Shown: piece by piece, positions 1 to 52,255 of the stretch | Layout of the letters: every line of letters begins with the position of its first letter | Numbering within the stretch: position 1 is the first letter of the stretch | NCBI GenBank assembly: GCA_973895155.1 | Contig: OZ316893.1 | Coordinates: 17,773,481 to 17,825,735, forward strand | Length of the DNA stretch: 52,255 nt | From: Marsupella aquatica | Lineage: Eukaryota > Plantae > Marchantiophyta | Direction of reading: 5' to 3' | Translations under genes and position numbers: made by a program | The notes under the pieces: model-generated | The model's input: only the letters and a program-made list of their open reading frames with translations | Databases searched by the model: none | What the model was told of the DNA's origin: nothing

Positions 1-2744
1 GGCTTATGCCAAGGCCTTTTCGCTTTGGGTGGCCTGCTCCTTAGCCGTCTTTCTGAGCCTCTCAACTTGGCGATTTAAACCCTCTACTTTTGCTTTTGAA
101 TTGGCTAACTCCAGCTCTATCTTTGTCAACTTTTCCTTGATCTGCTGGTTATCCAATTGGTTGTTTGCCATTTCCAATTCCTGCTGCTTAGCCAAGAGAT
201 CCTGCTAAGTTGGTTGACCAGACTTTGTCTTAGCAACTTCGGCCTCCATGGAGCGAAGCCGAGCGATCACTTCCTCCTTCTTCAGTCGCTCCAATGTCAT
301 TGCCTCCTCCAGTCTCGTCTGATCAGCCATTTTCTTTCTAAGAAATGGCCCGGATTCCAACTCGTTGCCAAAGATTTCTAAGGCTAAGAGTCCACACATG
401 TCTCCATACTCCTTAGCCCGATTTCTTGCATAGTTTGACCTCCCAGGTGATACTGGCATCTACCATCGAGGTCGTCTCTCCCAAGCTTCTGCCCGTAATT
501 GATCAAAGTCAGTGAGAGGTTCGGCTTGCCTCTCACTAAGCCGTCTTATTCCTTCCGGCCACTCTCCTCCTGGTAGCTGGCATTTGTGTTATGCATTTCG
601 GGCCCCCCACTCCTTAATCTTCTCATGTAGCCCGACTTCAGCTTCCTTCATCTTGTCGAATTCCAATGGCGTCACATCTGGTGGAGGAGATTCTGGCATT
701 TTCTGGTCGTCCGGTTTGCCATAGAAGACCGCGAGAAGTCTTCTACAAAACCTTCCCATCGTTCTAACTCCTGGGACCGGCCTCTCCCCATGATCGACAT
801 AGTCGTTGTCGTAATCATCCACATTGACCTGACTACCTAACATGTCGGACTCTCCTCCAAAGCCCCCGATCTCCTCCTTTGAATATTGTTGGGCTGCTGC
901 TGGTTGTCCTTCCTCCACGGGTCCGTTCACTTGGGCTCTGTTAGAAGCTCTTACTACCGGCCTCTCTTGGCCTCGGCTTACCTCCTCATCTGTCTCCGAA
1001 TCCATTCGCTCGTCATATTTCTTTCTCTCTTCGGTAGTCATCTTCCTCTCGATCAACTGGATGCCTGCATATGGATTATTGCGAGTAGGCCGGCGTAACG
1101 GATTTCTCACTACATCATATGTTACTACCTCTGGCTCCTTGATAGGGGAATGCTCCCGTTCTCGTGTTGCCTATGTTGCCGACCTCCTCCCCTGGCGTCG
1201 TATGTTTAGAGGCTCCTCGTCCTCCTCCACCTCCTCAAGTGGTGCAGTGATCTGCATTCGCTCCTGTATAGGCAACACTGGTGCAAAAGACTGGCTTCTT
1301 GCATATCGGCAAAGTAATTGCAGATGGTACCCTAGTCTGGATACCGCTCCCTCCCCAATGCTCTGCTTTTCTTCGTTTAATGCCTTCTTCAACTGCATTA
1401 AGAGATAGCCGTTGTAGTCTCGGCTTGCTTCGATATTCTCTACCAAAAATACCTGGGCTTTGCCGATTTCTGCTCTCAGCAAGGTACAATGCAATGTGAC
1501 TCTCAGGAAATCAATCAGCTGCCCTATATGTGGGTTGGTACATTGATTCCTGAAAAACCCATTCTTAGTGGAAGGCCCTGAAAATGACCTGAACTGGTTA
1601 TCCGGCAACGTCTTCCTCTGTTCCACCTTTGTCTTCCTTCCTGTTGGTAAAGCGAACACGGCTTCGATAAGCGCAGGTGTTAATTCGAACACCTTTCCAT
1701 ACAGCAGCGTTGTGTTGGAAGAAGCCTCCCAACATCCCACGAAGTCCAACAGATCCTCATCTGGTATGTCTACCATTGTCCAGGACAACCTGACAAAGCC
1801 CTCCAACCCAGTGTCATTCATATGTCCTGCATATTTATTATCTTGAACGGCACTGAAGACCTCATCCTCATCTCTTGCAAACTATAATTGTAAATCGGCA
1901 GGTAAAGTGTTCGCCCACCCTGTCATGTTTTTATCTTCTACAACTCGATCTCTAATTGGCCCGGATTCCATCTTGATTGGTCTCTCCGACCTAGTTCGCT
2001 TTGCTGGAGTTGCAGATGCCAAAACTCCCTTGCGCTTCATCTCTTCAGCGCCTGAATACTCCCCAAGAATAGCTGCCTTCATCCACTTCGCAGTGTGACC
2101 CTTCAATTCCCAAAGTGGTTGCCCGGCGTTCTTGATTGCCTCCCTGATCCCCATGACCTTATTCTCCCGAATTAGCAATTCGTCAAGCTCCGCACTAGTG
2201 GGTGTCCATGAGAACTTTTCCAACACCTCCTCCGTATCTACGAATGCCAATTTATGAATTCCCCACAATCGCGCAAGCTTTGCTCGTTCTCTAGCTGCGC
2301 GCTCCGGCTCAACGTCTTCATATGTAGGTATCAGCTGCCTTGCTTCTTCAAGAAAATAGCCCCAAAACTTCCCTACCTGATTCACCGTGTTCATTCCACC
2401 GAATGCCAAGAACTTGCGCAATTTCCCAAACCACCTCCCCCGATCGATCGGCAGCTGATTCCACCTCCCTAGGTTGATCGAACAAGCAATTGCACTAGTG
2501 TATAGAGTGTCGGTCCCCTCCCTACGAAGCCGCCTCCTGATGGCTTACCTGATCAAGCCCTGATTAGGTCATAACCCTAATCCCACTTAATTGCAACCTT
2601 TGGATCAGATCCCATCACAATTTCCCCCTAACATATTGCAATCGGCTTCGATCCTTATACCTCCCTAATTATATCTACCTAATCTTTATTTAGCCATTAT
2701 TTTAGGCTTAACTAAGTACTTCGTGATCCTGGCACGGCATCACA
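1..2744 (-). mobile_element. Partial ORF-bearing LTR-like unit (relative of 23947-28606), other end off-window
   Basis: Minus-strand 5' terminus TGTGATGCC at 2744 is identical to the terminus at 28606. It contains a decayed homolog of the 1220-aa ORF and interrupts a CACTA ORF (flank ATAGT at 2745-2749 is the candidate TSD). Confidence 0.75.
4..2421 (-). pseudogene. Stop-interrupted homolog of the 1220-aa LTR-borne protein
   Basis: ORF pieces 1882-2421, 1171-1821, 589-1110, 205-459 and 4-195 are all in one frame. They align by eye to 24868-28530 (e.g. GPSTKNGFFRN, SRLGYH..LLCRYARSQ.FAPVLP, VPGVRT.GRF, PESPPPDV, EYG.MCG.LAL.IFG). Confidence 0.85.
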
Positions 2745-2954
2745 ATAGTGGCAGAAGGGGAGGTGACAAGGCTGCCAGGAGAAGATAAGTTTCATTGTGC
2801 AGATTTTGAAAGCCCTTTCTTGCGAGTGCGTGTGATTGAAGTGTTTGTAGATGTGGCATTGCCATTTGCCAATGCAGGGGAGAAACAGTCTAAATTATCT
2901 GATGTGAAAGGGATGAATGCCCTATGGAACTCAAGATTGCTTAAGAAGCAATAG
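2745..2954 (+). pseudogene. C-terminal fragment of CACTA ORF2/TnpA-like protein
   Basis: IVAEGEV...HCADFESPFLRVRVIEVFVDVALPF...LSDVKGMNALWNSRLL fits the VAxG...H...V.V...LP...L.D..G...W pattern of CACTA TnpA-like C-termini. Truncated upstream by the LTR-like insertion. Confidence 0.6.
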
Positions 2955-4015
2955 AAATAGCACTCTGTCAAGAAACATTAGACATGATAGAATCAACTCT
3001 GTTTTTCTATAAACATGCAGAGTGATTGGTATGTCAGGTTGTAACAATTGACAATCTAATATTATTGATGTCAATGTAATTTTGTTTCATAAATTTGCAT
3101 TGAGTTCAATAGTTACTGTGAGACTTATGAAGGTATCTTGTATGAATGTCAATTGGATTTGTGATATATATGGAATGTTTCTTTAAGTTTTCATTCAGCA
3201 AATCTATTGAATGGCTTTGTAATGTATGATTTTTGAATGACATGAAGTTTTATCTATCATGATCACTTAAATTTGAATTTCTCCAAATCATTGAATACTT
3301 CACCTAAATGACTGGCTAGAATGACTGATGTAATGGTCATTATCCACAACTATCTTTGTGACCAATATGACTCAACTCTGGTCATTAAAGACATAGACTA
3401 AATGATTCAAAGAATGACATATATAATGACCGCTCTCATGGTCATTATAAACAAGTCCACTATGACTCACTTTATGTCATTCAAGACATGTCATTAATGA
3501 CTAATGTGTATCTTTATGTGTCTCCTCCTAATTGAACCACATGTCTTAATATGACTTGTTTATATCGTAGTCATTTTGGACACGTCCAAAATGACCCAAA
3601 TATATTGCCAAATGGTGAATCCTCTTTGAACCATGTGTCACTATTTGATTTGTTATATAATGTACGTCATTTTGGACAAGTCCAAAATGACCAATGCTAT
3701 TTGTTTTTTGATTGCCATGTGTCGTTGTGTGATTGGGTATGGGGACCGTCGACGGTCAACGGCAATTGATCGTCGATGGTGATTTGTGTCGTCATTTTGG
3801 ACCGTTCAGCATTTATGACCATATCATAAAAACCATCATTTAGGATAGTATGAAATGACCACATGTTGTTAGCGTCATTTGTCCAAAAGGATCGTGACCA
3901 AAATGTTCGTTGTGACGCGTCTGGAAAGACAAGAACGATTGCGTCATTGTTTTGTTAAAAAGACCTGATTAATAGTCATTGTTTTTGTCATAAAATACAT
4001 TGTTTTCTACTAGTG
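2745..4015 (+). mobile_element. 3' end of a CACTA (En/Spm) DNA transposon
   Basis: Ends TTTTCTACTAGTG at 4015 (reverse complement CACTAGTAGAAAA, a canonical CACTA TIR). Dense AATGAC/GTCATT subterminal repeats at ~3240-4000, preceded by a TnpA-like ORF tail. Confidence 0.8.
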
Positions 4016-4339
4016 ATGCTTAATCTGAGAGCGGGTTGATGCTCTACCCTCCTAATGTGACCTTGTCCAGCCTAAACCCTAAACACTAAACCAACCAGGA
4101 CAATTGATACATAATACCAGTCACATTAAACGATCATTTTCCTAAACCCTAAACCCTAGGCCCAAAAAGGTGACCCTATTTGGCTGTTTAGTAATGTAAA
4201 TATTGGCGAGGGTCTCCAACATACAATGTCGGTGAGGGTCTCTGAGATATAATGACGACGGAGTCCATGTCACTGACCACTTTCAGAACCTATTCATGTC
4301 GGTGGTGGTCGTCAAGATCAGAGAATACCAGCATTTGAT

Positions 4340-7300
4340 ACAAGGTTGTCAACCTCGGTTAGAGTCAAGATTGGTTGGTTAATACATTGATCCATGTTGA
4401 CATTCCTTTTGAAGATGTTTGCAAAGCACCAGTACAAGTGCTTGCACGGGAAGTAGACTCTTCCCATAGACTCCCTATACATGAAATCCTTGCAGGAGCA
4501 ACTTGGGAAGACACAAATTTGTACGCAATGTATTGAAGTTTGCCCCCTGCAATTGTTGTTGACAATCTGTCAGATGCCTAAAAAACATAATTACATGAGA
4601 ATTATGTAAATATGAGTAAATTTTTTTGTTGTGTGTACAATTTGTATCAACTAGTTATTTAGTGTAAAAAGCTAATATCAATAAATGTATTGATTCTAGA
4701 AAAGATTGACTAGGGAAGATAAATTATAGTTGAAGGTCAATAGAAAAAAAACAAGTATCATCTAAGTAGTGGTGGTAACTGTCAACTAATGAGTGATCAA
4801 ATAAAGCAATAGAGAATGCCCAAAATTGCTACATGATCACAACAAAAAGAATATCTTTGAGAAAAAATCTCAATATAAGTCAAAAATAAAATGAAAATGC
4901 AAGATTCTACAACTTGCAAGAAAAGTTAGGAAAAAGCAATATAGAATGCCCAAAATTGCTACATGGTCACAACGAAAAAAATGAGAAAAAAATATCAATA
5001 TAAGTCAAAATAAAAATAAAATAGAAGATTCTACAAGTTGCAAGAAAAATTATAAAAGCAATAGGGAATGCCCAAAATTGCTACATGATTACAACAAAAA
5101 TAGTGGAGAAAGAATCTCAACAAAGATGACACTTCTAATTCAAGTAGTATTAAGCCAAAGAAAAAGATGATAAAATATTTCAATGGACGGATTAGAAGTC
5201 AATTAACTAGTGTGAAAATGATTCTTAGCCTAACTAGATCTTTTTAAGGTTGCACCATCATTGAAAGAAATAGACAAATTAGAGGTCAACTAGCTAACTC
5301 AAGAATTACTCTTAGTCCAAATTGTCTTGCTAAGAATAATTCTTGACCTTAGCTGTACTATGGCAATTGAGTGGTTTGATTGGATTTGAGTGGAGGCCAT
5401 AGGGCATGAACCATATAAATAAGAGGGAGTGAAGACTCACTTCTTCACTTGCTCATTAGTTGCTCACTTGCTTGCTTTCTTGGAGGGGCGCTACTGGTTG
5501 GGACTCAAGGAAGGAGGAGTGGGGATTAGTGAGGAGTCAGAGTGTGTGGCACTTTGGGAGTTAGGAGTTAGTGTTCATAAAAGATTCTAGTATTGAAGAC
5601 TTTGGGTGGAGCCCAAGCTTATACTAAGTTTACTTGATATAAACCTATGTGTCTTCTTTCATTGGACTCTCTTATTCTAACTTATGAAGAGAGTGTGATA
5701 CTTTCTTTTGACGGTTTTATGACATGTTTTTCACGGTTTTCTTTTAACATTTTTGTGACATCTTTTATAAGGAGTACTTTGGTGATAGAGTTTTGTTTAC
5801 CAAACAGCATTTGAGTACATCACCAAGATTTCTTGGACAAGAAATGATGTGATTGTATGCTCGGTGGTTGTTTGGCCAAGCACTAGCATACCAAGTGAAA
5901 ACTTTATCTTTGTTTTGAGGTTTTGAAGCCAAACTTTGGTGATCAAGTTTTGGTTGATCAAGAAGGCACTAGGGTGTAGTATGGGCAAGGATTCCTATGG
6001 TGAGTCTTGACATGACTATATTGGCAAGAGACAATTGATCGATCACTAGCGAATCAAAGCGACGCTTCTATTTTTTTATGGTTAGACAATTAGAAGTTGT
6101 GTAGGTTGAATTTTTGGATGGTAGCCTGACATAACAATCCACTGTGGTGACAGCCCGTGGTGGTTCTGACACTGGTTGGTGCAGGGTGACTAGTTATAGA
6201 GGTTAGAAGTCCCATTGATGGATTTCTCTTATGGCGACGAAAGTAAAATCATCTAGTGCAAGTTTGGATTTGATACAAGATTACTAATATGATGGCAGCC
6301 AATAATAGTCTTGTAATTGTTTAGAATACTAAAATTTGCGGTATGTGTGTGAGGATTTAGTTTTCTTAAAGATAGATGTATTGTGAGTACTAATTTCCAA
6401 GATTACATTCCTTTTGAGAACCCAAAATGATAAGGGATAGTGTATTGAGAGTGAAATTAATTAAGTATGTGTTAAGTCCCAAAGTAGAGGTATGACAACC
6501 TCAATCTTAGCATTACGGATACGTGTGGCAACGTACTTGGAGGTGTCTGACCTCCTTCGCCTTGCCTGGCCATTGCGTCGAGTACCATGCTCATCAGGCA
6601 TTGTAGGATTTATACGCTCTGGGTATGTGTTCAAATCCATTATGATATCGCTAGCACTCACCAATTTATTCATAATATCATCACCAAAAATGAAATCCAC
6701 TCCATTGTTGTGTAGGAAGAGGACCTCTTCTTTTGAAAGATTAGTTCCACGAGAGACATGAAACTTTGAAGGTAGTGGTGGGAAAACATTGGTAATAAAT
6801 GGCAAAGAGGATTTTGTGCAAAACTAGTTGTTTGGGCAAAACCAATACGGATATGGAACACCTGGTTTGTTAAATTTACTCCCAACCAGCCAACAGATAC
6901 CGATAATGCCTAATCCGCTTACTTTTAGTCCTGCCTCTCTAATAAATTGAGCTCATACTCCCCGTTCCTTGCCTTTGAATGCATCTTGACAACCCAAACT
7001 CTTACCAATTGTTGAGATGCAAGCCAGATGTACTCATCCAAGAAGGTTCACCATCTCGAAGACCCCCTCTGAGATTGAATGCACTTGATCAAGGTTTCTC
7101 CTTCACTGGTGTATCCACATCTCCAACATCTTCCCATATTTGGAATGAATTTGACCAAGGTGTACTCGATCAAGAAGGTTCACCATCTCAAAGACCCCCT
7201 CTAAGATTGATTGTGTTGGGTCGAGGTGTCTCCTTCACTGGCTCATCTGCCTCTCCAAGATCTTGCCACACTGGCGACAAATTTGAGCGGGGTGTACCAA

Positions 7301-7620
7301 CTCGGGGAATGTCCTCCCAAAATTGGGACAATTTTTTACGCGGTGTATTGTTCCATAATTCACCCAGTTCATCAATATGTGGGGAGTGCGCAAAATCTCC
7401 AAGACCTCACTAACATTGCATAAACTTGCTTTCTTTCTGTAGAGAGTATAGGACATGCCACATTTCAGATACCACTCTCGCTCATCTCCATCGCCTTTGG
7501 ATTCAGCAGAAGTGGACAGCCCTTTTTCTCTCTCCTTGTAAATCATGAAATCCCCTACCTTCAAACCAAATCGGCTTACTACTTCATGCTCCTTAGTCAC
7601 TCAAACATTGTCTTCCTCAA
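4340..7620 (-). pseudogene. C-terminal part of MULE transposase with SWIM zinc finger (family A)
   Basis: Minus strand ~4530-4340 reads VQICVFPSCSCKDFMYRESMGRVYFPCKHLYWCF...NQPILTLTEV (SWIM CxC..CxH), homologous to 19910-20164. ~6850-6461 reads YWFCPNN...LSKEEVLFLHNNGVDF...RRNGQ...RIRNAK, homologous to ~20580-20240. Intron acceptor TTTTTTAG at ~4578. Confidence 0.75.
4803..5120 (+). repeat. Degenerate tandem repeat, ~125-bp unit, ~2.5 copies
   Basis: AAAGCAATA.AGAATGCCCAAAATTGCTACATG recurs at 4803, 4933 and 5055. Confidence 0.8.
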
Positions 7621-7724
7621 TCTGACAAAAAACAATATCCCCGGTTACTGATCGGATTATCACAAGAGAAGCCATGTGTCCCAAATCCACACTAGGAATG
7701 TTAGTCCCCAGGCCTTTGGCTTTA

Positions 7725-7915
7725 TACATCAGACGTTAAAGTCTGAGTACCACTTTATGCCAATAATATCGCACTTCCAGGCTTAGAACTTGGGCGGTAC
7801 ATCAAACATTAAAGTCTTTGTACCACTTTATGTCAATAATACCGCACTTTCAGGCTTAGAACTTGGGTGGTACATCAGACGTTAAAGTACCTGTACTTTA
7901 CGCCAAGAATACCAT
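7725..7915 (+). repeat. 73-bp tandem repeat, ~2.6 copies
   Basis: TACATCAGACGTTAAAGT... starts at 7725, 7798 and 7871. Confidence 0.8.
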
Positions 7916-8307
7916 TCCAGACAACGTGCATACCATATAACGATCTGTGACGGGTACCCCGTCACGGGAAGTCACACATAACTGGTTGCAAAGGCCGATA
8001 CCTTGTTAATAGTCAATGTAAATAAGCCATTTTTTAATTTTTAGTTAATTCCGTCATTATAGGTTGATGATGCCCCAGGTGACTTTATATTCTTTCTCTC
8101 ATAATAGTTCTAAGATTTGCGGCGACCTAAGTGGGCAAATATTTTGGGACCTTGAAACTAGCCAGGACCAGCCCCATAGGACTTACCGTTTTGCTTCAAG
8201 AGCTATTGTTGAGACCCCCATTGCAAAGTCAGGAGAGGGGGGGGTTTTTTTTTAAATAAATCCCTCCTCAGGAGGGCGAGTCCCATTAGTGGCCGTCCGA
8301 GAGAAAG

Positions 8308-8630
8308 AGGGGCTGCCTCGCGAGCCCATAGGGCTGCGTGCCCGGGCGATTAATGGGGCTCCGCGAGCTGAAGGGGCTGCCTCGCGAGCCCATAGGGCTG
8401 CGTGCCCGGGCAATTAATGAGGTCCCGCGAGCTGGGAGGATCACGCGAGCGGGGGGGAGTTAAAGGGCCTCCCGCGAGCTGGGAGGATCACGCGAGCGGG
8501 GGGGAGTTAAAGGGCCTCCCGCGAGCTGGGAGGATCACGCGAGCGGGGGGGAGTTAAAGGGCCTCCCGCGAGCTGGGAGGATCACGCGAGCGGGGGGGAG
8601 TTGAAGGGCCTCCCGCGAGCCGGGAGGAAT
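8308..8630 (+). repeat. GC-rich tandem arrays inside the LTR (2 x 64 bp, then 4+ x 47 bp)
   Basis: 64-bp units at 8308 and 8372. 47-bp unit CCCGCGAGCTGGGAGGATCACGCGAGCGGGGGGGAGTTAAAGGGCCT at 8424, 8471, 8518, 8565, partial at 8612. Same array at ~43224-43546. Confidence 0.9.
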
Positions 8631-9051
8631 GGCCGCGCGCCCTGCATAGGGCCGCGCGCAGGAGGACGCAAGGGTAAGGCCCGAGAAATGGGCCGGGGCG
8701 CATGGCGAAGGCGCCAGGAGTTTTTTCGGTTCTATTTTTTTTTCCTTCCTTTTTCTTTCCCTCTTCCTTTTGCACGACCCTCTCATTGCCGAAAGCAAAA
8801 ACGGGGTTCTTCTCTCTCTTGCCGGAAGCTCTCTCCAGATTCTAATTATTTTTGAAGCTCTCTCTTTCATGGTGGATTAGTGGGGCTTGCTGGCGTCATT
8901 CTTCCAGGCATTAGTGGCGGCCGCACGGAGTAGTGACGGGAAATTGAGAGAATTTAAGTGATCGGGCTACGGGGGCTGTTTCGGGCCAGGGAATTGACAT
9001 TGCCACGGGTGACGGGATTGGTGATTGAGAAATTGATTTCGGGATGCATGG

Positions 9052-10908
9052 ATGCTAGATCAACCAGAGTTTAGTGCGTCACGCATTCGGAGATACAAGG
9101 CTGCTTACCGTGACTACGTGGAGACTCGGATTACACGGGAAAGGGAAGAGAGAGAAGTTATGATGAGCACGGGATTGGCAGCGGGTTCCTCACCGGTGGG
9201 TAGGAAGATTTTTCGTCGAATTTATCCCAAGACCTCCACCAAGGTGATGGAGGATTGTCGGAACATTTTCCAAGCCACCGGGCTTACAGAATTCATGAAG
9301 GTGGAGATTACCATCCCTTCAGGGAAGAGCTGGGACATTGAGGCCGGGATGGAGTTCCGAACGGAGGGAATCTACTTTGAATGTCTCAAACGTGTAGTGC
9401 CCCATGTGGAGTTGGCTAAGCTATTGTTTCTTGAGAATCAGAAATTCTCATTCACACCTCGGAATATCAGGGGAGAACTCACGTTGAAAATGGTGGCCAC
9501 TTGGGTGACCAATCCTACCTCCACCACCGCCATCCCTCTTTCTGCTGTCAAGGATGTTGAGTATAAGGGCTTCCTGGCCAAGGTGCATCAACGGGTTCTT
9601 GGCAACGTGCAATCCGGAGTGCTGAATGAGGAGCATTTCGTGGTAGCTATGGACATCAAGAACTACCCAGCCCATGTGTACGGATGGTGGTGCTACGGAT
9701 TGAAGAAGCTATTGGCCGCTGAGCCCGGGAGTGTGAAACCAGGTGGGGCTGTACATTTGATGGGGTCATTTGTATTGGCCAGGGCAGAAGGGTTGATTGG
9801 TTCTCCGGGGCATGAAGACACGGGATCATCTCTCACCACGGAGATCCGGAGTATTGCCACTACCGTTTTAGGGAAGCTCACGGAGGAATCATTGTCTGCT
9901 GGTGGGGAGGATAATAGAGAAGAAGAGAACCAGGAGGATGATTGCACATTGGAGTGGCTTGAATCACTCGTGGGAGATCCGAAACAGCCTCTGGAATACA
10001 ACATTCCGGATGTTTACTTGGCAGAGCTACGGGATTTCAGAGAGGGAGTCCACGAGGGACTCAAGCTAGTCCACGCATTGAGGGAGTCTCTCAAGCACGC
10101 CACAGTCAAAGTAGAGACGTTAGAGCAGAGCATCCTGTCACTGAAGGAGGTGATCAAGACCAAGGAGCAGACCATTCATGAGAAGGTCAGGCACATCAAT
10201 GCAGCTCACGTAGAGATCACCAACTTGAAGGGAGCTTTGTCCACCAAGGCCAAGGAAGCAGAAGAAGTAGGAGCGTTGAGGCAAGCATTGGCCAAAGAGA
10301 AGCAAAATTCTGGAGAAGTGATGGAGTGGAGGAACCAGGTGGGAGCACTACGGAGTCAGGTGGCAGCCTTTGAGACACGAGCGAAGAGAAGTGAGGCCCT
10401 GAGTCTAGGGAAACGGAAGAGTCCCGGCACACCTGGCTCCACACTTTCCCCGGATGTGATCTCCCAAGCTATCGAGATGGTGGTGAAGGAGGTTAGTGGG
10501 AAGTATGGACCCTTGTTGGATGGAGCCAAGAAGAGTCAGGAGAAGAGTAAGAGCTTGGAGAAGAAGCTCCGGGAGGTACGGAAATCGTTACGGGAGGCTC
10601 AGGTCAGTACGGGGATGCCACCCAGGTCTGTCACCCCCGGGACTCCCATGGCCACGGGGCAAGTTCTACCGTTGGAGTTGCGGTCCGGAGAAGAGGCTAC
10701 CCTCTGGAAGGACACAATTGGTGAGGGGTACATCAAGGCGTGGCAGGCCTTGGCTGCTTTGAGGAAGCGCGGGAGCAGCAACACTAAGAGTACTCCGTCG
10801 AAGAAGAAGAAAAGTACGGTGGCACTCACTCCCGTGAGTGATGAGGAGGAGGACCACTCACGGGGCACAAGTCCGGGCACCGAGAGCGAAGAAGAAGAGG
10901 AGGATTAG
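9052..10908 (+). CDS. Intact 618-aa LTR-encoded protein: globular N-terminal domain, coiled coil, basic/acidic tail
   Basis: Uninterrupted ATG-initiated ORF wholly inside the solo LTR, with a heptad-rich segment (~aa 325-520), a KKKK NLS-like motif and an acidic end. Possible remote similarity to Athila-ORF1/'plant transposon protein' accessory ORFs (inference). Confidence 0.8.
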   Translation: MLDQPEFSASRIRRYKAAYRDYVETRITREREEREVMMSTGLAAGSSPVGRKIFRRIYPKTSTKVMEDCRNIFQATGLTEFMKVEITIPSGKSWDIEAGMEFRTEGIYFECLKRVVPHVELAKLLFLENQKFSFTPRNIRGELTLKMVATWVTNPTSTTAIPLSAVKDVEYKGFLAKVHQRVLGNVQSGVLNEEHFVVAMDIKNYPAHVYGWWCYGLKKLLAAEPGSVKPGGAVHLMGSFVLARAEGLIGSPGHEDTGSSLTTEIRSIATTVLGKLTEESLSAGGEDNREEENQEDDCTLEWLESLVGDPKQPLEYNIPDVYLAELRDFREGVHEGLKLVHALRESLKHATVKVETLEQSILSLKEVIKTKEQTIHEKVRHINAAHVEITNLKGALSTKAKEAEEVGALRQALAKEKQNSGEVMEWRNQVGALRSQVAAFETRAKRSEALSLGKRKSPGTPGSTLSPDVISQAIEMVVKEVSGKYGPLLDGAKKSQEKSKSLEKKLREVRKSLREAQVSTGMPPRSVTPGTPMATGQVLPLELRSGEEATLWKDTIGEGYIKAWQALAALRKRGSSNTKSTPSKKKKSTVALTPVSDEEEDHSRGTSPGTESEEEEED

Positions 10909-12954
10909 ATAGGCGTACGGACGTGGGTGTACGGCCTCCAGATTTCCAACATTTTAGTGGGGGGTCACTCATGGGCTTGTTGGGATGAGCTCGCGGAGCT
11001 GATTCCAACAAGAGGCGGCGCTCCTCAAACGGAGCCAGGATGAGCAAGTTATGGCCTGGAGAACTTATGTTTTTGCGGTACGGAAACGGCCATAACTCAG
11101 GCGTCTGAAGTCCGTTGAGGGAGCGACTTAGTGATTCGGAAGCAGGAAAAGAAGAGCTATCCAGGGGTGAGCTCAGGTGTGCACTTGGAAGGGCACCTAG
11201 TTTCGGCCATTTTGGGGTGCCTCTCACTTTCAGGGTTCACGTGTACTGTTGGGGCGCCGTCGAAGGCACCGTCGGCCCCCTTGTTTTGGGTTTAGGGTTT
11301 TAGCAGCATGTGTGTGCCGCATGCTCCTCTTCAGTTTAAGGATTTCTCTTAGTGCAAGGTTTTAGCGGCGCCGCTAGGGTAGCCGCCACCGTTGTGACCC
11401 TGTGAGGGGTGCTTTGGTGTGATTTTTCAGTATTTAGGGGGATAGCCCCGAAGTAGTTAGGGGGACTCAGTGTGAAGTTAGCAAGGAGGGATAGAGTGGA
11501 GCCTGAGGAGTTTGAAAGCGTGTTCAGAGTAGTGAGGGGGAGCCATACTCATTGTCCGGAGAGGCAGGAGTTGAGTAGACGGCAGGAGGCCGGGTTACTC
11601 ATGCAATGTGTATCGTTTTTCCCAAGAGATATGGATCTGTACATTTGACTTGATGGGCTTTTGTTGTGTGTTCCTTCTCCCTTTTTCGCTTTCCGAATTG
11701 TGTTCTCCCGTTCTATGATTTGAAGAAACTTGCTTGGTTTGAGTCGGCCTTGTGAGTAGGGGTGGTGACAGCACTCTTTGGGTGACTCCGAGTGAAGGTG
11801 TAGTGGGGTAGTCGGCAGGACTTGATCAAAAGCTGTGGGGTGAGGGTAGTCGGTAGACTTGATCAAAACCTACATTTCCGGGAGCGGAAACCAAAATACT
11901 CATCCTGGTGTGAAAAGAATCCAAATAGCGTCCCTCCACGACCCCGTAATACGATACCAACGGTTTAAGCGAAGAAAAGTGCGGTTTGCACGTATTAACC
12001 GTTGGAGAGGCAAGTGACACGATCGTAGAATCCAGAGCGTACATATAACTATAACTGTACCACAAAGAAGGTACCTATTTGCTAGTGGCCGCCAAGAAGG
12101 TACAGATTTTGCACATCAACAAGGTACAGATTTTCCAGCAGCCGCCAAGAAGGTACATGCAAACTTTGGGGATCTAGTACATTCTCCAAGATTCCGTCCG
12201 GCCTTGCCTAAACTTCTTCTGTTGTGCGGCTTATAATCCCCTCTGAAAAAATTCCTGATTTGAAGGATGAACAAATTTTTGGCCTACTTCCTACTTGGCG
12301 AGGGTCTCTGACATGCGCACTATCTGGCTCTGTCGACAAGTCTATTTGTCCCATCGGGCGGTCTTTTCTACAACATAATTCATATTTTGGCGAGCCTCTA
12401 CGTGGTGGATTAAGGACTTCCTTGGTCATCAAGTGTCATTTACTTTTCATCCCAAGTCATTCTCGGCGGGGGTCTCCGAGATTCTAAGATGGATTCTCAT
12501 AGACTTTAATTAACCTAGAATCCTACTCGGCGAGGGTCTCTAACATGCGGTCGTGCTATCTGGCGAGCCTCTCTGTGGTGGATTAGGGACACCTAACACT
12601 TCCTCACTCAAAGTGTCATTTAGTTTCCACCCTAAATTATTCTTGGTGGGGGTCTTCGGGATGGACTCGGGTCATTTGGGGCAACAGTATTTGTACTTGG
12701 CAAGTGTATCCAAGTTGGTTTTGGTTCTCTTGTTGCCCTCGGTCCATTTTTACCCATGGTTTCCTAGTCATGGTTTTGTTACCTTTTGACCTTTAATCGT
12801 ACTTGGCGAGCCTCTCTAAGATGGATTTGGGCCTCATCGAGGATGGTAGATCTGTACGGACAGTGATCCGTACGGCATTTGATTGTAAAAACTTTAAAAA
12901 GTACTGTATGGTCAGGCTTTGCATGCACTTTTGGGTTCATCCTTGTATTTTGGC

Positions 12955-13680
12955 GAGGGTCTCTGACATTGAATGTGGGATAGAACCAAATTGGGTTCTT
13001 CCTTCAAAACGGAATACCCTTAATTTCATCTGAGAAAGGGTCTTTGAGAGACACTGTGTATGTTGTAGCTAACCCTTTAAAACTATTAAGAGGGTAGACA
13101 AGTTGTGTTGTCTGGCCAAACTATGCCCACGACTCCATCTCAAAGAGGGTCCTCGAGAGGCTGGGTCTCATCTGGAAACCTTTTTGACCCAAGCGGCGGT
13201 CTGGGAGAACTGATGTCTGGCCACTTGGGGCACACGGCTCCATCTCGAAGAGGGTCTCCGAGCAACTGGGTTGCAATCTTGCTTCCCTTTCCACCCAAGA
13301 TGCGATTAACAATTTTTGTCGTCTGGTTGCTTGGGCCACACCACTCCATCTCAGAGAGGGTCTTTGACATTGGATGTGGGATAGAATCAATTTGGGTCCT
13401 TCCTTTGAAATGGAATACCCTTAATTTCATCTCAGAGAGGGTCTTTGAGAGACACCGTGTATGTTGTAGCTAACTCTTTGAAATTGTTAAGAGGGTCAAC
13501 AAGTTGTGTCCTTTGGCCAAAGTACCCCCACGACTCCATCTCAGAGAGGGTCTCCGAGAGGCTAGGTCTCATCTGGCAACCTTTTTGACCAAAGAGGCAG
13601 TCTGGGAGAACTGATGTCTGGCCACTTGGGGCACACGGCTCCATCTCAGAGACGGTCTCCAAGAGGCTAGGTTGTGATCT
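12955..13680 (+). repeat. ~401-bp period direct duplication rich in the 23-bp palindrome
   Basis: GAGGGTCT.TGACATTG.ATGTGGGATAGAA...GGAATACCCTTAATTTCATC occurs at ~12955 and ~13356; downstream blocks are also duplicated. Confidence 0.8.
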
Positions 13681-14832
13681 CACGTACAAGGCGTACTTTT
13701 CTACCATGGAGTTCACTACGGTGTGGGACTTTTTTCTACTTCTCATATTTTACCATAAACCCTTAACCCTAAACTCCTCTTTACTAAAACAAAACCCTAA
13801 ACATAATTGGCCGCCTTTATTCAAGTGTCCTCCAGGAAACTCTCCTCCCTCCTCCAACAAACCCTCCTTCTCTTAACCCCAATTTCCTCTTTTAGTTAAG
13901 CCACCCAAATGATGACAAGTCTCAGTACGGCCCAGACTCCATTGTTGGCAATGGTCTCCAAGAATGGTATAATTGTGGGCAACAATTTCCTCTTTGAGTT
14001 GAGGCACCAAGATGTTGACACATCTCAGTAGGCCTTGGAATGAAATGACGGCAAGGGTCTCCTAGATTCAGACTCGTTTTGAGCTGTTGACCAAAGTCCC
14101 TAATTGTACCCTAAATGTACCCTAAACTTTCCCGTACTAGTGGTCAGTACTCAAGTTAGCATTGCGTACTTTCTTGTTTGGGCCGTTAACAACATGTACG
14201 TATCCAAGTATAGTTAGGATCTCCCGTATCCATTGCGTACTTTAGTGTTGTGCAGTACGTGCGGTACGTTATTCCTTGAGGTGGATGTTGTTCCTTCCTC
14301 GTCACTCTTCCATGGTGTGACATTAGGTTTGGCACTTATCTCAATCACTAATTCTTGGACCTCCTCACTCGTCTACGCTCTGATCCCGGGTCTGATCCGT
14401 GCTCTTCCTCAATCTTTGCATATTGGTCTGCGCAATCTCTCACTTCTCCCGTGCTATTCCTACTCTTTTTCAGTCATCCCACTCACAATAAACTCTCGTG
14501 TGCAACCCTATTATTGTGTCTATTGGATTCTGTTGGTGTTTTGAGGCAGTGAGCTAGTGGTAGCTTCTCCATGAGCGTTTGCAACAATGATTTTTTGTGA
14601 GCATTTGCGTTGGTGATTCTCTCAAGTTTTTCTCTTGGCTCCCCCTTTTTCTTGATATGTCAAATCAATTTGTACATGAATTGAATGTGTGAAAGGCTGG
14701 ACCCCGCGTATCCTTGAAAACTGGCTCTCTCGGCGGGGCTCGCTGATATCTCCTCAGGTATATAGGTCAAGCTTACCTTAGAGCTATTGCCGAGTAATAA
14801 CTCTTTCATTTCTCATGTAATCTTAGGTCAAA

Positions 14833-17800
14833 ATGCCAAAGAGGAAAGACACGACTGGAGCTGGACCTGCCAACAGCCAAACTTCTTAGCGGAGTAAGAA
14901 AGCACAATCCAAGTCTCCTTCGCCAGCATGTCTCAATTGACATGCTCACAGGGTGGTCCCCTTATGGAGTCAGTCGACTCCAGGAGGAAGTTTGAGCCAA
15001 AGTAGATATCATTTGAGCCTATTGGAGTGGCGAAATTGGCTGATATTGCTGAGAAGGGAGCTTGGGAGTTGATTGTCTCCAAGTATGAGACAAAGTTTAG
15101 TAAGGATCCACCTAGGATCCCCTTGTGCCGGCTCATGCCAATGGAGGCAGTCAAGAATCTTCAGGATGAGTCTGTTGCAAAATTAAAGAAAGGATTCAAA
15201 GAGAGCGGCTATGTTGTAAAGCTCAGCGAGTTCCACATCACGTATTGAGTTCAATGAAACCAAGGAAACGCAGACAATGATAGACTTCAAGCCATTTTGG
15301 GACCCTCTATGGACAAAGCTCAGTGAACAATTTGAGCAAGAGTGTGATGCATCAGAGGAGTTCAAAGTCCTTAAGGACAAGATGTTTTGGGTTTTGATGG
15401 AAACCACAGATACACAGCCTGGTCCGCAATTGCTTCTGAGTATCCGGATCAATTGCAATACCATCCATGCGTCAGACTCTCTCTTTTGAATGTTGGGAAA
15501 GATGGATTCAAGAAGGTTGAGCAAGCAATGCACGCTCTAAACTTTTAAGTACTCTCATTTGCGTCTTTTTGCAAAATGTGATTACCCATTTGTGTAAACC
15601 TTGTGTGCCATCTTGGAGAGCCTCTCTAATATTGCCGTTATGAAAAGGCTCTTCAATGCTAGACCTAAGAGTATTGTTTGTCATTTCCAGGATAAGTGCG
15701 ACTATCGTGAAGACGTCTTGGTTTAATGACGCTGATCAAGTTGCAAAGCTATTGAACACTCCATTGGAGGAATACAGTTTGCTTATGTCAAAGGAGACAA
15801 TGGAGGCTTTCATGAAGGCCCAAAATTGAGGACATGCTAGGAAGACTTGGTACTCAAAGAATATGACCAAAGAAGCCGTTGTGTACATCATGTCTTGGTC
15901 AAACATTGAAGTGGGACGAATCAATATCTCCAAGGAGATGGCACAATATGCAGCTCGTGGGCACCCATGGAGTGTGAAGAGAACTGAGGAGGAGACAGAG
16001 GCAATGATTATTGTTGCATGCAAGGCTTGGGACAACAAGTTCCCCAAGCTTGCAGCCTACGTGAATCCGGCCAATGGAGAGCAATTCATGCCGGTATGTC
16101 GGCAGCTATATCACAAGTTGTCAAAGGACGCCAAGCAAGCAGGGTGTGATGAATGTACAGGTTGGCTTGGACAGGGTCCGCTTGTTTGCTGGAGCTTGGG
16201 TAACTGCAGAGTGCAGAGTAAAGCTATTGAAAGCTCATTTTGGAACAGAGGAAGAGAAGAGTATGTATCACCATCCACGTAGCAAGGGTATGCAGCAATT
16301 AGATCCTGGTTGGCAGTCTGGTCAATGTGGTGTTACATTGACCACGTTGGTTGTGTGATTTTGTCCAATTTTGCTGCAAAGGCCTACCAAAGATATATGT
16401 ACCGTGAGTTTTCCAGGATAGAGGAGGAATTTGCAGAGCTCTACAAAAGGCTTTATTGAGCTTATGTGCAAGAGAAATCATTGAAACTAGGCGGGGAAAT
16501 TTGGATTGATGGAAAGGCCACGGTCTTGTTAAAAGAAATGTGGAAAAAGCAAACAAAGAGGTGTGTGATAAGATTTATGATCCATCAGGAGAACATGAAC
16601 GCATTGATCTGTATTGAAAGAGCTGCCATGGGCACTCACATCTTGGATGGAGCCAAAAGGGAGCCTTAGCATGTATGTGATGGCCAGATTCCTAATGGCA
16701 GAGTAGTCAAAACTCCCTATGGTATATGGAGTACCGTGACTGGAATACTTTTATCGATGACACTGAGAAGGAGTGTGCAATGAAGCTGAAGGCCCGGCTG
16801 AAGGACCAACAGGAGCCTACAAATTACTATGATATATCCAGGCTACGACAATTGTTGGACTCTATGCCCCAGGCAATAGCGCTGGAGGCCATAATCCCAA
16901 TGGACCCAGCCTATGATGGGAAAAAGGCCCAAAAGGAAGGAGGCGACAAGAAGGTCGACAAGGAACAATCCACCAAGGCCAAACTGTCAGATTCTATAAG
17001 CACTCCAACAAAGACCCCATCAGGTATTACTCAATTCCTTTTGCATTAGGTGGTGGCTTGCATTGGAAATAACCTTGGTTGGGGTCGTTGACATAACACT
17101 TAAAGGAATGAGGGTTTCATCTCGGTGAGGGTGGATGACATAGAACGTCTTTGAAATCCAGACCCCTCCACATGTCGGCAAGGCTCGCCGAGATTAAGTG
17201 TCCAGTCCAGTCCAGATGTTGGCGAGGCTCGCCGAGATGAAGCATTAGTTGAGTAATAAGTTGCTTGCATATAATGAACCCGATCTTGGCAAGGCTTGCT
17301 AAGATGCAGTTGCCATGATGAAACTCATCAATTTGCATCATATGCAGGTTCTGTAGAGATCCAAACGGAACTTGGTTCTATCAAGAGCAAGGGTGTAGAG
17401 CCGGCTACAAAGGCAGCAGTTGAGGAAGGTCCAGGGGTTGAGCAGGGTCCAAGGCACAAGGGTACACAACCAATAGTCAAGCTAGGTCTAGACAAGGCTC
17501 CACTGCTAGAATTTGACTTGCCTCCGCATGAGGCTCCTAAAGTACAAGATGAATTGGCTGACGAGCAGCAAGGTGAGGATGATTTGGGTGAGCGAGAGGA
17601 AGAGGAAGATGAAGGGCGCTTGTCTGATATCTCTCCTACGCCTTACCGGCCACCATTACTATCACGGAAAAAGGAAAAGGCCATAAAAAGAAAGCAAACT
17701 AGGCGACCCAAAGCTCCCAACGGGTGTCCAAGCAAAGCACGTGACAAGGAATTTCCTCCTCTTCCTTCCCCCATTGTATCGCCTCCCTTGCCCGGCACTG

Positions 17801-18927
17801 GAGAGGTTCCGCCCACAACCATCCAACCTGACCCCACATTGGAAAATGAGGAGGATCAAGAGGCATGTGCAGAAGAGGATAATATAGAGGTGGAAGGAGT
17901 AAGGCATTCTTACGCCGATACCTTGTCTTCCCAAAGTAGACATATGTATTTTAGGTGGTCTCCAAATCTGCTTACAACTTTTTTTGATGCGGCTAAAGAA
18001 GGTACCAAACCCCCTGTAGTTAGTCAATTGATCTCATGGTGCAAAAAGCTATTGCGGGAAGGTTTGCATCAAAATGCCTGGAGAAAAGGGGGGAAATGAG
18101 TCAAGACTGGTGCAAATTTAATTCTGATACATATGGGAACAGAAAGTCAGTCCACCCCATTGTGGAATTTGTTCCGGGAGGATGATTTGAATCGGGTTCA
18201 GGAGTTTGCTCAAGATGTCCATGATTGCAAGGGACTATTTGCCATTGTGCATAGTGGTTCGCTTTGGCACTTGACTTGCATTTATGATGCATTAGTTTAC
18301 AAGAATACCAACTGGGGGTTGAGAGAAAGCTTCTTTATCTGGAATGACACACCCACCTATGATGGTAGGACTAGGAAGCGAGTAAGTCCCATCAATTACC
18401 TACTTCTTCCAATGACTAAGGAAGTCTAACCTCTGAATGTGTTTGGCCGATCCAGAGTGAATATCTCAAGCTAGACCTATGGGGGTTTAAGTTTGTTGTA
18501 GAGCTCATGCCCAAAGGATGATGTGGAGCCAATTAGTGCAGAGCTCGATATGAAGAGCAAGAATGGGCTAACAAACTATACAACCAAGAAGAATCAGGTT
18601 AACAATCCTTTTGCGAGCATATTTTTGCCAGCAATGCTCCAATGTATCATTGAATATACAACACAGCTAGGGGCAACTATCCTCACTTTCAATGCACAGT
18701 TAGGGGCAATATTCAAGGCGGGTGAGAACTACGGGCGGATGGTGTTTGGGACTAAATCCTATCCACACTTTGGAACTTGTGCACAAGACCAACTAGCAGA
18801 ACTGGTTGGAGTGCTCTCCCCGGAGGAGGAAGAGGTATTGGTGGTCCATTCAAAAACCAATCCAGAAAAGTGCAAGAAGAAAAAGCTAGCATTACTCCCA
18901 ACAACATGTAAGTTTTCTGGCGTTTGA
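14833..18927 (+). pseudogene. ParB/Srx-like plus N6/N4 DNA-methyltransferase-like gene, copy A (degenerate, intron-containing)
   Basis: RIPLCRLMPMEAVK...; MFWV(F)DGNHRYTAW at 15396-15410 across a frameshift; TPLWN...; C-terminal LQCIIEYTTQLGATILTFNAQLGAIFKAGENYGRMVFG resembling the motif-I region of beta-class amino-MTases. Colinear with copy B. GT-AG introns apparent (~15548-15690, ~17024-17348). Confidence 0.65.
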
Positions 18928-19010
18928 CGTTGTTCATTTCATATTTGCTTGCTCATCGCAATGGTTGACAATAGAGAAATACAAGTAAGTAGCCTGGTCG
19001 AGATGTATGC

Positions 19011-19183
19011 ATGTCGGCTGACCTTGCTGACAATCATAGCGTCTGGCCTCCTCTACAAGCGAGGGCAAGTCCTAACTTGAGATGCATGTTGGCGGACCTC
19101 GCCAACATGCAAAGTGTCTGGCCTCCTCTACAAGCGAGGGCAAGTCGGGCAAGTCCTAACTTGAGATGCATGGTGGCAGACCC
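19011..19183 (+). repeat. 75-bp tandem array containing the 23-bp palindrome, split by the inner MULE (continues at 40301-40395)
   Basis: Unit ...CCTCCTCTACAAGCGAGGGCAAGTCCTAACTTGAGATGC starts at 19011 and 19086 and resumes at ~40310. Joining 19183 to 40309 restores a palindrome copy. Confidence 0.75.
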
Positions 19184-19909
19184 GGGTATAGCAACGGAGA
19201 CAGGAAACAAGCTAACCGGAAATTTGTTTCCTGTTTCAAATATGCTGTTACCAGGAAAAAACTGCTTGTACCATGGGGAGAAAACATAGTATCAAGAGTT
19301 TCTTAATTTTTAATAAGTGTAGAATTGTAAATTTTGGAAGTTGTCCATTGCGGTTATGGAGGATACATTGTCATGAATTGTTGAGTTGTAAACAAACATT
19401 CCAAGAAGTTGGCCTCAGACAATGGTTGAATATGAAATAATTCTGCTAATGTATCATTTATTTGCAATGTTCTTCAACGTCAAACTTGAACCACATAATA
19501 ATTGAACCTCATATCCCACAACAAAGAAGGGGTGCATACATAAAAATGTCAAGGAATGCGCACAAACATGGTAGGTCCCACCACAATTTGGAACAAAATA
19601 AATGAAAATAACACAATATGAACCCAAAAAAATAATTTATTGTATTATATGGTCCAAAAGAAAAGCGAACAATGTCTTGACTAGCACCTGGCGCTAGTTA
19701 ACCGGTATTTAGGAAACAAATAGTTGGCAATGACAAAATCAGGCACAACACAATGAAAACACATGGTGTCTCCAGAAGGACAAAATTATTAGCGCTTGGC
19801 GCTAACAAAAATAGAACGCAACATGTACATAACACTATACCGTTGACATACGACAAAATCAATATAACCATTTGGACCAATAGGACAATCGAGAGCATCA
19901 TGACTCAAA

Positions 19910-22214
19910 CTATAAACCATGAGCATTTTGCCTCTCTAATATGAGCCGGACCTCTCCAACAGTGAGAATTGGTTGGCTGGTCAATGTAGATTCCTCAATG
20001 TCTAGTTTGAAAACGGTAAGGAAAATCCAATACAAATGTTTGCAAGGCATATATGGATGTTTTTGAGAATGACGCCGGTTGAAATCCTCACAAGAGCAAG
20101 TTGGGAAAATGCAAATCTGAACAAAGTAACAATTTGGCGTCCGCATATTTTCGTGCGTTTGCACCTTGAACTGCTTTCCCCATGCATTCCCAATAGAGAC
20201 ATCCCACTTTCCTTAAATGGACATCGTCTTTTTTTTTGCAGACTCAATTCTGTTCATGTGACCTTGGGTAAGAGTCGACCAAGGAACCGTATTCCTCCCA
20301 TTCTGGCTTTGGAGACGAACATTGGGTTCGAGAAGATTGACATTTTCTGGAAAGATATTGACATTGATTCAAAGATCAAAATCCAATAGGGGAATAGGAG
20401 TAGATTCATTTCCACAGACTAGTGAGATTCCGTTCTCAAGAAGATAATGCATCTCGTCTTCCAAAACATGTGCCTTTTAAAATGAGAAGATCATCAGGGA
20501 AAGGGGGCAGATTCAATACACCATGATGCGGACGGCGCGGCTTCTGTAACATGCATTGTTTGGGCAAAACCAAATCATTTTGGTTATGGGTTCCCCCCTA
20601 AACATGAGTTGTCCTTTGACAACAATGCCGATAACACCATTTGCTGAGGGAAATCCTACTTTTTCACCCGATTGCGACACTTGTCTCTTTGAGAATTATG
20701 GGCAAATGATCCATTGCACTGAGGACTAGCGCCAAATTTTGAAGTTCAACGTAAGTGCCATGCAGCTGGAGTGACCTCGGTCTCGCGGACATGACACTCT
20801 TGTAACGGTTGCTGAAGCATAGAGGGAGCACTTTGGAGCTACCTTGTTGACGCGTTCGGTCTCGAGTAGGAGGGGTATTGAAATCGACATCTTCTCCACT
20901 ACCCAAAATATCACTTCTAGACAGATTAACAGCATGAACAACCTGAGGCATGGGGCCAAAAATAGCATCAAACATTGTGTGATTAAGATTCTTCCTTTTC
21001 ATCGATCTGGTATTTGGCGAGGTGACAAGGATTTTATCATGCCTATGGGAGTCTTGTGGCGAGATATTCCCAGATGCATGTCCTTTCCTCTTCAAAGATT
21101 TGGTGACCACGTCTCCATTGAGAGGTGCCTGTCTCTCTAAGTCAAACTCGGTAGCGTTGGATAGTAGCATATTCATTGCATCTTCAAACAACTTGGGAGA
21201 GCCTGCTTGGTCCGCTGATTGGAAAGCCAATTCCCAAATTGTTGGACCTTTTCCTCTGTTCAACCCTTTTCGATATGCAGTGTAAGTTGCAACCTGAGAA
21301 ATAGCTCAATTTTGGTCCATTTCACATGCCTCAAAGAGCCCAACCTTTTTTTTCATTACCCACGCTTTCATACTTGCATGAACGGACTCTGATCCTGTAC
21401 AATTAGGAATCTTAGCACTCTTGTTCTGCAATTATATAGAATAAAACGCCTATTAGGCAACAAGACAATACTAGCGCCAGGTGCTAGAGTAGTGGAGCCC
21501 GTACATAGAAGTAAAAAGTTGCAATGTAGATTACGGGACGGCTTATTGTGTCCTATTGTGTCACCTAACAATTGGAATAAATAATAGCGCCAGACGCTAG
21601 GAATAAAGGATGCTATGGTATTGTAATATTTAAAGTTGACACTATCAATACAATCATTCTATAATGATAATATAGCAGCGCTTGGCGCTAGCAATATTTC
21701 AAAAACGGAAAGGAAAATAAAACAACTTACCAAACGAATAAAATTTCTCCATTGCCCCCATCTGACGACCTACCATACTCTGAAGCATCCGGAGCTTCTC
21801 GGGGACACAGTTACCGGACTGCCACCACAAATCAATCTCCCTTGAAAGTCTGTAAGCATTTTGCATCTTATCCCAAAGCCTGCGATGCTCTGCTTGACTC
21901 TCTTCTAACACTCCTTCAACTGAATGGCGATGGAAGGCTTGGTAGAAATGAAATGCGTCTGTTTGCTCATGCTCTGGGTTGGGATGCCCTCCAAAGAAGA
22001 CATTTTGGACTGCCAACCACCCAGATTGGGCGTTGTCCGCCATGAATCCATGAACGATTGGATTTTCCAACCCATTCTCCTTGGACACCTCAATCATTAG
22101 TCTCCAAGCCTTCTCAAAGGACTCTGTATCCTCAGCTTTTAGTTCCCAAGTGAATAAAGTACATAAAGCACGATAGTTGTGATCATAAATATGTGCACTA
22201 AGAGTAACCCAGTC
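19910..22214 (-). pseudogene. MULE transposase family B, C-terminal part (DDE core remainder and SWIM finger)
   Basis: DWVTLSAHIYD...GFMADNAQSGWLAVQNVF...DAFHFYQA (MULE D...D...C/DxxH pattern) and FPTCSCEDF...PCKHLYWIF (SWIM). Frameshifts and stops present. Confidence 0.8.
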
Positions 22215-23051
22215 TGTCACACCATCGGCCTAGTCCTTAGGCTGATCTACATCTAAGACGGACACTTCCCTTGCTAGTATTCGGGTTTGGGCAGGGAGGG
22301 ATGTGCGGAGTGCGTATAATTCTCCCAAACTAGCGCTAAGTGCGCATACATTTACTTACGAGCACGCTTAGGTATGCTTTGTGTTCCGCCGCCGGAACGT
22401 ACCTCAGTCGACACGGGGTCAACCCCGGCTTATGGACTTCTAAGCCTTTGTGTTACCGCCTTTGATCCGGATCCATTAGTACAAGTGCTCAACCCTGGCT
22501 CGCAACCCCGTACCCGTAACCTGCACCCCGTGCACGCTTGGCATAACGTGTTTGGCCCGACATTGATACTTGCACACGAGACTCATACATGCATTCATAC
22601 ATAACAGAAATCTTGATTTACACGAAGGAATTGAGGAGAAAGGATTTCATTCATATATGATCATACACTTACAATTGGGTGACCCGACACCTTGTGAATG
22701 AATGGGCCCAAGGCCGAGGAGTATACACTACAACGGAGCCCGGCTCCGCACTTGCCCGACGAGCTTAGTTGTATACCCTCCCCTTGGCACTCCGGCACTT
22801 CACCAAGTTCAGGACTTCCCCCCGCGTACCGCGAATGGCCAACTGTTATACTAAGGGCTGAGGACCAGCTTGGCCTCATGCCCAAATCTACGCTAACTTA
22901 TATCCTTGCTAAGCTGAGTACGGCTTGTCCTATAAGTCTAACATATTCTACACAGGCTGGCTAATGTGTCAGCGTCGCTATCTTCTGGCCGGCACTTGTC
23001 CTAATAGGCTGTTTTAGCTACTCCTAGTTCTATTCTAAGCCTAACCCTTGG

Positions 23052-23941
23052 CTAATGCCTGGTGCGCTTGCCAGAGCCATCTGAGTGGGAGCAGCCATCC
23101 CGCTGCCTACAGAGTCTGTCGTTGTCCATCTTGAGGAGTTGGACTTGGTCTAGCAGAGATTTGTTCTCTCGCTTTGCCGCATCCGTCTCCTCAACTGCCT
23201 CTTGGCATGCCTCTTCCAGTTGCTGGGTGTTGCTCGTCAGCTTGTCCATCATGTGGTTCTGCTTCTCGACTTTGGTTTGAAGCCACCCTACTTTGGCCTT
23301 TAGGGCGGCAATCTCCGCAGTGTCACGCTGGTCCTGCTCGTCGGCCTCCTCCGGGTCTTTCTGCCAGATGACAGTTTGATTCTTCAAATTGTCAATCTGG
23401 GTCTGGAGCCGTGCAATCTCGGCCTCCTTCCCAACTTTGGCCTGTTCGGCTAAGGCGGTAAGGGCGTGCGCATTTGCTAACAACTCATCGGCGGCTACAA
23501 CCTTGGGTCGTAGTTGCAGAAGCTTAGCCTCTTGAGTCTCAATTTTGCCCTTTAGGTACACGGACTCCACCCGGTACCGCTCTATCCTCTTAAGGGCCTC
23601 CGACTGGGCCCGACCTGCCTTTACTGCGGTAACCAACTCCTGGTTGAAGAAGTAGGCTACCTTCCGGGCCATGAACTCCCTGGTATCCCGGGCAATCTGT
23701 TGGGAGAAGTCTCCCAACAGCCCGTTCAGAAATGTACCCGGTACAAAGAGTTTTGGGTGGTCCAGGTTGTGCCCGTCCGGAGTTGGGCATGGGCAGACGT
23801 CAACTCGCGCGGGAGCCGGGGTAGTGACATCCAGCCCTGGGGATGTAGTGTTGGAAGGGGCTTGGGTGCCCTCCTCCATCATCGTGTTGTCCTCTGGAAT
23901 AGCCATCGGTGGGTCTTCTGGACCCTCGGGCTCGGGCAAGG
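23052..23941 (-). pseudogene. C-terminal coiled-coil part of the ORF of the 22215-32279 unit
   Basis: 295-aa open piece with long coiled coil. It joins in frame to 28612 after removing the inner insertion (QVGPSAEVGAVE|ALPEPEGPEDPP). Confidence 0.7.
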
Positions 23942-23946
23942 CCTCC

Positions 23947-26900
23947 TGTGGTGCGTCCCATGGCTCCCTAAACCCAAGAAACCCCCCAGCTCAAGCCGAT
24001 TCCCGCAGGTTTCGTGCTTGGCGAGGCCGTTTCCGCGGCTTAGCGGCATGGGACGCTGCTAACCTTCTACTACTACTATTAACATTTTACACACATATAC
24101 TGGACAGATCCTTCATCGGGTCATGAGATACGTAGCCGGCCTAATATAGGCCTTCCCCTGTCTTCCCCTGTCTTCCCCTCCGTCTTGTTAGGTATGTTTG
24201 GATTCCGCCGCCGGAATGATCCCCAATAGGCTTGGTTAAGCCGCTAAGACCTCTCTCAGCTCGACACATCCAACTCTCACTCCCCTGCTTACTTTCCTTC
24301 CTTCTGTTGATGTGGGCACTCTTCACACAAGTTAATGCGACACACAAATAGCAAAATGACTCATTCTGACTGAGTCATACCATGCACTTGCCATACAAAC
24401 AGTACATCTCATACACAAGTTCTGCGAACTAAGCCGTGAGGCCAACTCTATTCAGCTCTTAGGCATGAGGAAACATGAATATACACAAGGGTCACTGTAT
24501 GACTAACCGAGAGCTTCTCGTACTACTTGATCCCAGCCCGGCTGGTGCAAACTAAAAACTTGCTAAAGAAGAGGCCCTGAGCTCCCCGCTGCCCAGGTAC
24601 TTATCCTGGTAGTGGATCCGCCATTCTTTGCATCGTAAGCCTAATCTACCTGACAGTAATCTACTTGCCCGAATCTACCTATGTACAGCAAGGCAGGAGC
24701 ACAAGTGTTGCTCCTACCAGTGGGACCGCAATCCCACTAAGCTAAGTGTCAGGGCCGCTCCTGGTTCTGATCCTAATCCTAAACGTGGAGATCCGCGCCC
24801 GCCCTGCCCACTCACGCCTCCTCCCTCCACGTCCGCCCTCCCTAAAAGGAACGGCGCCCTTGCACCGTCACGACACCGGTGGTGGATCCTCAATGGACGC
24901 CCCCAACACTTCCTCCTCAGCCACTGCCGTTGGCCCGCCTACTGACAGATTACCTGCCCTTGACCGAGTCAACTCTCCATCGGCCTGACTGGGTCCACCT
25001 TCGGCTTCAGCCTCGACACCGGCCTCGGCAATACCCACGGCTTCGGCCTCAGCCACTCCAACGGCTTCGGCTTCAGCCACTCCCTTGGCTTCGGCCTCCC
25101 CTTCCCCTAGGGTAGTTGGATCCTTAGCCGTGACCCTGTCTGGGGTCGGTGCTGGGTCTACCTCCTTGATCACCACGGCCTGTGAAGTCGTATTACTCCT
25201 TGACCCTGAAGGTGTCCGCTTCTTCTTCGTTGGTGGCTCGGCAGCTGGTCCCTTCCCCTTCCCACTTACTTCCGGCACTGGTGCAGGTGGCGCGGCTTGT
25301 CCTTCGGCAATTACCACCCCTGGTAACTGGTTTGTCCCAACGGGAGATGGACCTGCTGCAGCTAAGCATTTAAATACTGCGGCTTGTTTCTTCAGCCGCT
25401 CTGTTTGGTTGTCGGCCCGCCGCTGTAGGTTCTCCATCTTCCTCGTGATTTCCTCCAACTCCTCTTGGGTTTCATCCAGGTCCTTACGTGCCCCCTCCAG
25501 CTCGTTTTTGGCCTCCTCCTGCTCCCTGTGGGCTTCCTCCAATTCCTTCTTCAAGGTAGCCCTCTCCTCCTGGGTTGCTCTTAGCTCCTTGTCGAGCTCT
25601 GCAATGATGACAGACTCCATCTGGTTCATCTTGGCGTAAGTCTGTTCGAGCATCTCGTCCTTCTCCCTTAGGTCGGCCTTGAAGCTGGCCGTCAGGGACG
25701 CAAGCTCCTGCTGCAGCGCCATAATCCCTTGATAGGATTTCCCTAACTCGACCTCCTTCTGCTCAAGGGCTCCGCGGATTCTCTCGAGCTCCCCTTTCAA
25801 CGCCCATTCCTTTCTTTGGGTCTCCGCCATGGCCCGGCTGTTGGCTGTTATGTGGGCCTCCTCTGTATTCTTCAGCTCTTGCTTCCACTTCTCCCTCTCT
25901 TTGATCATGTCGGCCAACTCTTCCTGCGTCTGAGTCAGTTTATCCTTGATATTCTGATTATCAGCCTGCGCGGCGTCCAACTGCCCCTGCATGATGTTCA
26001 GCTCATGTCGTTTAATCCGCAGTTCATCTTGGGCTTTCTTGGCCGCCCTTAGATCTTCAATCTCGGCTTCCATCCTCCTAAGCCGCCGAATGACCTCGTC
26101 CTTCTTGCTTCTCTCTAAAGCCACCGCTTCTTCTAATTGGTGCTTCTCCAACTGCTCCCTATGGAAAAAGGGTCCTACCTCCAACTCCTCTCCAAAGATG
26201 CCGAGCGCAAGTTCCCCACACATCTTACCATACTCCATGGCTCTATTCTTAGCGTAGGTGGAGTAAGTAGAAGTGATCGGCATCGCCCATCGTGGCCTCT
26301 GCTCCCAAGCCGTCCTGCGGATCTCTTCAATCGTGGCTAGAGGTTTGCTTCCTTTTTCGGCTAGCCGCCTGATGTCCTCCGGCCAATCTCCCCCTGGTAA
26401 ATCCTTTTCCTTAGCCAGGGCGGCCTCTTCCTCCTGCTTGATTCGCTCCTGAAATTCCTGTACCGTCTGTTTTATGCTGTCGAAGCTCGGGGGAGCAACA
26501 TCTGGTGGGGGAGACTCAGGGCTACTCTGCTGGTTGGGGTCCCCTCGCACTACCCTTGGAAGTGTGGGGACAAACCGGCCACAGGTCCTTACTCCTGGAA
26601 CGTGATGGTCCGACCCATAGCCGGAATTATCATGGCTGCAGTCCTCCACTGCCTCCTCTACCTCTTGGACGTCCGGCTTCTCCCTCTCCTCTTCGTCGGT
26701 AGGAGCTTCAGGCAATTCTGCCTCAGATTCGGAGCTTGAGGTTCCCACGTACATTCGAACACTTGGCTTGGATTCCGGCCTGATTCTCTCCTTGTCTCCA
26801 GCAAAGGGGTTTTCTCTTGTGAGCCGGTGTTGGCCTACCTCTGTAGTAGTGTCCTGCATTGTTGCCGTTGCCGTTGTTGTTGCCGATGCCGATTTCTTTT

Positions 26901-28606
26901 CTTTCTCCAGTAGTTTCAGCAGACTCTGCATGCCTGGTTGCTGCATCGGCAAGTCTTCCTTCCTGGGCCTAAACACCTGCTTGATCGTAGGACTAACAGG
27001 TGGTTGAGGCTTCTCAGCCAACGGCCTCGGCGTTGGAGCTTCCTCGGGTGCCCTTACCTGCAGGGGAAGTACCGGGGCAAAAGTCTGACTTCTGGCATAC
27101 CGGCACAACAGCGGCATGTGATAGCCAAGCCGCGACACGCTCCCCATGCCGATTACCTGCTGCTCCTCCTTTAAGATCTTCTTCAATTGGTTGAGGAGGT
27201 ACCCGTTGTAGTCCCAGCTTGGGTCTGGCCTTTCTGCCAGATAGACCTGTGCCTTGCCGATCTCTGCCCTCGGCAAGTTACAATGCATGGTCACCCGCAA
27301 GAAGTCGATCATCTCTCCTATGTGCGGGTTGGTGCAGGTGTTTCGGAAGAAGCCATTCTTCGTTGATGGCCCGGGGAACGACCGGAACTCCTTGTCAGGC
27401 AAGGTCTTCCTGGTATCAACTTTGGTCTTATTGCCTATCGGCAGGCCAAACACTTCGGCAATTACCTTGGGAGTAAGATAGAAATCCTTCCCATATATCC
27501 TCGTGCAATTGGTCTCGGGTTCCCATGACCCCACGAATTCTAATAGGTCTGACTCCAGTACCTCCGGCTTCAGCCATGGTAATCTTACAAAGGCCTCCAA
27601 GCCGGATCCGGCCATGAAGCCTTGGTACTTCTTGGTCTGCATGGCCGTAAAGCATGCATCCTCCTCTCGTGCAAAATGTAGTTGCACCTCCACCGGTAGG
27701 GTTGCCGCCCAGCCCTTCCAGGTGTCATCCCTGGTTGGAATGGCCTTGATGGGATCGACCTCCTCCTCTCCGGCTTCTCCCTGCCTCCTGCTCTGCTGCT
27801 CGGCTGGCTTCTTTGGTGCCGCCGACCTCGTTCTTTTTGCCGGGGTGGCTTCATCGTTGACGGCTCCCTTCCTCTTCATCTCTGCTGCCGTGGAGGTTTC
27901 TCCTAGCACCGTTGCCTGGGTCCACCTTTCCGTGCTACCCTTTAATTCCCAGTGTATGTCGTTGCAGTTCTTGATGGCCTCTCGGATGCCGACGACGCTG
28001 TCTTTGCAAAACAGAAGATCGTCGAGTTGATTGGAAGTAGGCGTCCACAGGAACTTGTCCTTGATGAGTTCGCCTCCTAAGAAAGCCGTCTTCTGCAGCT
28101 CCCACAATCGAGCGAGCTCCTGCCGTTCTCGAGCTGCCCTTTCTGACTCCTCGTCCTCGTAAGTCTTGATGTACTCAGTTGCCCGTTCGAACAGGCATCC
28201 CCAGAAATGTGCCGCTTGATTGACGTTGCTCATACCCTCCTTAGGTCGATCGTCGGTATCTACTCTCTCCCCGAGTGCTTGCCTAAGCAGCTGACAGTAG
28301 TTGGCCTCCCGTAGTCGTCTGCCTAGTTCGTGCTCGCAAATGAGCCACCATCTCCTGCAAGCGCTCCTTACCCCTCTCCTCTGCCGGTCCTTCTTCCCGT
28401 TGATCCTTCCTAGCCGCCGACGCTTAACGCGCCCTAACCCTAATCGGGTTTTCACCCTTAGTCTTACCTCCGGCCTCGGCCCGGGTTCCATGGTTGCCCC
28501 TAATTGTTTATATTTTCCTTGTTTTGTCACTATACTAAGGTGTTCCTAGGGTGCCTTCCTACTTTACCCACTTAACCGGCCGAGTGATTCCTGTCTAGGC
28601 ATCACA
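23947..28606 (-). mobile_element. Solo-LTR-like unit (4660 bp) carrying the intact 1220-aa ORF
   Basis: Minus-strand termini TGTGATGC...GCACCACA (7/8 inverted match), perfect TSD CCTCC (23942-23946 and 28607-28611). Its removal restores the host ORF frame. Confidence 0.85.
24868..28530 (-). CDS. Intact ~1200-aa accessory protein: Athila-ORF1/'plant transposon protein'-like domain, disordered linker, long coiled coil
   Basis: Uninterrupted ORF (first ATG ~28492). GLEAFVRLPW...LLEFVGSW...IYGKDFYLTPKVIAEVFGLP resembles retroelement accessory-ORF domains. ~250-aa coiled coil and AEAEAVGV repeats at the C-terminus. No RT, integrase or transposase motifs. Confidence 0.8.
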   Translation of the reverse strand: MTKQGKYKQLGATMEPGPRPEVRLRVKTRLGLGRVKRRRLGRINGKKDRQRRGVRSACRRWWLICEHELGRRLREANYCQLLRQALGERVDTDDRPKEGMSNVNQAAHFWGCLFERATEYIKTYEDEESERAARERQELARLWELQKTAFLGGELIKDKFLWTPTSNQLDDLLFCKDSVVGIREAIKNCNDIHWELKGSTERWTQATVLGETSTAAEMKRKGAVNDEATPAKRTRSAAPKKPAEQQSRRQGEAGEEEVDPIKAIPTRDDTWKGWAATLPVEVQLHFAREEDACFTAMQTKKYQGFMAGSGLEAFVRLPWLKPEVLESDLLEFVGSWEPETNCTRIYGKDFYLTPKVIAEVFGLPIGNKTKVDTRKTLPDKEFRSFPGPSTKNGFFRNTCTNPHIGEMIDFLRVTMHCNLPRAEIGKAQVYLAERPDPSWDYNGYLLNQLKKILKEEQQVIGMGSVSRLGYHMPLLCRYARSQTFAPVLPLQVRAPEEAPTPRPLAEKPQPPVSPTIKQVFRPRKEDLPMQQPGMQSLLKLLEKEKKSASATTTATATMQDTTTEVGQHRLTRENPFAGDKERIRPESKPSVRMYVGTSSSESEAELPEAPTDEEEREKPDVQEVEEAVEDCSHDNSGYGSDHHVPGVRTCGRFVPTLPRVVRGDPNQQSSPESPPPDVAPPSFDSIKQTVQEFQERIKQEEEAALAKEKDLPGGDWPEDIRRLAEKGSKPLATIEEIRRTAWEQRPRWAMPITSTYSTYAKNRAMEYGKMCGELALGIFGEELEVGPFFHREQLEKHQLEEAVALERSKKDEVIRRLRRMEAEIEDLRAAKKAQDELRIKRHELNIMQGQLDAAQADNQNIKDKLTQTQEELADMIKEREKWKQELKNTEEAHITANSRAMAETQRKEWALKGELERIRGALEQKEVELGKSYQGIMALQQELASLTASFKADLREKDEMLEQTYAKMNQMESVIIAELDKELRATQEERATLKKELEEAHREQEEAKNELEGARKDLDETQEELEEITRKMENLQRRADNQTERLKKQAAVFKCLAAAGPSPVGTNQLPGVVIAEGQAAPPAPVPEVSGKGKGPAAEPPTKKKRTPSGSRSNTTSQAVVIKEVDPAPTPDRVTAKDPTTLGEGEAEAKGVAEAEAVGVAEAEAVGIAEAGVEAEAEGGPSQADGELTRSRAGNLSVGGPTAVAEEEVLGASIEDPPPVS

Positions 28607-28611
28607 CCTCC

Positions 28612-31600
28612 ACCGCCCCGACTTCTGCGCTCGGCCCGACCTGGTTGATCGCGTCTAAGGTTGCGATCACTGCCTCGTCCGGTACCTCTTCGGCCACGGT
28701 TACGGCTACTTGTGGAGGTGGAGTGGGTGAGGCATGCGTGGCCGCCAGACTTTGGGCCTTGGGTTGAGGCTGTCAGTGGTGGACCTTGCCACCCAGCGCC
28801 CTCACCAATCCCAGCACTCATGTCTGAGTGCCCTTGGCGCCCGAACGCCTCCACGGAATACCTTGAGCAAGCATCCAAGTGCCTCTAGCACCACCTGCGG
28901 CCCCTCCCATACGAAGCCGCGCTTGCTCACCTACACGACCGCTACTCAACGGTACTCACTGTCTGCACAAGCAACCAAGCACCTCGGTAAGTAACCCCTC
29001 CGGATCTAGAACTCGCCAAGTCTAGCATCCTAACTCAAGCTCAACAGACGTTGGTAAATAGGTCAGCGATAGGTCCTCCCGATGCCATAAGCCGGAACCA
29101 GAACCAACGCCCACTGTTCGTCCCGAACAACTCCTTCCTTGGGCGCGGCCCAGGTTCCCCCTCATACGTATCCATCACCAACTGACCACCCTGACCTCAG
29201 GACATGCTCATGGCCCAATTAGCATATTTTGTCCTAAGGCTTGTCTCAACACGCCGGGACCAGAACGGCCCCGACTCTAACAACCGCTCCCGGTTTGCCC
29301 CACTGATGGTCTAGGGACCGAGCGCCCTTGGAACTCAGCCTCCATACCTACTTCGCCTTGCCTCCCTAACGCAAGCTCCCTTGGGAGGCTGAACGCGGCT
29401 TGGCTGCTGTTCGGCAGGATTGGCAAGCGGGGTGAGCTAACACCCGCAAACCACGAGAACCCATGGCACCCCCGGACCCATCTGAGTTAAGGAGGGCGTA
29501 GCTCAAGATCTTTCCAACGCACCCAAGAAGTCCTACAACAGACTTCTCGTTGGGAGGATATCGCCATTTCCGTTTGGCGGTTTCCCTTAGTGTCGCGATC
29601 ATCGCGGCTCACGACTTCGGCTTGGCTTTAGCCCCCAAGGAGACACCACTACCCTCATATATGCTTCTGGAGACCTGCCACCCCCAGACCAGCTTTGGTC
29701 CCTAAACATTTGGCCCCCAACCCGGATCCCATGGGGCATAATGGGCGCGCCACCAATTGGCAATGCCCATAACTTTCTTGATAGGCATTCACAAGCGAAG
29801 TGCCTTCGCCCGTTGTGACCGGGCCGACCCAGTGCTCATGCCTAGGCCCTCAGGTCTGATTGCCGCTCGGGGCCCCCGACCGGCCCAACCCGGATCGGGC
29901 CACAACTTGCGCCCCAAGCGTCCGTTGCCAATGGCGTCAACTCCATTGGCCTTGGGCCCAAGAGGAGCTCACTCCCAAGCCCTCATAACTCAAAGTCCAT
30001 CCGACGGTCCGGACGGCCATCCTTGAGTCCGGCCCATTTCCCCTTGACCCGACCAGCCATAGGCTAGTCCAAGTCCTTAGTGTGTGTCCCCAGCTTGGCC
30101 CCTTGCCTTGCCAGTGCCACGTCTCATTGCCCACAAGTCTCCCCATGCTAAGTCCTCCCCGGATGGCCTATCCGGGCTTGGACCATAAGGGAGCTCGGCG
30201 TCGGAGTCAGCGACGCCGGAGCTAAGTGTTAAGGTAGTCGAGTTCCGCGACTCCGTCTCTCCAAGGCCAGGAAGACCCACTTAGTTGGGACCAACTTAGT
30301 TACGTTGGCCCAAGGAAGGGTTCCTCGATCAAACCGAGCGTACCACTCGAGAATGAGCTCGATGTGGCTCGCGAAATACGCCTTCCTGCCAATGTACAAC
30401 GCCTTCCTTTGTCGTTCCATCTCTTCATGGAACTTCTTAGCAAAGTACGACGCCCACTTCCTAGGCCGATAGTTCTCGACCTGGATAACCTGGGCAGCGG
30501 AGATCTTGCCTCGGGGTTCCATCATATGTAGGGCGTACCTCTGGAACTCCAGCCGCTCAGCTATCTCAAGGATGAGGCAAGTCCTCATCACGAACTCGTT
30601 GTCCACTGACCCCTCGGAGGGGAAACTCGAGGATTGGTACTTGGCTCCTTTACCCCCGGGAGCTCATGATTCGACTTGTTGATCTCCCTCAGGTAGCCCG
30701 AAGATCATCCTGAGCCGCTCCTCTATGAGGGACATATTCCTCCCCCGTAGCCGAGTATGCTGACAAACGTCGTCATAATTCTTGACAAACTCTGTCATGT
30801 CCTCCCCGTAGTACCTACAGGTGTTCTAGGGGAGAGAGGCGAGGTGATCGAACCCCTAAGTCTTCAAGTACACCGCATGTTTGGGGTGGAGGATGTTCTT
30901 ATGCACGTTCTCCCCCATGCGGTGCATTGTCACCTTGGCCATGGTTAACCCGGATACAGCTGCGGGTTCCTTCCTCTTCTTTCCCCAAGACTAGCTCCCG
31001 TGATGGCTCGGAGAGGGTGACATCTCCCCATCCTCCCGATTGGGTATGGGTAGTGCCACCGCCGTTAGTATTGGGGCCGGGTGGCTATGGTCACCATGTT
31101 GTCCATCGGAGCTGCTACTCGGGTCTGGGCCTGGGGAGGGGGCTATGTAGTGCCGACTCCCTGGGTGCTCGCTCCTCTGGGCCGCCTGAGCAAGGGTAGG
31201 GTAGCCTCATCGTCGTCGCTGAGGTCCACAACATTGACGATGGATCACACCTGTATGGGCGGGGCGATCGGTGGTGGGGATCGGCTAGGTTGAGGCGGAG
31301 CCTGAGCCTGAGCCGGTGTTGGTGCGGGTATGGGCACGGTCTTGGCTGGGCCGGCACCGGTGGTTGATGGTATGGCTGCCATGAAGTTCTGCAAGTGCTG
31401 ATAGAGGTTTTCCGAAGCAAGTGTAGACGGCCTTGTCAACTGGGTAGTGTTGAACTTGCTGTTGATGATGGCCTGGACCCGAGCGGGGATGTGGTCAAAG
31501 TGGTGCCGCTATAAGTTGATTGTGCCCGGGATAGTGAAGACCGCGTCCGGAAGCTGAAGCAATGCCTCCCAGAAGCCGATGTATTTGCCCCCGTCGAAGA

Positions 31601-31825
31601 AGTACCCTGATATTTCTTCGGGTCGGTAAAGCTCGCTCTGGGATGGGTAATCAAAGTGAAGGAGATAGTGGTGGCGGCCTGCTAGGCGGATGGCTCTCTT
31701 GTACTCGCGTTCAATTTTGTATCGGCGCGGTTGGTGTGTTTTAATGAGTCGGCCAAGTGCCCCCCGATAGACAGGAACTGCGTCCAGAATCGTATGGCCA
31801 AACTAGAAAGGATCGTGTGCGACAT
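28612..31825 (-). pseudogene. N-terminal decayed part of the ORF of the 22215-32279 unit
   Basis: Fragments incl. 30229-30606 (KWASYFAKKFHEEM...YFASHIELILEWY, accessory-ORF-like) and Pro-rich linkers; many stops and frameshifts. Confidence 0.55.
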
Positions 31826-31923
31826 TCAAAGGAGATAGAAGGCGACTAAGGATGGGCGAGAGAACTGGGATCAAAGTTGGCGCGTGGACTGAAGAATTGG
31901 TGCATTGCAAAGGATTGGCCCCC

Positions 31924-31931
31924 TTTTTATA
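31924..31931 (-). promoter_or_regulatory. Candidate TATA box upstream of the LTR-internal ORF
   Basis: TATAAAAA(GGG) on the minus strand, ~350 bp inside the unit's 5' end and ~100 bp before an ATG at 31825. Confidence 0.4.
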
Positions 31932-32279
31932 CCCTAAGAGCTCGTCGGTCGCCCAACGCCTCCTTGTTGCTTATAGGCCAAGCCTTTCACGCTTGTAGTG
32001 TACCGGCCACTCCGCCAGTCCGGGTAAGCGCGTGTCAGTGGCCGTCTCCCGGAGTTCATTATACGGACCCGAGGGAGGGGGGCCCATTACATGCTTGCAA
32101 CCGGGCGTGCGAATGGCGACCCGCCACCCCGAACACAAATGCGCCTTATTGACTAATGATTTCCTACTCATAAGGGCTACCAAAATACTGTCGTTACGCT
32201 AATAATTATGGCCTAAGATACCCCTAACGCACGTGCTAAACGTGGTTAGGCCAAATCACTCATTACCGGCGGCGTCACA

Positions 32280-33843
32280 CAGTCTTTTGTGAGTCGTGTC
32301 ATCACATCAAATCTTACCCAAGCACCTTCCAGACTCCCACTAGGTTGCATTTGTCTCAAAAGATCAACGCCTGATCCATGGCCGACCAAAGTCATCTTGA
32401 ATATGTGAGGACGGTCTCCTTGAGATCCTTGACCTGGTAGGAGGTACCTTTGGAGGAAAGGCATGTTGATATTTCTTTGATATCGAACAAGAAAATCTAG
32501 TTCACCCCGACCTTTCTGGTCCTGTCTAACACTACGGAAAAGGGACGCAAACTTCTGGGGTGTGGAAACTACCATGAGCGACTCAAAAATCTTTGTTTAT
32601 TCAATATCTTGAATATCTTCCATACTTTCACACAAGGACTTCACAAAGGACCCTGTCGCAACATTCTTTACACCAGCTGGGGTGAAAATTGGATTTCCTT
32701 CCAATTTCTTTTTCATAACCTCCTCAACAATCTTCTCTGCGCTCCTCGAAAACACCTTTCTTGAAGGATGGTTGTGGATCCCCATATGAATTGCTAAGCG
32801 GGACATGTGAGTACAGGTTTCTGAGTCAACTAGAACCTGCGGGTACATGTAAAATAACCGTGCTAGATAGGATTGGACACAAAACGGAACTTCATCACAA
32901 AATTGGCAAACAACTCCACCTTTGTCAATGAAGGAGCCAACACAATGTTGCCCGCCAAGTTTGGGGATTCCAGCCGAGGCCTTATGGTTCCTCCTTTTCT
33001 TCCGCCAAAAATAGTCGCAAGTATTATTCCTACACTCAATGAAACTAGTGCACGTTACTTTACCAAATTCCCAATATTTTTTGGGATGGATGTTAGCTGA
33101 TGTAGGAAATATTTTGGTCCAGATGTAGCAACCCTTCGACCGGTCCATGTTGTGTAGACGTGACCCCTTCAAAAGAGCTCCCAACGTAGGAGGCAACTCG
33201 AATACAATATTTCCATTGTATTTCTTTGGCAAACAGTCGACTTGCTCATGACAAAAGTCCCCAGCTGCGATGAATCTTGAGATTTCACTGGAACCAGTTG
33301 ACTTGAGAATAGTATCCATTGCACTTCTTCAATACACAATGGAATTTTTGGCAGAAACAATGGGAACCTCCTCGTTCACAACTGAGTGAGGGAGTTTAGG
33401 AATTGACTGAGGCAAACAAGAAGGGCCATCGTCATCGCTATCTGAAAGCAAGACAACATCAACAAAGGGATTGGATGAAGATGGGAGATTGGGTGCTAAT
33501 GGTTTCCTAATGACAATAGAATACCGCAACCCTGCATTCAGGTGCCAAAAAAAAAATCCCATCATCAACATCAAAAGAGGTAGTAAAGGTTGACGCTTCA
33601 TCTCCATTCCCCTCCTCCAAAATGTCCTCGATATCATTCAAATTCAAACCAAACCTCCCATAGATAATTCTCACTAACTTGCTTGTATACATCATTGACA
33701 GACAATGGAATGGATACAATGTCACCAGTAGACGAACGAGTAACAATGATTGACCTCGACATTGCAAAATCAGTAAACCCAAAACCCATAGTTGAAGATA
33801 ATGAATGACAGTTTCGCACGTCCACAATGGTATTCATAGTCAA
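32280..33843 (-). pseudogene. MULE transposase family B, N-terminal part (GCM/WRKY-like zinc finger, first catalytic Asp)
   Basis: IWTK...KVTCTSFIECRNNTC...CQFC...C...HMGIHNHP (C/H-rich, GCM-like by eye) and GAWVRFDVMTRLTKD ending at the TSD. Stops and frameshifts present. Confidence 0.7.
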
Positions 33844-34941
33844 GATGCCGTTTGTCAGAGCCGTTAGAATACGACAGAAGCACTACGGGGCGAAAACACT
33901 TCTGACACAATAAATGTTTTTGTCGTTATGTCAACGATATTTACACTAACGAGCCTAAACTGACCATTCCCAAATACCATAGTCATGTCTCTGAGATCAC
34001 CATAATTGAATAGCGCCCAACGCTACTAAAACATAAACACAAAATTTGGACATAAAATGGTATGTATTATGTTTAGCGCCAGGCGCTACTAAAACATACA
34101 CACTAAATTCTGGACTTAAAATGGTATGTTTTATGTTTAGCGCCAGGCACTAATATCCAGGATTTTGGAATACCTCCTAAATTTTCAGCGACACTTGAAA
34201 AATATTCAAAACATTTGCCAAAAATGAGGAGATTTTATACTAGCGCCATGCGCTATTCTTCATATGTAATTATCACATTGATTTGAGGACAAACATTCCA
34301 AAATATGTACATATATTGTATTATTTTTTATACTTTGCAGTCATATATGTCTCCATTTGTAGAAAAAATTGTGTTAGATTATGGAGAGTTTTTGGTAGCG
34401 CCAGGCGCTACTATTGAACAATACAAGATTAAACCTGAAGAATATAGATAATTTAATTGATCGCAATATTTATCTAACGATCATATTCAACGGTAACTTT
34501 TGGTTGCGTAATGTTGAAGGTAGGTCTACGGTATTCCAATGACAAATCCGGAGGTGACAAGTGGCATTTTGGAAAATGTCCTGGATAGATATCAATGTAG
34601 CAAGGGGATAATTTAGAGAGGGTACTCTCTCCACCTTCCTGGTCCGTTGTATTTAGGTTCCATTCTGGAGGTTATTCGTCCAAGAATTCTCTACAAGAAG
34701 TACGGTACAAATGAAGTACTCATTCTGAGCGTGAGGAACTTGGGGTTTGCAAAACATGGACCCTCTCACCACCACCTCGCATGGGTATAGTGCAAATAGG
34801 CAGAGAGAGCACATCCATTCCCAAACATCCGAGTGCTCATTTTTTGGATCTGTTTACAGTCATCCTGTGACACAATCTATAGCATCGCAAGCTCTCGAAA
34901 TAGTCACGGTTGTCACATTTCCAAAGAGTAGGAGAGCGAAG

Positions 34942-37900
34942 ATGGACAATCTCAACACATACGCAGTGGAAGATTGTGGAGAAATATCATTGACAATGTC
35001 CGACATTATCTCCAAACACGTTATGTTGTTTGGCAAGGATTTCTGAGGGCATGACAAAGACCCATCGAGGATTCCAATGTGTCGATTGGTTCACATGGAA
35101 GTTGTCCGCACCTTACAGAAGGGAAGTCCTTCAATTGAAAAGTTGAAGGACTCTTTTTGGAGCATAGGATACAACTCTAAAATTGGAATGCTTTTTTATG
35201 TCCCAGCCGACATATTCAAATGGAAATGTCCAGACGTGTACTCCTGAAATTTGAGCGACCTGGGACCCATTGTGGGTGGCAGAGAACAAGAAGTTTGAAG
35301 CTGAATGTGCGGCCAATCCAGACTTCAGGGTCCTGCCGGATAAGATGTTTTTTGTTTTTGATGGTAACCATCAACTTTACGCATGGTCAATCGTTACGAA
35401 CAAAAATCCCAATGATATCAAGTACCACCCTCGGGTGCAATGTACTATTTTCAAGGGTGAAAAGGGATCTTTGATTGAGATTGAGGCGGCTATGCATACT
35501 GTGAACCAGTAAGTCTCTCTTTGAATATCACTGTCTTTCGTTCATAGTGTTGAGAGAATCCATTCCATTTTACTAGCACCTTACACTATTTATTGATCTA
35601 TTTTTTTGTAGACTTGGGAGATAAGTAATCTCATCAGTTATCAGTCACTTTCATCAGTGTACCTGATATCAGCTACCACCTCATCTCAGAGAGGCCAAAA
35701 AGTTGTGATGCAAAAGAAAAATGAAGAAAAAATAAATTCTTGAATTTTTCTTCAAAAACAATTTTGCCATGAGGCATCCGTACCGTACGGACACCTATCT
35801 CGGCGAGCCTAGGCAAGATGGGAAAAAAAATTCCAAATTTTTTTTTCCAATTTTTTTTGGGGAAAATTTTTGGTTTTTTTTTCCCCATTTTTTTTTGTCC
35901 GTACGCCCCATCTCGGCAAGGCCAGCCGAGATTGAGTCAACCTTGGCTGCCCAGCTGAGATGTGTGGAAGTTCGAAGGCCCCATCTCAACTCCTCAGCTG
36001 AGATTCTGAAATTTTTTAGATAACTGATGATGTTGTGTACCCCGTAGACTTGGGCAGGCCGTGGTGGAACCTTCTTGGATACTTGACGCTGACAGAATTA
36101 AAAGGATTTTTGTCCAACAATCTTGAATACTACAAGTCAATTATCAATGGGGAAAACTTCAAGAAGTTTGGGCAGGTGATGCAGAAGACTCGAAAGGGAT
36201 CGTGGTATACTAAGAAAATGCCTCAAGAAGCACTTTTGTATATCTTATGCAAGAATAAGATTAAATCCTATTCTCGTCAATTCAAGATGGATCTGGAGTC
36301 GGCCACCACTCACGGAAATCCTTGGTCTCAAGAGAAGACGTCCAAACAACATGCAGTCATGATGAAAGAAGCAACAAAGGATTGGGCAATCAAGGTCTCG
36401 AAGATCACTCCCTTGTTGAGTCTGGAGTTTGAAGACTTCATGACCACTTGCGTTGAGATGTACCCAATGACAGAGGTGAACAAACGTGAGAAGAAACCGG
36501 ATGCGGTTGTCTGTACCATGGATTGTGCCAGGTTATTCACAATAGTCTCCACCCTTGACCCCGAATTGAGGAGTACTTTGTTAGTTGCGCATTGCATGCC
36601 AGAGCTCAGGAAACAATTCTTTCATCCGCAAAGCGTTAGCAATGACCCTGTGAAGCAGTGGTGCCACACCTGGCAAACTTGGAATACCGTGGAGGGAATT
36701 GCCATTGGTATGCTACAGACTGCCCTTCAGTAGGTCAGTGAAATAATTCCTTCCAACCGATTGGAGGAATGGAACTATGAGTCTTATGACTCACTCATTG
36801 AAATAGTGTGTAATGATTTCAAGAAATTTGGGAGCGTAGTGAAAGGCAAGTTTTTCAATACCATGTGGATGTCCAAGTACCCAGACAAGGAAGACTACAC
36901 ACTCAAGAATCAAAAGCAAGCAAGACAATATGTCTATTGTTTCTTCATGCACATGGAGACTGTGAAGCCCGATTATTTTTGGGCTTACCCAGTTGCTTTT
37001 CAGAATTGGGTCAATGCATAGACAGAGATATTTTGGCCAAACTGTACTCCATGTATCCAACTGAGGGAATCCTTTCGCCTTGGAAATTGTCCGAATGGGA
37101 GAGAATTCACTGCCCCTAGTATCTTGACACCGACCGATGGGACACTCCTTTTGATGACACTAAGAAGGACGCTTTCCATAAACTGTCCAAATCCCAAGTT
37201 CCTCCAAAATGTGTCTCCGATATGAAGCAAGGAATTGAGGGAGACGTCAACGTGTCGACAACTAAATTGCAAAAAAGATGTGAAACCGCTGTGGTTCATG
37301 TTGATCAAAGCCAAAAACCAAGAGCCAAAGCAAAGGCGGATGCACCTGTGCCAAGTGCTAGCGCCAAGTCTGGGAAAAAACGTATGTTATACATCCCTAT
37401 TCTGAATTCCTTCTTTGGGTAGCGCCCGCCGCTATTATGTGTCATGTGTTTAATATGTTTTATTTTTTCTAAACAATTGTGTGTTTGGTCAGCGCCAGGC
37501 GCTATTACTAATTATGTGTTTAACACCCTACTTCTGTAGGTGGGAGAAAATCTGATGGGGCTATAGATGACACAAAAATAGATGCAACTCCAAAAGTCTT
37601 TGGGGCCAATACTAGCTAGTGCCAATCCAAACCCTATCACCCCAGTTGAGAAGGGGAAAGTTATAGTTCCCGTGGATGCAGAAAAGGACTATCGATGTTT
37701 GGGAATTGTCTCAAGATAATGCTTATGGGGCTGGTCTCCAACAGGACATGGGGAAATTCAAGAGCAAAGTTGGAAGGCAGTGTATGGTCGAATCCAACTT
37801 GGCTGATTTTATAGATAGTGCTTTAGCAAGGAAGAGAAGCCAGATTGGGTCGCAGGCGCTGAGAAGTGGGGTAAGGATTTGATCAAGTTGGGCTGTAGAT

Positions 37901-39330
37901 AAAGGAGTCATTAGAGGTGGGAAGGAACGATCATTTGGGGTCAATGTCGGGTTCAACTATCTTCCAACTAGATTGAAACCCACAATTGTTGACCGTCGGG
38001 TCCCGAAATGGAATGCAACAGATCACACAGCAGCCAAATCATTTTCTGAGCTATGGATCCTTTCCTTTCGGGTGATGGCATGCTTGCTATCTTATACTCG
38101 GATGACTACGATCAGTTTTCCCAGGTTATTGTTGCATATCAGCAGTCCAAGAAGTTCATGTGCATCAATACACACAATGTTTTCATGTCTAACCCAATGT
38201 ACAGATCCAAGACAGACGTCCAGGTAAATGTTTTCTCTAAGTCTTACTTTATTAGCGCCCAACACTATTTTTACTTTTGGAGTTCTTCTTTGTTGACTAA
38301 GAGTTTTAAAATCCAATTGGTTTTCTGACTGGTGCAGGTCTTCACTCTTAGACTAGATATATTCTGTCAAGTTTCTTTCAAGGGAAAGGTCCCAAAGGAT
38401 CCAAGGTTCAATCCGTTATCTAGTGCTGAAGATCCTTCAATCTCAAACCTCATTGGGTTGCAATCTTTGAAGGTAGATCATTGTCCTGAACTGTAGTTTA
38501 CCGGAAACGCCCGACTCTCGGTTGGGTTTATGCAAACTGTCATTGAACTCTTTACGATACCTAAGGATATTGTTATTGATTGGACCGTTGGCTCAGGTAG
38601 TACGTTCATTGCTGGGGATTACTCTGGTTGTTTTGTCATTGGATTAGAAAACCGTCGGGAGTTTGTTGAGACCGCTTCAAGGATTTTTTTGGACCTCATT
38701 TCTCCCAAAACTTTGGAGACACAACCTCTCCCTCCTCAAATAAGTGGACAAAGAAAGAAAGATAGACTGCAATCTATCCTCAACTTTGATTCAGATGAAG
38801 ATGATGGTACGCCGGAAGATGATGTTCCTGAGGATGTCAATGACAGTGGGAAAGAGGAAACCCGCCATGAAGGGTCAATGGAGGATAACAAAGAGTCTTC
38901 CAAGTAATTTTTGTCTCTCGTAAGCTCCTTTATCCTTTCAATGGTTGGTGAACCTAGAATTCCACTAGTTGGTTCAGCTAAGTACTTAATTACTTCCTCT
39001 TTATCTTCCGTTTCTCTTTTGAGCAGGTTAGAATGGAACCAAAGAAAGTTGTTTCAACTACGGAGGAAAGTGGCTCAAAATGTAATCATCACTCTGGAGA
39101 AGCCCTTTGTGTTGCCATCATACGCTGAGAATGTCACAAGGAAGGTTGAGAAATTTAGGACGTTCTCCTGGGAAACAAAAGGCCTTAAGGCTTCTTAGGG
39201 GAGTAGACAGGAGGTTCATGAGGAACCCTACGTAGACGATGTTTCTAGAACCAAGTATATTGATGACAAGGCTAAATTGACCGATAGATCTCATAGCTCC
39301 AAGAATGATAGCTTAGGATCTGACATTGAA
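34942..39330 (+). pseudogene. ParB/Srx-like plus N6/N4 DNA-methyltransferase-like gene, copy B (degenerate, intron-containing)
   Basis: RIPMCRLVHMEVVR...; MFFVFDGNHQLYAW at 35360-35374; VPKWN...FLSGDGMLAILY; C-terminal VIELFTIPKDIVIDWTVGSGSTFIAGDYSGCFVIGLE...FVETASR (38530-38690), matching the SAM-binding motif I region of N6_N4_Mtase proteins. GT-AG introns at ~35509, ~37382 and ~38224. Confidence 0.75.
35618..36043. mobile_element. 426-bp MULE-type MITE (family A derivative)
   Basis: TIR cores TCATCAGTTATC / GATAACTGATGA, 10-bp TSD GTAGACTTGG (35608-35617 and 36044-36053), carries several 23-bp palindromes, left end matches the TIR at 41915-41966. Confidence 0.85.
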
Positions 39331-40440
39331 GAGTAGCAATCTTATCCTCTATGAGGTCAAACTTCCTCTCAACTGTACGCTTATGTCCTTGATTTTTGTT
39401 AGCGCCTAGCGCTATTGAATTGAGTAAATCAAGATTGAGTTTGAGGGAGAGTTGTCACTTCCATTTAATGGTTATTGGTTCTGTCAAACCTGGTAATGGG
39501 GTCTTGCGTAATGTCCTTGGTGTGCATTCCTCTTGGTGTTTAACTAGCGCCCGACGCTCCCCAAAAAAGATACCCTAGCGTAAACTCACATTGGAAGTTT
39601 CCGTTTGGATTTTGTCGTTTCCACCCAACGGTCATTTTCCCTTCAATCGACGACTAGTAGCAACATGAGGACCAATAACGGGAAATCCAAGTGCCTCATA
39701 AACATACTGTTGTCTCAGGGATATCAAACATTTTCAGTTCCGCATATTGGTTGTTGCTTTGAAATTCCATTGATCTTGTTTTTCTCCTTTTCAATTCGAT
39801 TGAAGGCCATCTTCAAAGTTCCAATGTAAGGTGTTACCCGGATGTTCATAACCCTCGTATTGTTAGAGATATGGGGGTGGCAATTGTCATAGATAGGGTT
39901 ATTGAAAGAGTTTTGACTGTTCTCGTTTGAAAATTGATCATTATGTTTGGTTTCTATTTGGATCTTATCAAAACCTCAGCCTAAACATCACTCATATGTT
40001 CTCGTGATTTGCTTCACAGCGCCCGGCGCTAGTATTCAACATGTTTGGGCGATGGATGTTTGATTATTTATGGTTTGAAACCCCGGCCCTAGTATTGGGC
40101 ATGATGCATGTGTGATTGCTTTGGCTATAATCACCCAGCGCTAGTATTTGGCATCGCAGAAGTATCCATATCTTGCGAACGGATTTTCAAAATTTTGCCA
40201 CAATACAAGGAGAAATGTGCACCCATAACAGGAAATTTTGCTGTTACCAGTTCCTGTTATAGTTCACTGTTTATTGTTTACTGCCTTTCGTAAATACCTC
40301 ACAGACCCCGGCGAGATGCACAGCGTCTACCCTCCTCTACAAGCGAGGGCAAGTCCTAACTTGAGATGCATGTTGGCGGACCTTGCCGAGATTCATTCCT
40401 CTACATGCAATGACAAGTCCATTATGGCTGACATTGTCGA

Positions 40441-40870
40441 GCACCCAGCTGACCTCTCTGAGATCTGTTTCGAGAATAGTCATCTCGGCTGGCCTCTCTG
40501 AGATCCGTCTCAAGAATAGTCATCTCGGCTAGCCTCTCTGAGATCCATCTGAGGAAGAGTCATCTCGGCTGGCCTTTCTAAGATCCATCTGAGGACGAGT
40601 CATCTTGGCTGGCCTTTTCAAGATCCGTCTGAGGAAGAGTCATCTCGGCTGGCCTCTCCAAGATCCGTCTTAGGAAGAGTCATCTTGGCTGGCCTCTCCG
40701 AGATCCATCTTAGGAATAGTCATCTTGGCTGGCCTCTCCGAGATCCGTCGATTGAAGAGTCAATCTCGGCTGCCCTCTCCAAGATCCGTCAATGGAAGAG
40801 TCATCAAGGCTTGCCTCTCCAAGTTTTGTCAATTGAAGAGTCAATTGTGGCCGCCCTCTCCAAGATCCAT
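40441..40870 (+). repeat. 40-bp tandem array (~10 copies), each containing a variant of the 23-bp palindrome
   Basis: CATCTCGGCTGGCCTCTC(C/T)GAGATCC.TCT.AGGAAGAGT at 40481, 40521, 40561, 40601, 40641, 40681, 40721, then degenerate copies. Confidence 0.9.
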
Positions 40871-41914
40871 CTGGATGGAATAGTCGATCTCTGTTGGGCT
40901 ATCCATGTCGACTACCTTCCCCGATAGATGCCTTCTTGTTTACATCTATTTTGGGTGCAATACATTATTTGATTGGATTTAAGTATAACTAAGTAGCAGT
41001 TCCCGAGAGGACTACCAAGTCAGCTACAGCGGAATGGGATAGCCAGGACAGATGGCTTGTCAAGCTCGCATGGGAGGAAGCTTTGGCATATTTTCTTCCC
41101 AAAGAAGTTAACCCTTCCGTGCTACGCTGCTGATATGTATCATGAAGAAACAGCGCCTCGCTGTGTAAAAGAGAGAAAAAGGAAAACTCTCACATTTGTC
41201 AATGATAGGGCAAAAGAAGCTCAATCGGATGAGAGTAGCTTGGTAGGAAGTGATAGTCTCCAAACTCACCATGTAAGTATAAGTTTATCAAGCTCCAGTT
41301 CCGAAGAGTAGCTTGAGTGAATTTACCTTCATTGCAGCTCAAGAGACACCTGAGCAACCAGTGAATGAGGGGCTGACTCCCCGGCCAGGAGTGAAAGAGG
41401 TGGGGCTTGCAAACAAAGGAGTGCCCGCACAATAGCAAGCATTTTTCCTACATGGAGCATATTTCTAGAGGTGGTGTACTGACCTTTGACCGTGCACTTA
41501 TAGACATCATGCGGCAAAAGATTGTTGTGGACCTTGTCTGCCAGACAATTAGCCTATAGAGATGGAAGATGGAGACGCAACCTAGTGGAATTTAGTTCAG
41601 AAAATTGAGATAGACAACATTGTTGTAACTGTACAAAGCTTAATAAAAGTGTGTCATCCAAATGTTCTGAATGTTGTACATGTTGCTCAATATGTTTTCA
41701 TCTCGGCGAGCTCAGCCGAGATGGAACAACACTCCCAAGATATCTCAGAGAGGGCACCAAGATGGTCAGAGAGACAACCAACACGAGAGCCAACATCACT
41801 AATTGTCCAAACCGCACAACCCAAAACAATGTCGGAGTGGATGCCGACATAGGGTTTGACTGCGGGTGCAAATTAAGTCCATGTCGGCGGCATCGCTGAG
41901 TTTTGAGCACAGAC

Positions 41915-41966
41915 TGATATCAGTGAATGTTGAAAGTCACTGATAACTGATGAAATTATGTACCTC
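41915..41966 (-). repeat. Terminal inverted repeat of the family-A MULE
   Basis: Reverse complement GAGGTACATAATTTCATCAGTTATCAGTGACTTTC matches the MITE left end GAGATAAGTAATCTCATCAGTTATCAGTCACTTTC. Confidence 0.7.
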
Positions 41967-42129
41967 ATATTAGTTTAGTATTAACGGGAGTATTAACAGG
42001 TTTTAAAAACAAATAAACAACTAGGACTTAAGCTTAGGTTTAGCATTCACAGCCCAAATAACAGCTTGTAGTGCTGACTTAGTACAATATTTAACAGGAG
42101 CATTTCAAACAAATGTATGTACGATGGGG

Positions 42130-42700
42130 GGTAAGGAAGCAAGATGGGAGAGTCAATGTTCATTCTGTCATTACACCCTAGAAAATTACATATCGGGCAG
42201 AGCCTACCGTACTATTGTCTGTGCATGGGGTTGGGGTTTGAGAAGGCATTCCTTTGTGGAGACCACGAGAGCCATGGCAAAGATCAATCAGGCTCACTAC
42301 GTTTGGCAACCTCTTCTCAATTATGTGTGACATATCATTGCTACTTATGAAGAGCCGGATCCGGTCAAAGCAGCAAGAGAGCAAGACACTGGACATTGAT
42401 CTTGCAACAAAACATTTGAGGTGTTTTAGTATCTCAAAAAATGTCAAAGAGGTTGATCATTCATTCTAATAATATTTAGATAAAATTGGAATTAATCTAA
42501 TACTTCAGTATTCCTTAAATTGGGGCCGTGGGAGGCAATGTAGACAACATTCCTGACCATGGAGTATATCAACGCCAAATTCAAGTGGGATCCAAATGTC
42601 GCTAAACTAAACTTATTGCTATTTGAAGATGGGGTCCTACAACTAAATCACCTGGTAATTAATCTATTGCTATTCAATCAAGCATTGGAAGCTACTGGGG
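42130..42700 (+). pseudogene. Possible highly decayed Gypsy integrase fragment
   Basis: RHSFVETTRAMAKINQAHYVWQPL resembles the GH...T..KI...Y.WP.L integrase zinc-binding segment; very degraded. Confidence 0.3.
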
Positions 42701-42861
42701 ACTACTTGTGAGTGGGAACAACAGAAAATCTTGGGAGGAAAGGATTCTCAATGACCATTGAAATGGCTTGTTGCAGAAGAGTCAATGATAAGAAAGGTAG
42801 CAACAAAGGAGGCTCCAACCAAGAACCAAGTAGCAAATGGAGCTACAGGATTAGAACCAAC

Positions 42862-45800
42862 TGTGACGGGTACCCCGTCACGGGAAGTCACACATAACTG
42901 GTTGCAAAGGCCGATACCTTGTTAATAGTCAATGTAAATAAGCCATTTTTTAATTTTTAGTTAATTCCGTCATTATAGGTTGATGATGCCCCAGGTGACT
43001 TTATATTCTTTCTCTCATAATAGTTCTAAGATTTGCGGCGACCTAAGTGGGCAAATATTTTGGGACCTTGAAACTAGCCAGGACCAGCCCCATAGGACTT
43101 ACCGTTTTGCTTCAAGAGCTATTGTTGAGACCCCCATTGCAAAGTCAGGAGAGGGGGGGGTTTTTTTTTAAATAAATCCCTCCTCAGGAGGGCGAGTCCC
43201 ATTAGTGGCCGTCCGAGAGAAAGAGGGGCTGCCTCGCGAGCCCATAGGGCTGCGTGCCCGGGCGATTAATGGGGCTCCGCGAGCTGAAGGGGCTGCCTCG
43301 CGAGCCCATAGGGCTGCGTGCCCGGGCAATTAATGAGGTCCCGCGAGCTGGGAGGATCACGCGAGCGGGGGGGAGTTAAAGGGCCTCCCGCGAGCTGGGA
43401 GGATCACGCGAGCGGGGGGGAGTTAAAGGGCCTCCCGCGAGCTGGGAGGATCACGCGAGCGGGGGGGAGTTAAAGGGCCTCCCGCGAGCTGGGAGGATCA
43501 CGCGAGCGGGGGGGAGTTGAAGGGCCTCCCGCGAGCCGGGAGGAATGGCCGCGCGCCCTGCATAGGGCCGCGCGCAGGAGGACGCAAGGGTAAGGCCCGA
43601 GAAATGGGCCGGGGCGCATGGCGAAGGCGCCAGGAGTTTTTTCGGTTCTATTTTTTTTTCCTTCCTTTTTCTTTCCCTCTTCCTTTTGCACGACCCTCTC
43701 ATTGCCGAAAGCAAAAACGGGGTTCTTCTCTCTCTTGCCGGAAGCTCTCTCCAGATTCTAATTATTTTTGAAGCTCTCTCTTTCATGGTGGATTAGTGGG
43801 GCTTGCTGGCGTCATTCTTCCAGGCATTAGTGGCGGCCGCACGGAGTAGTGACGGGAAATTGAGAGAATTTAAGTGATCGGGCTACGGGGGCTGTTTCGG
43901 GCCAGGGAATTGACATTGCCACGGGTGACGGGATTGGTGATTGAGAAATTGATTTTGGGATGCATGGATGCTAGATCAACCAGAGTTTAGTGCGTCACGC
44001 ATTCGGAGATACAAGGCTGCTTACCGTGACTACGTGGAGACTCGGATTACACGGGAAAGGGAAGAGAGAGAAGTTATGATGAGCACGGGATTGGCAGCGG
44101 GTTCCTCACCGGTGGGTAGGAAGATTTTTCGTCGAATTTATCCCAAGACCTCCACCAAGGTGATGGAGGATTGTCGGAACATTTTCCAAGCCACCGGGCT
44201 TACAGAATTCATGAAGGTGGAGATTACCATCCCTTCAGGGAAGAGCTGGGACATTGAGGCCGGGATGGAGTTCCGAACGGAGGGAATCTACTTTGAATGT
44301 CTCAAACGTGTAGTGCCCCATGTGGAGTTGGCTAAGCTATTGTTTCTTGAGAATCAGAAATTCTCATTCACACCTCGGAATATCAGGGGAGAACTCACGT
44401 TGAAAATGGTGGCCACTTGGGTGACCAATCCTACCTCCACCACCGCCATCCCTCTTTCTGCTGTCAAGGATGTTGAGTATAAGGGCTTCCTGGCCAAGGT
44501 GCATCAACGGGTTCTTGGCAACGTGCAATCCGGAGTGCTGAATGAGGAGCATTTCGTGGTAGCTATGGACATCAAGAACTACCCAGCCCATGTGTACGGA
44601 TGGTGGTGCTACGGATTGAAGAAGCTATTGGCCGCTGAGCCCGGGAGTGTGAAACCAGGTGGGGCTGTACATTTGATGGGGTCATTTGTATTGGCCAGGG
44701 CAGAAGGGTTGATTGGTTCTCCGGGGCATGAAGACACGGGATCATCTCTCACCACGGAGATCCGGAGTATTGCCACTACCGTTTTAGGGAAGCTCACGGA
44801 GGAATCATTGTCTGCTGGTGGGGAGGATAATAGAGAAGAAGAGAACCAGGAGGATGATTGCACATTGGAGTGGCTTGAATCACTCGTGGGAGATCCGAAA
44901 CAGCCTCTGGAATACAACATTCCGGATGTTTACTTGGCAGAGCTACGGGATTTCAGAGAGGGAGTCCACGAGGGACTCAAGCTAGTCCACGCATTGAGGG
45001 AGTCTCTCAAGCACGCCACAGTCAAAGTAGAGACGTTAGAGCAGAGCATCCTGTCACTGAAGGAGGTGATCAAGACCAAGGAGCAGACCATTCATGAGAA
45101 GGTCAGGCACATCAATGCAGCTCACGTAGAGATCACCAACTTGAAGGGAGCTTTGTCCACCAAGGCCAAGGAAGCAGAAGAAGTAGGAGCGTTGAGGCAA
45201 GCATTGGCCAAAGAGAAGCAAAATTCTGGAGAAGTGATGGAGTGGAGGAACCAGGTGGGAGCACTACGGAGTCAGGTGGCAGCCTTTGAGACACGAGCGA
45301 AGAGAAGTGAGGCCCTGAGTCTAGGGAAACGGAAGAGTCCCGGCACACCTGGCTCCACACTTTCCCCGGATGTGATCTCCCAAGCTATCGAGATGGTGGT
45401 GAAGGAGGTTAGTGGGAAGTATGGACCCTTGTTGGATGGAGCCAAGAAGAGTCAGGAGAAGAGTAAGAGCTTGGAGAAGAAGCTCCGGGAGGTACGGAAA
45501 TCGTTACGGGAGGCTCAGGTCAGTACGGGGATGCCACCCAGGTCTGTCACCCCCGGGACTCCCATGGCCACGGGGCAAGTTCTACCGTTGGAGTTGCGGT
45601 CCGGAGAAGAGGCTACCCTCTGGAAGGACACAATTGGTGAGGGGTACATCAAGGCGTGGCAGGCCTTGGCTGCTTTGAGGAAGCGCGGGAGCAGCAGCAC
45701 TAAGAGTACTCCGTCGAAGAAGAAGAAAAGTACGGTGGCACTCACTCCCGTGAGTGATGAGGAGGAGGACCACTCACGGGGCACAAGTCCGGGCACCGAG

Positions 45801-46935
45801 AGCGAAGAAGAAGAGGAGGATTAGATAGGCGTACGGACGTGGGTGTACGGCCTCCAGATTTCCAACATTTTAGTGGGGGGTCACTCATGGGCTTGTTGGG
45901 ATGAGCTCGCGGAGCTGATTCCAACAAGAGGCGGCGCTCCTCAAACGGAGCCAGGATGAGCAAGTTATGGCCTGGAGAACTTATGTTTTTGCGGTACGGA
46001 AACGGCCATAACTCAGGCGTCTGAAGTCCGTTGAGGGAGCGACTTAGTGATTCGGAAGCAGGAAAAGAAGAGCTATCCAGGGGTGAGCTCAGGTGTGCAC
46101 TTGGAAGGGCACCTAGTTTCGGCCATTTTGGGGTGCCTCTCACTTTCAGGGTTCACGTGTACTGTTGGGGCGCCGTCGAAGGCACCGTCGGCCCCCTTGT
46201 TTTGGGTTTAGGGTTTTAGCAGCATGTGTGTGCCGCATGCTCCTCTTCAGTTTAAGGATTTCTCTTAGTGCAAGGTTTTAGCGGCGCCGCTAGGGTAGCC
46301 GCCACCGTTGTGACCCTGTGAGGGGTGCTTTGGTGTGATTTTTCAGTATTTAGGGGGATAGCCCCGAAGTAGTTAGGGGGACTCAGTGTGAAGTTAGCAA
46401 GGAGGGATAGAGTGGAGCCTGAGGAGTTTGAAAGCGTGTTCAGAGTAGTGAGGGGGAGCCATACTCATTGTCCGGAGAGGCAGGAGTTGAGTAGACGGCA
46501 GGAGGCCGGGTTACTCATGCAATGTGTATCGTTTTTCCCAAGAGATATGGATCTGTACATTTGACTTGATGGGCTTTTGTTGTGTGTTCCTTCTCCCTTT
46601 TTCGCTTTCCGAATTGTGTTCTCCCGTTCTATGATTTGAAGAAACTTGCTTGGTTTGAGTCGGCCTTGTGAGTAGGGGTGGTGACAGCACTCTTTGGGTG
46701 ACTCCGAGTGAAGGTGTAGTGGGGTAGTCGGCAGGACTTGATCAAAAGCTGTGGGGTGAGGGTAGTCGGTAGACTTGATCAAAACCTACATTTCCGGGAG
46801 CGGAAACCAAAATACTCATCCTGGTGTGAAAAGAATCCAAATAGCGTCCCTCCACGACCCCGTAATACGATACCAACGGTTTAAGCGAAGAAAAGTGCGG
46901 TTTGCACGTATTAACCGTTGGAGAGGCAAGTGACA
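42862..46935 (+). repeat. 5' LTR, 4074 bp
   Basis: TGTGAC...GTGACA termini. Identity with the solo LTR stops exactly at both termini. Differences noticed: 9040C/43956T and 10781A/45697G. Confidence 0.95.
43968..45824 (+). CDS. Intact 618-aa LTR-encoded protein (second copy)
   Basis: Identical to 9052-10908 apart from one N>S change (GSSNTK vs GSSSTK). Confidence 0.8.
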   Translation: MLDQPEFSASRIRRYKAAYRDYVETRITREREEREVMMSTGLAAGSSPVGRKIFRRIYPKTSTKVMEDCRNIFQATGLTEFMKVEITIPSGKSWDIEAGMEFRTEGIYFECLKRVVPHVELAKLLFLENQKFSFTPRNIRGELTLKMVATWVTNPTSTTAIPLSAVKDVEYKGFLAKVHQRVLGNVQSGVLNEEHFVVAMDIKNYPAHVYGWWCYGLKKLLAAEPGSVKPGGAVHLMGSFVLARAEGLIGSPGHEDTGSSLTTEIRSIATTVLGKLTEESLSAGGEDNREEENQEDDCTLEWLESLVGDPKQPLEYNIPDVYLAELRDFREGVHEGLKLVHALRESLKHATVKVETLEQSILSLKEVIKTKEQTIHEKVRHINAAHVEITNLKGALSTKAKEAEEVGALRQALAKEKQNSGEVMEWRNQVGALRSQVAAFETRAKRSEALSLGKRKSPGTPGSTLSPDVISQAIEMVVKEVSGKYGPLLDGAKKSQEKSKSLEKKLREVRKSLREAQVSTGMPPRSVTPGTPMATGQVLPLELRSGEEATLWKDTIGEGYIKAWQALAALRKRGSSSTKSTPSKKKKSTVALTPVSDEEEDHSRGTSPGTESEEEEED

Positions 46936-46955
46936 TAAGTGTGGTCTTTTGTTTT

Positions 46956-46973
46956 TGGCGCCGCTGCCGGGGA
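46956..46973 (+). promoter_or_regulatory. Primer binding site, tRNA-Asp type
   Basis: TGGCGCCGCTGCCGGGGA, one mismatch from the Athila-type TGGCGCCGTTGCCGGGGA; 20 nt downstream of the LTR end. Confidence 0.85.
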
Positions 46974-47190
46974 ATCCTTCTTCTTGTTTGACGACACGAA
47001 GGAGGGGAGCTACGTCTATTGGGAGTTCAAACCTATCAACCACAACGCAACTTGCGACGGTTGATACGTGAGAAGTTTGTTGGTTACTTTGTTATTGTAC
47101 GTCAACCACAACGCATCGTGCGACGGTTGATGTTTACAAATATTGCTTTCTGAGACATTGGTGTAAGTTTGGAATGCAGGTCTCAATGGG

Positions 47191-50100
47191 ATGCCGAGAG
47201 GGAGAAGGGGAGGTAGAGGAAGTCCCCAACACACACGTACCCCAAGATCAGAGCTAGAAGGGGGGCCCTCTTGGATTGGGACCAGACGACGAGTTGCTGC
47301 CGAAGAACGCTTACGGCTTGCAGAAGAGAGGAGGTTGCCACTGGTGCTGGAAGAACAAGTTGGTGTGCAACAGGAAGAGGCTCAACGTAATGAGGCCATA
47401 TGCCCAGACGAAGAGCCAGACATAGATCACGAGCGAGAAGAAGGAGAGCCCTTTGTGTTGGTGCAGTCTGAGTTACAAAATCTGATCCCAGAGCTCACTG
47501 CATTGCCACAAATCATCTCACACCTATCATCGGTGCTGTTACCGGTGGCCCAACAAGCGCCATTACCACCTGTGTTGATACAGGCACCGGCTGCACCGAT
47601 GGCAGCTGCACAACGTACCCGTGTTCAGTACGTACCCTTCAAGGGGAGACCAAAGGATGATCCAGACGAATGGATTGAGGAGTTTGAAGGGATTGCCGAA
47701 GCTAATGGGGAGTCTGCACATAAGCTCACTATCATTCCTGGAATGATGAGAGGGGAGGCAGGTCCATGGTTCATTTCGTTGTTGGCCAACGTGAAAGCTG
47801 ATTGGGCTCTGTTCAAGCAAGCCTTCTTGAAGGAGTTCAGATCCATAGGAGTGGAGGCCACCTCACTATTAAAGGTGGGCCAACTCAGGATGAAGAAGAA
47901 GGAGTCATTACGGAGGTTTTTGCAAAGGTTCCAAAAGCTGGTACGTCGGATCCAAGCCCGTACCGATGATGCTATGCGTCAAGCCTGGTTTGTGGCTGCC
48001 CTACCAAGCAAGATGGGGTTCTTTGTACGTCAAGCCAAGCCAACCACATTGGCTGAAGCTATTGCAGCAGCGGAGTCATACACCGCAGCTGATGCCACAA
48101 GCAAGCGTTGCCGAAGAAAGAAGCTGAAGCCGGTTGACAGTTCCTCCAGTGAGGAGTCGAGTGGATCTGATTCAGATAGTAGTGATGAATCTGAGGATTC
48201 TGAGAGTACTACAGAGTCAGACACTACGGAGTCAGAAGCTGAAAGACGAAGGAGGAAGAAGAAGAAGTTGTCAAAGAAAGTCAAGAAGTCCTCTCACCGT
48301 GAAGTGATACTACCCACGGTGGCCGTTACACCATTGTCTACGGCAAGACGCCTGAAGGAGCAAGAGGCCAGATATGATGAGCTGACGGAGCAAATGAAAG
48401 CGTTGAAAGTACATTTTGCCGGACTCAAACCTGAGAGGAGAAAAGTTCCGGTGGAGAGAGCCAATGTGTGGTGCACCAAGTGCATGAAGTTTGGTCATGC
48501 CCCGAAGGAGTGCCCAGCGGGAGAACCAGCCAAGGTTTTCCAAGTACGGGAGGAGGATGTTGAGGGGGCAAGCTACTCAAATCCTTCATATGCAGCGGAA
48601 GGGCCAATAGAGTACTTCATGGAGGAGCCACCAGAGGCCAACGTGTATAGTGTACAACCTCTCAACCCGGGACCACGGAGCATTCATGGAGTTTCAACAA
48701 ACGCCGGAGCACCCGCATACTCCAACTATCCCAACGCTAACCCAGGGAATCGACCACCGTACCCTGGAGTGAGGAAGATCCCTATTTGTTACAATTGTAG
48801 AGTGGCGGGCCACTACGCTAATGTGTGCCCAGAGCCCACCCGTCAAGGCAATGGAGATTTTGCCCGGCTGTGTCAACTATGCAAGGGGGAGGGTCATCTT
48901 GCACCACACTGCCCAACCTTGGAGGCGTTCAAGGCTCAACCGATTGGGGCACAAGAGAAGAAGGGGCCGCCACCTCCTCTGAAAGAAGCTAGCGTCAACT
49001 TTCTCACCACGGAAGCAGTCGACACCCCTCTAATCACTAGAAGAGAAGAAACCGTAGTGAACATTCCCAAGCAAAGGATGACCACCATAACGGAGGAGGT
49101 GGTACCGCTAGTCGTTGTAGTATCTCCAGTTGTTGAGATACCGGTGGTTGTTGTTGCAACATCTACGGAAGTTGAAGTTGCTAACCCCTCACCCCCAAGT
49201 CATGAGTGGACTCATGCTGAGAATCTACCGGAGGAAGACAGCGACGAGGAGAGAAGGCATTACTCTTGTTACCGAGTCTCCACTCGATCCGGCAAAAAGA
49301 AGGGCAAGTCCGAGCTCAAGCAGAAGTACAAGGAGGTGCATCAAGCTTCCACATCGGGTACCTCACACGAACCGGAGGTGCCACCCATGGAGGATAGTGA
49401 CTTTGATCGGGACAACCCCAAGTTGTTCTATCCGAAGGTGGGAGAAGAGGTACGTAAGCAGTTGGAGGAGCTAGAAGCACAAGCCATGCAAGCGGCCATT
49501 GACAAAGACATGGAGGAGGCAAAGGCCAGAAAGAAAGCGGAGGAGAGGGTTGTTCGTTGGAAACCGGGAGAAGAGGTCATCCCACCCATACCTCCTGCAA
49601 CCGCGTACAACATTGCTCAAGACATTCTGGATTGCCCAGTCAGTGCCACAATTGGTCAACTATTACGGGATAGCTCCCTATACCGTCGCCAAGTCAAGGA
49701 GATTCTCATGAGGAGGAGACGTAGAAGAAGGTTACCCAAAGTTGGGGCTGACCCCATACAAGTCAACTGGGTCACGGAGGATTTGGGTGCCCCAGAACTC
49801 ACGGTGGACATCAATGGATGTGCAATACGGTTTGTACCGGTGGACGGGGGCTCGGGAGTCAACATCATGACTGAGGAGACGGCAAACCGGTTGGGGTATA
49901 CAGAGTTAGAACCACCGGCACGTGCCATGAGGTTGGCTGATGGTGCACGGGTGGTGCCGTTGGGGTGTCTCACCAAGATTCCAACAATGATTGGGGGAAA
50001 ATCTTTCCCCCTCAACTATTTGGTGATGCGACCCGTTCGGCCGTACGGTTTTCCCATTTTAATTGGCAGGCCATGGTTGTATGTGGCCAAGGTCACAAGT

Positions 50101-52254
50101 GATTGGGGCAAACGGCAGTTTCGGTTTGGTATCCCCACTATCACTATTCCATGGTCAGCGGAGTCACCTCACGGGGAGACTACGACTATGGAGGAGGAAT
50201 ATGATTCAGAGGTCACCTCAGATGAAGACGAGGATGAAGTATACATGGTGAAACTGATTTCTCACCTCACGGAGGAAGATGTTTTTGGCCCCGGAGTTGC
50301 TACTCAAGAGCATGCAGTAGAGGAATCAGTTAGCCAAGTGCACGCTGTTCTAGAAGAGATGGAAGACGAGCGAAGCAAAATTGTGGAGGCTGAACCTCTA
50401 GAGATTCATGATAGGGAGGCAGAGGATCACCCCGAGGAGGTGGAAATGCAAGCCCACACGATCATGTTTGATGATGAGCAAAGAGAGCAGTTTTTGAATG
50501 ACATCCTGGATGATGACTTTAGAGAGGAGCTATTGTCACATTACAAAGAATCTGACGTTGAAGAAATAATGGCCCATGTGACAAAGGATCCACCTCCATC
50601 CCGACCAGACCAGGAGGAGAGTGATGCACCGGTGTATGGAGGGATGAGGCTCGCACGGTTGGAAGAAACCTTTGATGAGGAGACACGCAACAAGTTGGAC
50701 GTGATCAGGCCGGAGCAGTACACAAAGGTGGAAGTGGGTGAGGGCAAGACACTCAACATTGGTAGTAAGTTGGATGCTACGGAGCAACGCACGATTCAGG
50801 AATTGTTGAAAGAGTACCAAGACGTATTTGCGTGGAGCCACCAAGATTTGAAAGGAGTGCCACCTGAGTTTGGTGAGCACAGCATTGACCTGATGTCAGG
50901 AGCACGACCTGTGAGGCAACGCCAATACCGCCTCAACCCCAAATACTCACTCATGGTGAAGGAGGAGATTGACCGTTTGTTGGATGCAGGATTCATTTAT
51001 CCGGTCATGCATAGTGAGTGGGTGTCACCCATCGTAATCGTGCCCAAGAAAAAGGGGCCAGACGGGAAGGTGAAAATACGGGTGTGCCAAGATTTTCGAA
51101 AGTTGAATGATGCGACCAAGAAGGATCACTACCCGCTACCGTTCACGGATATCGTGTTGGACATGGTAGCAGGTTGGGAGATATACAGCTTCTTGGATGG
51201 CTACTCTGGGTACAACCAAATCTGGATACGGGAGGAGGACCAACTCAAGACGGCTTTCACAACAGAGTGGGGGATTTTTGCATTCCGGAGAATGCCTTTT
51301 GGGTTGTGCAATGCCCCTGGCATGTTCCAACGGCTCATGATGAATATATTTCATGACTTTTTACGCAGGTTCTTGGAGATCTTTATTGATGACTTTGCTG
51401 TCTACGGCAAACGAGTCAAGCATCCGGAACACTTACGGTTGACTTTTCAGCGGTGCCGGGAGACTTGCCTGAAGCTGCATCCGGAGAAATGTTTCTTTGG
51501 AATTGAGGAGGGAATCCTATTGGGCCACAAAGTGTCTGCACGAGGGATTGAAGTTGATCGTGAGAAGGTCGCCGTGTGGGTAGCAGTCTCATTTCCCAAG
51601 AATGTGAAGGAAGTGAGAGGGTTCTTGGGGTGTGTTGGCTACTACCGACGCTTCATCAAAGACTTTGCCAAGGTAGCCATGCCACTCACTTCCATGTTGA
51701 AAAAAGGAAGTGAGTTTGAACCTACTCCTTCCCGTCAGGCTGCTTTTGATGAATTGAAGAAACGATTGCTAGAGGCCCCCGTGCTCATTACGCCCAATTG
51801 GAATAAGGAATTCCATGTTTACGTAGACGTATCAGGATTTTGCATCGGTGCCGTTTTGAGTCAGTTAGATGATGATGGAAGAGACCATCCCATCTACTTT
51901 GCCAGTAGGCAGTTGGCCCCGGCAGAGAAAAACTACTCACCCACCGATAGGGAGGCACTTGGTATCATCTACGCTTGTAAGAAGTATCGTCATTATTTGT
52001 TGGGGTACAAGGTTGTGTTCCACACGGATCACAACAGCTTGAAATACATGGTCAACAAGCCAGATCTGTCCGGGAGAATTGCACGTTGGGTTTTGTTGCT
52101 ACAAGAGTTCAACTATGAGGTGAGAGTAAGATCGGGGAAGAGTCATAGCAATGCAGACTTCTTCTCCCGTATTGAGGGAGCATCTGACTCCCAGGAGATT
52201 GATGATCGGTTCCCGGATGAGGAAGTGTTCAGCGTGAATACAGAGGCCACTACT
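47191..52254 (+). CDS. gag-pol: Gag-Pol polyprotein (partial, open to the window end; absent from the ORF track)
   Basis: ATG at 47191; gag FKGRPKDDPDEWIEEFE; three CCHC knuckles (48472, 48787, 48871); protease VDGGSGVNIM (49843); RT FLDGYSGYNQI, MPFGLCNAP, FIDD (51382-51393); RNase H VYVDVSG...DREALG...HTDH...NADFFSR. Confidence 0.95.
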   Translation, partial: MPRGRRGGRGSPQHTRTPRSELEGGPSWIGTRRRVAAEERLRLAEERRLPLVLEEQVGVQQEEAQRNEAICPDEEPDIDHEREEGEPFVLVQSELQNLIPELTALPQIISHLSSVLLPVAQQAPLPPVLIQAPAAPMAAAQRTRVQYVPFKGRPKDDPDEWIEEFEGIAEANGESAHKLTIIPGMMRGEAGPWFISLLANVKADWALFKQAFLKEFRSIGVEATSLLKVGQLRMKKKESLRRFLQRFQKLVRRIQARTDDAMRQAWFVAALPSKMGFFVRQAKPTTLAEAIAAAESYTAADATSKRCRRKKLKPVDSSSSEESSGSDSDSSDESEDSESTTESDTTESEAERRRRKKKKLSKKVKKSSHREVILPTVAVTPLSTARRLKEQEARYDELTEQMKALKVHFAGLKPERRKVPVERANVWCTKCMKFGHAPKECPAGEPAKVFQVREEDVEGASYSNPSYAAEGPIEYFMEEPPEANVYSVQPLNPGPRSIHGVSTNAGAPAYSNYPNANPGNRPPYPGVRKIPICYNCRVAGHYANVCPEPTRQGNGDFARLCQLCKGEGHLAPHCPTLEAFKAQPIGAQEKKGPPPPLKEASVNFLTTEAVDTPLITRREETVVNIPKQRMTTITEEVVPLVVVVSPVVEIPVVVVATSTEVEVANPSPPSHEWTHAENLPEEDSDEERRHYSCYRVSTRSGKKKGKSELKQKYKEVHQASTSGTSHEPEVPPMEDSDFDRDNPKLFYPKVGEEVRKQLEELEAQAMQAAIDKDMEEAKARKKAEERVVRWKPGEEVIPPIPPATAYNIAQDILDCPVSATIGQLLRDSSLYRRQVKEILMRRRRRRRLPKVGADPIQVNWVTEDLGAPELTVDINGCAIRFVPVDGGSGVNIMTEETANRLGYTELEPPARAMRLADGARVVPLGCLTKIPTMIGGKSFPLNYLVMRPVRPYGFPILIGRPWLYVAKVTSDWGKRQFRFGIPTITIPWSAESPHGETTTMEEEYDSEVTSDEDEDEVYMVKLISHLTEEDVFGPGVATQEHAVEESVSQVHAVLEEMEDERSKIVEAEPLEIHDREAEDHPEEVEMQAHTIMFDDEQREQFLNDILDDDFREELLSHYKESDVEEIMAHVTKDPPPSRPDQEESDAPVYGGMRLARLEETFDEETRNKLDVIRPEQYTKVEVGEGKTLNIGSKLDATEQRTIQELLKEYQDVFAWSHQDLKGVPPEFGEHSIDLMSGARPVRQRQYRLNPKYSLMVKEEIDRLLDAGFIYPVMHSEWVSPIVIVPKKKGPDGKVKIRVCQDFRKLNDATKKDHYPLPFTDIVLDMVAGWEIYSFLDGYSGYNQIWIREEDQLKTAFTTEWGIFAFRRMPFGLCNAPGMFQRLMMNIFHDFLRRFLEIFIDDFAVYGKRVKHPEHLRLTFQRCRETCLKLHPEKCFFGIEEGILLGHKVSARGIEVDREKVAVWVAVSFPKNVKEVRGFLGCVGYYRRFIKDFAKVAMPLTSMLKKGSEFEPTPSRQAAFDELKKRLLEAPVLITPNWNKEFHVYVDVSGFCIGAVLSQLDDDGRDHPIYFASRQLAPAEKNYSPTDREALGIIYACKKYRHYLLGYKVVFHTDHNSLKYMVNKPDLSGRIARWVLLLQEFNYEVRVRSGKSHSNADFFSRIEGASDSQEIDDRFPDEEVFSVNTEATT

Positions 52255-52255
52255 T

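Follow-up and report, generated by a model that had tools for sequence, protein, structure and literature searches.

A candidate self-recognising helper gene of ParB and methylase folds in two nested Mutator-like transposons of the liverwort Marsupella aquatica

Several mobile elements of algae and plants carry accessory genes beside the transposase, and a few of these resemble the locus described here. One is Sola1-1_Ec32 of Ectocarpus, which has one protein of ~1100 aa, encoded opposite the transposase, that combines a ParB-like domain with an N4C/N6A methyltransferase and is suggested to bind, and to modify, the element that carries it (PMC12477816). In red algae, the Plavaka accessory genes PAG2/PAG3 bring a ParB-like domain and a PF01555 methylase as transposon cargo, and the same preprint places such cargo on Chondrus Mutator elements also (bioRxiv 10.1101/2025.02.11.637652). 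The sequence-only reading of the present DNA overstated its novelty, as this gene arrangement is already published for Sola1. Such cargo has been published for brown and red algae; our literature search turned up no case in land plants, nor one in the present lineage. In Arabidopsis, VANDAL MULEs encode an extra protein, VANC, and have family-specific motifs, partly tandem, in introns, spacers and ends, with related families using different motifs (PMC5735166). One liverwort, Marchantia, possesses a beta-class amino-methyltransferase of prokaryotic type, MpDN4MT1 (bioRxiv 10.1101/2021.02.12.428880).

Nested elements and their transposases

The window, by which we mean the whole 52,255-nt stretch analysed, contains two related DNA transposons, both now broken, of which element A holds element B in its 3' part. 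Its mobile elements and transposase segments are as follows.

4200..41966, no strand assigned: element A (outer), traced by the A palindrome; its right end at 41966 resembles the MITE ends
4333..4560, minus strand: transposase A remnant, SWIM finger and C-terminus, recognised by likeness to the transposase B SWIM region
7946..12019, plus strand: solo LTR of 4074 bp in element A, with CGATC flanking both sides
19184..40300, no strand assigned: element B, a Mutator-like DNA transposon, delimited by its ends, its flanks and the A-family repeat resuming after it
19910..22214, minus strand: transposase B, 3' part, in frame with the 5' part after subtraction of one CAGTC copy
22215..32279, no strand assigned: LTR-type insertion, later than element B, with TG...CA ends and a CAGTC target duplication
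32285..33900, minus strand: transposase B, 5' part, read by translation, with a Cys/His zinc-finger-like region (frame 32597-33328)
35618..36043, no strand assigned: short non-autonomous A-family element (MITE) with a 10-bp duplication GTAGACTTGG and ends resembling the A right end
40301..41966, no strand assigned: element A, 3' part, holding the terminal repeat and, at 40440-40870, the A palindrome as a 40-bp tandem array

Element A is split by the solo LTR and by element B, and a search of the window did not find its left end. Once its two later insertions are subtracted, element B measures ~10.6 kb; its ends are short and imperfect (GGGTATAG... and GAGGTATT...), and its flanks, GCAGACCC (19176-19183) and ACAGACCC (40301-40308), agree at 7 of 8 positions. 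The LTR-type insertion (~10 kb) has minus-strand coiled-coil ORFs of 1225 aa and 312 aa; no gag-pol was seen in it, its Pfam matches being sub-cut-off coiled-coil matches only. The MITE sits at the acceptor of intron 1 of the element B cargo gene, where other copies of the gene lack it. A 623-aa coiled-coil ORF lies in the solo LTR. An intact-looking gag-pol element with Pfam RT/RNaseH/gag matches begins at 42862, and its LTR is 99.9% identical to the solo LTR by self-BLAST.

Target duplications fit Mutator-like elements, being 10 bp and perfect for the MITE and 8 bp with one mismatch for element B, against a reported range of 8-11 bp (PMC6446971). The two ends of element B have only a brief start, G(A/G)GGTA, in common and otherwise resemble each other weakly, and A-type ends span about 27-39 bp; this comparison is read against long terminal inverted repeats (TIRs), which are typical of MULEs and absent in non-TIR MULEs.

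The two minus-strand transposase stretches of element B form one gene interrupted by the LTR-type insertion. The 5' part contains a candidate first catalytic Asp (VRFDVMT), and the 3' part, with an intron at about 21429-21730, contains FMADN (second Asp), DAFH (DxxH), GSESVHASMK (Glu) and a C-terminal SWIM finger. These roles (FD, MAD, DAFH, SES) are presumed from the order D..D..(C/D)xxH..E that we take to characterise DDE transposases. The fragments had no Pfam MULE, NCBIfam or PDB match, and the SWIM profile reached E 0.16 and 0.19 in the two elements, both matches falling below the cut-off. SWIM fingers are listed for many MULE groups (PMC6446971).

Over 58 aa, the remnant in element A (4350-4524) shares 53% identity with the SWIM region of transposase B (E 3e-16; z 34 against shuffles), and five other pieces of transposase B gave no convincing match at 4250-7935, leaving only the SWIM end recognisable. 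A layout of minus-strand transposase and divergent gene, proposed for both elements, is present in element B, whereas element A retains the SWIM remnant only, outside the span originally annotated, in the expected orientation opposite its cargo gene. Linkage of cargo and transposase is shown for element B and inferred for element A.

A conserved second gene and its domains

Each element carries one copy of the cargo gene.

14833..18927, plus strand: cargo gene A, pseudogene, with the domain order of cargo B
34941..39336, plus strand: cargo gene B, pseudogene of five exons, from tblastn of homologues and splice sites read in the DNA

Cargo B lies head-to-head with the minus-strand transposase, has predicted exons at about 34941-35508, 36048-37381, 37540-38223, 38338-38903 and 39027-39336, and may start at 34758. 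Its domains run from ParB/Srx through a helical domain and a linker to a beta-class methyltransferase fold and a short conserved tail. By tblastn the two genes prove homologous (E 1.6e-17 in the ParB exon, 3e-12 in the middle), yet they are distant paralogues with 22-51% identity in aligned pieces, a common layout and common intron positions. Stops and frameshifts in each agree with the earlier view that both are pseudogenised.

The family extends beyond the window: Riccia sorocarpa has homologues in multiple dispersed copies and Calypogeia fissa has one, in two deep clades that span Riccia and Calypogeia. Two full-length Riccia homologues, R1sor_027256 (1207 aa) and R1sor_027328 (1027 aa), carry all the motifs; ParB and amino-methyltransferase domains are joined in one protein in P0051 and P0086; both window genes map along P0051; and cargo A is 60-67% identical to database protein P0015. 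Every one of the 25 methylase-domain matches lies in Riccia, where the copies are dispersed over 8 scaffolds. No characterised host gene or donor, and no algal protein, is named among the homologue matches. The diverged paralogues with common introns and the homologues in both genera bear out the proposal of a stable second gene as opposed to random capture.

A ParB/Srx fold had been read from an N-terminal DGNH(R/Q) motif, which is indeed present: cargo A has DGNHR, in the frame at 15390-15548, and cargo B has DGNHQ, at 35255-35509. At this GxxR motif, DGNHR occurs in 10 of 11 motif-bearing rows, a count that leaves out two rows mis-modelled at the motif; it is listed for cargo A, two metagenome relatives, L001 and L002, and 8 Riccia rows. 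Structure and feature searches agree on this fold for the Riccia homologue domain, which served as the model (pLDDT 78) in place of a window protein. Among 48,161 chains, 12 reached Z >=2 and all 12 were of ParB/Srx type, the best being KorB (Z 7.5, rmsd 2.9, 95 aligned); Foldseek ranked Noc, ParB and Srx highest (prob 0.97-0.99), with a phage ParB-like protein at E 1.3e-3; Atlas returned ParB by structure (TM 0.50-0.57) and DUF3723 (0.96) and ParB_N (0.92) by features. No match in the structural searches reached E 0.001 or Z 8. The middle helical domain is confidently modelled, with a best Z of 6.2 on short helical pieces, and structure search found no helix-turn-helix or other known fold in it.

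The proposed beta-class amino-methyltransferase fold is upheld by Pfam PF01555 (cargo B, E 8.5e-7, 29.6 bits against a cut-off of 26.7), by Atlas clusters (0.95 to phage N6_N4_Mtase) and by profile alignment with CcrM 57-262 (E 0.002), in which the whole fold is kept; P0065 covers PF01555 positions 16-217. The motif order is the permuted beta-class one, motif IV standing close to the start and X and I towards the end. The motif I (FxGxG) slot reads DFAGGWG in Riccia and DWTVGSG in cargo B, with Asp and both Gly and without Phe. The C-terminal motif I segment claimed for both window genes stands out clearly in cargo B alone (IELFTIPKDIVIDWTVGSGSTFIAGDYSGCFVIGLEN at 38497-38904); cargo A has TFNAQLG there and has lost the glycines. 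Across rows with letters at motif I, DFAGGWG occurs in 12 of 22, with near variants in most others; the motif X Lys is present in 22/22 and the acidic SAM contact in 18/22. Most Riccia copies retain this Lys together with the catalytic Asp and the Asp/Gly/Glu that bind SAM. Motif IV is D[LM][PS][ST] in all 19 alignable Riccia copies, and in the window its slot reads YLPT in cargo B (37958-37969) and IHMG/HMGT in cargo A (about 18127), as first reported. The aromatic residue of (D/N/S)PP(Y/F/W) occurs in 0/19 alignable Riccia copies and 0/2 window copies. Methylation by the cargo protein is doubtful because this residue is missing family-wide, which counts against the suggestion that the element DNA is marked by methylation.

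Family-specific palindromes and the proposed function of the cargo

Each family has its own palindrome. The B palindrome, TAGCGCC-N1-GGCGCTA, has 16 copies at <=3 mismatches where 0.03 are expected, all within element B and none in the rest of the window.

19682, 19790, 21472, 21585, 21676, 34011, 34074, 34138 (span 19682..40031, no strand assigned): B palindrome
34241, 34396, 37420, 37490, 38253, 39400, 39545, 40017 (same span, no strand assigned): B palindrome, continued

All 16 are non-coding and outside the exon models, a weaker copy lies at 35574, and the sequence contains CCWGG/CCNGG and GCGC. The A segments, 12.6 kb in all, hold 23 copies of the A palindrome, ATCTCGG-N9-CCGAGAT (<=3 mismatches), against 0.28 expected; window-wide, a spacer of 9 gives 27 matches and other spacers 0-6. 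Palindromes of each family occupy introns, including equivalent cargo introns in A and B, the intergenic spacer and the ends, a placement with a precedent in the motifs described for VANC21 (PMC5735166). Cargo intron 1 carries a palindrome in all four loci read, the element B copy being degenerate. In the metagenome relative L001 it is a single perfect repeat with 10-bp arms, reached by 6 of 2000 simulations, and in L002 there are 12 copies of AAGCC-N4-GGCTT (0.1 expected), an array that may belong to an insertion from a different element family. Inverted-repeat arrays adjoin the ParB accessory gene in algal elements as well (bioRxiv 2025.02.11.637652).

Our best reading, which we judge about evenly balanced between right and wrong, is that the cargo is a fixed second gene of two Mutator-like transposons, encoding a ParB-fold and methylase-fold protein that would recognise its own element by the family-specific palindrome and protect or activate it without methylation. 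A dimer would read the palindrome, matching a two-fold site with a two-fold protein in the manner of ParB at parS, and the helical domain would supply specificity. The ParB domain would bind nucleotide and may allow the protein to spread, and the methylase fold could be a pseudo-enzyme that binds SAM or covers bases and shields the element from silencing by host 5mC. The protein would thereby serve its element as VANC proteins serve VANDAL elements.

An active, atypical amino-methyltransferase, brought to the palindrome by ParB-type targeting and placing 4mC/6mA that blocks host 5mC or marks the element for transposition, appears unlikely. The whole fold, the motif IV position 1 Asp in 19/19 Riccia copies and the conservation at motifs X and I and the acidic SAM contact speak for it, as do active bacterial-type 4mC enzymes in Marchantia (bioRxiv 2021.02.12.428880) and the activity that the Ectocarpus authors predict for their accessory protein (PMC12477816). 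It is opposed by the loss of the motif IV aromatic where the Marchantia enzyme has TSPPY, by the YLPT and HMGT of the window copies and the missing motif I glycines of cargo A, and by DIRS1, in which inactive methylase domains are fixed in a mobile element (PMC4738411). Rather doubtful, too, is the idea that the palindromes are transposase sites, extended subterminal repeats offsetting short TIRs, with the cargo a fixed helper that is directed at something else or takes part in the transposition complex. The short, imperfect element ends, the zinc-finger-like N-terminus of the transposase and the two A palindromes kept in the MITE, which has no cargo gene, suit this idea, and a preprint of 2026 reports that a Mutator transposase alone can activate in a sequence-specific way (10.64898/2026.08.24.746577). 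Palindromes nevertheless lie deep inside the element, within both genes' introns and the spacer as well as near the ends; the same cargo intron has one in 4/4 loci; and ParB-bearing algal elements show the same association (bioRxiv 2025.02.11.637652).

That a Pack-MULE picked up a piece of a host gene by chance, without any use to the element, is very improbable, even though both window copies are pseudogenes and MULEs frequently capture host fragments (PMC6446971), given a whole multi-exon gene, diverged paralogues of common layout, two deep clades and dispersed Riccia copies. A Pack-MULE identity is largely refuted, as the whole gene adjoins the transposase and the named matches include no host donor. 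A more elaborate version of the self-recognition reading seems improbable: a land-plant lineage would have borrowed ParB/parS as a nucleotide-gated clamp that loads on intron palindromes and slides, its dead methylase fold shielding cytosines while families re-key.

Comparison with known systems

The algal ParB-methylase helpers have been suggested to bind, and to modify, the elements that carry them, an idea that stands as a proposal. Self-recognition could be tested here because two diverged families are neighbours, their candidate sites are both sharply defined, and a liverwort related to Marchantia that can be cultivated has gene models that look intact. Because the catalytic aromatic is lost family-wide, a methyl mark may not be the point of the protein. 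If the reading is true, it would also offer a sequence-specific tool for epigenome work.

Compared by description with Sola1-1_Ec32, the liverwort carrier is Mutator-like, in a land-plant host, has a motif IV that is degenerate family-wide, and has family-specific palindromes mapped in its elements. PAG2/PAG3 split these domains over two genes, ParB with a 2OG oxygenase and methylase with SET, whereas the liverworts join ParB and methylase fold in one protein. MpDN4MT1 is a host gene with TSPPY and demonstrated activity, and ParB has no occurrence in the available text of its report (bioRxiv 10.1101/2021.02.12.428880). Bacterial ParB/Noc/KorB share the ParB/Srx fold, GxxR and palindromic parS-type sites of similar size; the liverwort cargo differs in having no ParA or recognisable helix-turn-helix, DGNHR in place of GERR, a large helical domain and a methylase fold. 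DUF3723 of fungal Starships, likewise conserved as an auxiliary gene in a eukaryotic mobile element (bioRxiv 10.1101/2021.12.13.472469), supplies the nearest Atlas clusters by features (0.95-0.96; PF12520 in 31-47% of members), a resemblance that is a lead only, as the liverwort cargo gave no alignment or Pfam match to PF12520.

The best reading is of a self-recognising helper with putative binding, VANC-like in logic and ParB/parS-like in parts. Pfam found no domain common to VANC and the liverwort cargo, and VANC motifs are 9-bp same-orientation arrays, in contrast to liverwort palindromes of 15-23 bp. Binding and demethylation are shown for VANC (PMC5735166) and are putative for the liverwort helper; if the reading holds, plant MULEs would possess a second anti-silencing system besides VANC, one that was built independently.

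Nested elements and a transposase split by insertion

The DNA of the window is eukaryotic and rich in repeats, and the region is a nest of elements in which one Mutator-like transposon (element B) lies within a related one (element A). Element B is flanked by GCAGACCC and ACAGACCC, which are identical at 7 of 8 positions, and it splits an element A repeat unit, whose remainder begins at 40301. The component features are listed here.

19184-40300: element B, with a minus-strand transposase head-to-head with a plus-strand cargo gene (cargo B)
14833-18927: cargo A, the corresponding second gene, inside element A
Minus strand, upstream of cargo A: remnant of transposase A (SWIM), 53% identical to the SWIM of B
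7946-12019: solo LTR with a CGATC duplication, between cargo A and the SWIM remnant of element A
35618-36043: A-family MITE (a short non-autonomous element of 426 bp) within intron 1 of cargo B, bounded by a 10-bp duplication that is perfect

The rest of transposase A was not recognisable in element A, and neither terminal-repeat nor target-site searches located the left end of this element. The ends of the MITE resemble the element A right end (41966), with which they match, and the MITE is skipped in contigs of other copies. In contigs from two runs the left portion of the MITE is fused to the element A right end (35707-41698), which suggests other short A-family derivatives and hints at the appearance of the missing left end. 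Telo-box-like motifs of the AAACCCTAA type occur in element A near both gene regions, at 13786-13801 and 4030-4140.

Within transposase B lies an LTR-type insertion (22215-32279). Because CAGTC stands on either side of this insertion and the frame reads across it, from VRFDVMTRLTK to DWVTLSAH, transposase B is one gene, and the reading of two separate transposases within 14833-39330 was rejected. The translated pieces comprise a Cys/His-rich N-terminus and, in order, FD, MAD, DAFH, SES and a SWIM finger, motifs from which we take the protein to be a Mutator-type DDE enzyme; profile libraries gave no confirmation of this assignment (SWIM at E 0.16 only). Contig depth was similar for transposase B and cargo B in four runs and far above the flank (283-635, 310-772 and 11.7, respectively, in run X4), although depth does not equal copy number, and no contig of these runs bridged the two genes.

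The 10-kb insertion has TG...CA ends and a 5-bp duplication, lacks an LTR pair and gag-pol, and carries two coiled-coil ORFs on the minus strand (1225 and 312 aa). Its segment 27071-27429 is similar to 1277-1635 (71%), and the whole may be a solo LTR of giant size that contains genes. The LTRs at 7946-12019 and 42862-46935 (4.07 kb, 99.9% identical, an open 623-aa coiled-coil ORF in each) represent a family that is very young and has a gene within its LTR; the former is solo with its own duplication, and after the latter come a primer-site-like sequence and a gag-pol frame open over 1696 aa. Since the repeat at 7946 has its own target duplication, these two 4-kb repeats were rejected as boundaries of the region.

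Domains and relatives of the cargo gene

Cargo A and cargo B are homologous, and both contain stops and frameshifts. Both map, from the ParB part through the methylase part, along full-length models from Riccia (R1sor_027256, 1207 aa, and R1sor_027328, 1027 aa), in which cluster look-ups place DGNHR, LDLP(T/S)G and DFAGGWG within one chain. One search had given weak evidence that the motif I region does not occur in long proteins, a result overturned by three collected database proteins (P0051, P0086 and P0092). The middle exon of cargo B as query recovered 47 representatives. Riccia sorocarpa supplied 8 of 10 proteins in one look-up and 25 of 25 matches in another, a further look-up of 10 included one protein from Calypogeia fissa and one from Riccia, and every cargo homologue with an organism name is from a liverwort, which makes a liverwort the probable host of the window. 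A metagenome scan yielded two loci (L001 and L002) out of 134 candidate stretches, which at 1188 and 1931 bp are too short for transposase linkage.

Intron 1 has the same position, after the MHxxN motif, in both cargos and both metagenome loci. In a middle-domain tree built on 24 selected rows in which this domain is long, out of 92 proteins, and midpoint-rooted for drawing only, cargo A groups with Riccia proteins and cargo B with Calypogeia and most proteins lacking a species label (support 100/99). The sequence-only reading had proposed a stable second gene instead of random capture, and the two homologous cargos, their common intron 1 position and this Riccia/Calypogeia tree bear it out; on these comparisons the cargo gene is old and stable rather than freshly captured. 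The short last exon at 39027-39336 (LP.YA then YIDD) has weak matches in about ten Riccia models (E 0.02-0.7) and may represent either a tail that is conserved or a small gene of its own.

No single sequence gave a ParB match in Pfam, PHROGs or NCBIfam, the ParB-plus-middle profile had no match in the PDB, and tblastn against phages found none. The Riccia ParB domain folded alone gave a model of pLDDT 78, which 12 of 48,161 chains matched at Z 2 or more. KorB was the best (Z 7.5, rmsd 2.9, 95 aligned), each score being on its own below the Z 8 caution level and the evidence lying in the agreement among matches. The others included PadC, Pnob8 ParB, sulfiredoxins, free serine kinase, Atu1540, SbnI, SspE, Spo0J, BrxU and a Dnd protein, and we take all 12 chains to belong to the ParB/Srx superfamily. 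Foldseek and the Atlas agree with this fold, so that the ParB/Srx-like domain first seen as a motif stands. In a 901-aa model the ParB part was mostly below pLDDT 70 and had no fold match; the domain folded alone did match. The middle domain is helical in a confident model, for which a structure search found no fold match. DUF3723, described in bioRxiv 2021.12.13.472469 as an auxiliary gene of fungal Starships, occurs in 31-47% of members of the nearest Atlas clusters by features, a resemblance that is a lead only. Atlas neighbours of the ParB-like domain comprise DUF3723 clusters of Ascomycota together with Cnidaria clusters, and Starship DUF3723 may likewise have a ParB fold and serve mobile elements as a helper.

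The penultimate coding exon of cargo B matches PF01555 above cut-off, the Riccia methylase domain is closest to phage N6_N4_Mtase clusters in the Atlas, and the Riccia methylase profile aligns along CcrM. The amino-DNA-methyltransferase-like part proposed earlier is thus recovered, as is the lack of a canonical motif IV. In amino-methyltransferases the aromatic residue of motif IV stacks on the flipped base. In an alignment of 26 Riccia proteins, from which P0080 (a peroxidase fusion) was left out, the motif IV slot is gapped in 6 and misaligned in 1; it otherwise reads DLPS (9), DLPT (3), DMPT (3), DLSS (2), DMSS (1) or DMPS (1), with Asp kept in 19/19 and an aromatic residue in 0/19. The window itself has YLPT and HMGT, and around the slot contigs of other family B copies show only an A>T change, at the adjacent position 37956.

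Family-specific palindromes and the putative role of the cargo protein

Each element carries its own palindrome, a feature absent from the sequence-only reading. TAGCGCC-N1-GGCGCTA occurs in 16 copies (<=3 mismatches; 0.03 expected), all within element B, and ATCTCGG-N9-CCGAGAT in 23 copies in A segments (0.28 expected); both expected counts are flattering, as the consensuses were taken from the same sequences, but neither the spacer test nor the restriction to a single element is affected by this. The B palindrome is absent from the remaining 41.6 kb of the window, and enrichment of the A palindrome is seen at spacer 9 only. Two further copies of the A palindrome stand in the A-family MITE, and either LTR copy holds one. 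The exon models span about 63% of B and contain none of the 16 B copies (naive P 1e-7, ignoring both clustering and constraint on coding sequence); the copies are spread over the intron of the transposase, the spacer, introns 2 and 3 of the cargo gene and the regions at the two ends. L001 and L002 have different palindromes in cargo intron 1, and the A and B palindromes are absent from both.

A third family, GTCATTTTGGAC-N2-GTCCAAAATGAC, is present at 3441-3820, left of the transposase A remnant, as two perfect and three degenerate copies and may mark a further related element. One contig links two B palindromes and omits the whole cargo gene (34420-40018; 22 letters on the short side), being either a deletion derivative from palindrome-palindrome recombination or a mis-join.

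Set beside the observed layout, folds, motif loss and family-specific non-coding palindromes, a role for the cargo protein can be proposed, to which we give roughly an even chance. A dimer would bind the palindrome of its own family as a candidate site, perhaps spread in a nucleotide-dependent manner as ParB does, and shield or activate its element, with the methylase fold serving as a pseudo-enzyme. That the cargo protein is instead an atypical but active methylase seems unlikely: activity is doubtful because the base-stacking aromatic residue is missing from motif IV. The Riccia proteins keep the motif X Lys (22/22), an acidic SAM contact (18/22) and the motif I Asp and Gly, which argues against a fully dead domain; cargo A has lost them. 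The palindromes might also be transposase sites, an explanation kept alive by the cargo-less MITE and to our minds of the same low probability as the active methylase. Chance capture of the cargo gene is highly improbable. With two families and two distinct candidate sites, the proposed self-recognition by the cargo protein becomes testable.

Comparison with known systems

According to PMC12477816, the Sola1 element of Ectocarpus encodes a 1104-aa ParB and N4C/N6A methyltransferase protein opposite its transposase, the same arrangement as in element B, and like proteins are cited there for green and red algae (Iyer et al. 2011 being the green-algal citation). The Bostrychia preprint describes ParB-oxygenase and methylase-SET accessory genes, Chondrus Mutators included, and inverted-repeat arrays that adjoin the ParB gene. 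VANC binds motifs in the introns, spacers and ends of its own MULE (PMC5735166). Given these algal accessory genes and the VANC precedent, the kind is already known and its function is predicted only. Fixed inactive methylase domains are carried by DIRS1 elements (PMC4738411), and the Marchantia 4mC enzyme has TSPPY as motif IV (bioRxiv 2021.02.12.428880). PMC11735767, PMC6446971, the ParB clamp papers and 10.64898/2026.08.24.746577 are also cited. We found no land-plant report of such elements in the open-access literature, and the supplements of the algal papers may list more carriers. The locus is real, and what is new relative to the known kind is the land-plant host, the Mutator-like carrier, the family-wide degenerate motif IV and the two distinct candidate sites.

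Follow-up and report, generated by a model that had tools for sequence, protein, structure and literature searches.

Known Retrotransposons with Long LTRs or Extra Genes

LTRs of 4–5 kb and extra open reading frames (ORFs) are each already known in plant retrotransposons, and a 4-kb LTR is not unusual in itself, since LTRs in REXdb reach ~5 kb according to the available passages of PMC6317226. The extra ORFs of plant elements normally lie in the internal region, as a sequence-only reading of the locus described here had stated and as the literature passages agree, and their function is presented as an open question in those of PMC7264820 and PMC11963269. Athila elements, as described in parts of PMC6317226 and 10.64898/2026.03.20.713144, have a 5-bp target duplication, a primer-binding site (PBS) of the tRNA-Asp/Asn type, a single gag-pol ORF without an extra RNase H (aRH), and a coiled-coil extra ORF, which is internal; in Brassicaceae, their LTRs measure 1–2 kb and are separated from the PBS by 3–6 nt. 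Retrosat2, FRetro3, and RIRE3 of rice combine LTRs over 3 kb and many solo LTRs with an additional, rapidly evolving ORF (ORF0) before gag-pol. The relevant passages of PMC3485330 treat ORF0 as separate from the LTR, so the solo LTRs of these elements would lose it; the elements belong to a chromovirus-type lineage, listed as Tekay in an excerpt of PMC11728184. In liverworts, the non-chromoviruses "Tat Z2" and basal "Z1" also lack an aRH, and the passages of PMC13468544 on them, compared here by description only, do not mention LTR-resident ORFs. A whole ORF inside an LTR is described for sag and naf of mouse mammary tumour virus (MMTV), which lie in U3 with their own U3 promoter, in passages of PMC9412291. 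The literature searched, partly by title and beginning of the abstract, revealed no plant LTR that contains a whole gene, and among the papers listed the sole fitting one was that on MMTV.

The window, i.e., the whole stretch of 52,255 nucleotides of the liverwort Marsupella aquatica analysed here, contains a Ty3/gypsy element that very probably carries a 618-codon gene inside both of its LTRs, read here in the 5' LTR and in a solo LTR, the 3' LTR being beyond the window (Table 1). In contrast to Athila, the extra ORF is LTR-resident, and the LTR is longer (4.07 kb). The lineage likely keeps a helper gene in its LTR ends in a layout like that of MMTV, although the latter is a vertebrate retrovirus whose gene encodes a membrane superantigen, and no sequence relation is expected.

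Table 1. Positions of the elements, genes, and motifs recognized in the window
Feature	Position	Strand	Remarks
Decayed second-family relative	1..2744	-	Starts TGTGATGCC at 2744; broken ORF ~200 nt inside; cut by window start
Solo LTR	7946..12019	+	Same family as 42862 LTR; CGATC duplication
Second intact copy of the 618-aa ORF	9052..10908	+	Within solo LTR; copies differ (N/S) at codon 577
Third family, 5,400-bp LTR-like unit, TGTGAC...GTGACA	22215..32279	-	10,065 bp including nested unit; GACTG duplication
Second family, 4,660-bp solo-LTR-like unit, TGTGAT...CACCACA	23947..28606	-	GGAGG duplication; nested in 5,400-bp unit
1,207-aa ORF	24868..28491	-	Occupies 78% of 4,660-bp unit; first ATG 116 nt from unit's 5' end
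5' LTR, 4,074 bp, TGTGAC...GTGACA	42862..46935	+	Near-twin of solo copy; PBS and gag-pol downstream
GC- and CpG-rich tandem repeats (64-bp x2, 47-bp x4.4)	43224..43544	+	Upstream of 618-aa ORF; CpG observed/expected ~0.95
LTR-resident ORF of 1,857 bp (618 aa and stop codon)	43968..45824	+	LTR positions 1107-2963
Palindromic motif TTCCG-N4-CGGAA	46792..46805	+	143 bp from 3' end of 42862 LTR
Primer-binding site	46956..46973	+	12/13 letters as in Athila tRNA-Asp/Asn site; 20 nt past LTR end
gag-pol, single ORF: capsid, zinc knuckles, protease, RT, RNase H	47191..52255	+	Cut by window end before integrase

Limits of the LTR and Its Solo Copy

Comparison of the window with itself yielded a single long repeat (7936–12019 and 42852–46935) with five mismatches, three of which fall within the ten flanking bases, so that the repeat proper differs at two sites (99.95% identity) and has the same TG...CA termini in both copies. 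The copy at 7946 is flanked on both sides by CGATC (7941–7945 and 12020–12024), a 5-bp target duplication within the 4–6-bp type expected of a solo LTR. The copy at 42862 has CCAAC upstream and TAAGT downstream, i.e., no target duplication, as a 5' LTR should show, and is followed by the sole TGGCGCCG of the window (both strands searched), which begins at 46956. The limits of the LTR had been claimed to be fixed independently by the solo copy and by the PBS; the former does set the LTR end exactly, whereas the latter, lying 20 nt away and not adjacent, locates it only roughly. The divergence of the two copies (0.05%) points to a recent insertion of the family. A single giant element spanning 7946–46935 was rejected, since the flanks CGATC and TAAGT differ and no PBS follows 12019, as was a small element with short LTRs, since neither a terminal repeat pair nor a PBS-like motif was found within the 42862–46935 unit.

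The 20-nt gap could also mean that the repeat is a mobile unit in its own right, carrying a gene and inserted by chance next to the primer site of a Gypsy element, on its upstream side. This would be very surprising, since the solo copy has a target duplication and the 42862 copy has none, the leftover 20 nt lack a terminal CA and are preceded by no further candidate LTR, the 4,074-bp unit carries no transposase, and PBS-like letters likewise follow copies of the second family described below. Directly in front of the 618-aa ORF, the LTR contains a pyrimidine-rich tract and the GC-rich tandem repeats, which may be promoter-like.

Primer Site, gag-pol, and Lineage of the Element

The domain order is that of Ty3/gypsy elements, with gag, protease, RT, and RNase H in the window and an integrase after RNase H in the 81%-identical relative P0019, and the closest solved relative of the RT is that of Ty3. 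In the RT tree, which included no REXdb references, the element groups with Riccia proteins (support 0.995) in a bryophyte-type clade separate from the angiosperm relatives, to which its RT is 44–48% identical, the deep position of this clade having a support of 0.72. Scans of viral contigs and prokaryote genomes with the RT gave no usable related locus.

The element shares with Athila the 5-bp target duplication, the type of PBS, the single gag-pol ORF, and the lack of an aRH, none being found between protease and RT in the window, where pol is cut after RNase H, nor in the full-length relatives P0019 and P0024; it differs from Brassicaceae Athila in the 20 nt between LTR and PBS. Tat elements with an aRH differ in that very domain, Phygy and Selgy in having a 4-bp duplication and a tRNA-Trp or tRNA-Ala PBS, and chromoviruses in having a chromodomain after the integrase, which is absent from P0019 and P0024, and a tRNA-Met PBS or self-priming. 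No tRNA gene with which the primer could be checked occurs within the window. The element is a non-chromovirus Ty3/gypsy retrotransposon whose insertion is recent and whose lineage is likely of a liverwort type.

The 618-aa ORF and Its Protein

As the sequence-only reading had stated, the sense ORF lies wholly within the LTR and the solo LTR keeps it; it is intact in both copies, which differ by one amino acid. When the LTR was simulated with a Markov model (2 x 1,000 sequences), the longest stop-free frame reached 394 codons, compared with the 623 of this ORF; the codon score in its frame is +0.23 bits per codon, no other frame of the five exceeding +0.09, and its codon bias resembles that of the element's own gag-pol. 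The ORF has no intron. Among 1.84 billion proteins, 13 relatives were found at E<=0.001, with 27–62% identity and tiling residues 1–617, and the four that carry a species name, among the nine of the 13 looked up, are all proteins of the liverwort Calypogeia fissa, annotated as "unnamed protein products" (CAM6083533.1, CAM6129071.1, CAM6090912.1, and CAM6126659.1). No relative appeared among 7,994 candidates in a word-based protein search, and metagenome locus scans with the ORF and with gag gave no usable related locus. Judged from its sequence, the ORF is of the coding type, with conserved protein relatives.

Since the LTR copies are so similar, the intact frame by itself is no proof of selection, and the ORF could be a captured host gene or a neutral passenger kept intact only by the youth of the family, for which the annotation of the four relatives as Calypogeia genes would also speak. 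However, relatives of such low identity hold one frame over the whole protein, which requires long selection, codon use is that of gag-pol, neither an intron nor a host family in Pfam was found, and other families share the layout, including one under apparent purifying selection, so that this explanation appears improbable.

The protein is predicted to comprise an N-terminal globular part (~aa 45–245), a coiled-coil middle (~aa 310–490), and a tail that is basic and then acidic. Pfam gave only weak matches to coiled-coil families, and the N-terminal domain matched no family at a threshold as permissive as E 10. Structure predictions, with a pLDDT of 35.5 for a single sequence and of 49.3 when eight were used, were too poor to judge the fold of this domain, and fold searches with these models, with nothing at E<=0.001 and a best Z of 5.7 over 60 residues (rmsd 3.0), are uninformative on it. 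The 3' sense ORFs of Athila have been termed env-like in a passage of PMC7264820, but the 618-aa protein is not an envelope protein: its highest 19-residue hydropathy, 1.09, leaves no membrane helix, and the basic patches at residues 454, 571, and 584 would suit a nuclear protein better; an envelope-like gene is highly improbable.

Kinship with the Athila ORF family (PF03078/PF20167) is a weak lead with about even chances. In sunflower Athila, according to the passages of PMC11728184, the extra ORF at the 3' side, in sense orientation, is PF20167, and the Athila domain and VANC are predicted to be coiled-coil pentamers in those of PMC13547354. Atlas pointed from the N-terminal domains of the 618-aa ORF (0.83) and of the 1,207-aa ORF (0.87–0.91) to the same PF20167/PF03078 clusters, although one third of shuffled proteins also attained 0.83, and a profile comparison of the two domains gave no match (probability 0.2%).

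Other Giant ORF-Bearing Units in the Window

The gene-in-LTR layout recurs in two further ORF-bearing LTR-like units of the window. For the 4,660-bp unit, a joint skipping it, i.e., its empty site, was found in three of four public runs, and PBS-like letters follow the 3' end of its copies in two of the four. Over 385 codons, its 1,207-aa ORF and the relative at 1–2544 have an identity of 0.39 at third positions versus 0.71 and 0.75 at positions 1 and 2, with saturated synonymous sites and a dN of 0.32, a pattern indicative of purifying selection in a test that covers the second family only. A word-based search of 812 shorter candidates found no relative of the domain of this ORF.

In the third-family unit, the ORFs are broken, one being related to the 1,207-aa ORF, and a joint skipping the unit was found in two of four public runs. 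A reading of the 10,065 bp as one LTR was rejected, because they consist of two nested units. They interrupt a transposase-like frame that is presumably MULE-like and for which Pfam gave no match. A TATA-like box lies at ~31932, ~350 nt from the 5' end of the unit and directly before its first ORF.

Taken together, the solo LTR with its target duplication, the primer site, the gag-PR-RT-RH order, the conserved coding-type ORF, and these two additional units uphold the earlier proposal of a plant Gypsy with an accessory gene in its LTR.

Position and Possible Origin of the Gene

The gene probably lies in the U3 part of the LTR. Alternatively, transcription could start mainly ahead of the gene, which would place it in R or U5 and make it the leading ORF of the genomic RNA, similar to the 5' extra ORFs of Ogre and Retrosat2, with gag-pol expressed through splicing or a second start. 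The repeats and pyrimidine-rich tract just upstream of the ORF are compatible with this position, as is the lack of a clear TATA motif between its stop codon and the LTR end, and the TATA-like box of the third unit would suit a main promoter located ahead of the ORFs, thus counting against U3. Nevertheless, R or U5 would have to span ~3 kb and the 5' poly(A) site would have to be suppressed, and the second-family ORF begins so near the 5' end of its LTR that little space is left for U3; this alternative is rather unlikely.

The whole reading somewhat favoured here is that of a young non-chromovirus Ty3/gypsy element whose LTR holds, in U3, an intact accessory gene that was formerly a 3' extra ORF. 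In an Athila-like lineage, a shift of plus-strand priming to a site upstream of the accessory gene at the 3' side would have brought this gene into U3; reverse transcription would then copy it into both LTRs, and LTR–LTR recombination would leave it in every solo LTR. The lack of room for a promoter of its own in front of the 1,207-aa ORF fits a gene entering U3 from the internal region. The LTR-PBS spacer, exceeding that of known Athila elements, counts against the reading as a whole. Transcription of the 618-aa gene would start from the GC-rich repeats that precede it and end at the poly(A) site of the LTR itself, which would allow a solo LTR to produce the protein without producing genomic RNA. 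In the weakest steps of this scheme, the protein would be a nuclear coiled-coil oligomer, distantly akin to the Athila ORFs, that would influence chromatin or silencing in trans to the benefit of its family; a counter-silencing role is thus a tentative suggestion. It is equally speculative that a bryophyte radiation of Athila-like elements moved accessory genes into giant LTRs, whose many solo copies would be working, self-contained genes for proteins that oppose host silencing or control the family in trans.

Implications for Solo LTRs and Annotation

The formation of solo LTRs is usually viewed as the deletion by the host of the coding part of a retrotransposon. Here, it leaves a whole gene behind and, if the above scenario holds, it would spread the regulator of the element instead of disarming the element. 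Since the gene of a solo LTR is apart from gag-pol, it could be expressed and tested alone in Marchantia. Moreover, LTR-resident ORFs risk being called host genes, as may be the case for the Calypogeia proteins, and surveys that seek extra ORFs only between LTRs, or that limit LTR length, will overlook them.

A palindromic motif is shared by the 3' parts of these LTRs (Table 1). Its RNA folding is no better than that of shuffles (z -0.17 to -0.43), and it occurs once in each of four LTR copies belonging to three families, i.e., four times in the window versus 0.055 expected for this motif, which was picked post hoc.

Structure of the LTR and its resident gene

The residence of a gene within the LTR is a real feature of this DNA. 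Self-comparison revealed a single long repeat in the window, which, trimmed to its true ends, occupies 7946-12019 and 42862-46935 (4,074 bp, 2 mismatches, TGTGAC...GTGACA). The former copy is flanked on either side by CGATC and is followed by no primer site and, thus, represents a solo LTR. The flanks of the latter copy differ (CCAAC vs TAAGT), the window's sole TGGCGCCG begins at 46956, 20 nt downstream of it, and gag, zinc knuckles, protease, RT, and RNase H are all encoded on a single ORF running from 47191 to the window end; this copy is, therefore, the 5' LTR of a Gypsy element. The site at 46956 agrees in 12 of 13 letters with the Athila tRNA-Asp/Asn primer site, as given in the accessible part of ATHILAfinder (10.64898/2026.03.20.713144). 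Between 73 and 94% of the words sampled from 42862-48500 are present in at least six public runs (six listed out of 14), which represent three coded organisms and four studies and one of which is possibly the source sample; an assembly artefact can, thus, be dismissed for this stretch.

The 20-nt spacer between the LTR end and the primer site (46936-46955), if real, would require an unusually long integrase trimming of the cDNA end. In the gag-pol ORF (47191-52255), an acidic linker of ~340 aa, with no Pfam domain within it, extends from protease to RT, and gag bears three zinc-knuckle-like motifs.

As the sequence-only reading had proposed, a 1857-bp sense ORF (43968-45824, LTR positions 1107-2963) lies wholly inside the LTR, and the solo LTR keeps one copy, the frame being intact in both. 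By sequence criteria, this 618-aa ORF is a gene. Its stop-free run spans 623 codons against a maximum of 394 in 2,000 simulated LTRs, the remaining five frames contain 15-34 stops, and the codon score under a gag-pol model is +0.23 bits per codon in the ORF frame and at most +0.09 elsewhere. Moreover, a HMMER search of 1.84 billion proteins recovered 13 relatives (27-62% identical) that jointly cover residues 1-617; names were found for four of the nine looked up, each 'unnamed protein product [Calypogeia fissa]'. Given how recent both LTR copies are, an intact frame would not by itself indicate selection, which is argued instead from the existence of diverged relatives.

Among non-chromoviruses, both extra ORFs and long LTRs, reaching ~5 kb, have been described before, and the available portion of REXdb sorts extra ORFs as 5' or 3' and forward or reverse, nothing else (PMC6317226). 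In the accessible texts on other elements, extra ORFs are either internal or separate from the LTR (PMC7264820; Retrosat2, PMC3485330; Retand, PMC11963269), in agreement with the earlier claim that they are normally internal. No plant LTR enclosing a whole gene was found in the literature searched, where subscription papers were thinly covered and an earlier mention is possible, and the accessible part of the liverwort Apopellia genome report describes Athila, Phygy, and Tat and mentions no gene-bearing LTRs (PMC12885004).

Recurrence of the layout in the window

The layout recurs within the window, beyond the 4,074-bp family. When the window was searched for TGTGAC...GTGACA pairs flanked by 5-bp duplications, of which about 0.2 would be expected by chance (an estimate), two units emerged: the solo LTR and one of 10,065 bp (32279-22215). 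The latter interrupts a transposase-like frame without a Pfam match, which we take to be MULE-like; more transposase-like fragments occur at 20664-21305, 15830-16282, and 36020-36733. Among contigs on 21700-32800, the joint omitting the whole 10,065-bp unit appears in two of four runs and a joint 23941-28607 in three of four, both with five letters compatible with either side; these joints are among the 15 listed out of 317, and further copies of the host sequence may account for the empty-site contigs.

Coordinates of the nested units, their surroundings, and the shared palindrome
Feature	Position	Strand	Remarks
DNA-transposase-like frame	32280-33328 + 21699-22214	(-)	split by 10,065-bp insertion
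Outer LTR-like unit, 5,400 bp (10,065 bp including the inner unit)	22215-32279	(-)	LTR status judged from ends, duplication and motif
Inner unit, 4,660 bp, solo-LTR-like	28606-23947	(-)	TG...CA, GGAGG duplication
Decayed second-family relative	1-2744	(-)	in-frame stops; 3' end beyond window
TTCCG-N4-CGGAA palindromes	11876, 22384, 24203, 46792		CAAA..ATAC tail; 140-270 bp from LTR 3' ends

The inner unit, representing a second family, contains no internal repeat pair. Other copies of it, in two of four runs, show a T run and TGG(C/T)GCTA directly after the 3' end, an arrangement presumably resembling an LTR-primer-site junction. The 1,207-aa ORF of the inner unit begins 116 nt from the 5' end and takes up 78% of the unit, making this a stronger gene-in-LTR case than the 4,074-bp LTR in the share of the LTR covered. 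The decayed relative opens, at 2744, with the same TGTGATGCC. Over 385 codons (1-2544), its identity to the 1,207-aa ORF is 0.71/0.75/0.39 at codon positions 1/2/3, synonymous sites are saturated, and dN is 0.32, which together argue for purifying selection on this LTR-resident ORF. A weak match (E 5e-4) to its N-terminal part occurs at 42544-42736 (+), just 5' of the 5' LTR, and the Gypsy element may, given this match, have inserted into a decayed second-family LTR.

The ORFs of the outer unit, a third family, are broken; one of them is a relative of the 1,207-aa ORF (E 6e-10). A TATA-like box lies at ~31932 and a broken ORF at ~31825-30240, and the nested 4,660-bp unit splits a second ORF in frame, into 23055-23990 and a portion upstream of 28607. 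The depth of run contigs stays high across 28749-30232, where another nested piece is possible.

Lineage of the element

The closest RT-RH matches, among the best 120, are metagenome proteins without a name (81-82%), followed by Riccia sorocarpa (58-65%), Marchantia (57%), and angiosperms (about 41-50%). In a FastTree of the query and 54 sequences hand-picked from these matches, the element groups with Riccia (support 0.995) within a wider clade including Marchantia (0.973); the deeper link has a support of 0.72 and the root is arbitrary. The full-length relative P0019 (81%) is one ORF from gag to integrase, with neither an extra RNase H nor a chromodomain. Under the lineage criteria of REXdb supplement 5 (duplication length, primer, ORF count, and aRH; PMC6317226), the element agrees with Athila in its 5-bp duplication, Asp primer, one ORF, and lack of aRH, whereas these traits do not fit Phygy, Selgy, or Tat with aRH. 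A spacer of 20 nt is at odds with Brassicaceae Athila, and aRH-less Tat lines also occur in liverworts, according to the available part of PMC13468544. The element is Athila-like, not Athila. The named relatives point to a liverwort, or else some other non-seed plant, as its likely host.

Features, probable origin, and possible role of the 618-aa protein

Pfam, fold searches, and profile comparison gave no identity for the 618-aa protein. It has no membrane helix, and it matches only coiled-coil families, weakly, at residues 310-490 (Pfam). Its tail is acidic, and patches of basic residues lie at 454, 571, and 584. In the ESM Atlas, the top three for residues 40-270 include one cluster in which 17% of members are PF03078 and another in which 56% are PF20167, with a score of 0.83, a value that one shuffled protein in three also attains. 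For the 1,207-aa ORF, the domain reaches 0.89 against a cluster made up entirely (100%) of PF20167 and 0.91 against a cluster without a name, equal in size to one in the 618-aa list. In the accessible texts, PF20167 marks the sunflower Athila 3' sense ORF, predicted to be nuclear (PMC11728184), and coiled-coil pentamers are predicted for both the Athila domain of Arabidopsis and VANC, which is anti-silencing (PMC13547354); the 618-aa protein shares with them a plan of globular domain, coiled coil, and basic patch. Kinship to the Athila ORF family (PF03078/PF20167) is a lead, not a proof. The protein is proposed to be a nuclear trans-acting regulator, and counter-silencing, although improbable in absolute terms, would be its single most likely role.

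Most likely, we infer, a 3' accessory gene became part of U3 when plus-strand priming shifted upstream of it. Reverse transcription copies U3 content into both LTRs and solo LTRs retain it; the gene would thereafter have been copied into both LTRs and left by recombination in solo LTRs. GC/CpG-rich repeats precede the 618-aa ORF within the LTR and may drive its own transcript, terminating at the LTR poly(A) site, a proposed promoter that can be likened to the U3 promoter of MMTV sag, as described in the available part of PMC9412291. The main rival is that the element's only transcription start lies upstream of the ORF, which would then belong to R/U5. Under the preferred U3 origin, the second-family ORF lies so close to its LTR start that its transcript would have to come from the 3' LTR copy.

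Shared 3' motif and other repeats

The window contains four instances, against 0.055 expected, of the palindrome TTCCG-N4-CGGAA, which was picked after being seen; every one of the four LTR copies has one close to its 3' end. The palindrome is a candidate protein-binding site and could serve as a handle to find further such LTRs. No other clear DNA likeness of the 4,660- and 5,400-bp families to the 4,074-bp LTR was found. Elsewhere, 40448-40905 holds ~10 copies of a 40-bp unit, and the edge of this array matches 19035-19182.
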